A stretch of 63,262 nt of DNA, filler included, from Reclinomonas americana ATCC 50394 (taxonomy: Eukaryota), in the NCBI GenBank assembly GCA_048213135.1. It is 12 parts of 12 records of this genome, joined end to end, with 100 filler letters (N's around TTAATTAATTAA, not from the genome) between each part and the next. Parts side by side here need not be neighbours in the genome. Positions count along the whole stretch, not along the records: positions 16,495 to 30,787 come from AFZH01018897.1; positions 30,888 to 32,520 come from AFZH01018898.1; positions 32,621 to 34,237 come from AFZH01018899.1; positions 34,338 to 40,136 come from AFZH01018900.1; positions 40,237 to 51,736 come from AFZH01018901.1; positions 51,837 to 54,099 come from AFZH01018902.1; 6 more parts are not named here. One strand, 5' to 3'. Below the pieces are notes generated by a model, which saw only the letters and a program-made list of their open reading frames with translations, ran no database searches and was not told the origin of the DNA. The position numbers were made by a program, and so were the translations under genes. Position 1 is the stretch's first letter; each line of letters begins with the position of its first letter. This document shows positions 1-63,262 of this stretch, piece after piece.

Positions 1-47
1 TCATCGTTGTTTGGCTTTTCCCCTGCATCTCCCTCGTAACCACACAG

Positions 48-1701
48 ACGGGTGTGAGTGAAGCACCACGGGCAGCGGCCGAGCAGGCGGGCGCAAAGGT
101 CGCGGAGAAGAAAACACCGAAAAAGAAGAAGCGCGCTCGAGTGGTGGACGACGAGGGTGTCCCGACGGCGGCGGCCATTCCTTCCCACCTGAAGCACTCG
201 TTGATGGCACGTACGGAGTTTGCGGTGTTGCGACGCGAGCTGCAGCGTGAAGAACGACGAAAGAGGGTTCAGATGGATCAGGCACGTGCCATTTTTTCGA
301 TTGTTTTGGCGTCGTCGGTCGCACTGACAGTTGCGCACGAGTAGGCACAAGTTGTGGCCGCCGGCGATGCAGGAGTGGTGGAGAGTTGGTTTTCGATTGG
401 AGCCAGTCGACCGACAGAGCTGGTGCGCTTGAGTCTGGAGATGGCCGACCAGCAGCTGGAGGTCACCGATCCGAGTCAAGCCCGCATGGAAAAGGAGGTA
501 CACGATGTGTTGCGCCGGTACTCCTCCATGCTGTCGAGGTTACGCGGTACGGGTGAATCAACGGGCGACGGTGGCGAGACCGCGGGCGACCTCTCCACCG
601 CCACCAAATCACGCAAGCGCAACCGAGATACCGACGAGGTCGACAATCCGTTTGCATCCAGCAGCGACGAGGACGGCGATGATGACGACGGTGGAGACGA
701 GGAGGACGAGGAGGAGGAGAGGGGACCGCGTTTTGGTCGCCGAGGAAGTGGTGGTGGTGGTGCCAGTGCGACAGGAGCCTCCGGATTTGGTGCCTCGTCG
801 CGGACAAAGGATGACGACGAAGCAGAAGAGGCGTTTGCTGACAGCGACGAAGAGACGCAGGCCACGGCGCCGCAGCAACAACGGCCACCGCAGGAGTCGC
901 AACGGCATCTGCTGTCGGAGGAGCTGACAGAGGAGGACGACGAGGGTCTCGACCAGTATTTCCTGGACGAGCGAGAACGCAATGCAAAGCTCGCACTAAT
1001 CCTCGCACTGCACGGCGACTTTCTGCAGCGGCTACAGCAGCGTTGCGTTTGGCGATCACTTCTTTGTCCTTCAACCAGCTGACATTGACTGAGTTATTTT
1101 GGCGCGCAGAACGTGAATCAGGAGCTCCGACACGGAAAAGACGGAAGACGGCTGCCGCGATTGCCGAGGGTGTTGCCGCTGGTGGTGCTGCCAGTGGTTC
1201 GGCTGCCGGTGGTGGTGCACCATCGGCTGTGGGACCGCGCCGTCCCAAGACCAACAAGCTGAACTACAACAAACTGGCGACTCTCGGTGCCGACAGTGTC
1301 ATGTTCGACAGCGTAGCATCGTCACACGCGGGCGGGTCTGGTGCGGCAGCGGCGGCGGCGGCCGCGGCAGCCATGGCTGCTTCGCATTCTGCAGTCGACA
1401 ATCCCGATGCCATCCGCGTGAGCAGCGTCGGTCTCTCACGCCAGGGACCATTCGGCAAGAGTTGCAATCCTCCTCCCCCTCTCTTCACTGTTCACTCGTC
1501 GCTTCTCTCATCAGTGCATGTGTGCGCACAGTGGCGTGGCAGCAAGCCGAGGCAGAGCAAGACATGGTGTACGAAGAGGAGGATCGTCACGATGCCGACA
1601 TGGGAGGCGACGATGTTGGTGGTGGTGGTGGTGGTGGTGACGATGCATTTGACGGGGATGGGTATGAAGATTTCGACGGTGGTGGCGACTTTGACGACTG
1701 A
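48..1701 (+). CDS. BRF1 (TFIIIB subunit)-like C-terminal region, 5'-truncated by the window, intron-containing
   Basis: Spliced product contains DDEGLDQYFLDERERNAK..LHGDFLQRLQ and TNKLNYNKL, resembling the Brf1 TBP-binding homology blocks, followed by an acidic tail. Introns 282-344, 1042-1109 and ~1455/1461-1531; stop TGA 1699-1701. Confidence 0.6.
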
Positions 1702-1742
1702 GACAGACAGACAGTGTACACGGATAATTGGCTTGTTTATCT

Positions 1743-4700
1743 TTACGCACGGTGGCGAACACAGCACGACAGCAGTCGCTTGGCGGTCGACCAGAGAGCT
1801 GTTCCACGGTCCGGTGCCTGCAGAATTGGGACCGAGTCGCGCCCGTCTTCCACTGCGCGCACACACACACAGTTGAAGTGAGTATTACTAGTGTGCACGC
1901 ACCACGCGCACATGGACGGGAGTCTGTCTGTGTGCACCTGGTTGCTCTCGGTGTTCGCGAGCGGACACTATTTGCAGGCTAACAACTGCCACGCCTTGTG
2001 AGCGCGACAGCCGAGGAAGTCGTAGTGGTAGCCGGATGTGATCCAGCTCTTTCTTCTGTTGCCTGTCGGTGACCATCTGCACGCACACGAGTGAGTTAGT
2101 TTGTGCAGCGTGTGGCATTGTGTGTGTGTGTCGAGTACCTTCTCCAACAGGGGATAGAGATCCAACACACACTCTCCAAGCAGTGCCGAGCGCAACCACG
2201 ACTGACGTTCCCACGCTTGGACGCGGAGGCGCGCGCGAATGGCATCATTCGGCCACTTGCACTCGAAGCACAGGCGGTAGTTGAATTCACTGTTGCCGTC
2301 GCTGCCGAAGTGCACATCTGTGCTGTGCTGCTCGCCGTTCCACATGGCACTGCCTTGCACAAATACATCACTCAACCTCTGCATGCAGTTGTTGGCAAGT
2401 CAGTGAGCGGGTCAGCCACATCCGCGTAGAGGAGTGCACAACGCACCGCTTGTCGTCCGAGTGGCGTATCGAGCACCGACCAGATGGTGAGACGAATGTG
2501 AAAGAGCTCACTCATGACTGGAGTGATGGCTGTTGTCGGCCATTCCGCCAGTGCCACAGCTTGTGGAAGCACATCTACGGCCAGCACAATTGCTCCTTGG
2601 GCTTCTCTTGATGTTTTGTTGATCAGTGGCCTCACTTCGACTGGTTTTCGCAGTTCATCGCACCATTTGTCACTGTGGCCGTGCGTGTTTCGTGAGTCAG
2701 TAGAAGCAATATTACAGAGGTCAGAGTCTCTCTACGCAACATGCGCAAGCGATCTTCCAGCTCGATGATTGTGCCACCAATCAGGTCGTCAAAAGCCGAG
2801 TACGGCAAGTCCGAATTGCTGGCCACCTCCACACGCAGCTGCTCGCCGGGCAAGATGATCGGCACACAGACAGTGGCCGTCAGCAGCGGTGATTGTTCCC
2901 TGGTGGTCTCGGCCGGCATCACTGACTGCTCACGCAGATACACCGTCGAGCCTGCATGTCGCATATGAGAGAGAGAGAGAGGAGCAAGTGGTGACAAGAG
3001 AGACAGGCACACGAACCGGGTGTGCTTCCATCGCCGGCAATGACGCGCACGTACGGCCGCAATTCAAGTGGCGAACTGTTGGATGGCGGTCGAATGTTGA
3101 CAAGACGGAATACGCGAATTCGCGCCTGATACAGTCGAGGAACCCAGCGCTCAGTCAGTGGAGTCACAGACAAGTGCGCATCAACTGGAGACGGCCGTCG
3201 ACTTGATAGTCGAGTGACGCGGACCAAGCACTGAGCGGAATATCAGTGATGACTTTGCAAGCTTGCAATTTTTCAGTCGCTCGCACGTACCTTGAACTCG
3301 CCAGCCGACACCAAGCGCTGTGGAAGCGTACAGTGAAATGCATTCACTGAGCGCCGTTCAGTGTCGCCGTGACCACCGTCGTAGGGGAGGCCACTGATGG
3401 AGACAGCCGTAAGTCGCAATGAACGGCTAGCATGCTGGAGTTCGAGAATCACCAACATACCGATACAAGCGAATCGTTTGCAGTGGATCGGGGCAGTGCC
3501 ACTCAGGTGATGCCTCCAGAGGGGTCGACACGATTGCACGTGGTGCTGCGTTATTCATACACATTCGTTCGTCAATGGTCGACAGCGGGTAATTTGGAAG
3601 GCACTGACGGCATACCGTATGCATCTTCAGCCACCACTTCGTGTGTGACGTGGCGAAGGATCTCCTGCAGTGAGTCGCTTCCAACTTGCCGATCCACTGC
3701 GGTGCCGAGAAGAGTCGTCTCGTCGAGCGACACGGCATTGACTGGTGAGTCGAGGTCGATATCTACCGCTTCGGTGCGATCCTCGTTGTGTTGTTGACGA
3801 GGGTGCCGTAGGCGCGTAAACCCCACGGCTGCTACGGAGCCGTCGACGGTGTCGCGCACGAGCACCTTCAAGTAGGTCTCGAATGGACCGCTCTTTGGCA
3901 GTGGTGCCTCCAGCGACATACTCTGCGTGCACGATAAGCTTCAGAAGCGAATGATGATATAGCTGCAGATTACGTACCTGCAACACAAAGTGTGCAAACT
4001 TGGCTGTTGTCGGCGTGGTAACTCGAGTGATGGGCGCAATGGGAGGGTCATCAGTCGGGGCTAATCTGTGGTCGCGCTCGCCCGGATCGCATTGCACTTC
4101 GAATTCGATCGATGGTCTCCTGACGCCGACTCGCTCCAAATCCTGCTGATGCCTCCTGTATGACCTCATATCGACCAGGCGGATGGCATCGATTTCCACG
4201 CGACATTGCTGCGATTGTGTACACAGTGAGGTCACACAATATGTGTTGCAAGGAGTGTGCTGTGAATGACACTGACCACTGTGCGCGGCTGCAGGGTTTT
4301 AGGCAGGCGAATACGGCGCGCCTCTGCCACCGGAATCAGTTGGAACGAACACAACAAGTCTCCAGCACCCGTGCTGTGATGACTCTGCAGTGTGCGCCTG
4401 CGAGAGCCGAATGAATGAGTTTGCATTTTTCTTGCTTGTCGTTCTGCGCCACCACTCACCAACTCGGTGTTCCGGAGAAGCGTCGTGGCAAGGATGCAGC
4501 CTGAACAGTGAATGATCCGAGCAGCAAGCGATGACCACCAGACACGTCCTCGTGAAGCACCTGCGTTGATTGTCATCAGCGAGGTGTAGGTGACAGAAAC
4601 CCCTTGCATTATCACCAACGCAACATTGATGTGCACAGGCGGCGCATCGGCCAAGTTACGAGGCAACAGCACGTCGGCCTGCAGTGTTTCGAACCACGAA

Positions 4701-6719
4701 GGGTAGAGCGAGAGCGGAATGGTACGTGTGCGCTTCTGAGTGGCACACCCAAAGCTGATTTCCACGAATGCGTTACTCAAGCCGCACTCCAGCACAGCCG
4801 AGAGACCACGCGCTTGGTAGACGTGCAGCCGGAAGTCGTACATGTACTGCGGCGTGGCATACAGCGGCAATGGTGGGGGAACTGCTCCGTAGTGTCTGGC
4901 ATGCCCGCACATAATTCTGCAGCACAAGTACGCAGGTGCCACATGCCCGGTCGACAACAGTGACATGTCGTCTTCCTGCGTTTGCAGCAGATCGCTGCGC
5001 ACGGGAATCCACATGATTGGGTGGCGCAGGTGCGACGCCCACGGATCAAACCACACATCAGCCGCCTGTTTGCATGTGCACACATTCAATCGCATAGCCA
5101 TGCAAGCTTGCACGGGAATGTTAACTTCACACCTTCATGCGCACACTGCCGATGCGTCTCTGGTATCCAATGCGCACCGCATACACATGAATGAAGATGT
5201 CGGGAGTACTCTCTCGGTCCGACGGAAACATGACGTCCGGTAGTGATAGATCCTGGTCACTAAAGTCCACGATGCCATGCTGTGTAGCGCATCAAAGTGT
5301 GAGATGCAGAGTGTGCGCACAGCGAAGAGAATGAAGGCTCAACACACCCTGGTACTTCGCAACGACGACTGTTTTCTCTCGTGGCCCCAGCTGACCTCCA
5401 ACATGACGCGGTCCATGCCTGACGGGAAGCTCATGCCCTGTGCAATGTACACTGACAGAAAGTACGGCAACTCCCGTGGTTGCAGTATCGGTTCCACTCT
5501 GTCAACCGTACTCTGCAGCAACAGCAAGGCGCACGTGAGTCACATCGGGTGCGAGTGCATGTCACAGGCGATCGTCGACGCTCACCGTCAACAACGTATT
5601 TGGCGGTCGCGGATCTTTGGAGGACTCAAACGAAAGCAACAGCTGACCGAAGTACTCCATCGGAGCCTCGATTAGGGACTCTAGGCGAGCATGGTGCTGC
5701 CGAAACAGCCTGCAGAGCAGTCACTCATTTGTGTCACTCACCACAGCAGCACGACTTCCGCAGAGACACACACCTCTCTCTCCACGCCTGGTCAAGCGGG
5801 TATCCGTACAGTGACACCCAGTGCGGCTGCTGTGCAAGGGGGTTGGAGGTGATTTGATCCACGCTGAAATACACCACAGCCAGCGTCTCAATGTCCGTCA
5901 TGCGTGTCGCGCGCATCTTCTCCAGCACCGAATGGCGCTGACGGACGCGCATCTCCACCACGTCCACAAAGTGTGGCAGCAGTACGGGCACGTTCAGCTG
6001 CTGTCTGATACTTGCCACACGGTCCACGCACAACACCGGTGTCGTCGAGACAAAGTTGGACTCCCACGTCACATCCACAGCCACGTTGCTCTCGTCGTGC
6101 CCTGCCATCGCATCAGTCAGCGAGTTGTTCGTGAGAAGTGCAAGTGACTCGTCGCCTCACCGTCTCCAGTGTAGGGCATGTGTCGAGCTTCGTGAATAAC
6201 AAAGTGCAAGATGTGCCAGTGAAAGGCGAGTTGCGACGAGTTGAGGCACTGCAGTCGCGTGTCCATGTCGAGGTCAGCCACTTCGGAAGCATCCTGTCTG
6301 TCGTCGGCCAGCATGTCGATGAACAGCTCATCGCCTCCCAGCTGCTCCGTGATCAGCACAGTGATACGCACAAAGCCCTGCGTTTCTAACATGTGAGGCG
6401 GTGCGAGTGGTGGAGCCGAGAGAAATCACACGAGAGTCACCTGCGGTTTCTGCTGAGCTGCGACGGCCTCCGCTTCCACATCGCCAGTATCTGCATCGGC
6501 AAAGAGAGCCACCCACTTTTTGTCGGCAGTGCCACACCCAGCCACAATGTCCTCCACTCTCAACTCGCATCCTCCGATGAGGAGATTTCTGTACTCACGA
6601 TGCGATGAGGGAAATGCCTCACACACGCGACGCAGAATGAGGGAGAAAGGGAAAGAGAATCGCACCGATAGGGTGTCGCTGTCTCATACACGCGCAGCTG
6701 AAGCGAGTATCCCTGCAAT
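1743..6719 (-). CDS. Ferlin-like multi-C2-domain protein (N-terminus runs into the gap; many introns)
   Basis: Ferlin-type motifs: QQPHWVSLYGYP; YDFRLHVYQARGL..GLSNAFVEISF..LYPSWFETL; IGGTIIELEDR..KPVEVRPL; STDVHFGSDGNSEFNYRLCF. Likely last exon ends SCCVRHRA-TAA at 1743. Confidence 0.75.
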
Positions 6720-6819
6720 NNNNNNNNNNNNNNNNNNNNNNNNNNNNNNNNNNNNNNNNNNNNTTAATTAATTAANNNNNNNNNNNNNNNNNNNNNNNNN
6801 NNNNNNNNNNNNNNNNNNN
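6720..6819. other. Artificial contig spacer (N-run + TTAATTAATTAA + N-run); identical spacers near 13497, 16395, 30788, 32521, 34238, 40137, 51737, 54100, 58261 and 60290
   Basis: Identical ~100-nt structure carrying stops in all six frames. Confidence 0.98.
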
Positions 6820-7169
6820 CAGAAAAAAAGGACGGAGAGTTGTCTGTCAGTCCTGCGATCAGCAAGTAGGAACTTCATAACAACATCTTTAATTACCCAA
6901 ACAGCAACACAGCTGCATGTATGATGAGGAAAACATACAGGAGGGAGTGTAGGAAGAATCAAGAGGTGGCCATGGTGCACTCACTAGTCAGAAGTCATAG
7001 CTGAATTCACAAAAAAAAAGATCGCCACGAGAGAGCTCGTACTGAAAGTCGGTGAATTCGAGACTCGAAGGGGAGGGAGGGGGCAAAAGAGAAGAGAGAG
7101 GAAACGAGATGCGGCAACAATGTGCGACACATGCATACGCAGCGCGCGCATATGCATGCACAGAGAAAA

Positions 7170-10100
7170 TCAAAACGAGAACAAATACATCTGCGATGCA
7201 AGCGCGGCAGCCATCACCTTGGTGCCATCTCCGCTCGAGGCCACTTTATTCCAGTTGCGATTGGAATTATTGGGCGTCCACGTCACACCAGAGTCGGTTG
7301 AGTTATAGACCTGACCGCCGTATACCACAGCCACCAACTTGGTGCCGTCGTTGCTGGAGGCCACTGTATACCAGCTGCGATTGGAATCGCGAGCCGTCCA
7401 CGTTACGCCGGAGTCAGCGGAGGTGAAAATATTACCACCAAACTCAACAGCCACCAACTTCGTGCCATCGCTGCTGGAGGCCGCTGCAAGCCAGTTGCGA
7501 CTGGACTCATGCGCTGTCCACGTCACACCAGAGTCGGTGGACGTGTAAATCTGACCATAGTTTTCGATAGCCACCAACTTGGTGCCGTCACTGCTGGAGG
7601 CCACTGCATACCAGCCGCGAACGGAATCGCGAGCTGTCCACGTTACGCCAGAGTCAGTGGAGATGTAAATGAAATCAGCATACGCAACAGCCACAAGTTT
7701 GCTGCCGTCACTGCTGGAGGCCACTGCCTGCCAGGGGCGATTAGATTCGCGAGCCGTCCACGTCACCGCCGAATCGGCCGAAGTGTAGATCTGAGAATCA
7801 GTGATAGCCACCAGCTTGGTACCGTCACTGCTGGATGCCATTGAGTACCACTGGCGATTGGTGTCATGCACCGTCCATGTCGAGCCAGAGTCAGTGGACG
7901 AGTAGATTTCAGTATTCGTCCCAGCAGCCACCAGCTTAGTGCCGTCACTGCTTGAGGCCACTGCTCGCCAATCGCTGAGCCCCCGGAGTCCTTGATCTTG
8001 AACTCCTGTCCACGTCACGCCAGAATCAGTGGACATGTACATTTGCCCAGTTTGCACCGTAGCCACCAACTTGGTACCGTCGTTGCTGGAGGTCACTGCA
8101 AACCAGTTGCGAACAGAACTGCGAGCTGTCCACGTTACGCCAGAGTCAGTGGAGGTAAAGATCTGTCCACCCGTCACCGTAGCCACCAGTTTCGTGCCGT
8201 CGCTGCTCGAGGCCACTGCTTGCCAGTTGCGATTGGAGTCACGAGCCGTCCAAGTCACACCAGAGTCGGTGGAGGTGAAAATCTGACCGCCATTCACAAC
8301 AGCGACCAGCTTGCTGCCGTCACTGTTGGAGGATACAAACAACCAGCCACGACTGGAATTACGAGCTGTCCATGTCACGCCAGAGTCAACAGAGGTGTAG
8401 ATCTGACCATTGAACACAGCAGCCACCAGTTTCGTGCCGTCACTGCTGGAGGCCACTGATCGCCAGGTGCGATTGGAATCACGAGGCGTCCACGTCACAC
8501 CGGAGTCAATGGATGTGTAAATCTTATTACCACTCGCAACAGCCGCCAACTTGGTACCATCACTGCTGGAGGCCACAGATCGCCAGTTGCGACTGGAATC
8601 ACGAGCCGTCCACGTCACGCCAGAGTCGGTGGAGGTGAAGATCTGACCAGATTGCAGTGCAGCCACCAACTTGGTGCCGTCAGTGCTGGAGGCTATTGAA
8701 TACCAGCTGCGACTGCCAGCGCTAGCACGGACCGTCCACGTCGCACCGGAATCAGTGGAGGAATGGATCTGACCGGGGTTCGAACCAACCACCAGCTTGG
8801 TGCCATCACCGCTGGAGGCGACGCAAGACCAGTTGCCAACAAACCCAAGCGCAAACGTCGGGACGCCGTTGCTGGTGCTGCACGTGGACCCTGTTCACGA
8901 CAAGCAGCAAGTGAGCGCAGTGGATACACAAAGTGCTATGGTGCGCGCGCACACAAATGACATCGACTGCACCACTCACCACTCCAGGAACTTGTGCACA
9001 GGCAAGTGCCATCACTCTTGCACGTTCCGTGAGTCGAGCAAGTGATGGTGGGACTGCAGTTGCAACTGGCGTTGGTGTAGTCACCAGTGCACTGACAAGT
9101 GCCGTCACTGTTACACGTTCCGTGACCAGAGCACGTCGCAGTGCGACTGCAGTTGCAGTTGGCATTGGTGTAGTCGCCCGTGCACTGACAAGTGCCGTCA
9201 CTCTTGCACGTGCCGTGGCCGGAGCACGTCGTCGCCGCCACGCAGTTCACATTGCACGATGCCCCGTAATAGTTGGGAGCGCACTGACAAGTACCGTCAC
9301 TCTTGCATGTTCCATTGCCGGAGCAGGTGGTGGCCGCCACACAATTCGCAGTGCACGATGCACCGTAATAATCAGCGTCACAATGACAGGTGCCGTCACT
9401 GTTGCACGTTCCGTGAGTCGAGCAGGTGACGGTGGGACTGCAGTTGCATTCGCTGTTGGTGTAGTCGCCATCGCACAGACAAGAACCGTCAGTTGGATTC
9501 ACTGTGCCGTGACCCGAGCACGGTGCGCACGTGTTGATATCCAGCGTGTAGAGCTGACCGTCGTATTCACCCGCCACCACCTTGCTGCCGTCGGCGTTGG
9601 AGGCCACCGCAAACCAGTTTCGATTCGAATCGCGAGCCGTCCACGTCACGCCCGAGTCGCTCGATGTGTAGATCTTGTCGTGACCGACAATAGCCGCCAG
9701 CTTTGACCCGTCGCTGCTGGAGGCCACCGACCGCCACAACCGCGCCGACTCGCGTGCCGTCCACGTCACACCAGAATCAGCCGACGTGTAAATCTGGCCA
9801 CCGTATGTGACCGCCACCAGCTTGACGCCGTCGCTGCTGGAGGCCACCGCCACCCACGGACGGTTGGAATCGCGGGCCGTCCACGTCGCGCCCGAGTCAG
9901 TGGAGGTGTAGATCGCACCGTCGCGCACAGCCGCCACCAAGCTCGCGCCGTCGCTGCTGGAGGCCACGGCAACCCACTGGCGCTGGGACTCACGAAGCGT
10001 CCACGTCACACCGGAATCAGTGGAGGTGTAGATCGTGTCACCGACGGCCACAGCCACCAGCTTCGTGCCATCGTCGCTCGAGGCCACTGAGGACCACGCT

Positions 10101-10650
10101 TGCGCGGACCCGCGTTCAGTCCATGTCGCGCCCGAGTCGGTGGAGGTGTAAATGTTGCCGTTGCAGAACACACAGGCCACCAGCTTCGTGCCGTCGCTGC
10201 TGGAGGCCACACTGACCCAGTATCGATCGGACTCGTGCGGCGTCCACGTCGCACCAGAGTCGGTGGAGGTGTAGATGCGGCCGAACTCGACCACGGCCAC
10301 CAGCTTGGTGCCGTCGGCGTTGGAGGCCACCGACCACCAAATGCGCTTCGACTCGTGCGGTACGGCGGTGCAAGTGGCTGGAGTACCACCGCTTCCATTA
10401 TCAGCAGCTGCGCACACACAGGCGGTATTCGACAAAAGTGAGATTGGCATTAATTTGGAGGAAGGGACGTGCCCATCACACTGACTGTCTCATCGCCCCG
10501 TGAAACGCAACGAAATTCAATGGGTGGTGCGCTGTGAGTGTGGACGACGGGCGCCGTCACGGCCATGACCACCGGCAGCAACATGGCCAACATCACCAAG
10601 GCGACGGGCACACTGGTCCACGACATCTTGATGGTTGTCTTCGAGCTCAT
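7170..10650 (-). CDS. Secreted Asp-box (BNR-type) beta-propeller repeat protein with six EGF-like repeats
   Basis: Signal peptide (VPVALVMLAMLLPVVMA); 7 repeats WxxVASSSDGTKLVA..GQIYTSTDSGVTW; 6 EGF-like CSGHGTC..DGTCQC units; then 14 more repeats. Two introns (~10408-10480 and 8891-8979) join the ORFs in frame. Confidence 0.85.
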
Positions 10651-11599
10651 TGTTGATTGTTCCTTCCTCCAGGTACTGCAATGCGCGCAGACGCGTAAGT
10701 GAGGAGAAGAAAAGAAAAGAAAAATGTCACAATTGCAAAAAAAAGCGCGCCAAGTTATTGTGCCGTTGCACCACCAACTCAAACAAAACAAAAAAGAAAA
10801 CAAGTGCGGCAGGTGCCCAAGTCAACGCTGTACCCCTGCCGACACAATGCTCACAGGTGGTAAGACGTGCTAGTGTGCGTGTATGTGTGCTATCTTGTGC
10901 ATCGTGCAAAGCTCGAGTGCAACATGTGCGCTGCTGTGTACGCGCGCGCGCGCTTCGGTAGCCTGTGATTATAACGTGCTTGTTGACTATATCGCAGAGA
11001 GTGATGCACTTCTCACGAAACAAAACCTCTTACCGCTAAGAAACTCACCACACGTTATGTCTCAGTCACAGTGGAATGCGTTCTCGTTGCGAGTGCGCAC
11101 GACACAAGATAAAGCTAAGAAAAAAGGAAAATGCGTGCGCCAAAAGTCATTCCGGATCCCAAACTAGGTGGTGGCTCCATATGCATGATTCCACCCGCCA
11201 TCCTTTGACACGCAACTGTCGCCAACAGACGGAGTGGTGAACATCTCTGCTTCTTACACACATCATACGCCCCCTCATGCCAATATCACTGCAGCTGCTG
11301 CTCCTCGTACACGTACCTCTGAAAACACACTGCAACTCCGGATCCCCCATTGTGACACTGCGGTCACGCACAAGGCACGAAGCGTAACCGCACCCTGGAA
11401 TGCTGAGTGACAAGAGCACACAAGGCAACATGAGCCAGGCACCATCTTGGAATGGGATTCGAACATACCTCACGTTTGTCGCGATCGTGCGCAGCATACG
11501 TCAACCGGCATCGCCATCTCTTGTACGCAGTGCACCGGCAGTGCTTCAACGAAGCAAAAAGACTGCGCGCTGCGGCGAGTGGCAAACTCAGACAAAAAA

Positions 11600-13900
11600 G
11601 AACACTGCATCAGACGACACATGATGACCAAAAAAATACCAATCAAAAAACAGAATTAAAAACTTCACTGAGCACCAGCTCCACCACCTTGACCAAGCAG
11701 ATCTCACCAGTCCCCTCTCTGGTATGAACCAGGGTGAGGTCCGGCTTGAGCCTGGCCAAGTTGGCGTGGTTGGCAATGTCCACCACCACAGGCAGCAAGC
11801 CAATGTCGACACACTCGCGCACCAGCTGGCACGCCACACCGTCCACCTTGGGGCGCCGCAACAGCGCGCCGCTTGGAGAACGCCAAACACGTTGTCGTGG
11901 CGCGTCGTCCACAAGCCCTTCAGCTTTTCACGGCTGTTGAGCAAGTGACCGAACGACTCCGACTCCTTGCCACAGAGTGGGCACAGCGAGGCAGGGCCAC
12001 CAGGGTTGCCGTTGAAGACCGCCGCCTTGTTGTTGAGCATGACGGAGTTGGTCCGCATCTTGCACAGGAAGCGCTGCTCCTTCTCGGTGATGCCGTTGTC
12101 CTGAGCCACCACGTCATGGGTTCCAGCAGCAGCCTTCTGCAGAGAGTCGACAAAGGCACCGCACTTCCGCAAGCGCCTTCCAGCTCACAATGTGGCGCTT
12201 GGAGTAGAAGTGTGACATCGAAGGCAAAAAGCGAGAGGCAAAAGGGAAACACAACACCATCGTCAGCCAGCCGTCCGACCACCAGCGGAGGCTGACCAGC
12301 AGCAGCAGCAGCAGCCGGATGCACCTCCACACTGACACCCAACTTCAGAGCGTGCCCGAGAGCAACACCCATCAGATTGGAGCGAACAGCGCGACGATCG
12401 CGAGGAGCGCTTTGGATCAGTGGCCACTTGAAACCGAGTACCTGCACCAGGAGCAACAGCAGCAGCACCAGCCGGAGGAGCAACAGGAGACAACAACACA
12501 GAGAAATACCGCTGTGGCGAGTGGCAACTGGCAGCTGCGTGCGATTGACGTCTGAGCCCTCGTTCGTCTGCCGGTACTTGGCCACCAAACCAGCAGTCGG
12601 TAACAGCGAGAAGTCGTCAACACCACCGACCGCCCTCACCGAGCAGTGGAACATGTGCTCCGCCACACGGCGAGTCAGCGGTCGGCGGTGTGTCAACAGC
12701 TTCACCGCCGAGTTGATCAAAAGAGAGGCCGCTCGTTCCACCACACAGAGTACAGGCCGAGACCACCTTTCGACAGCGGAGTGTAGAGGAAGGGGGTGCC
12801 GGAGTCGTTGCCGAGGCCAAGGCAGAGTCGGATGCTGTCGCGGATCTTGCGGTCGAATCTGGGGAGCACTTCCGGCTGAAGCTCCACGGCCGAAATGACA
12901 AAGGTGGCCTTGGGGAGGACGAAGCGGCGAACGGCATCCACCTTCTGGAGCGGCAACAGCGACGACTGCTTGATGGCCTTGATCGGAGTGAAGAGCTGCT
13001 TCTCCAGCATCTCCGCCACTTGCTTCTTCGCCTCACTTGCGCGAGTCGGTGAGTAGAACGGGTAGCCAAGCCAACGATCGCACTCGGTGAGAGATGACAT
13101 GGATCGCAACGCAGTGCCAGTCATCAGCAGCTCGGGATCGAACTCCTCCGCCACAAAGTTCTGCGCCTGCATTGGACCAGAGCCAACACCAATGACTTCT
13201 GTGGGTTGTTGGCGATGCCAGACCACTCGGCCAAAACGCTCGGACAGATCCAGGACCAGCTGCGCCTCACGAACGGAAGACACCACCACGTGACGATCAT
13301 CGGCAAAGGCACGCAGAAACACACACACACGAATGTCGGAATCACAGAAAGAGTAACCAACACGAAGGGCGCGAACGCCACGAATGAACACAAATGCCAT
13401 GACATTGTAGACAAAAGGACTGAGGACATCACCCTGCGGAACACCCCGAGCAGACAACATGACAGGTGTCACCTGAAAGTTGTCGAGTGATGCCACNNNN
13501 NNNNNNNNNNNNNNNNNNNNNNNNNNNNNNNNNNNNNNNNTTAATTAATTAANNNNNNNNNNNNNNNNNNNNNNNNNNNNNNNNNNNNNNNNNNNNGACG
13601 ATGTCGCCCTTGCCCTTCCAGATGTGGATGCGCATGCGGCGCATGCGGATGGAGTGCGGCGAGTGGCAGGAGCACAGAGCAATCTGGATAAAGTAAGCCA
13701 CCATGCCCGGCATACGTACCTGAGAGCAAAAGGAGCAGAGCAACAACGAGGCGGAGCAAGTGCCATCTACGCACACCACCACCCTAAATTCATGAGTCGA
13801 CAAGCTGATCGGAAACGCAATTGGCATGGACTCTGATGAAGGCCGAGGAGTGCACGGTACCAGTGGTGAACACAACAACTGCAGCGCTCGGAGTGAGAAT
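11600..13900 (-). mobile_element. Decayed R2-group (restriction-like endonuclease) non-LTR retrotransposon spanning a gap
   Basis: RT motifs GVPQGDVLSP and RAFADD, thumb LYTPLSKGGLGL, zinc knuckle CPLC..GHLLNS(R), RHDNV and LKPDL; IHIWKGKGD on the far side of the gap. Intronless, with motifs spread over several frames (frameshifts). Confidence 0.85.
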
Positions 13901-14452
13901 GAACGAGCCGCAGCTGGAAGGAACAGGCTGTGTCACGTTAGAGATCTGCGAAAGCGCAGCAGGTTAAGTGGGTGAAGCGGGTGCGTTGAAGCGCATGTGA
14001 GAGATGGTGTTCATCTTTGACCATTCGTTGTGATGAAGGCGGGGCACCGGTGTGCCTGCTGTCGATCGGAGGAACGAATAATCTGCAGTGTCATGCGAGG
14101 AGACATTCGTGATCGCATGTGTGATCATGCGGCAAGGGTACTGCGGCAGAGCAAACACGCAGCGCATGAGCAACACAATCAATGATCCTGGTGAAAGAAT
14201 GCAACTGACTACACACCAGAGACACGAAAGAGAGAGAGAGAAAGAGAGAGAGAGAGAGTAACAGAGACGCAATCGAATCTGCGTGAATGCGCCTGCTCAC
14301 AGAAATTACAGTGAGTGACGCAGCGGGAGGACAGTGAGACATCAAGTGGGACCATCGCAGCGATTGACGAAGCAGGAGCGGCGACTTGATGTTCATTGCA
14401 TAATCGCAAGGGAGAGACAGACAGAGAGAGAGAGAAGGCGCTCATCGTATCG

Positions 14453-16050
14453 ATGCAAATCGTGTCGCAGCTGATGCGCACCTTGGGCACAGGCAGGCGT
14501 CGACGCACACTAGTAATCATCGCTCTATGTACCCTTCTCCTGCTCGTCGTCATGGTGTGGTCGCGAAAAGGCGTTGGCGCGATCGACGGCGATGTTACCA
14601 GCACGCAAGTGCGTCAGGAGTGCACGCACACACATCGCCCGCACTCATCGCTTCTCACACATTGTGATCGCTCGTACGCACAGTCATTGGTGCGACATGT
14701 GCCACGCGGGCAGCTGGATCTCGGCATGCCTCCAGCAGGGTGGTTTCCCGAGTGCAATCGCCTCGAGAATGATTTCCACACGCGTCAGCTGTCACCGGGC
14801 CAGGTGCTGCTGACTGCTGGCTCGGATGTCTCCAACGGCATCCAGCTGGACAGCGCGTTGCTGCAACGACTGGAGGAGCATGCCGGTCTCGACAAGGTGG
14901 TGCTCTTCACCACAGTGACCATTGATCCCGACAAGGCGTTTCGTCAACCGTTCACTGTGTCTGTGTGCGTCTCCGAGTAGCTAATGCGGTCGTGCGCGCA
15001 GAACATACGATGCCTGGGTGCACAACTGGTTGGAGTGGGTGCTGCCGTGGACAAGTCGACGCGGCATGAAACCTCTGATCGTGTGCTCAGATGACACCAC
15101 GTGCTCGTCGCTGGAGAACCGTGGCGTGCCCGCCGAGTACCTGTGGACGGATCGTGTCGGGTGGACGGGCTATCTGTTCACCGAAAAGTTTTCGCAGGCG
15201 GCCGTCAACATCAAGTGGCTGTACGGGTTGGCGATCGTGCGCGCCGGTATGCAGGCACTGTTCCTGGACTTGGACGTGGCGACGCACAAGGATCCACTGC
15301 AGCACCTCTTTTGGTACGACCAGGGCGGAGCGCCGGTGGCTGTGGCCGAGATGCAGATGATTACCGACGTGCTCGACGGCAATCTCACCCCACACTGGTG
15401 GCAGAGGTCGCGTCTGGATCGCATTCGGCGACCGTGGTCTGTGTGTCGCACGCATCGTTTCGTGCAGCGAGGTGTGGCGCCTGACTCGCGCTCTCTCCAC
15501 CAGGTACATGTACTATCAGTACTGTCCACTGCAGCAGTACAGGTACTGCCCCACGTTCCCGGTCACGTACTGCGCGTCGACCGGCATCTGGTTGGCGCAG
15601 CCCACCGCCCGCGTAATTAATCTGCTGGCACAAGTTGCGACTGCGTATCTCTTCAGCAATGTGTGCGGCCGCTGAAAAGTGCTTCGGGTGGCAGATGGTG
15701 GACGTGCTGTCGTGGGGGTTGGAGGGTCGGCTGACCTGGGAACAACAGCTGTTCAACACGCTAGCGGTGCGCTGCTCGTTCGCCCCCCGTGATCGCGTCC
15801 ACGACGAGAGTGTCGCTTACGTCGCTCTTGACAGGATCTGCATGTGCGCGAAGGCCTGCTGCTAGAGATCGTGGACGGCCGACTGGCCAACAACCTGCCA
15901 GGCTTCGACCTGCTCGACCAACTCCAAGGCAGGCACTACGCTGCCGAGGAGCGCCGCGTGATCTCGCATGCTGGGTGGATACGCGGTTCCGAAAAGGAAA
16001 AGGAGATGCGGCAGCGCGGTCTGTGGAAGACCGTGCAAAGTTCATTGTAA
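14453..16050 (+). CDS. Type II membrane nucleotide-diphospho-sugar transferase (GT77-like)
   Basis: N-terminal TM (LVIIALCTLLLLVVMVW), VHNWL, KWLYGLAIVRAGMQALFLDLDV (DxD), STGIWLA, WEQQLFN, VISHAGW..K; about 5 introns. Confidence 0.75.
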
Positions 16051-16132
16051 AAACAACGTCGTCATCGTCCCGTCGTCAGTTCCGTCGCGGCCAGCGAAGC
16101 AGTACCGTTCCGTCGCCATCGCTGCGCACTGC

Positions 16133-16394
16133 ATGGAGCTACTGGCACAGTATGGCAGCAGCAGCAGCAGCAGCAGCGATGACGACGACAATGGTGGCGA
16201 GGAGAAGGACAAGGAGGGGCAAGTTGTCGCGCGCAAACGACCAGCATCCGAGTCGGTGGAGGCACTGGAGCAGTCGGCAGGTGCGTCAGCACCAGTCGTG
16301 CGCAAACGACAGGTGCCACACACCGAAGGCAACTGGGCCACACTAGTCTTCATCGATGGTTCGTCCGTCGTCACCTTGCAGTGCATGCATCATC
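16133..16394 (+). CDS. USB1: U6 snRNA phosphodiesterase USB1, N-terminal part (runs into the gap)
   Basis: MELLAQYGSSSS start and RKRQVPHTEGNWATLVFI, matching the USB1 R..PH..GNWAT motif. Confidence 0.75.
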
Positions 16395-16494
16395 NNNNNN
16401 NNNNNNNNNNNNNNNNNNNNNNNNNNNNNNNNNNNNNNTTAATTAATTAANNNNNNNNNNNNNNNNNNNNNNNNNNNNNNNNNNNNNNNNNNNN

Positions 16495-17062
16495 CGCACA
16501 CACCGTGAGAGACAGAGAGGAGAAAAGAGAGGAGAGAAGCGAGGAGGAGGGCACGCACAGTGGAGGATCCGCCACCATTGCACGAGCCGTAGCTCCAGGC
16601 CTTGGCCGGGCATCGATAGAGGCCTGCCAGCAATGCAATCAATCACATATGCATGCATGCACATGTGAGCACACACACAGAGAGAGACGCACCTTTTGCG
16701 GGGCCAGCAACTGTGCCCGACACTGTGTGTGCGCGCACGCGTATGTGTGTGAGTGAGTAGTGAAGGAGTGTGAGCAATCAATCACACACACACACAAGAG
16801 CACGGAACTGCACATGGCGGTGTTATCCGAGTGACCAAACACACACCAGCCACAGTTGGAGTGCGACACACAGCCGCCACAATCCTCCACCAAGTAGCAC
16901 GTCTGTGTAAGTTCAGAGAGTAAGTGAAGTGAGCGTGTGAGAAGTGCGTGTTATACACTCTCTCAGACGCACATCGGAGGGCATGTCGATGTTGCTCGCA
17001 TGCACAGCGACGACTGCGATGATGAGCAGAAGCGCAAAGTGCGCCAGCACAGAGCGCAACAT
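16495..17062 (-). CDS. Signal-peptide PSI-domain (plexin repeat) protein, 3' end in the gap
   Basis: MLRSVLAHFALLLIIAVVAVHA; spliced CYLVEDCGGCVSHSNCGWC..CMSG..CPAKAWSYGSC. Confidence 0.7.
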
Positions 17063-17129
17063 GAGAGTGAGCGAGTGAGTGGAAAAAAACAAGCGAAAAT
17101 TTCTCACATCAATCAAGCTGTGTCGAGAC

Positions 17130-18581
17130 ATGGTCGAGCCCGGAATCGTCTATGTTGTTGCGTTCCCCTCGCGCTCATGTACCCAGTGTGTTCTCCAAGT
17201 CGCCTCATCTCTCTCTCTCTCTGCGCTTGTGTATGCACGGGAAACAGGGTCACTTGCCACCATTCTTTCCGCCAGCAAAGGTACTGTGGCTGTCACACAA
17301 GCGTGTGCATGTGTCTGTGTACGAGCCTCTGCTCTCTCTCCACACACACGCGCGTGCAATCGCCGTTTCCTGTGGGCGCGCGCGTGTGTGTGCGATGTAC
17401 ATGGCGGTGATGTGAATCAGCACTCTCTCTTCTCCCTACGCCCTCACCGCCTTCTTGTTGTTGCTGCAGGTGAGGCGGCTAATGGAGGAGTTTGGCACCG
17501 TCGACCGAGTGTACCTGGAGCCGGAGACACAGCGGGAACGAGAGAAGCGGTTAAAACGCGGTGGTAATCGCAAGGTGTAGTGTGATGTCACGACGACACG
17601 AGCGTGCGTGTGTGTGCCTGCTCACCCTGCTTGTTCGCAGATCATGTACAAGGAGGGTTGGGTAGAGTTCACAGACAAGCGAGTGGCCAAGGCCGTGGCG
17701 CGCACTCTGAATGGCACTCCCATCGGTGCGGTGTCTCAATCTCGATCATCTCTCCGTGCATTGCTGACGGCGTTTGCGGTGAGCAGAGAAGCGCGGCCAT
17801 TGGGCCAACGACATGTGGGTCCTCAAGTACCTGCGCAAGTTCACGTGGAAGCACCTGACGGAGAGCATGGGTGAGTGGCCGACGTCAGCATGCGACTGGC
17901 GAGTTGTCTCCGTCTCACTCTCGCTCTCTCCCTCTCATGCACAGCGCGAGACCAGGCGGCCAAGGACCAGCGGATGCGACATGAAGTGGAGGCAGCGAGA
18001 CGAGAGCACGACGACTACCTGCAGCAAGTGGCGCAGGCCAAGGTCGTGGAGGCCATGGAAACGAGAAGAGTGCGTGCATGCGCGCACGCGTGTGTGTATG
18101 CATGTTCTTGGCTCGCCGACTCATCGTGCGCGGGTGGTTTGGCAGGCGGAGAAAACTGGCGTCACCAGCAAGCCTCGTGTGCGTCGCGTGTTCCGGCAGC
18201 TCAAGGCGATTGTCAGTGACGTGGATGGCGTTGGGGCGACGTCGAAACAGGCGACAGCTGCTGCTGGTGCGGATGAGGCGATTGTGCTGCCGGCCGAGAT
18301 CAAGCTGCCCGGCAACCCGAGCGGTGCGAAGAAGAGCAAGAAGCGACAAAAGGGCCCAGCCAGCATCGAGTTGCTTGAAAAGGTGGGTGCGACGATCGAT
18401 TGGCTCGTGTCACACGCTGTAGCTCATTTTTCTTGTTGCGTTCACACGACAGCTGTTCACGGGTCGGTCGAAGAGTCGTGGAGATCGTGGCGGTGATGCC
18501 GATGACGACGATGGGGATGAGCAGGTGCCTCGGAAGCGAAGGAAACTCAGCTCCGGTGCTGCCAGCGACGGCGATGACTGA
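17130..18581 (+). CDS. ESF2: Pre-rRNA processing protein ESF2/ABT1
   Basis: Spliced GIVYVGHLPP..VRRLMEEFGTVDRVYL..YKEGWVEFTDKRVAKAVARTLNGTPIG..DMWVLKYLRKFTWKHLTE. Confidence 0.9.
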
Positions 18582-18644
18582 GTGCAGAAGAGTGAACGAA
18601 GGCAGTGTCCTCATGTCATTTCGTCCTCATTTCTCTTCCGATCA

Positions 18645-20353
18645 ATGGCCACGCGCGTTGCATCCCTCCGTGAACGCGGCAACGAGCTGTTTCGTGCCAA
18701 GTCGCACACCGCAGCGGCCGAGCAGTACACGCTGGCCCTCGAGGCGTGTGCAGAGGTGCGAGGCACCGCCGATCAAGTGAGCGATGCCGACGAAGCTGCA
18801 TTGTGGGCCAATCGCGCCGCCTGTGCACTGGCCCTCGTTGCGTCGCCTGCCCCCCACTGGCACACGTCTCTCCTCTCCAGCAATCTCACCAGCAATGCAC
18901 ACAGCACGATGCCGTGTCGGCGATTGATGATTGCAGTCATGCCTTGGAGCTGCAGCCGCGTTACGTCAAGGCGCTGTACAGGAGGCACTCGGCGCTGGTG
19001 GAGTGCAGTCGACGCGAAGAGGCGGTGGCAGGTGCGTTCCTGTTTCTCTCGCTCTCTCTCTCTCTCCATTCTCTCTGTCTCATGCCCGGCAGATCTGAGA
19101 CAAGTGCTGCAGATCGAGCCCAACAACGAGAGTGCCATGCGGGCACTGACGGCTCTTGCCGACGCGCTGGAGGTCGTGCCGGTGGAGTTCAAGCAGGAAC
19201 CGGTGAGTGTGCTGCATGCAGTCGCGCGTGATGGTGCTCATTGCATCCGCTCACATGTCTTTGCTGCCAGCTGCGTCATGCGGCCGTCACCGCAGCGCAC
19301 CTGCCACGACCACTCACCACACACTCGTATGCGGCGTCGCCGGATGGCATCGATGCCAATCTCGTCATCTTCTTGCATGGCGGTACGTTGCGGCTGGCGT
19401 GTGCGATCGTGACTCTTCTCACGTTGCTTCGCTTGGCAGTGGGTGACTCGCACGAGAATTTCATGACGCTGGGTCGCCGGATGGCGCTGCCGCAGACGGC
19501 GTTAGTGGCGCTGCGTGCGCCACTGGAGCTGCCACTCGGGCTCGGATGGTGGTGGTTTCCGGCCAACATTGCCGGCCTCGATGCCACCGACATGGAAGGC
19601 GAGCGCTCGACCCAACAGCGCGTGTTTGGATGCGTATGCTCACTCCACAACCACCATGTGCCGTGTAGATCTCGGCCTCGAGGACCTGGAGCCTGCTGTG
19701 TGCGTTCCCGGTCTCGCACGTTCCGTCAGGAGTCTGCTCCAGTTCATCAGCAGGCTGGAGGGCGAGCTCGGATACGCTCGTGAACACATTTTCCTGTACG
19801 GCTACTCGCAGGTGACTCGGCAGAGAGAAGAGTGGCGAGACTCATACTCAGAGATCGCTCACTTTTGTTGTGTAAGGGTGCCTGCTTGGCACTGGCGACG
19901 GCACTGGAGTGCGAACGGGAAGCAGGCTCCGCCCCACTCGGCGGCATTGTCGGTGTCTCGATCTCCGAGGTGGACGTGTTGCAAGAGTCGCTGGCCACAC
20001 GGTCGCCACAAGCGCTGCGCACGCCGGTGCTGTTGACACATGGTCGGCGCGACAGCACGCCATCATTGACTCGAGTTCGCGAGCTTGTCGCGGCGGTGAA
20101 TGCACTCTGCACCGCCGGCGACTCGTCCCCGTCTGCGATCGCGGTGCACGAGTGCGACAAGGCGCACGACATGGTCAACAGCGAGGTGCGTCCGTGCATC
20201 ACCACCCTTCCCCCGTCTCGTCATTCTCATCCCTCACCACGACTGCAGGCAGAATCACGGGCGATTATGGAATTCTTTGCTGCGCATTTGCGACGACGGC
20301 AGCCGCAGTTGGAGAGAGAGCAGGGGTTGTACGAGGTCAAGACTGGCAAATAG
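18645..20353 (+). CDS. TPR (dicarboxylate-clamp type) domain fused to a phospholipase/carboxylesterase alpha/beta hydrolase
   Basis: LRERGNELF..ANRAAC..KALYRR TPRs; then NLVIFLHG, GYSQG nucleophile motif, LLTHGRRD and KAHDM. Joined in frame by intron 19203-19270. Confidence 0.8.
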
Positions 20354-20397
20354 ACACTGATTGGTATTGCTTTCATTAACAAACGGCACGCGTCACA

Positions 20398-25342
<4,945 letters not shown>

Positions 25343-25979
25343 TTTTTTGCGTTGCGTGTGTGAAATGTGTTTGCCATGGACAAACGAATGCAATTGCGGC
25401 AAGAGCACTGTCCACTGTCCATTGTCCACGATGTCGCGCGGCGATGGCGAAGGTCGCGCCTCTTTGCGCATGGTTCGTGTTTTCACAGAGAGACATGTGA
25501 GGGAGAGTGTGTGAGGGGAGAGAGAGAGAGAGAGGTGGGGGTGTTGTGGCACGCTTCTGCAATTCTCAATCTTGTTTTGGCATTGACACACACTCTTCTG
25601 CTGCTTCTTTTCACTCTCACTCTCTTGCGTGATTGAGGCACGCTTTTTCCGCCTGTTTTTTCCGTTTCGCGATGAGAGCATCAGCAGTGCGGGCGTCGCC
25701 AAACGACGATAACCCACCGTTGATTTCGATCAAGTGTCATTGTGATGAGGAGGGCGATGGCGCCTCGCTTGTCTTCTCGGTCCGTGTGTGTGCGCGTCTT
25801 TGTCGTTGAACTGTCACGCCATTTCCCACGCACGCACACACGCACCACCTACGCCCCCGCTGTATATGTCTCGCGCGTGTGTGCATGTGTGCGTGTGTGT
25901 GTGTTTGTTTGGGCGCGCGCAGACGGAGTTTGTGATTTTTGGTTCATTTTCGTTCACACTCCCACACACACAGAGTGGA

Positions 25980-28900
25980 ATGAAGACGCCGAGTTTCGGT
26001 GGCGCGCCACACCCAGCACACATTCACGCGCATGCGGATAAGACCGGCTACCTCTTTGTACATAGTTGCGTGCGTGTGTGTGTGTGTGTGTGACAGTGAA
26101 GAGAAATTGACTGTTTGTGTGTGTGTGCAGGATTCGATGAGGATGAACCGACGCCGACGCCCATGACGCCTGGCGAGCGTGTGTGGATTGTTTTGGCACA
26201 TGATATGCTGTGGTTTCACACGTCGCCTGAGGTTCTGTCTTTGTTGTGTGACTGGCTCTCTCATTTCTCTCATTTCTCTCACGCTCACACAACACATCGC
26301 AGCTGCCCGCGGTGGGTCAGATTAGATTACGTGGGTCGGCGATCATGCCGACTACGGTGAGAGCGTTTGCAATGCTGGCCAAGGGTCCCGACGGTGCCTG
26401 GGTGTTGTACGACGGCGATTCGGTGAACGACAATAATATTCGATCGTGGATCACACACGTTCGCAGCAACCAAAGAGTGCGCAGCTGTTTCTCTCCCCCA
26501 CTCTCTCCGCTCGTGTCATCGCCGCGGTGCTCACTCTTGCGCCTCTCTCGCATCGTGCAGGGCGTGGAGAGCGACGACGATCGCGAAGCTCGAAAGAAGG
26601 TCGCCGAGGAGCATGTTGCGTCTGCAGCTGTTGTCGCCGTGCCTCTCGCCCCTGCTCACCATTCCCTCCCCGTCGCAGGCCGATCGTCATGGACCGGTGT
26701 ACGCCATCTCCAAGTGTGGTTTCCTCATGGACAAGAGTGCGTCGAAACGCCCTCCTCTCTCTCTCTCTCGCTCCCCCCCCTGCGTGTGACCGTCTCACAT
26801 GACTGTGTGCTCGTGCACCATAGCTGCACACTCGACCAAGTTCTGCGTGCTCAGCGGCCCCGAATTCCGCGTGTACCGCAACGTAGAGGTGCTGCACTTG
26901 GTTTCACGAGTCTGCATGTACTCGCGTTGTGTTCGCTAAATAATCGCCCTTCGTCACAGTCGGGAATGGAGCTACTAATTCACATGCATGGCTGCAAGGT
27001 GGAGCAGGCGTCGATGGGTGGTGACAAGAAGCAGCTCGAGCTGCGTGTCACCGATCGCTTCGGTCAGCGTGTGCTCACCCTGGGACCGGCGTTTGGCGCA
27101 CGATTGGCCGACATGGCGCACTGGTTGTCCCACATGCGTTCTGCGTCGACGGTGCGACTCACCTCACACGCTCTCCATGTGTGTGTGTGTGCGCGCGCAT
27201 CTCTCTCACATACTTTCGTTGACCAACAACAGGACTACGAGCTCGTGCATGCAAAAATGATCTTTTCGCGCATGTCCACCGAGTTGCACATGCTGACGGA
27301 CTCGCAACGCCTGATGCCGCCCGGCATCAGTGTCAATGGAGCGCCGCGATCGGCGCACAATGGCCACTCGGCCGCTGCTCTCTCACCTGATCTCCTGACG
27401 CCACCGACGCCGCCCGACACAGAGTCTGACGACAGCTCGTTTGCGCGTGTGCCGACGCCGGAGCCACTGGGTGCGGGCCGTGCCGGGGGTGCGGGTGGGC
27501 CGTCTGCTGCCAACGGTGCAGCAGGAGGTGGCGGTGGTGGTGCAAATGGAGCTGCCGCCAAGCCGCCCGCTAGACCACTTCGTGCGGCAGCCGCCACCTA
27601 TCAGGGTGCTCTAACGAGCATGTTTGATACATCGGCACTGGTTGGCGCCGTCACGAATGCGACGAAGCGGAAAGGTGCCGTGGACAACCCCGACAGCGCA
27701 GGTGTCGCAGGCGCAGCGACGCATGAGAACGGCGCGGCCGCAGCCTATGCAGCATCAGCCGCCGCCGCACCAACTGAAGAGGAGGGTGGCGACTTGCTAC
27801 AGCGTCATCACCAGCACTACCATGCACGCAATGTGGATTCGTTTTCGAGTGTCTCGCTGTCACGGTTACCGCTCTACAGTTCGGAGACGTACACGTCGGA
27901 GGACGGCACCTCCACCATCGCATCACTGGCCGACTCTCATGCCGACAGGGCGGTGCATCGTAGTTTGGCCGCCACTGCTGCTGCCTCACACATTCGGTCG
28001 AGTTCCGACTCGGTGAGCGGCGCGAGTCATCCTCCGCCGTTTCGCCGCGTCGATTCCGATCCCGAAGCCGTCACGCGTCATCTTGCAGTTACGCAGAAGC
28101 TTGTCGCGTGTCTCTCTTGATGGCCCTGACGCGTGTGAGTGCGCCCGCCAGCGTGCCGAATCGGAAGACCTCAACACCGCCCTGCAAGACTGCACCGATT
28201 TCACGAATCAGTCACCGCCCTCGCCCATGTCTGTGGGACACAGCCCCAGTAGTGTGCGCAGCGATTTTGGACTGATGGAGAACGGGCGCCACGTTCCAAT
28301 CCCCATGATTCAATTCACGCCACCTGACCACCAGCCACCGCTGGTGCCGGTAAGTTCTTGTGCACCCAGTTGTCTTCACTGCTCGTCAGTGTGTCCTCAA
28401 GAAACACTTTCCACGAGTGCAGACCATAAGTCCATTGTCGTTGCGGAAGGGCGTCACATTTGCGGACTTTGTGGTGGAGGTGCGACCACCACCGAAACGA
28501 CCGCAGTCGTCGGCCATCACTGCACAGCAACGAATGACGCAGGTGCGTGACGAGCAGTTGGCCAGCATGTTTTTCATGTCTCGATCGCTCATGTGTTTTT
28601 GCGCCACCGACACAGAACAAGACCAAGTTCGACGACACAAAAGCCAAACTCAAGGAGCGCCTGCGTGAAAAAGTACGAAAATTGCAGCAAAAGGTTTGTT
28701 GGTCAAGCGACAAGATGTGTGTGCTGACCGGCGACACTCATTCCTTTTGCATTTGGCGTGCAGCCGGATCCGCGACAAGTGCTGAAGCATGTCGGCGCGA
28801 TGGCTGCAGCTGCGGGTCATCACGATGCAGACAATACCGCGTCGGCAACCAGGGAAGAAGAGGACACAACAGCAGTGACGACTGCGGTTACGGCGTTTTC

Positions 28901-30787
28901 GCCAGTCGAAGACACGTCGCTTATGGAAGAAATCCGCTCCGCCATGGCGTCCATCAAGGCGGTGGAAGTCGACAATGAGCCCGTCCTGGCCCCGGCTCCG
29001 GTGCGTGCAAAGGGAAGCAGTGGCAGCGGCAATGTGGAGCCGCCACCGTCGGAACAGCCTCCTCCTCCTCCTGCTCCACGTGCGGCGGGTGCATCCGCCG
29101 AGTTGGAGGCTGATGCACTGCTGAGAAAGTCGTCGTCGGTCGCGTCGGCGGCGTTCTCAGAGGCTTCGTCACCCCCCTCACTGTCGACAGTGGATGCAAC
29201 GGCGCCGCCGGCACGTGATGTCGGCACTGCCGTCGCCCCCTTGTCGCTGTCCGCAATCACCGTGCAGATTCTCGATCCGCCACCCCCGGTCGCCGTCTCT
29301 GCGGCTCCTGCGCCCTCATCCTCGTCGTCTCTCAATCGCAAGCCGTCATCGTCGTTGCTGGTGCCGCCCTCTGATCCTACACTCACCGAGACGACCAAGC
29401 TGCGCGGTGGGCTCACGTGGAACTCGCCCGAAGTGGAACAATTGCTGGCGCGGTCAATTCACAAATGTTGCGTCGTGTCGGGGCGTGGGGCAGTGGTGGT
29501 GAAAGTGTCCGTCGCTGATGATAAAGCGCAGATGATTTCGATGACTCCGAGGCCTCGCCGTTCCTCACCCTTCGACCTCGCCGGCGACGGCGCGACTCGG
29601 TGGTGTCGGCGCGTCGGGACTCACTCGTATCTTCGCGACGCGAGTCGCTTGTGTCCTCACGACGGGATTCGTTACGTGGCGGTGCTGCTGCTGCTGGTGA
29701 TATGCAGCAGCAGGCTGCTGCAGCCGTGGCCGCAGTTGCAGCAGCATCGGCAGCAGCTTCGTCGGCTCGACCGCGAAAGTCGTCGCTGGTGACGGCTCCA
29801 CCGCCAGTGCCGGTTCCTCCGCGTTATCGTGGCCAGCTCAGCGTCGCTGTGGGAGCAGATGGTGGCGAGTCGTCGTCCGCGGTGGCACCGGAGGAGGCAT
29901 TCTCGCCGCCTTCAGAGCCGTGGATTGCGTTCTTGGCCAGTCAACGGCGACGTTCCATCTCCATGTCTGGGTTGGACGACCTGCCTGCAATTGCGGCGTT
30001 GGCCGAAGTCTCCAGTGACGACAGTGCCGCCTCGGCGGATGATGCGGACGGTGATTTGGTGGTCGATGCCGGTATGCTGGCATCACTGCCGCCTGTCACG
30101 GTGCCGAGGAAATTTGCCCAGCAGCAGCAGCAGCATCAGCAAGAAGCAGCTGTTGTTGGTGTTGTCGGTGACGGCGGTGTGAGCGCAGATGCATCGGCGG
30201 TGCGCAGCGATGTGCATGCAGTAGCCAGTGACGTGGTTTCGATACCGCCGTCTACTGGCGACTCGGCACCTGGTGTTCTTCCGCCGCCTGCTCGCCTGCG
30301 CGTGCGTTCGGCATTCCACTCGTCCACTCACGATCGCTTCATGTACCCGGCGGGCGGCAGCGGTTCTGCGGGTGGCACTGGACCGAGGTCTCCGTCGCCG
30401 AGCTCGCCCGTGTCGTCCCTTGCCTCGTCGCCAACATCGTCGTGGCGCATCACTCCCGATCGGCCGTGGAGCCGTGAGGTGCATGTTGCGGTGTTGAGCA
30501 CGGCCGACGACACGGATCTGGATGTTTCTGCGACCTCGCCGGCACTCTCGCCCACACCTCCACTTCCCGTTTCTGTTGTTGGTTCGGCGGCGGCGGCGGT
30601 GCCACCACCTCCACCTCCACCTCCGCCACCTCCGTCGCAGTCGAATTCGAGTGCGGCAGCCGTGGAGGTGCCGTTGCCGTCACCGCCGCGCCCCAAGCGC
30701 AAGCTTCGCGAAATTCCATTCGAGAGTCTGTCACCCGACGCGTCTGAGCGACGTAGACAACAACAACAACAACAACAGCAGCAGCAG
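25980..30787 (+). CDS. Large protein with two N-terminal PH-like domains and a long Ser/Pro-rich disordered tail (probably continues past the gap to ~31450)
   Basis: KTGYLF..WIVL..MLWF..IRSWITHV and KCGFL..KFCVL..FRVY..HWLSHM are PH-like signatures; long low-complexity exons follow. Confidence 0.6.
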
Positions 30788-31624
30788 NNNNNNNNNNNNN
30801 NNNNNNNNNNNNNNNNNNNNNNNNNNNNNNNTTAATTAATTAANNNNNNNNNNNNNNNNNNNNNNNNNNNNNNNNNNNNNNNNNNNNAAATGCTGGCATC
30901 AGTGGTGTTGACGTTGTCGGCACCGCAGGTTTGAAATCGCGCTCCGCTCCCACATCACCTTCACCTCGTCGGCGACAGGCCGGCGCATCGCCGTCGCCGC
31001 CGCCACGCCTGACCGTCCACCAATCGCCCCTGGATCCACCACGCTTCAACGGCGCCATCAATGCGATGGTGTCACCGCGAGGCCAGCCGCCACCACCAGC
31101 AACTGTGCCTGCTGCACCGTCGTCCGCACGCTTTACACTCGCCATTCCTCCGCAACCCGTCTCGGCACGTGGTGTTTCCAGCAACACAACGAGCAGCAAG
31201 ACGAATACACCACGAGGAAGTGTGTCGGCGCGCTCAACCGTGCCGTCGCCTCGCGTCCAGCCGTCACCGCGGGTGAGCGAGAAGCGAAGAATAGAGAGTA
31301 TCAGCGCATTCGTCTCACGCTACGTGCGTTTTTTTCTCCAGCTGTCAATGTCGCGCTCCTCAACTTCAGAACGTGTTGTCAAGGCACTCGGCAACAGCTC
31401 ATCCGCATCGTCACGCGGCGGTCGATTGTTGCGTGCTCCTCGTCGCTGATGGTTGATTGTGTGTGCGTTCGACTCACTTTTGCTGGGTGCGGTGCAGAGC
31501 TGGACGCGGTGCGGCAGCCAGTGTTTCAAAGAAATAATCTCTCTTTCCATCTCTCCATTCACCACCAATCACTGTTAATTCACCACGATAAACCTTCCTG
31601 TTCACTACCGCCCTAATGGACTAT

Positions 31625-34237
31625 CTATCGTACTGACGGTGCTCTGTCATTCATCTTGCGCAACACCTCGGCAATCGTTCCGCCTGCGCACCGAAAGTCA
31701 GTGAGTGAGTGAATAGGAAAGAAATGCGCAGTGTGAAAGACATGACGCGCCTCCGTAGCAGTCGGGAAGGGGTTCGACTCGGGTTTTCTGATTCGCGACA
31801 CGCATCGATACGTGGTAGTCGTTGAGAGCACGAGCGCGATAGCCCTGCGCAAGAGACACACCAACACCACTGAGTTGCATGTGATAAACCGAGACCAGTT
31901 CGTCGTATGCACAAGCAAACCTGCTGCCAGTGGATGTGTGCGCGCCCCATGAGAGCATTTGATGGATTGGAGGCGTAGGCCGCAGCCGACGTGAGATCCA
32001 GCTTTGCAAGTTCCACGTTGCCCATGCGCTGATTCACCAACGCCCGGTGCTCAAACGCTCCAGAGTGCCGACCATTCAAACCAATGGCGCGGTTGAAGTC
32101 GCCGAGTGCGGCGTGATCGCGACCGAGTTTCCAAAACGCCTGGCCACGCGCGTCGTACAGATCGGCATTGCGGCCGCCTTCCAGCTGCAGGGCAGCGGAA
32201 TAGTCCTGAATGGCAAGCTCCACTTGCTCTGTGTCTCCAATGGCCATGCGCGCCTGCCCACACACAACTGAGGACAAAGGTGCACACACAGCATGCCGAC
32301 ATACACTAACCTGTGCCCGTCCAACATGTGCATCAAAGCGCTGCTCCACAGTGGCCTGTTCGCCGAGTGCCAGAACCTGCGTAAAGTCCTCGCAAGCCTG
32401 GAAGTGGTGTTCGGTGTTGGCGAACACGTGCGCGCGACCGAGGAGAGTAGGGATGTGGTGCGGCTCGCGACGCAGCAGACGCGTGTAATCGGTGAGGGCA
32501 CGCTGCGACGGGGGGGGGGGNNNNNNNNNNNNNNNNNNNNNNNNNNNNNNNNNNNNNNNNNNNNTTAATTAATTAANNNNNNNNNNNNNNNNNNNNNNNN
32601 NNNNNNNNNNNNNNNNNNNNCACAGCGCACCATAAGCGAGTGTTAGTGTGGAGAAGAGAGAGTCAGAGAGAGAGTGAGCATTGGTTGTACCTGCACGTGG
32701 CCGACTTTTCGTCGCAGTTCGGCCCGGTCGAACACCGCCGTGAACCACTCGTTGGTGAAGGGACCACCGGGTTCGTGGGGTCCGACAATTGGGTCCGGTG
32801 GCGGTCTGCTGCCATCTGAGGCCATTTCTTGGGCCTCGGCGGCGATCCACGGTGCCTCGAACAAGTCAATCGCATGCGAATAGTCATCGATCGCCAGCGC
32901 CTGCCACACCACAACAACATCAGTTGGAAACCCGCTGCGCACTACATGGCATTGACACTGCAAACCTCCATGCGTCCGAGCAAGTTGCGCGTGATGGCGC
33001 GTCCCAGCCACGCTTCAGGGTTCTTCGGCTCGATCGTAAGAACACGGGTGTACTCTGTGTGCGGTCACAATCAGTTAGAGCACACGTGGTCACCGTCATC
33101 GCAAGGGAGAATGACACACCCTTTTCGGCGTCCACACGACGGCCACAGCTGCGTAGCAAGTGAGCTCGGCTCAGCAGTAGTCCCTTGTCGACCTTGGCAA
33201 CTGCACTCATGAAAGGGCATGATGAGTAAGTGTGGCGACAGAGAGCCATTATTGTGAACGGTGCAGCGGACGCAACATCCCACACGCTCCGCCAATTGCA
33301 CAGCTCGGTCGTACTCCAACAGTGCCTCATCTCTTCGCTGAAGAGTAATCAACACCACGGCACGCAGCGCGTGCGCGTTGGCATCGGAGCCACACTCCTC
33401 CGACATCTCCATCGCCATGTCAATGTCGACGAGCGCTGCGGGAGCCTGCCCAGAGGCCAGCAGCAGAGCCGCACGAATCATCAGAACCTCCGATGTCACT
33501 GCGCCGAGTCCAATGGCCAACTGCGCGCAAAGAGTGTGAGTGGGTGATACGACGGAGCAGCAGCCAACGGCATGGTGGACGAAACATTGGCGTCGGCGTA
33601 CGCAGCCGCCGAGTCGCCGAGAGCCTGGTGGGCGCGCGCTCGTGCCTCAAGGGCCTACACACAGTGACGAGTGCGAGTGAGGGAGTGCAAGATACTTACT
33701 GCAAGCACACACGTACTCAAGTATGCACACACCTCGGGATGATTCGGTTTCAGTTTCAGCAGGTCCGAAGCCAGCTCGCGCACTTGATACATGTCACCCT
33801 GCACGTCGCATTGCCGCATGCTAGCGAGCAACTCGCTCACCTCCGTGTCTGTGAGCAGCGACAGGGGGGTGAGTTACGGAAGGGGCGCAAACCGAGATTT
33901 TCGTCAAACGCACTGAGTTCGTCTTCCTCCGAGTCATAGTCCTCCTCATCCTCTTGTTGCTCCAGCGGGTCGGCGACGCTGACGTGCACCATGTCGGCAT
34001 CCGTAACATTCACTGCAATGGGTGGTGGCGGTGGAGGAAGCGAGCGGCGCGCCGGAGCGAGCGGACTGAGCTCGGCGACGCCAGCGTCGCTGGTCTCCGC
34101 CATGCGCACTCGCCGAATACGTCCAGAACGCGGTGAGATTTCCCCATCCCGTGGAGACGGGCGCGGCTGTTGTGTGTCCCCAGCATCGGCGGTCTGCTGT
34201 TGTTGCTGTTGCAGCTGTTGCTGTTGCTGCTGCTGCT
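31625..34237 (-). CDS. Multi-TPR protein (interrupted by the gap at 32521-32620; N-terminus in the next gap)
   Basis: AIQDYSAALQL..YDARGQ..ALGDFNRAIGL, AIDDYSHAIDL and ALLEYDRAVQL helical repeats. Confidence 0.75.
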
Positions 34238-34337
34238 NNNNNNNNNNNNNNNNNNNNNNNNNNNNNNNNNNNNNNNNNNNNTTAATTAATTAANNNNNNN
34301 NNNNNNNNNNNNNNNNNNNNNNNNNNNNNNNNNNNNN

Positions 34338-35669
34338 GGGGGGCAAAAGAAAGGGAGTGGATCGTGCCTGCAGAATGCGTGACCGTCTGCACAGGAACAT
34401 CGGCACGGGCTACTTTGGTTGCCGCACGAGCGAAGGCCAGTTCGATCCCGACATGTTCACCAAGACCGCCAGCCAGCCGCAAGTCAAGATGATTGAGATC
34501 AAGCTGAGTCAGGGCGCCAAGCCCGGTCACGGTGGCGTGCTGCCCGGCACCAAGGTGACGCCCGAGATTGCCGAGGCCCGTGGCGTCAAGGTCGGCGAGG
34601 ACTGCAACTCGCCACCGCGCCACAGCGCGTTCACCGGACCGCGTGGACTCGTCGAGTTTATCGCCCGTCTGCGCGAGTTGTCCGGCGGCAAGCCCATCGG
34701 CTTCAAGCTGTGCCTCGGTCGGCCGGAGGAGTTTACGGCTGTCGTGCACGCCATGCTGGTGAGTGGTCGGTGGGAAATACAGTGTGTGGTGGTGGTCGGC
34801 ATGATACTCACACGGGAGCAGGAACTCAACACGTACCCCGACTTTATCACTGTCGACGGTGGTGAGGGTGGCACGGGCGCTGCGCCGCCCGAGTTCAGCA
34901 ATCACGTGGGCACGCCACTCGTGGAGGCTCTGTCGTTTGTCGACAATGTGTTGGAGGGTGCCGGTGTGCGTGGCCAGGTGAGCATGTGATGATGATGAGG
35001 GTGGTGATGGCTCCTCGCTTCCGCTGACGATCGTGCGCAGGTCAAGCTGATTGCCTCTGGAAAAATCCTCTCCGGCTTCTCCGTCGTGCGCACGCTGGCG
35101 CTGGGTGCCGACGTGTGCAACTCGGCTCGCGCCATGATGTTCGCGCTCGGATGCATCCAGGCACTCAAGTGCAACACCAATCGCTGGTGAGTTTCAGCAC
35201 TGCAGTGTCGCGATATTGTTACTATTGTCATTCACGTGCGCGCGCGCCTCAGCCCGACTGGTATCGCCACACAAGACCCCGAGCTGATGAAGGGTCTCGT
35301 GCCCGGCGACAAGGCCGAGCGTGTGGAGCGCTACCACAAGAAGACCATCAAGTCCGCGATTGAGCTGATCGGTTCGTCGCATGCAGTCTCTCCTCACGCA
35401 GATCCACCCTCCGCGCTCATCCCTCTCTGACAGGAGCCATTGGACTCAACTCCCCCGAGCTGCTGCGCCCGGAGCATGTGATGCGCCGAGTCAGCTCCAC
35501 TCGCGTGGCGTCGTACGCCGAGCAGTACCCGCGTGTGGCCACCGGCTGCTTGCGGACGGGCCAGGGACCGACGGCACTGCAGTCGGCGTGGGAAGCCGGC
35601 TACAAGCTGCTGCACCCGCCACCGTGCATGAATGCCCCGCACATGCTCGAGTCGTCCACCAGTGCGTAG
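34338..35669 (+). CDS. FMN-binding glutamate synthase family protein (stand-alone YerD-like type), N-terminus in the gap
   Basis: NIGTGYFGCR, IEIKLSQGAKPGHGG, PDFITVDGGEGGTGAAP, and Fe-S motif GCIQALKCNTNRCPTGIATQD. Confidence 0.9.
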
Positions 35670-35849
35670 TCGCACACTCCTCCCCTGTTCCTCTTGTTCC
35701 GCACGACTCACTTCGTTACCACAGCTCGCATCATCGCCGCCTGAGACCGCTCAGACAGACCAGACCGCATATGGAGTGTCTTTTTGTTCTCTACTTGTCC
35801 TCACACGTGCATAATAAAGCCTCACAAAACAACACAGTCTGAATTTCAC

Positions 35850-37172
35850 TTACTCGTCCGTCTCTGTCAGTTCGTCCTCGTGCAGCCAGGCCGGATCGCT
35901 CAGGTCGCAATTGCCGCCGCACAGCACCACACCGACACTGCTCGGCGGGGTGAATAACAAATCGCTGTCTTGCTCTCGTGATACAGAAAGAAAAACTCAC
36001 CGGCGCACGTGCGGATGACGACGACAGAAATCCGCAAATGCCTTGGTCTGCGTCACGGCCACGCCCACACCAGCACTCGGCTCGATAACCTGCGTGACAG
36101 GGTGAGCGAACATGATGAGGCTCGTGAAGTGAAAAACAAAGGGCGTACCAGCTTCATGCGCTCGCCAACCAGCCGCATACACCTCGCAATGCTGCGCTCC
36201 GACACACAAATCACCTCGTCGACCTGATCACGAATCACAGGCCACGTCAGGTCGCCCAGCGACGTTCGCAGACCACTGCAGGGGGCACGGTGAGATGATG
36301 TGCACAAACAGAATTCGCACACCAACACCAACGCAACTCGGCAATCGTCTGCGGATTCGTCTGCGGCTGCCGCTCGCCACACTGCTTGCCACGCCACGCA
36401 TCATCGGCACCCCGCGGCTCCGCACCAATCACCAAAATCGACGGCTTGATCGCCTTGGCCGCAATGGTGATGCCCGAAATCAGGCCACCGCCACCAATCG
36501 GCGCAATGATGCAGTCCAAGTCGGGCGCCTGCTCCAGCATCTCCACCGCAATCGTGCCCTGCCCGGCAATCACATCGGCATGATCAAACGGCGGAATCAT
36601 TGTCGCACCCGTGCGCTCCACAATCTCCCGCGCCGCCGCCTCTCGACTCTCCAACGTCGGCACACACTCCGTGATGGTCACCCACTCGCCAAACCGCTGC
36701 GTCGCCCTTCGCTTGATCGCCGGCGCCGTTGTCGGCATCACAATGAACGCCGGAATGCCTCGATCGGCCGCCGCGCATGCCAGTGCCTGCGCGTGGTTCC
36801 CCGACGAGTGCGTCACCACTCCGCGCTTGGCCTCCTCATCGGAGAGCCGCAGCACGGCGTTGTAGGCACCGCGGACCTTGAAGACACCGCACTGTGTGTG
36901 TGGAGGCATGCATTGTCAGCCTCTCGTCGACGAGCGTGTATGTGTCGATGCGCACCTTTTGCAGGTTCTCGCACTTGAAGAGCACCTCCACTGGTGCCGA
37001 GGCCATGGACGACATCTGCATGTGTGGTGGTGGTGGTGAGATGACAGTGATGAGTGTCTCTCTCTCTCTCTCTGCATACCTCACGCGATGGCAGCAGCGG
37101 AGTCACATGCACAATGTCGCGCACACGCTCATGCGCAGCACGCACATCGTCGAGTGTCACACAGGCGGCCAT
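35850..37172 (-). CDS. PLP-dependent serine racemase / threonine dehydratase family protein
   Basis: FKCENLQKCGVFKVRGA, HSSGNHAQA, IAGQGT, GGGGL, TIADGL, IEPSAG and LCGGN motifs. Confidence 0.93.
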
Positions 37173-37370
37173 GAGAAGTGTAAAGAGTGCGCTCGCGACA
37201 AGTGCGTGTTTGTCTTGTCATCAATCACTCTGCGTTCTGCGCAAAAGGTGCGTCGTCTTTCCGCCTCTGCATGCAAACTGCTGGCGTTCCTCTGACTTTA
37301 TGTCGCACACACACACAGCGTCTCTTGTCTCTCTCTGTCTGTGTGTGTGTTCTCTTGTCGCGCATTTGCC

Positions 37371-38178
37371 ATGTCCGCCGCCCCCGACGCCGCCTCATCA
37401 TCGTCTGCACTCTCCCCGCACATTCAGGTAAAAAAGCAGCAAGAGAGAGAGAGAGAGGCAGACAGAGAGAGAGAGAGAGTGACATCTTCTCTCGCGTGCA
37501 AATGAGCATGCTCAACTTGGTTTATGCATGCATGCATGCATGCAAGCTGTCTTGCTGACTCTCTCTGTGTGTGTGCTGTTGTCTCTGAATGATCAGGTGT
37601 CGTCGCAACGACGACCATTGACGTATGTGATCCGCGCGGAGAGGGTTCTGCAGGAGTTTGACACGCTGGAGATCTCGGGACTGGGAATCGGTATGTCGTT
37701 GTTGTTGTCTCTCATTGCCAGCGTGAGTGAGAGACCGCTCACTGTGATGATCAACGAAGCAATCAACACGGTGGTCTCTGCTGCGGAGATGATCAAGAAG
37801 AAGGGATACGCCACCGTCTCTGGTGCGTAGGTGGACCACACAGGCCTTCGTTGTTGTTGGACTTCTCCTCTCCTTCTTCCCCTGTCCTTCTTCTCCCTCT
37901 CCCTCTTCTCCTCCTGCTTCCCTCATCCTTCTTCCTCGGTGCAGGCATTGAGACGTCGCTGGTGAGCAGTGAGGAGAAGGGAGAGCAGAAGCCAAAGATT
38001 GTGGTGCGCATGCACCGCGCACCAGGCTTCGCCGAGCAGCTGGCCATCCAGACTGCCAAGCAGGCCGAGAAGAAGGTTTGTTGATTGTCTCGCATGCCCG
38101 ATCGATGATGGCCTTGTTCATTGTTTTCTGCTGCAGAAGGCGGCTGAAGCTGCTGCTGCCGCTGCTGGCGACGCCTAA
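37371..38178 (+). CDS. Alba DNA/RNA-binding protein (5 exons)
   Basis: Spliced IQVSSQRRPLTYV..LEISGLGIAINTVVSAAEMIKKKGYATVSGIETSLV..KPKIVVRM. Confidence 0.88.
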
Positions 38179-38570
38179 AGTCGCTTGCAGAAGCCAAGGA
38201 GCGAGACTGTTGAACAATTTGCTCTTTCCCTCTTGTCTGCCACCATCATCACTGCTCTTCCCCCCTTCTCTCTGTAGCGACGCGACGCCCCACCCCTCTC
38301 TTTGTGTGCAGGCAGCACTTATGGTCACTCCTAGGTGCTGCTGCATTACTTCTCCATCCCTTATCGTCTCTTTGCCGTCGCCGTCCTGTGCCGGACGATT
38401 TCCCCCCGCCCCACCCTCTTCACCGTCTCTGCTTCTTTAGTTCAATAAAGAAACACAATTACCACAATCTTTTCTTTTTTTACTTCAACAGCACCATTGA
38501 CACGCCACATGAACAACAACATCAACAACAATGATTACAACGGGATGGCGACAAGTGGTGAGATCGCGCC

Positions 38571-40586
38571 TTACGGTCTCTCCACCGTCACGCGCAGACC
38601 ACTGGCTTGCCCGACGTACGTTGCTGCAGGTGAATGAGGCGGGGGGTGTGGCGACTGCGCACCGCCCGGTAATGATGGCGGTGCGAGCAGAGGCTGCGGC
38701 GCTGCGCCTGTGACCACCGTGTTCTCTTCGGCAGCTTCGGCGCCCGCCGGCCACACACTGCTCGTGTAGGCCACGATTTCCGCACGGCACACCGGGCACT
38801 TGTCCACGTGCTGGAAGCACTCGTGGCACACGCAGTGATGCCTGCACGGCAGCAGCGTGATGCGCGGTGGATCCGTGAGACAGATGGTGCACACGTGGTC
38901 CTCCTGCCCTGGATCCTTCTCGAAGCCATACACATCCTGCGTACCGGGTGTGAGGAGGAAGAACACGCACTGGAGGAAGAAGAGTTTCGACCGACGCAAC
39001 GTGCACTTCGTAGGCACCGAATGGCACACAAACAACATGCTTCACCTCGGCCACACGCAACGGAGCGGTGGCGGTGCCTCCGTCGAACCACACAAAGTAG
39101 AGCACGCATTCGACATCAGCGCAAATCTCCCGCAAGTCGTCGGCCACACCGGACAAGCGCGCCGACGGAGCCGGGGTGTACATGGCGGGCTGTTGTGGTG
39201 CTGGTCGGTGTCGTGCACTGCTGGCTGACACCTCGGCAGGCGGCGGTGCATCTTTTCTGAGCAGAATCACCAGCGGAACAGCCACATTCAAATCGAGGCT
39301 CGCCAGTGCATCCACACGCGGTCGTTCGTGTTGCGGCAGCACGAATCGGTGTCGGCCATGCGAGAAGCTACAGATGATGGGGAAGGTCAGAAGACATGAA
39401 CCACACACACGACTCCCGCCACTCTCGCCACTCAACTATCTCCGATCGCCCGCGGCGCGGAACTCTTGCGGCAAGAAGAACGGATAGCCCGAGTGCACCA
39501 CAGCCTCGTCCACCGACGGTCCATCGGAAAACACACTCATCTCCACGTCCGTCTTGGGTGCCGGAGCACCGCCCTTCTTGTGACCGCTGCCACCGCCGCT
39601 GCGCGAGCCGTGACTATGCCGACCATCACCACCTCCGCCAACGCCCGCACCACTGCTGCTGCTGCTTCCGCCCTTGTCCTTGCCTGCGGGCGAGGCAGCC
39701 TGCTGCGCCTCCAAGTAATCAGTCAACCGACGCTGTCCCTCGCGCGACAGCTGATGCCGATGTCGTTCGACAGCCGCCAGCGTCACTCCCCAAAACACCT
39801 CCAGCACCACCGGCACGTCACACAAGAACTCGAACGACAAGTCCACGGCGCCTGCAATGCGCGTTCGTGAATACAACAAGGAACCATGTCTCCAAACAAA
39901 GAAAACACGGCATCACGAACCCTCACTCGGCGACATTCCCGCACTCAGCGACGACTTGCGCAGTCTCGCAAAGCTAAACAAGCGCAGCATCTCCGACGGT
40001 GGAATGCGTGCACGATGGTTGCGCACGACCTGCATCACCTGCGATCGAACATTGCCGACCGCCGGTCCACCGGCCACGTTGGAGGCCACACCGAGAGGCA
40101 CAATCTGAGGGTGGATGGGAGGGGTGAGGGCGCAGANNNNNNNNNNNNNNNNNNNNNNNNNNNNNNNNNNNNNNNNNNNNTTAATTAATTAANNNNNNNN
40201 NNNNNNNNNNNNNNNNNNNNNNNNNNNNNNNNNNNNTCTCCCTCTCTCTCGCTCTCCTGCTTACCTGATTGCTTCGCAAGGCACTCCTCAGCTCCATGAG
40301 AGCGCACGTCTGTCGCGCCAGTCGAAACAACCAAAACACCAGCAGACTCGCAATCACCAGCACGAAAAAGTTCTGGATCTCCGGCTGCACCGGCACAAAG
40401 TTCTCCTGTATACACACACAAGCGAGAGACAGAGAGTGAGAGTGAGTGGGGAGCGAGAGAGAGAGAGCGATGACCATGTCCGCTCTCTTCCTTCTCTCTT
40501 GTCTCACTGTGTGAGTGGAAGTGCGTGTGTGTGTGTGTGTGTGAATCGCCTCTCCAACGCACTAGTGCTGCAGCAGTGCCCGCCAT
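38571..40586 (-). CDS. C3HC4 RING E3 ligase (MGRN1/CGRRF1-like), probably with an N-terminal TM exon across the gap
   Basis: YEVHDVYGFE followed by CTICL..LLPCRHHCVCHEC..CPVCR. Same-strand hydrophobic exon FFVLVIASLLVFWLF at 40260-40410 lies beyond the gap; the link between the two parts is inferred. Confidence 0.7.
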
Positions 40587-40977
40587 TTTCTCACAACGAC
40601 GACGAGAGAATCGTTCGGCCAACAAGTCTGTTCTCTTCTCCTCTCTCTCTCCAGAGATACACACACGCTCAGAGAGAGGCACACACACACAGTGCGCTCA
40701 CGGCGACACAACGAAGCAAGCGAGGATGAACCGACAAGGACACTGGGACACTCGAGTAACAAGAATCACTTCGTTGCGACGCGATGAAGAACTACTACGA
40801 TGGTGCGTTGACAAGCACACGCACATACACTCACATAATGCCCTGTCTCTCTGTGCGCACGCACGCACGCAGAGAGGAAGAAAAGAGCGATGATTGCTGA
40901 TTTACGCGCGCGTTTTTTTTTTCTGTTCTCTCTCTTTTCTCTTCTCTTCTCTCTTGTGCTCAGTGGTTGCCAACACG

Positions 40978-42085
40978 ATGACTTCGGCGCCGTTTGTGGC
41001 GTTTGCGGTGAGCGACAATGACCCGCAGTCGCAGGCGATTATTGATCATGCGATTGGCGCGGAGCCACAGCTCGAGTGGATTGCGTGTCAGCAAGGGCCG
41101 CACTCGATGCTGCTCTTCCTGCTCCTCTCGCCCTTTATTGTGTGCGTGTACTTGCTGGCGTTCTTCTTCACGTGGACGGTGAAGGTGAGGGGGAAAGAGC
41201 AGGGGGAGAGAGGGTGAAGGCAGACGTGGAGCGTATGAAGCAGCGACGAGAGGGATTGGAGAAGAAGGGGGAGAAAGAGACTGAAAACGTTAGCAAGCGA
41301 GGCCTTGAGAGGCTGGAGAAGAACGAAAGATCGGGAAAGGCAGTGTGAGCGACTGGGAACAGCACCTTGAGAGCTGGAAAAGGCGACAAGAGACTGGAGA
41401 AGAAGGGGGGAGAAAGAGACTGAGAACGTCAGCAAGCGAGACCTTGAGAGGCTGGAGAAGAACGTGTAACTGGGAACAGCACATTAAGAGACTGAGAGGG
41501 TTTGAAAGAAGGGAGAGAACGAGACTGTGAACAGTACCTTGAGAGACTGAGAAGGACTGAGAAGGAGGAATGTAGGAGTCGCGGACGACAGCAAGTAAGA
41601 CGTGAATGACCACGCTGGGTATAGCAGGAGAAGAAGGGAGATCGAGGCACCATCAACGACTGAGGAGGCAACGTGCAGAAGAACTGGTTGGGTGTCTTAC
41701 CTTCATTTGTTTCTTCGCCCATCGTCAGGTCTTCTTCCACCACCCGTGCTGGCTGATCACCGTGCCACTGCTGGCACTGCTGACGCTGCTGGTGGCGCCA
41801 CTGAACCTGCTGGTGCACTTTTGCCGGTGGAGCTGGAAGCTGTCGGCGTGGACACGCCGCCTCGGCACCATGTGCAAGCTGATTTGCGCCTGCTGCATGG
41901 TGCCGCACCCGCCAGAGTTCTACAGTCGCAGCAGCAGCAGCAGCAGTGCGAGTCGACGAGCGGCCGCGAAGAAGGCGGCTGCGGCGAAGGAGCCGACGGA
42001 TATCCGCACGGCGAACAGGAGAGTACCGCCACTGGAGAAGCCGTACACCAGCACCCCCGGCGATCAGCACAGTTTGCTCTTGTAA
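40978..42085 (+). CDS. Small hypothetical membrane protein with one unusually long intron (41185-41728)
   Basis: AAG|GTGAGG..TCAG|GTC joins two hydrophobic exons in frame (..FFFTWTVK|VFFHHPCWLI..). Confidence 0.55.
41258..41550. repeat. Purine-rich degenerate direct repeats inside an intron
   Basis: A ~68 nt unit GGAGAAGAAGGGGGAGAAAGAGACTGA..GGCTGGAGAAGAACG at ~41258 and ~41396; three copies of ACTG(G/T)GAACAG(C/T)AC.TT.AGAG. Confidence 0.8.
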
Positions 42086-42156
42086 AGAAAAATACTCGCG
42101 CGCGCGCGTTTTTTGTCTCTCTTCTTCTTCTGTCGTGTGAACGCGACAACAACAAC

Positions 42157-42498
42157 ATGGGCTTTGGCGACGGTGCGGTGTATGCACTTGGGAGGGGCAA
42201 GTGCGGACCTCTCACTCTTCTCTTCTCTGTGTGTGTTTGCGTGTTTGCAGACATTTTGGATCACTTGGGTGGTGTGGGCAAGGCCATTGAGACTGGCATC
42301 GACGTCGACCACACGGTGCACGACGCGAAGGACCACCACTGGTGGGATGGTGAGTGAGAAAGAGAGTGTGAGACAGAGAGTGTGTGATTCGCGTCATTCA
42401 TTCATTCGTCATGACACGCAGCGGCCAAGAGCGGTGTTGGCGCCGTGGTGAATGGCGTGGAGGCGTGGGGTGACTTCTCCAGCGGTGACTGGATCTAA
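42157..42498 (+). CDS. 63-aa three-exon orphan peptide (Asp/His/Trp/Gly-rich)
   Basis: Exons 42157-42172, 42251-42349 and 42422-42498, with phase-matched GT-AG introns, give MGFGDDILDHLGGVGKAIETGIDVDHTVHDAKDHHWWDAAKSGVGAVVNGVEAWGDFSSGDWI-stop. Confidence 0.65.
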
Positions 42499-42709
42499 AC
42501 ACACAATGCACAGGTGTGCCGTTTCCGATCGACAGTGGGCTTTTGGCGGCTCTCTCTCTCGCTCGCTCGTGAAGCAAATGAATTCCTCCCCCTTTCTCGT
42601 GAGCAAGCGGAGGGAGACGTTGACGGGAGGAGACTTGTGCTGCAACACAACGCATAGATTACATTGATGGGGGCAAGCTGTGGGCCCCCCTAAATTGTTT
42701 TTCTCCTCG

Positions 42710-45445
42710 TCAAGCGCACATGTTGCCGGGTGTGACGTGTGCGGGTGACGGTGCCGGTGGGGCGGATGGAGCGGCGGAGGCCGGTGGCGGAACGAACACC
42801 TCGTCAGTGCCCGGCACTGGTGACTCCTTGCCGTTTGCCGTGGACCGTGCGGGTGACACGGCGCGTCGAGATCGTCGCTTGTGGCGGATGACCAGGAACG
42901 CCACCACCAGTGCGACAATGAACCCGCCACCGACGCCCACGGTCGTGCCAATGATAATGGCATTGCGCTTGGTATTGGAGGACGAGGAGCTGGTGGTGGT
43001 GGTGGAGAGCGAAGAGTCGCATTGTTGCGACATGGAGGGCGGTGTGGTCGAGTAGCGGTAGGCCGCGGGTACCGAGGAGGAGCAGTAGGAGACCGACTGG
43101 CCAGTGCTGCCGCCGCCCGACGCCACACAAAAGGTACTCGAGTTGGTGTTGACAAACCAGCGGTCCATCATGCCCGTGTCTTCGTGGTACTGTATGTGAC
43201 AAACTACAATCAGACAGGGCAGAGCAGAGTGTGGGGAGAGAGGAGAAGAGAAACGCACCAGGAAGTGGCAGTGCAGGAAGATGTTGCCGCCCCATCGATC
43301 CAGTGAGATGCGGGTCCGAGTGGAACCAGCGTAGGCTGGAACCGTGTCGCGGAAGTCGCCCAGCGGACCCCACACAGTTGTGTAGGCGGTGGGATTCGAA
43401 GCGCCCGTCGAGTCGGTCACACTCAGCACCTGCAGTCGTCTTGTGAGTTCCCATAGCCTCTCGCGCTTTTTTTCTCTCACTCTTCGCTCACCTGGAACGG
43501 ATAGACGTGCAGGTGGATGGGGTGCGGCGTCTGTCCGCGGCCCTGGATGGTGAACTCCTCGACCGTGCAGGTGGAGCCAACGTGGCGGTACTCCATGGTT
43601 TCGGTGCCCCACGGCACATACGGGCACTCGCCGTATGTGTTTGGATTCGCAGTCATGCAGTCACGGCCGGTGCTGGTGACAGCGATGGTGGTGAGTCTCT
43701 TTCATACACAAGGCAGCGTGTGGGAGGAAAGAATGCTGACAAACCATTGCAGCGCGCAGTCCTTGCCGACGCCGAGCCACGCATGGCTGCCCGAGGTGAC
43801 ACCGGTTTGTTCGACTCCGAGCTGCCAGCTGCCGACCGTGGACGCACTGGTCAGATCGCGCAGATAGTACGGGCGCGTGATGCCGCTGGAAGTCCACGAC
43901 GGTGTGCTCATGCTGACGACCGAGCCGGCGACATTGAGCGTCACCAGATTCTGCAGGAAGAGAGCCTCGTAGTCGGCAGCTCGGCGCTGCGGGTTGCTCA
44001 TAAAGTAGTACGTGCCTGTGTGCGTCGTGAGTGAGTGTGTGAGTGAGAGGAGGTGGGGCGACGGCACTTTGGGTTGACAACAACTCACCCGCCGTGGAGC
44101 ACATGTAAGCAATGGACACACGGCCGGCCGGCGGTATCGGCACCATGGTCACATCACGCGGTCCGTTGATGAGGAAGATGCCGTCCTGCGCCAGCAGGCG
44201 CATGCTGCACGCCGACGATCCGTTGGCCGTGCCGGTGCGAATCTCCAGCTCGAGGTACACGTCGCCTACGGCATTGACGACCTCGAATCGGCGCCACTCG
44301 CCCGGTTTCACCGTCAGCGTCGGCTGCAGCTGGCCGTTCACCAGGTACACGTCGGTGAGATTGACAGTGCTGCTCAGGCTGAGGTTGAGCGAGAGCGGGT
44401 CGTTGATCTCCGTGCGCAGACTCGGGATCGAGATGATGCGGAACGGGTCGGTGGTCGGATTGCACGAGCACATGGCGGTGTGGGAGAGCACCAGCAGGTC
44501 CGATTGCATGGCCGAGTATGTGGCTGGCGGTGTCGAAGACGACGGCCAGTCGACGATAATGCCGCCCACCAGACCACCAGCCACGTGCAGTGTCGACGCG
44601 CCATGAACTGTTTACACAATGGCATGTCAGTGACAGTGGTGGTACAGCGACCTGTGAGACCGCGGCTCACCATGAGAGTGGTACCAGTGAGTGCCAGGCA
44701 TGTGGTCCGAGGGGATGCTGAACGTGTACGTGCGGCTCTCGCCCGGAGCGAGAATGACGAACGGATTGTCGACACTCGGATCCACGTGCTGCGAGGAAGA
44801 ACGAATTGGTGAGACGGACTCCCCAGCTCCTCTTGCGACAGATGCACGGAGAGGGGTCAGACGCACCAAGCCATGTGTGTGCACGTTGGCATAGTTGGGA
44901 TTCATCAGCATGTTGCCAGTGTGGGTTGTCGAGCTGGTGGTGTCGGTCGGCAGCTTATTCACCAATGTCAGTCTGAAAGCATGCGGATCAGCAGCTGGAA
45001 GGCGCAACCCCGGAAAGCAAAAGGCACACACTGCCTCACCTGACCGTGTCGCCCGGCTTGACAATCATGGTCGGCCCTGGAACCTGATATGATCACGATT
45101 GAGATATCTCCGCATGCACAAATCGGGCGCTTACCACACACGTACAACACTCACCGAGCAGGCGCCATTGACGCAGAACGCGCGCGTGTTGAACGAGAAG
45201 GCAGTGGCGTTCATGGTGTACTGCTCCACCGACATGGTGAACTCGAGGACACCATTGGAGGAGGTCAACGCGGTCGGCGCCTGCAGCGTCGGACCCGCAA
45301 TCACTGTGCTGCTGCCACACGCACTGGTGATGCCAATGCCGCCGTTGCCGGTGGTCGCCTGCGTGCATGTCACCGTCTGCGCACTGGCCGACAGCGGCAT
45401 AACGATCGCCAAGAGCACTGCCGCAGTGGCCAAGACCATATGCAT
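42710..45445 (-). CDS. Type I membrane-anchored multicopper oxidase
   Basis: Signal peptide; Cu motifs NVHTHGL, WYHSHVHG, HPIHLHV and LHCHFLYHEDTGMM; Ser/Thr stalk, TM IIIGTTVGVGGGFIVALVVAFLVI, basic cytosolic tail. Confidence 0.92.
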
Positions 45446-45769
45446 GTGCAATCTCCGAACGGTCATCACTCTCGCGATCGTTCACTCACTCTTCTTCTTT
45501 TCTCTCTCTCTCTCACTCACTCACTCTCAATCTGTATTCCCTTCTACACGGGAGTGCGCTGAACAAGTGGTGATGGTGGTCGCTTAACCTCGGCGCACCA
45601 ACACAAATGCAATCGAGAGAGAATGCGTCGCGAAGCCGACACGAATATGCTATCGAACGATTACATTGGATCTCAAATCGCCGCGCGTTGCAACGTTGCG
45701 ATGCAGAATACTGACGACCCGACCCGACCCGACCCGATACATATAATTCCCCGCTCAGCCTCTTTCTTT

Positions 45770-48700
45770 TCAATTATGATTCTTGCTGCCGTGGTGCGGT
45801 TCACCTCCGGATCCTTGCAACTGGCGAAGTTCACGCATGCGTTCCGAGGCGTGTCGCACGCTTTGTGCGAACTCGTAATCGCTGGTCTCCAGCCGCCTCC
45901 ACATGGCCACCAGGCGCACGTCGGGAAGCGTGGACAGGCTGTGGGGGTGATGGTAATGGCGGTGGTGGAGGTGACGGCTGAGAGCGGGTGACAGAGAACG
46001 AGAGGACTCGCGGGCTTGAGTTAGCGCCGTTACTGCGGGAGTCCTGCTCCGACTGCTGTGCAACAGGGCGTGATCATCGAGAGCGCGACCCCATTGCACC
46101 GCCGGTGGAGAATCCTCCACTGTCGGAGCCGGCAGTGGCGCTGTGGGAGGGGGTTCCACTGAGTGCCGCCGAGGAGAAGCCGGGAGACGAGGCCGACGAC
46201 AGAGGCGGGAAGGTGAGACCAGTAGAGAAGGTACCCTGCTCGCCACCAACACTGCTGCCGCCGCCGCCACCGCCGCGCAGCTGCGGACTGCCGCTGGTCA
46301 GAATCGATGTTATGCCGGCGTGTGCCGACGCCGGCGCTGGCGACATGACTCCGGCCGCAGCGGAGCGAGGCGTCATGCGCGACTGCTGCTGCTGCAGCTG
46401 CAAGTGTTGTTGCAGCTGGTGTTGCGTCAAGCGCGCCTGTCGCGAAGACAGCTGCTCGTCGAGACGACGCGGAGTCTCCATGGTCAAACTGGACATGCGC
46501 TGCATGGCCTCGTCCAGCTGCGCGGCCAGCGACGAATCCGATGGCAACGGCCCTGGATCACTTTCACCCTCCGGATACTCAAACGCTGTCGTCGGCGAGT
46601 CAGTCACGTGCAGCAAGAATGCACAAGTAATGAATCAACAAAACCTCGTGTGCGATGCTTGGCCTTCATCAGCTTTTGCTGCGCGGTGGTGCCCACCGGA
46701 TACGCCGGAGCAGGGCCAGCTGGACCCGACTGCGATGTCGTAATCAGTGTGCCGGCAGGTCGCCGACGCACCGGTGCGGCACGAATGGTAGATGCCCCAG
46801 GCGCCGCGGCCGTTGCCGTTGCCGTTGCGGTTGTCGTCACCGCAGCGCCGGATGGCGTGGTGCCGCGTGACGAGGACTGAGAGGCTCCGGGTTTGGTACC
46901 GCGAGAAGAGGTTCTGCATTTTTGTGCACAGCCAGACAGACAGACGATTCGTTGAGGGCTCACTGGACACTGCTCTTGGTGCAAGTCTCGTCACGCACCT
47001 CAATTTTGGTTTCTTCTTGCGATCCTTTTCTCCAGTCTTCGATCGAGAAGAGGCACTGTCGCCACGATCGGTGCCGCGGTCGGCGCCCGTCGAGTCCCCT
47101 GACACGGACTCGGTGTCCGACTCGTCCAGATCCTCTGTCGCACCAATGAACAGTCAGCGACTCCACACAACACACCCATTCTTCGTCATCTCATGACACT
47201 GACCAGAGTCTCTCGATTCACCCCTGCCGGCGTCCGAACCGCCTCCATACGAGTCCCTCCACCGCAGTGATGTTGACACGTGCAGTGGCGAGGAAGGCGA
47301 CTGTGCGACACACACCATATGTTAGACGAGGAAACAAATCAATAATCAATAACATTACATGTCCACAGACCGGCTCAATGGTCAGCGCGCCACCATGCGC
47401 TCCGCGTGTGGCAGAGCCGGAGGCGCCCGGCGGAGGCGGGCCTGGTCTTTGCACCAGTCGATCTGCAGTGCCCAGTCCGTCACAGAGGAAACCAACATGA
47501 AACAAACATCAATTGTCACCCACCATCTTCGCTGACGGAGCGCGCAGTCTCACGAGCCGCACGCTCCTCCGGTTCCCAATACTCGGCTTTCGAGAAAAGA
47601 AAACACACACAGCGGTCAGACGCGATGCGCTACGTGGAGAGCACACATCCAGGCACACCTTCATCCTCCTCTTCCTCCTCCGCCTCGTCCTCCTCGTCCA
47701 ACTCTTCGTCCTCGTCCTCCTCACCATCGTCCTCATCGTCGTCCGACGGCAGATCAAACTGAATCACGTGCTGCAGCGGGTTGACCAGCAAATCGAGGTG
47801 CGGTGATGGCACGTCGCCTCGTGGTGCTTCCACTCCACCCAGCGACCCGGAGGCACTCCCACCAATATCACCACCGACTGCTCCCTGTCGACTGGAAGGG
47901 CGCGACGACACACGACCCACTGCGGCACGGAGACGCCACACAATGCATCAGACAGCGTTGTGCGCACAACAAACGAATGACAACGAACATGCTTCGGCAA
48001 CCGACATGCGAGTGGAACCGGCTCCGTTGGAAGCCGTGGCGGCGGCAGAAGATGCGGCGACAGCGGCGCGCAGCTGGCCCTCCAGCTGGAGCACCAGTCG
48101 CTCCTGCATGTCGGGCGACATGGGACCCGGTGGCCCCTCGGTGCCACGCACTTCAATCGTGCGGATGCGCGCACTGGCACCGAGAATGAACTCATTCGAC
48201 ATGGTCGCCGCAGCCTCGTCGAGCTCGGGCGTGTCGGAGACGTGCTCCGGCGGAAACAAGTGAATGTTATCGGGGATTTTGAAGACGAGAAAGGAGAAGA
48301 ATTTGCTCCCCTGCGTTGCGCTGAGGTAAGAGACGCACTCCCTCGCAGCAAGCGAGCAATGCAGAAAACGCGCAACATCCGTGTTGGCACTCTCCAGATT
48401 GCAAGAGATGCGGGGTGTCAGCGTGCGCTGGTTCAGCAGCGATAGTGGGTTCTGCGAGCGACAAACGCGGTGATGAGGACGGAGAAGCAAATCCTCCACT
48501 TCCGCCGACACGAACCGTGTGCTTGGTCATGCGCATGACCATGTCACTGGAGTCGACGGGACTCGTGGGCGACGTCACAGTGGCACTACTGGGTGAGCGG
48601 TACCGCGACGCAGTCGGCGTTGTGGTCGCCGGCGCACTGTCCATGGCGGAGAACGCCGCCACGTAGCGCTTCTGAATGTCGAGGTAGATGTTGGTGGCGA

Positions 48701-49757
48701 TTTTCTTAATGTGCTGGAAGCGCAGCAGACGGGCTCCTGTGCCATGGAAAGACGGTGAGTCACTTTCACAGAGAGGCGAATCGCAGCGGCCGACCAACCT
48801 CGGTAGAGGTCCCCGCGGCCTTCGGTCAGGATCTCGTTGATGGTGCGCGCAATCTCTCGCATGTGCACACACTCAAAGTCGTCTTGCGACAGAAAGTTGG
48901 GCACGAGCAGCACGAACGGCGGCATGGTCGCACGCTTCGGTTGATGCATCGGCACACAGGTGACAAAATGCGCTCCGTACAGCACCGTGTCGTCGGTGAG
49001 GAGTCGAGTGCCGACGCGCACACGAATGTCGGCGTGGTGCAGGTTGAGTGGCGCCACAATCATCACCCGCCCCGTCACCTCAAACGGCGGCAGGTCGTAG
49101 TCTTGGTAGATCTGGGCGACAGGAGATGATGAGAGGAAGGAGAGGAAGGAGGGAGAAGGAGGAGTGACAAGTCGCGACCTTTTCAAACGACATCATGCAC
49201 GGCGGCACTGCCGACGGGTTACACATGACATCGCCAGCGTACACACGATCCACCAGCACATCACGCGCTCGCAGCTCCGACACAATCGGCGCAATGTGCG
49301 TCGCCGATCGTCGCGACACCAACACCAACACAAAGCTTCGCGACAAGAGCTGCATGCCACACACACTGTGAGCGGCACACAAGACACAACGAATAGAACA
49401 GACAAGCAGACATGTACGAAACGCGCAGCTCCTCCGCAGCACCCGCACGCAAGTACAACGACGGCTTCTCCTCGCGCCAAAAGTGCAGTTTGGTGAACTC
49501 CCCAATGACACCTTCTCACACACACGCACAGTGAGCCACTGCACACACAGAGAGAGAGAGAGAGACAGAAGAGCAGCTCTCACGTGCCTTCCACCACCAT
49601 GATGAGCAGCGGGCGCGGTGGAGGCTCAACCGCCGAGGCTGCACACACACGCGCGCGCGAACGTCAGTGAATGAACAAGACGCACAGACAAGCAGTAGTC
49701 ACGCTCTGTGCGTGTCTCTCTCTCACCCTCACCGCCTCCGCCTCCTCGCACACTCAT
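45770..49757 (-). CDS. Large hypothetical protein with a degenerate HAD/FCP1-like N-terminal region and low-complexity C-terminus (exon structure and 3' end uncertain)
   Basis: A chain of same-strand exons; LLIMVVEGT..LYLRAGAAEELRLLSRSFVLVLVS resembles FCP1/NIF motifs I-II. Confidence 0.4.
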
Positions 49758-49825
49758 GGCGTGAGAAGAGAAGATGATGGACGGAAGAGCGCGCGAAAAT
49801 TTGTAATATAAAAACGACGACGCAG

Positions 49826-51261
49826 ATGATGTTGTTGCGCGGGCAACAACGAGCTCTCCTTCTGCTCATCACAATCGTCGCCATCTGTGTCGCATCTGCA
49901 AGTGCTGCCATCAAGCCTCCACTGCACACCTCCGGACGCACTATTCTCGATGCCAGTGGCCAGCACATACGATTGTCATGGTACTCTCAGTCTTGATCGT
50001 TCTCCCTCCGCGCGCTCACCATCGCGTCAGTGTCAACTGGTATGGCATGCAACTGTCGCGGTATGTGGTGGCTGGTCTGGAGCAGCAACCGCTGTCGGCG
50101 ATTGCGGCGACAGTGGCACGTCTGCAATTCAACTGTGTGCGCCTGGTGTTCTCGCTCGAGGCCATCGACAAGGGCATGACGCAGGTCGCCGATGCGCAGT
50201 ACCTCACGGCCAATCCGCAGCTTGTCGGCTCCACTGTCATGCAGGTCATGGATGCCACGGTCAAGGTGTGTGTGTGTTGTCTTGTTTGTCTTTCTATTTC
50301 TCCGCGTGCGTGCTGATCGCGACGCATGCAGGCACTGACCGACGCGGGCGTTATGGTCATTCTCAACAACCACAACAGGTCGGGGACGGAGTGGGGGAGT
50401 ACGCCACTCAGTGGACTCGCTTTCGTTGCTCATTCTCTCCCTTTACAGCGATGCTGGATGGTGCTGCTCGCTGACCGACGGCAACGGGTTGTGGTGGACC
50501 AAGAGCTACCCGGAGGAGCAGTGGATTCACTGGCTGGTCGCGCTCACGCAGCGGTACCGCAGCAATCCACTGGTGGTCGCGTTCGACTTGCGCAACGAGC
50601 TGCGTGCCGTGGAGGTTTGTGTGTGTTCCATGGTCGCCGACTCACAGTGTCACCGCTCACTGCTGCTGTCGGCAGGATCCGACGACCAAGAAGACGCTGT
50701 ATACGCCGACGTGGGGCGACAACAACAAGCTCACCGACTGGGCGGCGGCAGCCGAGCGTGCAGCGACGGCTGTGCTGGCCGTCAATCCCGACATGTTGAT
50801 CATTGTCGAGGGACTCGACTATGCCCTCAACCTCACGCCGGCGTGGCGTCGACCGATCCAACTCCCGCACCCCGATCGTCTCGTCTACTCGGCGCACAAC
50901 TACAGCTGGGATTTCCCCGCTGATAACTACGACTTGTTCCGCGCCTACCTGTTGCGTGACTTGGGGTTGGAGTGATCGTCTCCACACATCATATGTCTCT
51001 CACGCATGCACAACACACAGGATTGAGCAGTGGGCGTACTTGGCGACCAACAACACGGCGCCAGTGTGGCTCGGCGAGTTCGGCACCAACGAGCAGGGCC
51101 CGTGGTGGTCCAACATGATGCGTTTCCTCAACGAGACCGGCATCGACTGGGGCTACTGGCCGCTGGACGGTGAGGACTCGTACGGCATTCTGCAGGCCGA
51201 CTACAAGACGGTGCGCGACCCGTGGAAGGTGGCCGACCTGCAGAGCATCATGCACCCGTGA
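49826..51261 (+). CDS. Secreted glycoside hydrolase family 5 (cellulase-like)
   Basis: Signal peptide, CVNWYG, FNCVRL, VILNNH, DLRNE (acid/base), YSAHNY, PVWLGEFG (nucleophile) and WGYW. Confidence 0.92.
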
Positions 51262-51836
51262 AAAGAAAAACAACTCACCAACGTGAGTGTACTTTCGTTT
51301 CCTAATCATTTCGTCGATTTTTTTAATTCTCGCCCGCATGATGCGACGAAAGAGGGGAAAACAACAACAACAATGCAAAGAACGCTCCAAGCCATCCATC
51401 CCTCGTGCTCGATTACATACGTGTGGAGCTGTGTGGCGCGTGTTGGTTGCAGAGTGGAGAGGGAGGAATCGTGTTGTGAGCCGAGACGCAACGATGACGG
51501 CTTTCGTGGTTGCTGCGGATAAGCTGCGATTTCCCCGTATGTTGACGATCTGTACAGAGTGACCCTGAGTGAGTGGACATGCGATTGTTTTCCCCGCAGG
51601 AGAGACGGTGCACGGAACCGGACGGGGTGACTGGGTTGTGAGCTGTAGCCCTCGCCGACGCGAGACGTGCGAGTGGGCAGCAGCTGACGGCCCTCCTCCT
51701 CCTCCTTGTACTCTGCGATGATGGTCAGCAAGCGAGNNNNNNNNNNNNNNNNNNNNNNNNNNNNNNNNNNNNNNNNNNNNTTAATTAATTAANNNNNNNN
51801 NNNNNNNNNNNNNNNNNNNNNNNNNNNNNNNNNNNN

Positions 51837-52330
51837 CGCGGCCAAGCCACCCGCAGCCGCACCGAGCGCAAACAGGCCGACCTGCACGAGGAAGTACAGC
51901 AGGAAGCCGGCGCCGATGCCGACCGCTGCCGCAATGGCGATCTGTGTGCGGGGGGGCATGAGCTGGTGGTGGACGCACAGATGGAATGGCAAGACAAAAA
52001 AACGCAACCGACGGCCACGTCGCCAGCGAAGTGTGCTGCCGCAACACCATGTACATGCCGCCACCCGCCGCCGCCGCGCCCACAAAGAACAGCAGCCACT
52101 GCGAGCGGGGAGTGCGTGAGTGCATGGAGAGGGAGAGAGACTGAACGATCAATCAACAGCGTCGCAACTCGGAACAGGCGATAGCCAAACAGGCAGAAGA
52201 TCTGTGCGGGTGGAGGGGGTAAGAGACGCGACTTGATGAGCAGCAAGTGAGTGGAAAGAAAAGAGACAGACCAGGCCAGCAATGATGCCGAGCGCCGCAA
52301 AGATGCCTGTGAGAGCAATTGATTCAATCA
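51837..52330 (-). CDS. TMEM198/TM7SF3 (DUF4203)-like multipass membrane protein, partial; tail probably at ~51500-51736
   Basis: IFCLFGYRLFRV, followed by successive Gly/Ala-rich TM helices. Confidence 0.65.
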
Positions 52331-52850
52331 GCACACACAGCACAATCACCGATGCATCGCAGCGCAAAAATATAACACACACAGAGAGAGAATCACACCC
52401 ATAACAACAGTGTGTCTTCTATGTGTGTGTGTGTGTATGAGTTACGCAACCCTCCTCCACTGTCAGGTCTGAAGAATCGCAACGAGAGAGAGAGAGTCAT
52501 GGGTGAGACATCTCTCCACACAAACGAAAACGAACAAGACAACGCACCATATGCCGAGGCCACTGTTTGTAGGCGCGAGACAAAAGAGAACAGTTGCCAG
52601 CAGAGCGGGTGTGTGTGAGAGAGAGTGAGAGAAAAACGACAAAAACGAAGTTAGCATGAGACGAGTGAGTGAGTGAGTGAGAAGGGAGAGCGAACCGTGC
52701 CACATGAACGGCAACACGGCCGCTGTGTGCGCCAAGTTTTGCACGAGTCCGCCACCTTGCTGTCGCACCATTGTAACAAAGTCAAAAAAACAAACAACAC
52801 ACACGACGGAAAATTCGCACCGCGCACTCACTCTGTCACACTCGCGCACA

Positions 52851-53544
52851 ATGTTCTCCAACAGACACGAGCGACACACCGTGGCCACTGTCGGCTCCTC
52901 CTCATTCTCATCCTCGTCGTCTGTGCTGGCGAATCGATCGCAACTTGGTGGACTTCTCTCTTCTTCCTCTTCCTCCTCCAGTGCAGCCAGTCGCTTTGTT
53001 CCGCCAGCGGCCTCGTCGGTGGTGGGCGTCGTGGATCGCGACCGCACGCCCGCAGAGATCCTGGGACGCGTGCAGTTTGCGTTTGACGAGCTGCGAAGTT
53101 ACGCGCATGCAACAGATGCATCATTCGCGTGCGTCGCTCACTCACAGGAGCGTGCGTTACAGGCAAGTATGCGCTGCTGGAGGAGGAGAATGCGAGGTTG
53201 AAGGTGGAGGCGGAGGTGCTGGAGAGCGAGTGTGCGTTGGAGTCGAGGACGCGGTTGGAGCTGGAGCGAGTCATGCGGGCGCAGACTGACGAGGTTCTCT
53301 CTCTCTCTCGCTCGTGTGTGTGTGTGCGCGCGCTTGCTCACTGTGTGCGTAGATTGAGTTGCTGCGACGCAAGCTGGACGATGGTGCGCGCGTTTGTTGC
53401 TAAGTTTGGTTTTGTTGGCGATCTCATGTGCGTGTGTCATGGCATGCAGAGGTGCGCAGTCGGAGTGAGCTGGAGGAGTTGCAGGCGCGCGCTCGCGCGC
53501 TGCTCACGTCGCCGCACAAGCGCTAACGCGGGGCTGGTTTTTTA
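52851..53544 (+). CDS. Small hypothetical coiled-coil protein
   Basis: Spliced FDELRSKYALLEEENARLKVEAEVLE..LELERVMR heptads; intron 53098-53162; both ends uncertain. Confidence 0.45.
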
Positions 53545-53702
53545 ATCTCTTGTTGTGTCACTTTTTTTTATTCTGCTCTTTGGTGTTCTTCTCGTCGCGC
53601 GCCTTGGTGTGGCGGCGGCGTTCAATGCACGCGCGCACGCCAATTGGTGTTATCGGCTGTTACAGCTCGCCGCATTCTGTGATCTGTGGCGAGGGGGTGT
53701 GA

Positions 53703-53770
53703 GGGGAAGGAGAAGGGAGAAGGGGAAGGGGAAGGGGGAAGGGGAAGGGGAAGGGGGAAGGGGAAGGGAG
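53703..53770. repeat. (GGGGAA)n-type purine tract
   Basis: Visible tandem GGGGAA/GGGAA units. Confidence 0.85.
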
Positions 53771-54000
53771 AGCGAGAGAGGTGGAGGGGGAAAGAAGGAA
53801 AGGGCATGCATGACGAAGGGCAAAATGAAAGGAGGGCGACTGGAGAGAGAGAGAGACGAACAGAAACAGCGATCGTGCAACACAGGCAATGCAAGGAGAG
53901 GCAGAGGGCGAGAATGAGCGTGACGAAGGGCGAGATGGAAGGCAGATGGCTGAGAAAAGAAACAGAGAGAAGACCGCGCGAGGTGCGACAAGCAATCCGT

Positions 54001-54004
<4 letters not shown>

Positions 54005-54099
<95 letters not shown>
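54005..54099. repeat. (AG)n microsatellite at a contig end
   Basis: More than 45 consecutive AG units running into the gap. Confidence 0.97.
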
Positions 54100-54199
54100 N
54101 NNNNNNNNNNNNNNNNNNNNNNNNNNNNNNNNNNNNNNNNNNNTTAATTAATTAANNNNNNNNNNNNNNNNNNNNNNNNNNNNNNNNNNNNNNNNNNNN

Positions 54200-54909
54200 T
54201 GCAAAGCACGGGATTGTCATGCAAAGTTACGTAGGTGTGCGCGTGGAAAAAATGCAACCATGCGCACCTGTCTCGGAGTCGGGAGACGACGCGCGCTTAG
54301 GAGCGGCAGCGGAGGCGGCACCTGCATTGACACCGGTCCTTCGCGGGACGCTGGTGGTCTTGGTGACGGAGCTGCTTCGAGCAGGTCGTGGCTCGCGGAC
54401 CTGTGCACGCACGTTTCGGTGAGCAAAAAGATTGACATGTGATGCGGCAGCGAACCAGCACGAACCCTGTTGCTGGCGGCCATGGGTGATGGTGATCGCT
54501 GTCGCCGTGCATTGGCAGCCAGTGGTTGTGGGAGGCGTGCTGGTCTACCGAGAACAGGAGGCCGCGGGCGTTGTTGACTGAGAGGGTTGGATCTGTTTGG
54601 GCTCGCATTCCGCGGCTTAGGAACTGCGCGCGATCCACCCCCTCGAACAAGTTTTTTGACTCTCTGCGCGCACACACACACGAGTGAGTGTGGAAAAGGG
54701 CGACACACAAGAGCGTCTCTCGTTGGTGTACGTGGGCGCAACTTGCTCGGTGATACCGACCGGGATCGTGGGGCCGGTTGCGACGCTGTTAACCAGGGTT
54801 TATCGTACGGACGCTGCGTTCCCGTTGGCTTGAACGGATAAAACATCTGCAACAGGCGCCATGCAGTAGTAGCAGCAGTCAGCATCCATGAGACGCTAGA
54901 GGTGGCGAC

Positions 54910-54946
<37 letters not shown>

Positions 54947-56415
54947 CTGAATGCGCTTGGGTTCGTGCGCTCCGAGATCAGCATTCTCGTCCCATGGTCG
55001 CCGGTAGTCGCGATCAAACTCTCCGTCCTTCCACCGGAGACGCTGATCGACACGATTGTCGTACAGCGACGACAGGTCCATGTCGGCTCCATCATCATCC
55101 TGTCGCTCCACAATCGGCGGTGACATTCGCATCGGTGGTGGTGGCAGAGGTGGCGGCGGTGACGATGGTGGTGGATCTGTGAGTGTGTGGAGAAAGAATT
55201 GAGAAGCGGAAACTAACGCCGCACACCCGGACTGACGGCTTGCGACGCACCAAAAGGTGGCGGCGACGGCGGTGCTATTGGCTCTCGAATGGGAGCCAGA
55301 GGTGGAGGGTACTCGGGGCGGTACAAGGAGCCCGGGATCGGTGGCACCTTCAAGCCTTGCAAGTACGAACGAACGACAATAACAAAGTGCTCTGCGCCCG
55401 ACACACAACTTTGAGGAACCGACTGGGTAAACAAACAAACAAACAAACCGGTCCGACGCACCAATCTTGTTCTCTGTCGTCGAGTGCGCACGAAAGCCAC
55501 GTCCAATCAGTTTGATGGTTTCCGGAGCAAAACGACGAGCCGTACGGTAGTCCTCAAACGACATTTTCTGGTCGACACGACCGGAGAACTTGACCGAATC
55601 ACCGCGAATGAGAAACGCCAGCACGTTCGTGGGCCCGCCATCCACTTCAATCGAGCGCGTGGCAATCTCAATCGCCTGCTCCTTGGCGTCCGAGTGGTGA
55701 CACCAAATGGCCCACATGTTGAGGGCGCCGACATGATCGCCATCCATGTGCAACGCTTGCTGAATGTCTTGCTTCGACAGCTCATCGGCTCCACGACGCA
55801 ACCGCAGAAACGCGCGGTACAGGTACGCAGCGACCTGCGACGGGATGAATCGGATCGATAGATCCAAATCGTTCTCAGCCGGCTGCGGCTTGCCCAAGCG
55901 GTCCAGAATGAGCGCGCGGTTAAAGTATGAGCAGGAGAGCTAACACCACGTCGAGTGAGTGCAAAGGGGTGCGGGCGGGGAGGAGTGGGAGAGAACAAGA
56001 GTCACCTGCTCCGGTTGCACTCCGACATTGTACGGCGACTTGTTGAGGAACGACGAAGCCGACATGCTCAAACACTCAATGGCATCGTTGTACAGGCTGT
56101 GTGTATACGTATGTGAGAGAGTGTGTTGTGAGCAGACAGACACGCACTCAGCGCAACTCTAACGCCGAGTGCAGTTGTTCCAGACTCTGCAACTCAAACG
56201 CCCGATGAAGCGTGCTCTCCACACTCGTGTTCAGCGCGTGCTCTCGGTCCTGATGTCAGCAGACATACACACATGTATGTGTGAGAGAAGATAAAGAACA
56301 AGTCGACCAAAGTCGCCTCACTGACCAAATCAGACACATCGCGACCACCCGCCGCCAACAGCATGGCGTCGGTCATTGTCCGTGTGGACGGACGGAATGA
56401 CGCGGACTCCATCAT
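54200..56415 (-). CDS. TPR-containing protein with a Pro/Ser/Arg-rich C-terminus (3' end in the gap)
   Basis: [48 protein letters not shown] helical repeats. Confidence 0.6.
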
Positions 56416-56569
56416 TCTCGCTGGGAGAAGAGAGAAAGGAGAGAAAGGAGAAGGAGAGAGACGAAGTGCGATGGCACGCCGCACAAGAAAACGTCCAGCA
56501 GCCAATGTCCGTCGACCGGAGTGGGCGGTGGAAGTCACTTTGACGACGACGACGACGCGTGTGTGTGTG

Positions 56570-58456
56570 ATGGGTAAGCGAGTTCTTGTCTCTCTCTCTT
56601 TGTGTGTTGTATGGCGTGCCTGCATTGCACATATGTGCACGTGCGGAAAAAAGTGCATTGCATGTGCGCTTCTGTGTTGCTCATTGCGCGCGTGTGCTTG
56701 TGTGTGTGCCCCCCACCAGCGAATCCGTTTGATCGTGTGCTGGTGGAGGACGCGGAGAGCGGTGCCAAGTTCTACAGTCTGCGCGCACTCGAAGATTCTC
56801 GTGTTGGTGAGGACTCGAGTGTTTCGACATGGTGGTGAACAACATGTCCGCGTCTCTCACCCGGGAAGTGCAGATCGATTGCCGTACTCGATCCGTGTGC
56901 TGCTGGAGGCGTCGGTGCGTAATTGCGACAATTTCACGGTGCATGAATCGGCCGTGCAGAACATTCTCGACTGGGAGCGCCTGTCGCATGAGGACATTGA
57001 GGTGCCGTTTCGCCCCGCCCGAGTTGTCATGCAAGACTTTACGTGCGTTCTCTCCAATCTCCGTCGTGCGTGATTGTGAGAGGAGATAGTAACTGTGTTT
57101 TTTTTTTTTTGGCGCAGCGGTGTTCCGGGAATCGTGGACTTGGCGGGCATGCGCGATGCCATGGTGCGACTGGGTGGCGATCCGCGACGCATCAACCCGC
57201 TGGTGCCCGTCGATCTGGTGATTGATCACTCGGTGCAAGTGGATGCAGCGCGCACTCCCGACGCCGTCGAGATCAATCAGGCGCGTGAGTTCGAGCGCAA
57301 TGTCGAGCGCTTCCGCTTCCTCAAGTGGGGCGCGCACGCTTTCGATGGGCTGACGATTGTGCCGCCCGGTGCGGGCATTGTGCACCAAGTCAACCTCGAG
57401 TACTTGGCGCGCGTCGTCTTCAAGAGCGGCGGACTGCTGTATCCCGACAGCCTGGTCGGCACCGACTCGCACACCACGATGATCAATGGTCTCGGAGTGT
57501 TGGGTTGGGGTGTGGGTGGCATCGAGGCCGAGGCCAGCATGCTGGGCCAGCCGGTGCGTCTGCACAATAGCCACTCACCTCCCCACTGCCGTTTTCTCTT
57601 CCCCCGTACTGATCCAGTGCTGGCCTGACCAGATTTCAATGGTGCTGCCGAAAGTGGTCGGCTACCGTCTCGTCGGCCACCTGGCGCCGCAGGCCACCTC
57701 CACAGATCTGGTGCTGACCATTACACAGGCGCTGCGCGCGCACGGAGTCGTCGGCAAGTTTGTGGAGTTCTTTGGCAGCGGTGTCAGCCAGCTGAGCATT
57801 GCCGATCGTGCGACCTTGGCCAACATGGCTCCCGAGTACGGTGCCACTGTCGGCTTCTTCCCGGTGGATGAGCAGACGCTGGGCTACCTGCGCCAGAGTG
57901 GTGCGTATATCATTGTTGAGCAGAGTGTGTCGACGCAGAACATCTCCAAAACTTACTTTGTGGTGCGCTGGCAGGCCGCTCGGAGGAGACCGTGTCGATG
58001 GTGGGCCGCTACCTGCGTGCGCAGGGTCTGTTCCGCGAGGACGACTCACCCGAGCCGACTTTCTCGGAGGTGCTGGAGCTGGATTTGTCGACCGTCGTGC
58101 CGTGTGTGGCGGGACCCAAGCGCCCGCAGGATCGTGTGCCGCTGACCGACGTCAAGACCGATTTCCTGCAGTGCCTCAGCAACCGTCTCGGCCACAAGGG
58201 CTTTGCGGTGCCGCCTGATCAGCAGGAGAAGCGCGCCACCATTGCCTGGGAGGACGGCAANNNNNNNNNNNNNNNNNNNNNNNNNNNNNNNNNNNNNNNN
58301 NNNNTTAATTAATTAANNNNNNNNNNNNNNNNNNNNNNNNNNNNNNNNNNNNNNNNNNNNATTTGCCGGTTCGACACGCCAGTAGAACTGGAGTACTACG
58401 CGCACGGCGGCATCCTGCACTTTGTGCTGCGCAACTTGCTGAAGAGTGCGCAGTGA
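56570..58456 (+). CDS. ACO1: Cytosolic aconitate hydratase (AcnA/IRP1 type); middle portion lost in the gap
   Basis: [48 protein letters not shown] and NMAPEYGAT; after the gap comes the C-terminus [26 protein letters not shown]. The start ATG G|GTAAGC is inferred. Confidence 0.95.
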
Positions 58457-58570
58457 GGTTGGGCAGCCATAGATGAATGTTGTTGTTATTCGGCACCAGA
58501 GACGAGCGAGAATACATTTTGTTTCGTGGTGTGCGGAAAACAGAGAGATTCGAGGCTGGTGCAGGCCCTG

Positions 58571-60164
58571 TCAACAGCAGCCTTTCTTCTTCACCGGTCG
58601 CGATCTGTCGCCATCGGCGTCGCGACCGCCACGACCTTCCAGAACATCGGCATCCGTCGGCATCAAATTCACTGTGGAACGGCGATGGATGACAGAACAG
58701 TGGGCGAAGAGGGCAAGATGAGATCACAACGAAACCAGCAATCCGTGTAGAGTCCGACGCACTGCCTCCTCCTCGCTCGGCCGCGGCTTGCGGTCGGAAT
58801 CGCTCCTCTACCTCCAGCTCCAGCAAATGCACAGCCAAATCCGAAAACAATCGATCGATACCTGCCCGCAGTGTGAGCCATCCCTTCCACCTGGTCCTTG
58901 TACACCAAAAAGAAATGTACGCAACCGTCTCCCGTCTTGGCACTGGTCGTGTAAAACGACGCGTGTAGCTCCTTGGCCTTGCGCAATCCACGCTCCGTGG
59001 CCACCTGCAGCTCTGCCGGATCCTCCAACTGCCACAGCAACACACACAAAAACCTCAGACCTCACACTGGCAAAGGCCAGCGGGCACTCCCCCACGCAAC
59101 AGCATCCTCCTTGCACCCGACCACTGGCGTAAGGATGTTATCACGTTCCCGATCACGATACTTCTCCACCTGCTCCAGCCACCGATCAATGCCACCAATC
59201 GTCGTCGGATTCGTCACATCGTAGCACAGCAGCACAGCACGAGCTCCACGATAGTACACTTGTGAGATGGATTGAAACCGCTCCTGTCCAGCTGTGCCAG
59301 GAGGAACACAGGCAGAGGGAGAGAGAGGGAGTGTGCGTTAAACAGCCAAGCGACCAAGCGATGGTTGGGGGGAGAGAGAGCGTGACCAACCAGTGTCCAC
59401 TCTGTGTCCGCCACAGTGTCAGTCGGTGATCAACAACAGGCACACACACTTTCGCACAGACGCAACAATGACAGCTTGAGTAGCTTGCCCATGAAGAAGA
59501 ACTGCACAAGAGAGAGAGAGAAACAGTGGGCGAAGAGACATGCAGAAGAGGCGGACATGATGCTGAAAGGACCTTGGCGATTGAGAACTCGGCCTACCAA
59601 CAAACGCATCAACGAGTGAGAAAACGTCAGAGATTGTGTGAGGGACTGTGAGAGGCAACTGACCCCAATGGTGTTCTTGTAATGCTGCTCAAACTTGCGT
59701 TGCATGAACCTTGTTTTTCTCTCATGAGCGCTCTCTCTCATTGATGGAAAAATGACAGCGAAAAAAAACACAGACCATCTGAGCAGCGAGGTTTTGCCGA
59801 CTTCCGAGTCCCCGAGAACAATGACTGCGTGCGCGCGAGTGTGAGCAACATACACAGACACACAGAGAGTGTGTGTATGCGTAAGAGAGGAAGACCCTTT
59901 GATTCACTGTGTGTCAGCATGTAAGCGCGTTTTTTCTTTCACATTTTTCGAGAAAACAATGGGGCGCAGACGCAACAACTCGCGAATGCCTTGCTTCTCC
60001 AACAGTGCCAGCTTATCGCACGTGTCAGGCGAGCTAAAAAACAACAAATCAATCAGCAATGAAACACACACACACACACAAAAAAAGGCGACCCAAAAAG
60101 GAAGCGGGGAACGAAACAGAAGGTTCTCGCGCATTGTGATTACGCGTTCCATGCCGCCAGACAT
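58571..60164 (-). CDS. Rab GTPase, Rab34/Rab36-like, with two 11-nt microexons
   Basis: Spliced FESKVIVLGDSEVGKT..YKNTIGAEF..LVDTAGQERF..YYRGA..GCKED..TSAKTG; C-terminal KKKGCC prenylation motif. Confidence 0.88.
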
Positions 60165-60253
60165 CGTCGCTGGCCGAGTTGAAGAGGCACACCGATCCAT
60201 TTCCGTTGATCGGTGACGATTGAATGAGGTGAGAACGCGCGCAGAGACAACTC

Positions 60254-60289
<36 letters not shown>

Positions 60290-60389
60290 NNNNNNNNNNN
60301 NNNNNNNNNNNNNNNNNNNNNNNNNNNNNNNNNTTAATTAATTAANNNNNNNNNNNNNNNNNNNNNNNNNNNNNNNNNNNNNNNNNNNN

Positions 60390-63120
60390 TTGCTGCTGTG
60401 ACTGCTGCTGCTGCTGCTGGGCACTACCACCCCACGTCGAGGGACCCTGCGCGGGCGCCGCCGGCTGCGACGAGCCAAACTGCGACGCGGGCGCTGGGGG
60501 CACGTCGGAAATCATGGGGCCACCAGAGTGCATGCCACTGCCACTGCCACCTGCGCCGTACGCTCCGTAGCCGCTGTAGGCGCCGACATTGCCAACGCTG
60601 AGCGGAGCAGGTGAATACGCAGGGCCACCACCCATCGATGCTGACGGCAGCGAAACCGCCGGCTGCATGCCGATATCAGCAGCCACGGCCTGCGGCACAG
60701 GCTGCGACCAGCCACCGCCATCCGGCATCATAAACTGCCACGGTTGTCCACGGTTGGCACGCTCGGCCTCGCCAGCAGCCACGATCTCGCGCATGAGCAC
60801 AATCAACTTGGTTTCGCCCACTTGCTCGGCTCGCTCCTCCAGCTTCATGCGTGCACGCTGCCACAACACGGCAGCTCGGGTGTAGCGCTACAAAGGAAGA
60901 AAAAAAGGGGAATCGCGTCGATGAGACGGCTGGGAAACACACGAATGGATTGTCGCCAGAATGCACATACCAGTCGCTTGTCGGGCACCACAATGGCCTG
61001 CAGACCGATAAACCAGGTCGTCGCCTGCACATCGTTCATGGCCACAAAGTCGAACGTGCGCTTCTCGGTTTGCACAGAAAAGGCGTGATACGGCTTGCCC
61101 TCACGACGCTTGTCGGCGAACCACGCTTGCAACACGGCCGTTTGTGCACCAAAATGCAGCTGCTGAATCTGGTTCACCGGCACTGTGCGTAAAATGCAAA
61201 AAGGAATGAGTGGCAGTGGAGCAAAGCAAGTACGAAGCGGGGAGCGCAACGCAACAAGTTGAGGACTTGGAGCCCTTGGAGGAACCCCAGGAGATCACGC
61301 TGCCGTCGGGTGAGAGCTGCACCCAGCGCTTGGCACGCGACACCTTCTTGTTGAACTGGTGCTTCCACAGCCAGTCGCCAGCGTACAGCGCCTTCAAGGA
61401 GTGCACCTCGAATGCATTATTCGTCTCCTCCGCCTGCGAGTGGAGCGCCGAGGCGTGTGATCGGTCGGGGGCGCCCGCAATGTCATTCGATGTGTCGTCC
61501 GCGTCGTGATGCTCCTCCGGTGCCAACATCGGTGGCTGCGAGCTTGGGCCACCAAACAGCGCCTCGTGCACTCTTGGATCGTAGGGCACGGCCGTCGGCG
61601 GCATCGTGGCAGGCGCCGGCTGCTGTCCCGGGTACGCCGGGTGGTCCGGCTGAGGTGCAACGGGCTGGAATGCACCAGCACGCTGGCTCAGGTGGCTGTG
61701 GTGCGAGTGCTCATCGGCGGCCTGTCCACCCATGTCGCCAGGCGGCAAGCGGTAACCAGACGGAAGCGCCTGTGGCGCCTGCTGCTGGGAGGGTGGCTGA
61801 GCAGCCAGCGGTGGGTACTGTGCATCATGCGGCGCTTGGCCAAATCGCATCGATTGCGGCGGCTGCTGTGGGGGCTGCTGAGGCTGTTGCGGTGGCTGCT
61901 GCTGCGGTTGATACTGCGGTTCACCGTACATGCCCGACGGCGGACGGGACTGGTCGGCAGGACCACCATACTGGCCAGACTGCGGCTGTCCAAAGTGCAT
62001 CGCCGACGGCGGTCGCGACTCTGGCTGCGGCTGCTGGTATCCGTTGCTACCATAGTGCTGGCTCATGGGCTGCGGCTGGTGCGCAGGGTCCGCATACATG
62101 GCCGTCTGTGGCCGTGAGCCACCGTGCGCACTCGGCTCTGGATACATGGTCGACGGAGGCCGTGAGTCTGCGTGCTGCGGGTAGCCGCTGCCGTCGAAAT
62201 GCTGGCTGAGCGGCTGTGGCTGATATGCCTGGTCGGCGTACATGGCTGATTGCGGCCGTGCGCTGCCACCAAACTCGGCCGGACCACCAAAGAGGTTCGA
62301 CTGCGGTCTCGAGTCAAAGTGCACCGACTGCGGCGGTGGCTGCTGCTGCTGCGGCTGCTGCTGTTGTTGAGGTCCGCCTTGCGCAGTGCGTGACTGCATG
62401 AAGCTTGCGAGGGTCTCATTTGGTCGCTCTCCGCCGGCTGTAGCACGAGCAGGCGCCGCGGCGCTGGCTCCGACAAATCCGCCACTGCCGGCATCGTCGC
62501 GCAAAAGATCGGCCGTCGGCGTCCGAGAGCGCGGCGTCGAGCTGCCCGACGAGGCCCGGATCGTGCTGCGCAGGTGCTCAATCTCCAATTCACGCTGCCG
62601 CAACTCGGCGTCAAACGGAGACGCTGCGAAGAAGGAGGGGGGAGGGGTGAGCTTCGCCAATAAAAACAAAAGACACTTGGATTCATGCAAAAAAACCTTC
62701 GGGCATGTCGGCAAACTTGTCGTGTGGCTGATACACCTCGGCGTCCTTGCGACCGTACGGGCTCAGCGGTTCCTCGAGCGCAAACGCCATGTCGGCCGAC
62801 GAATTCGCCGCCAGTGCCGTCAGCGCCGAGCGCGTGTTGGCATCCTCCCAGCGATCACGATCGCGGCCCTCGCCACGCACACGCTGCTGGATCATGCGGT
62901 AAGGGTCGACCATCTCACTATGACGTGCAGATCCATCGATTCGCACATTTCCTTTTCTGGCGTGTCCGTTGGCGGCACCAGAGGAGATGAGGCCGCTGCC
63001 GCCGCTGCGATCAAAGTCGGGGGAAGGCGAGCGTGACCGAGCGTGGCTCGCTCGCGTCGGAGCAATGCCCAGTTCATCCTGCTTCCACGAACGCACCGAG
63101 TCACGCAAGCTGCGCAACAT
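60390..63120 (-). CDS. Pro/Gln-rich protein with a PH domain (PLC/Num1-Mcp5-like type); 3' end in the gap
   Basis: GDWLWKH..KRWVQLSPDGSVISW..IQQLHFGAQT..FSVQTEKRTFDFVA..TWFIGLQ. Confidence 0.75.
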
Positions 63121-63262
63121 GGAGATGGCACGCGGCGGTGATCCCTGCACACGAGATGATTTTTCACGTGAGATAACAGAATGAGAATATTGAAAGTGAC
63201 GAGAGGCACGCAACAGCAGTGCCATTGGAGCGCGGCACAGGTGGCTCGGGTGAGCGGCTGGC

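Follow-up and report, generated by a model that had tools for sequence, protein, structure and literature searches.

An abundant class of GT-AG donors with an extra T in a Reclinomonas americana genomic window, probably read in a shifted U1 register

Genes and introns of the window

The window analyzed here, a 63,262-nucleotide stretch joined from 12 records of the Reclinomonas americana ATCC 50394 assembly GCA_048213135.1, is GC-rich eukaryotic DNA with approximately 26 predicted genes and approximately 174 short introns (60-75 nt), in which a CTSAY branch site precedes a CAG acceptor. The introns discussed below come from this one 63-kb window and mostly from our own ab initio gene models, with 27 junctions checked by homology. 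We define an extra-T donor as GTT with G at +6 and an ordinary donor as one with G at +5. Genes were predicted in two passes, one with a donor model and one donor-agnostic pass without it; the latter over-predicts (263 introns, including an antisense model) and was kept only as a control. A gene finder based on codon usage alone recovered too few introns and was dropped. A high-confidence subset contains 37 extra-T and 90 ordinary donors.

An HMM of 55 full-length homologs matches the POLD1 gene model as one domain with 1646 bits, and full-length identity is 50.6-57.2% to the best-scoring 25 of these 55. In this model a donor first placed at 24646 was moved to 24652. Plant, green-alga, fungus and amoebozoan entries are among the homolog names. 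The gene and its extra-T introns are as follows, with a slash at the exon-intron boundary and bits giving the HMM score of alternative GT/GC-AG pairs relative to the called one.

20398..25342, minus strand: POLD1 gene model, 22 introns, 1160 aa; 7 extra-T donors, 14 ordinary, 1 other
25047..25114, minus strand: intron of 68 nt, donor gat/GTTGCGTT; predicted only, in the unconserved N-terminus beyond the aligned region
23222..23292, minus strand: intron of 71 nt, donor tgc/GTTGCGTT; gap-free HMM junction, best other pair -5.0 bits
22720..22782, minus strand: intron of 63 nt, donor aac/GTTGAGTT; gap-free junction, sole frame-keeping alternative -28.1 bits
21591..21653, minus strand: intron of 63 nt, donor tga/GTTGCGAC; gap-free junction, best alternative -6.0 bits
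21234..21302, minus strand: intron of 69 nt, donor ctt/GTTGCGTC; gap-free junction, best alternative -5.3 bits
21096..21162, minus strand: intron of 67 nt, donor tca/GTTGCGTT; no gap at the junction, best alternative -2.3 bits
20998..21063, minus strand: intron of 66 nt, donor gcc/GTTGCGTT; no gap at the junction, best alternative -1.1 bits

Each of the six aligned extra-T junctions outscores every other GT/GC-AG pair. The junction of intron 21096..21162 has a one-residue alignment gap five residues upstream, and that of 20998..21063 has a two-residue insertion three residues downstream. The donor at 22782, which an initial annotation of this DNA had assigned to POLD1, is verified by homology with a gap-free junction whose only alternative is 28 bits worse.

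Additional extra-T introns lie in a PALP enzyme, in a Ras-like GTPase and at sites named in the initial annotation.

36276..36337, minus strand: PALP-enzyme intron of 62 nt, donor cga/GTTGCGTT; Pfam PALP profile continuous, one split codon
59402..59466, minus strand: Ras-like GTPase intron of 65 nt, donor att/GTTGCGTC; within the DTAGQE motif, gap-free against the HMM and ahead by at least 4.6 bits
59029..59100, minus strand: Ras-like GTPase intron of 72 nt, donor gct/GTTGCGTG; predicted, in a variable loop where a GC donor lying 3 nt upstream has a score 3.5 bits higher
58862..58925, minus strand: Ras-like GTPase intron of 64 nt, donor acg/GTTGCGTA; gap-free and ahead by at least 6.0 bits, a verified case of G at -1
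49350..49422, minus strand: intron of 73 nt, donor cgc/GTTTCGTA; predicted, called with and without the donor model
51942..52008, minus strand: intron of 67 nt, donor tcg/GTTGCGTT; predicted in both passes, G at -1
53098..53162, plus strand: intron of 65 nt, donor gaa/GTTACGCG; predicted in both passes, in a low-scoring gene model (score 16)
16723..16808, minus strand: candidate intron of 86 nt, gca/GTTCCGTG...ACACAG; sequence present, following a Cys-rich ...CGWC... exon

At the PALP junction the upstream exon ends at profile position 217 and the fourth downstream residue corresponds to position 222. The four donor sequences that had been named at 16808, 22782, 49422 and 53098 are all present as written. 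Homology support was found for none of the donors at 49422, 53098 and 52008, and the gene with the 49422 donor has no Pfam match. The donor at 16808 was not called by the gene finder, which picked another, and there are two candidate frames downstream; in the open reading frame of this locus, labeled a PSI gene in the initial annotation, Pfam has no match at E ≤ 0.001, a PSI domain included.

Abundance of extra-T donors

Extra-T donors (GTTGCGT, GTTTCGT, GTTGAGT and similar heptamers) account for 48 of the 174 predicted introns (approximately 28%) and occur in 19 of the 26 genes, where they are mixed with ordinary donors within the same predicted models. The heptamer GTTGCGT is present 35 times in the window versus 15.56 ± 4.27 times in shuffled sequence, with none of 100 shuffles reaching 35, and predicted donors on the coding strand account for 25 of the 35 copies. 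Without supervision, a three-component mixture fitted to 146 donor-agnostic introns split off a GTTGCGT component (19%). The extra base is specifically T: in the donor-agnostic pass 22/87 copies of GTTGCG serve as donors, versus 4/81 of GTCGCG, 1/11 of GTAGCG and 0/129 of GTGGCG. The homology check was passed by nine extra-T junctions (six in POLD1, one in the PALP enzyme and two in the Ras-like GTPase), and at all nine removal of the intron leaves a continuous frame that matches homologs. From these sequence comparisons the extra-T donors appear to be genuine and common, a second abundant donor class of U2-type GT-AG introns. The initial annotation had proposed that each common donor has an extra-T twin. 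Such twins do occur, but their counts are very uneven, with 19 GTTGCGT versus 22 GTGCGT, 2 GTTGAGT versus 11 GTGAGT, and 1 GTTGTGT versus 11 GTGTGT.

One could argue that the boundaries have been mis-called, with GTT belonging to the exon and a GC-AG intron opening 3 nt further on, or that the class is an artefact of gene prediction or of chance. Such a GTT/GC reading would preserve the frame, and most introns rest on our own gene finder, whose donor-agnostic pass over-predicted. However, with the donor moved to the GC at +4, five conserved POLD1 junctions lose 5.0, 6.0, 5.3, 2.3 and 3.7 bits and two Ras-like ones lose 4.8 and 6.0 bits, so that the GC-AG reading was rejected with a loss of 2.3 to 6.0 bits at all seven testable junctions; the GTTGAGT at 22782 has no GC-at-+4 variant among its frame-keeping alternatives. 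The more than 2-fold excess of GTTGCGT over shuffles, with its concentration at coding-strand donors, also speaks against an artefact, and false positives cannot explain that within POLD1 a G precedes none of the 7 extra-T donors versus 13 of the 14 ordinary ones. We consider mis-called boundaries very improbable.

Intron type

All 37 high-confidence extra-T introns start with GT, and they end in CAG (34 introns) or TAG (3 introns). Their branch core is CTCAC, CTCAT or CTGAC approximately 18 nt before the acceptor, and neither branch score, acceptor nor length differs between extra-T and ordinary introns. U12-type introns have a 5' end like RTATCCTT and a TCCTTAAC-like branch near the 3' end. 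This type was rejected on sequence for the extra-T introns, whose donors are GTTGCGT, GTTTCGT, GTTGAGT and the like and whose branch is CTSAY as in ordinary introns. An introner-like family was also rejected: in an all-against-all blastn comparison of 134 introns the best 15 of the 268 matches are mostly TG/CA or CT simple repeats rather than extended similarity, and the matched pairs (28 between extra-T introns, 109 mixed, 100 between ordinary introns) show no enrichment of the extra-T class. A metagenome scan with a POLD1 exon returned 29 loci of at most 68% identity, none of which shares the donor pattern.

The last exon base

The two donor classes differ strongly at the last exon base. Among all predicted introns, G stands at -1 in 82 of 115 ordinary donors versus 8 of 48 extra-T donors (Fisher p=1.1e-10), which confirms the association between the -1 base and donor class that had been proposed as well as the statement that most ordinary donors follow G. 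The same difference is seen in the high-confidence subset (68/90 versus 5/37), at the homology-checked junctions (17/18 versus 1/9, p=3.5e-5) and in the donor-agnostic pass (73/111 versus 7/35, p=3.7e-6). The donor at 52008 had been taken as the one exception with a G, but there are eight among the 48, of which that at 58925 is verified by homology.

The association is better read as a lost preference than as avoidance. Non-donor exonic GTTNNG is preceded by G at a frequency of 0.20 (n=102), and the extra-T -1 G does not depart from this background (binomial p=0.41 for 5/37, and 0.72). That G is avoided at -1 was considered and rejected, no preference being the better description, because the extra-T frequency matches the NGTTNNG background. 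Thus the extra-T class is missing the G preference at -1, while G is not excluded, and of the earlier claim that these donors are tied to a non-G exon end the association stands and the tie to non-G bases does not. Consistent with a displacement by one position, and with a -1 base that no longer serves as partner of U1 C9, the extra-T -1 column has a total-variation distance of 0.07 from the ordinary -2 column and of 0.62 from the ordinary -1 column.

A probable shifted U1 register

Ordinary and extra-T donors align as one 7-mer, G-[G/T]-T-G-C-G-T. Because a T sits at +3, the intronic core G-C-G-T stands one base more distant from the cut, and U1 snRNP, the early recognition factor and most likely the reader of these donors, may dock one base downstream of its usual register. 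Intron G+1 would then occupy the slot of exon G-1 (opposite U1 C9), U+2 would be mismatched, U+3 would take the U+2 slot (A7), and G+6 and U+7 would take the slots of G+5 and U+6. Cleavage would still fall at the only GU present, which with respect to the U1 helix lies one base upstream of the usual place, and the last exon base would therefore be free of the G constraint. The 7-mer alignment, the lost -1 preference and the specificity for T all fit placement of G+1 in the G-1 slot and of U+3 in the U+2 slot. We favor this reading, in which the U1 register is shifted and not bulged, with a probability of roughly 55%.

Overall this mechanism is supported in part, with calculated pairing energies in its favor for a minority of the donors. 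Nearest-neighbor energies were computed with the standard U1 5' end AUACUUACCUG (PMC4856993, Table 2), which may not be that of the host. With this U1, 27 of the 37 extra-T donors stay at or above 0 kcal/mol whether the register is canonical, shifted or bulged at +3, and the mean energies are -0.47, -0.34 and -0.61 kcal/mol, respectively. The shifted register is best for only 5 of the 37 donors, mostly those with A at +5; for GUUGAGU-type donors it is the most stable, at -2.7 to -4.5 versus 0 kcal/mol for the canonical register. The dominant GUUGCGU pairs stably with standard U1 in no register. The pairing advantage expected of the shifted register is therefore borne out for the A-at-+5 donors but not for GUUGCGU. 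Likewise, the earlier proposal of one motif in which G+1 replaces G-1 holds for the alignment and for the resemblance of the -1 column to the ordinary -2 column, but finds no pairing advantage at GUUGCGU. With a hypothetical U1 of our own construction that carries G5 and C6, 31 of the 37 donors pair best in the shifted register, at a mean of -4.8 kcal/mol.

A bulged U would account for the extra base in another way. Here U1 would keep its canonical position (G+1:C8, U+2:A7), one U at +2 or +3 would bulge out, and the GCGU core would pair. Bulge +2/+3 registers of the U1/5' splice site helix have been described (Roca et al. 2012; Tan et al. 2016, PMC4856993), and PMC4856993 presents the bulge at +3 (or +2) as experimentally established for human 5' splice sites. 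As in extra-T donors, these sites have an extra nucleotide, a U beside U+2, that separates the GU from the pairing block further downstream. The bulged and shifted energies are similar with standard U1, and under the hypothetical variant U1 a bulged register with G at -1 is the most stable. However, the bulge retains the G-1:C9 pair, which lengthens a helix of two base pairs, and therefore G at -1 should be favored at least as much as in ordinary donors (68/90). Unlike this expectation there is no enrichment of -1 G in the extra-T class, whose 5/37 is at the background level. A bulge would also be expected to discriminate less for T, in contrast to usage of 22/87 for T versus 5/221 for the other three bases. 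This -1 pattern argues for a shifted U1 register over a bulged U, which we regard as unlikely.

A background-like -1 column would also be expected if exon pairing plays no part, for example if another factor reads the class. Such a reader, be it a changed U1 5' end, a second U1 variant or a protein, would match U-G-C-G-U without contacting the exon. Base preferences give some reason to consider it. At +4 of ordinary donors C is preferred over T, A and G (0.41, 0.32, 0.22 and 0.04), with G at +3 in 0.70, and the extra-T class, which most needs compensation, has C over A at the equivalent position (25 GC cores versus 3 GA cores). This preference for C over A is opposite to that predicted from the standard pseudouridine at U1 position 5, and the G5/C6 construct pairs well with most extra-T donors in the shifted register. 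However, that variant sequence is our own construct, and an Rfam search of the whole window gave no match, so the window holds no U1 gene by this search. To our knowledge the U1 5' end (standard ACUUACCU) is nearly invariant across eukaryotes, which counts against a different reader, as does the fact that G at +3 is also favored in GC-rich genomes with a standard U1. We hold such a reader to be quite improbable.

A more specific proposal, which we put forward as speculative and doubtful, is a dual-register code. In it, co-evolution at positions 5-6 would have given the U1 5' end perfect pairing with U-G-C-G-U, and this end would dock either at +2 to +6 (GTGCGT, with the cut following an exon G) or at +3 to +7 (GTTGCGT, with the cut preceding the G).

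Relation to known donor registers

Shifted-register 5' splice sites were described by Roca and Krainer (2009, Nat Struct Mol Biol 16:176), as cited in PMC4856993 and PMC9311317. The human sites are rare and atypical, are cut at the normal GU and have all U1 pairs displaced by one. In them G+1 pairs where exon G-1 normally does, as it would in the shifted reading of extra-T donors, and the model 5' splice site ACA/GUCAAGUAUA in Table 2 of PMC4856993 likewise has a non-G at -1. In contrast to these rare human sites, extra-T donors make up approximately 28% of predicted introns here and have a sharp consensus of their own, GTTGCGT; the dominant GUUGCGU further differs in that no gain from the shift is calculated with standard U1, which may not be the host's. 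The same source gives 68 predicted human bulge +2/+3 sites (54 after curation) among 201,541, and 1.5% for all validated noncanonical registers together, making the extra-T class approximately 20-fold commoner than that total. A tunicate paper (PMC13326754) raises a shifted register only as a possibility. A full-text literature search found neither a GTTGCGT-type donor class nor lineage-wide use of a shifted register described.

If the shifted reading is borne out across the genome and in RNA, this organism would be a natural system where the place of U1 binding is separated from the place of cleavage in more than a quarter of introns. In human, work on such a separation has been confined to rare, atypical sites. 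Three questions would then become directly testable: what fixes the cleavage site once U1 has left, to what extent the donor consensus and the U1 5' end can co-evolve, and whether coding constraint at exon ends is eased when the register is shifted. Should the dual-register code be true, approximately one quarter of introns would use a register that is rare in human, and introns could follow any coding base. Gene finders that model six intronic positions in a single register would mis-annotate approximately 1 in 4 introns of this genome.

Compensation between exon-side and intron-side matches, with "two classes of 5' splice site", is described in PMC11732430. Similarly, in this window a missing G at -1 goes with a stronger intronic consensus. 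Ordinary donors carry the GCGT core in 36% of cases when -1 G is absent and in 21% when it is present, and a GC core is present in 68% of extra-T donors (25/37, versus 28/90 ordinary donors, p=3e-4), so that the extra-T class leans more strongly on the GCGT core. Ordinary compensation retains G at +5, whereas in extra-T donors the whole intronic block is displaced by one base.

Gene content and prediction of introns

The window has a G+C content of 54-60% across its 63,262 bases, and Pfam matches on open frames of both strands are to eukaryotic genes, as follows:

Sortilin/BNR/EGF protein
DNA polymerase delta (POLD1)
Glutamate-synthase-type FMN domain
PALP enzyme
Alba
RING finger
Multicopper oxidase
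GH5 cellulase
Aconitase
Ras-like GTPase
TPR proteins

Of 55 POLD1 homologs, drawn from diverse eukaryote groups, the 25 with the highest scores share 50.6-57.2% identity with the POLD1 of the window. An Rfam search of the window gave no match and no close relative was found among the metagenome contigs searched. In a long open frame at 12720-13496 (-), a weak match to a reverse transcriptase (RVT_1; E=8e-5, which falls short of the Pfam cutoff) may mark what is left of a retroelement. Additionally, two 44-N blocks with 12 readable bases between them occur at 11 places (e.g., 6720-6819, 13497-13596 and 16395-16494) and break up several gene models.

Evidence for introns consisted of the window sequence and protein homology. 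Genes were predicted by dynamic programming with codon log-odds and frame bookkeeping across GT...AG introns of 25-400 nt. Codon usage by itself was too weak. The donor-agnostic pass added a model of branch and acceptor plus a prior on length, with GT as the sole donor information. This pass returned 263 introns, an over-prediction, with many introns of 60-75 nt that carry a CTSAY branch about 18 nt upstream of YAG. An unsupervised three-component mixture fitted to 146 of the donor-agnostic introns separated ordinary GTGCGT/GTGAGT donors with G at +5 (49%), a noise-like component (32%) and a sharp GTTGCGT component (19%). The donor term used subsequently scores intron positions +3 to +9 alone, with exon bases playing no part in selection. 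The final set contains 174 introns in 26 non-overlapping gene models, comprising 115 ordinary donors, 48 extra-T donors (GTT with G at +6) and 11 others. A high-confidence subset (n=134) has a gene score of at least 40, length 40-130 and YAG.

The last exon base differs between donor classes

The initial annotation proposed that extra-T donors are tied to a non-G last exon base (-1), and the association of donor class with this base is solid in the predicted introns.

Table. G at -1 in ordinary and extra-T donors (Fisher's test)
Intron set; ordinary; extra-T; p
All 174 introns; 82/115; 8/48; 1.1e-10 (odds ratio 12.4)
High-confidence subset, n=134; 68/90; 5/37; 8.9e-11
POLD1 alone; 13/14; 0/7; 6.9e-5
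Donor-agnostic pass; 73/111; 7/35; 3.7e-6
Homology-checked junctions; 17/18; 1/9; 3.5e-5

The single G exception that had been noted, at 52008, is in fact one of eight extra-T donors that follow G, of which 58925 is verified. Furthermore, the high-confidence extra-T -1 column (G 0.14, T 0.32, C 0.27, A 0.27) resembles the base preceding exonic GTTNNG copies that are not donors (n=102; G 0.20, T 0.35, C 0.26, A 0.19) or GTTNNG window-wide (n=325; G 0.18), with the frequency of G indistinguishable from background (binomial p=0.41 for the high-confidence donors and 0.72 for all 48). Thus, G is not avoided by extra-T donors, which simply do not share the strong preference for G that ordinary donors show.

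The GTTGCGT motif is present in 35 copies in the window versus 15.56±4.27 in dinucleotide shuffles, none of 100 of which reach 35, and 25 of these copies are predicted donors. Its ordinary counterpart GGTGCGT has 29 copies versus 16.26±4.21 in shuffles. Non-donor GTTGCGT copies at 31428-31496 (+), 17157 (+) and 52450 (-) precede a branch-like CTCAC and then a CAG at intron-like spacing, and may belong to introns of genes or UTRs overlooked by the finder. Branch cores, acceptors and lengths are alike in extra-T and ordinary introns (Mann-Whitney tests: branch score p=0.78, length p=0.40), and the two types are mixed in 19 of 26 genes. Extra-T introns have no extended sequence in common and hence do not constitute a mobile intron family.

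Homology support for extra-T junctions in three genes

The junctions that could be compared with homologs lie in three genes:

20398-25342 (-), POLD1, 22 introns, 1160 aa
36337, extra-T intron of the PALP gene
58571-60134 (-), Ras-like GTPase gene, split into very small exons

The POLD1 model matches an HMM of 55 full-length homologs as one domain with 1646 bits. Six extra-T junctions fall in its conserved part (23292, 22782, 21653, 21302, 21162 and 21063), four of which are gap-free over the displayed ±12 residues, with 21162 and 21063 ungapped at the junction and a small indel 3-5 residues off. All six outscore every alternative frame-keeping GT/GC-AG pair within ±30 nt. At the five junctions with GTTGCG, a GC-AG reading, in which GTT is exonic and the intron starts from GC, scores 2.3 to 6.0 bits lower; the frame-keeping alternatives at 22782 (GTTGAGT) include no such variant. 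The upstream exon of the PALP intron stops at Pfam profile position 217 and residue 4 of the downstream exon is position 222 which, with one split codon, gives exact continuity. In the Ras-like GTPase, an HMM from 8 homologs aligns without gaps across junction 59466, which falls inside DTAGQE, and junction 58925, and favours them over the alternatives by no less than 4.6 bits and 6.0 bits, respectively; 59100 and 58735 are predicted junctions outside this verified pair. The 5' portion of the gene model has no P-loop and is probably wrong, which casts doubt on the initial three introns of the model, of which two are extra-T.

Among extra-T donors named in the initial annotation, POLD1 homology thus confirms 22782, while 49422, 53098 and 52008 were called in both gene-finder passes, though their host genes have no detectable homologs. 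The candidate at 16808 lies just after a Cys-rich ...CGWC... exon and would start a plausible 86-nt intron with an ACACAG end. The finder picked other donors nearby, both reading frames downstream remain open, and no Pfam family is found at E<=0.001 in what had been called a PSI gene.

Introns often contain microsatellites of (TG)n/(CA)n or (CT)n, for example at 24588-24652 (-), 26065-26130 (+) and 54847-54940 (-), which render GTGTGT-type donors ambiguous. One ordinary POLD1 donor was relocated by the same homology test 6 nt upstream, from 24646 to 24652 (+6.3 bits). In the glutamate-synthase-domain gene (+), in-frame donors lie 12 nt apart at 34966 (cggt, then GTGCGT) and 34978 (ccag, then GTGAGC). 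The downstream donor agrees slightly better with the coordinates of the Pfam profile, and this pair could be a tandem-donor ambiguity.

Probable U1 register of extra-T donors

Exon-side selection at ordinary donors is confined to -1, with -2 and -3 nearly flat. The extra-T -1 column lies at a total variation of 0.07 from the ordinary -2 column versus 0.62 from the ordinary -1 column. An extra-T donor could be read with U1 docked one base downstream (shifted register) or by canonical docking with one U bulged out. With the bulge, -1 stays opposite U1 C9, where a G would extend a two-base-pair helix and so be favoured at least as much as in ordinary donors, but this is not seen. Usage of the extra base in the donor-agnostic pass is T-specific (GTTGCG 22/87, GTCGCG 4/81, GTAGCG 1/11, GTGGCG 0/129), as expected if +3 pairs with U1 A7. 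Additionally, GC occupies the two variable core positions in 25 of 37 extra-T versus 28 of 90 ordinary donors (p=3e-4), a heavier reliance that fits compensation for a forced U·C mismatch at +2. Together, the -1 column, T specificity and GC-core compensation favour the shifted register, as judged from sequence.

A few predicted donors carry C as the extra base (GTCGCG), at 49112-49178 (-), 15407 (+) and 6631 (-). The donor at 49178 (aag, then GTCGCGAC; 67 nt) is kept in the final model, is preceded by G and may be related to the extra-T class as a rare donor of the canonical register.

Pairing energies and the U1 5' end

Energies were computed with ViennaRNA for the best sub-helix in canonical, shifted and +3-bulge registers, using the standard U1 5' end AUACUUACCUG (PMC4856993, Table 2), which may not be that of this organism. 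The canonical register gives ordinary donors a mean of -5.3 kcal/mol and is best for 87 of 90, the remaining three being without a stable duplex. Extra-T means are -0.47 (canonical), -0.34 (shifted) and -0.61 kcal/mol (bulge). The shifted register is best in five extra-T donors, most of which carry A at +5 (for example, GUUGAGU). The pairing advantage anticipated for this register is absent for the dominant GUUGCGU with this U1, as 27 of 37 extra-T donors have no sub-zero duplex in any register.

The base composition of the donors is itself unusual. Ordinary donors have C 0.41, T 0.32, A 0.22 and G 0.04 at +4, have G at +3 in 70% and nearly lack GTAAGT (1/90). Extra-T donors have C 0.81 at +5 and, despite being most in need of pairing, use GC over GA by 25 to 3. 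A C preference facing U1 position 5 is the opposite of selection by pseudouridine there. This +3/+4 bias, which reverses standard selection by U1 positions 5-6, raises the possibility that the U1 5' end is divergent or that something else reads these donors. With a purely hypothetical U1 (G5, C6), 31 of the 37 extra-T donors would pair best in the shifted register (mean -4.8 kcal/mol), which is a prediction.

Comparison with human donors

The extra-T observation is robust within the window, and the register mechanism that we infer is only partly supported. No GTTGCGT-type class or lineage-wide shifted register is reported in the full-text literature searched, where thin coverage of subscription journals leaves absence unproven. 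The shifted register is already known from rare human sites (PMC4856993), and what appears to be new is an abundant displaced-register donor class. Human donors that use any of the validated noncanonical U1 registers make up 1.5% of 201,541 (PMC4856993, Table 3 and Discussion), and the bulge +2/+3 group has 68 predicted sites. In contrast, one putatively displaced-register class here makes up about 28% of window introns and, unlike the rare human sites, has its own consensus.
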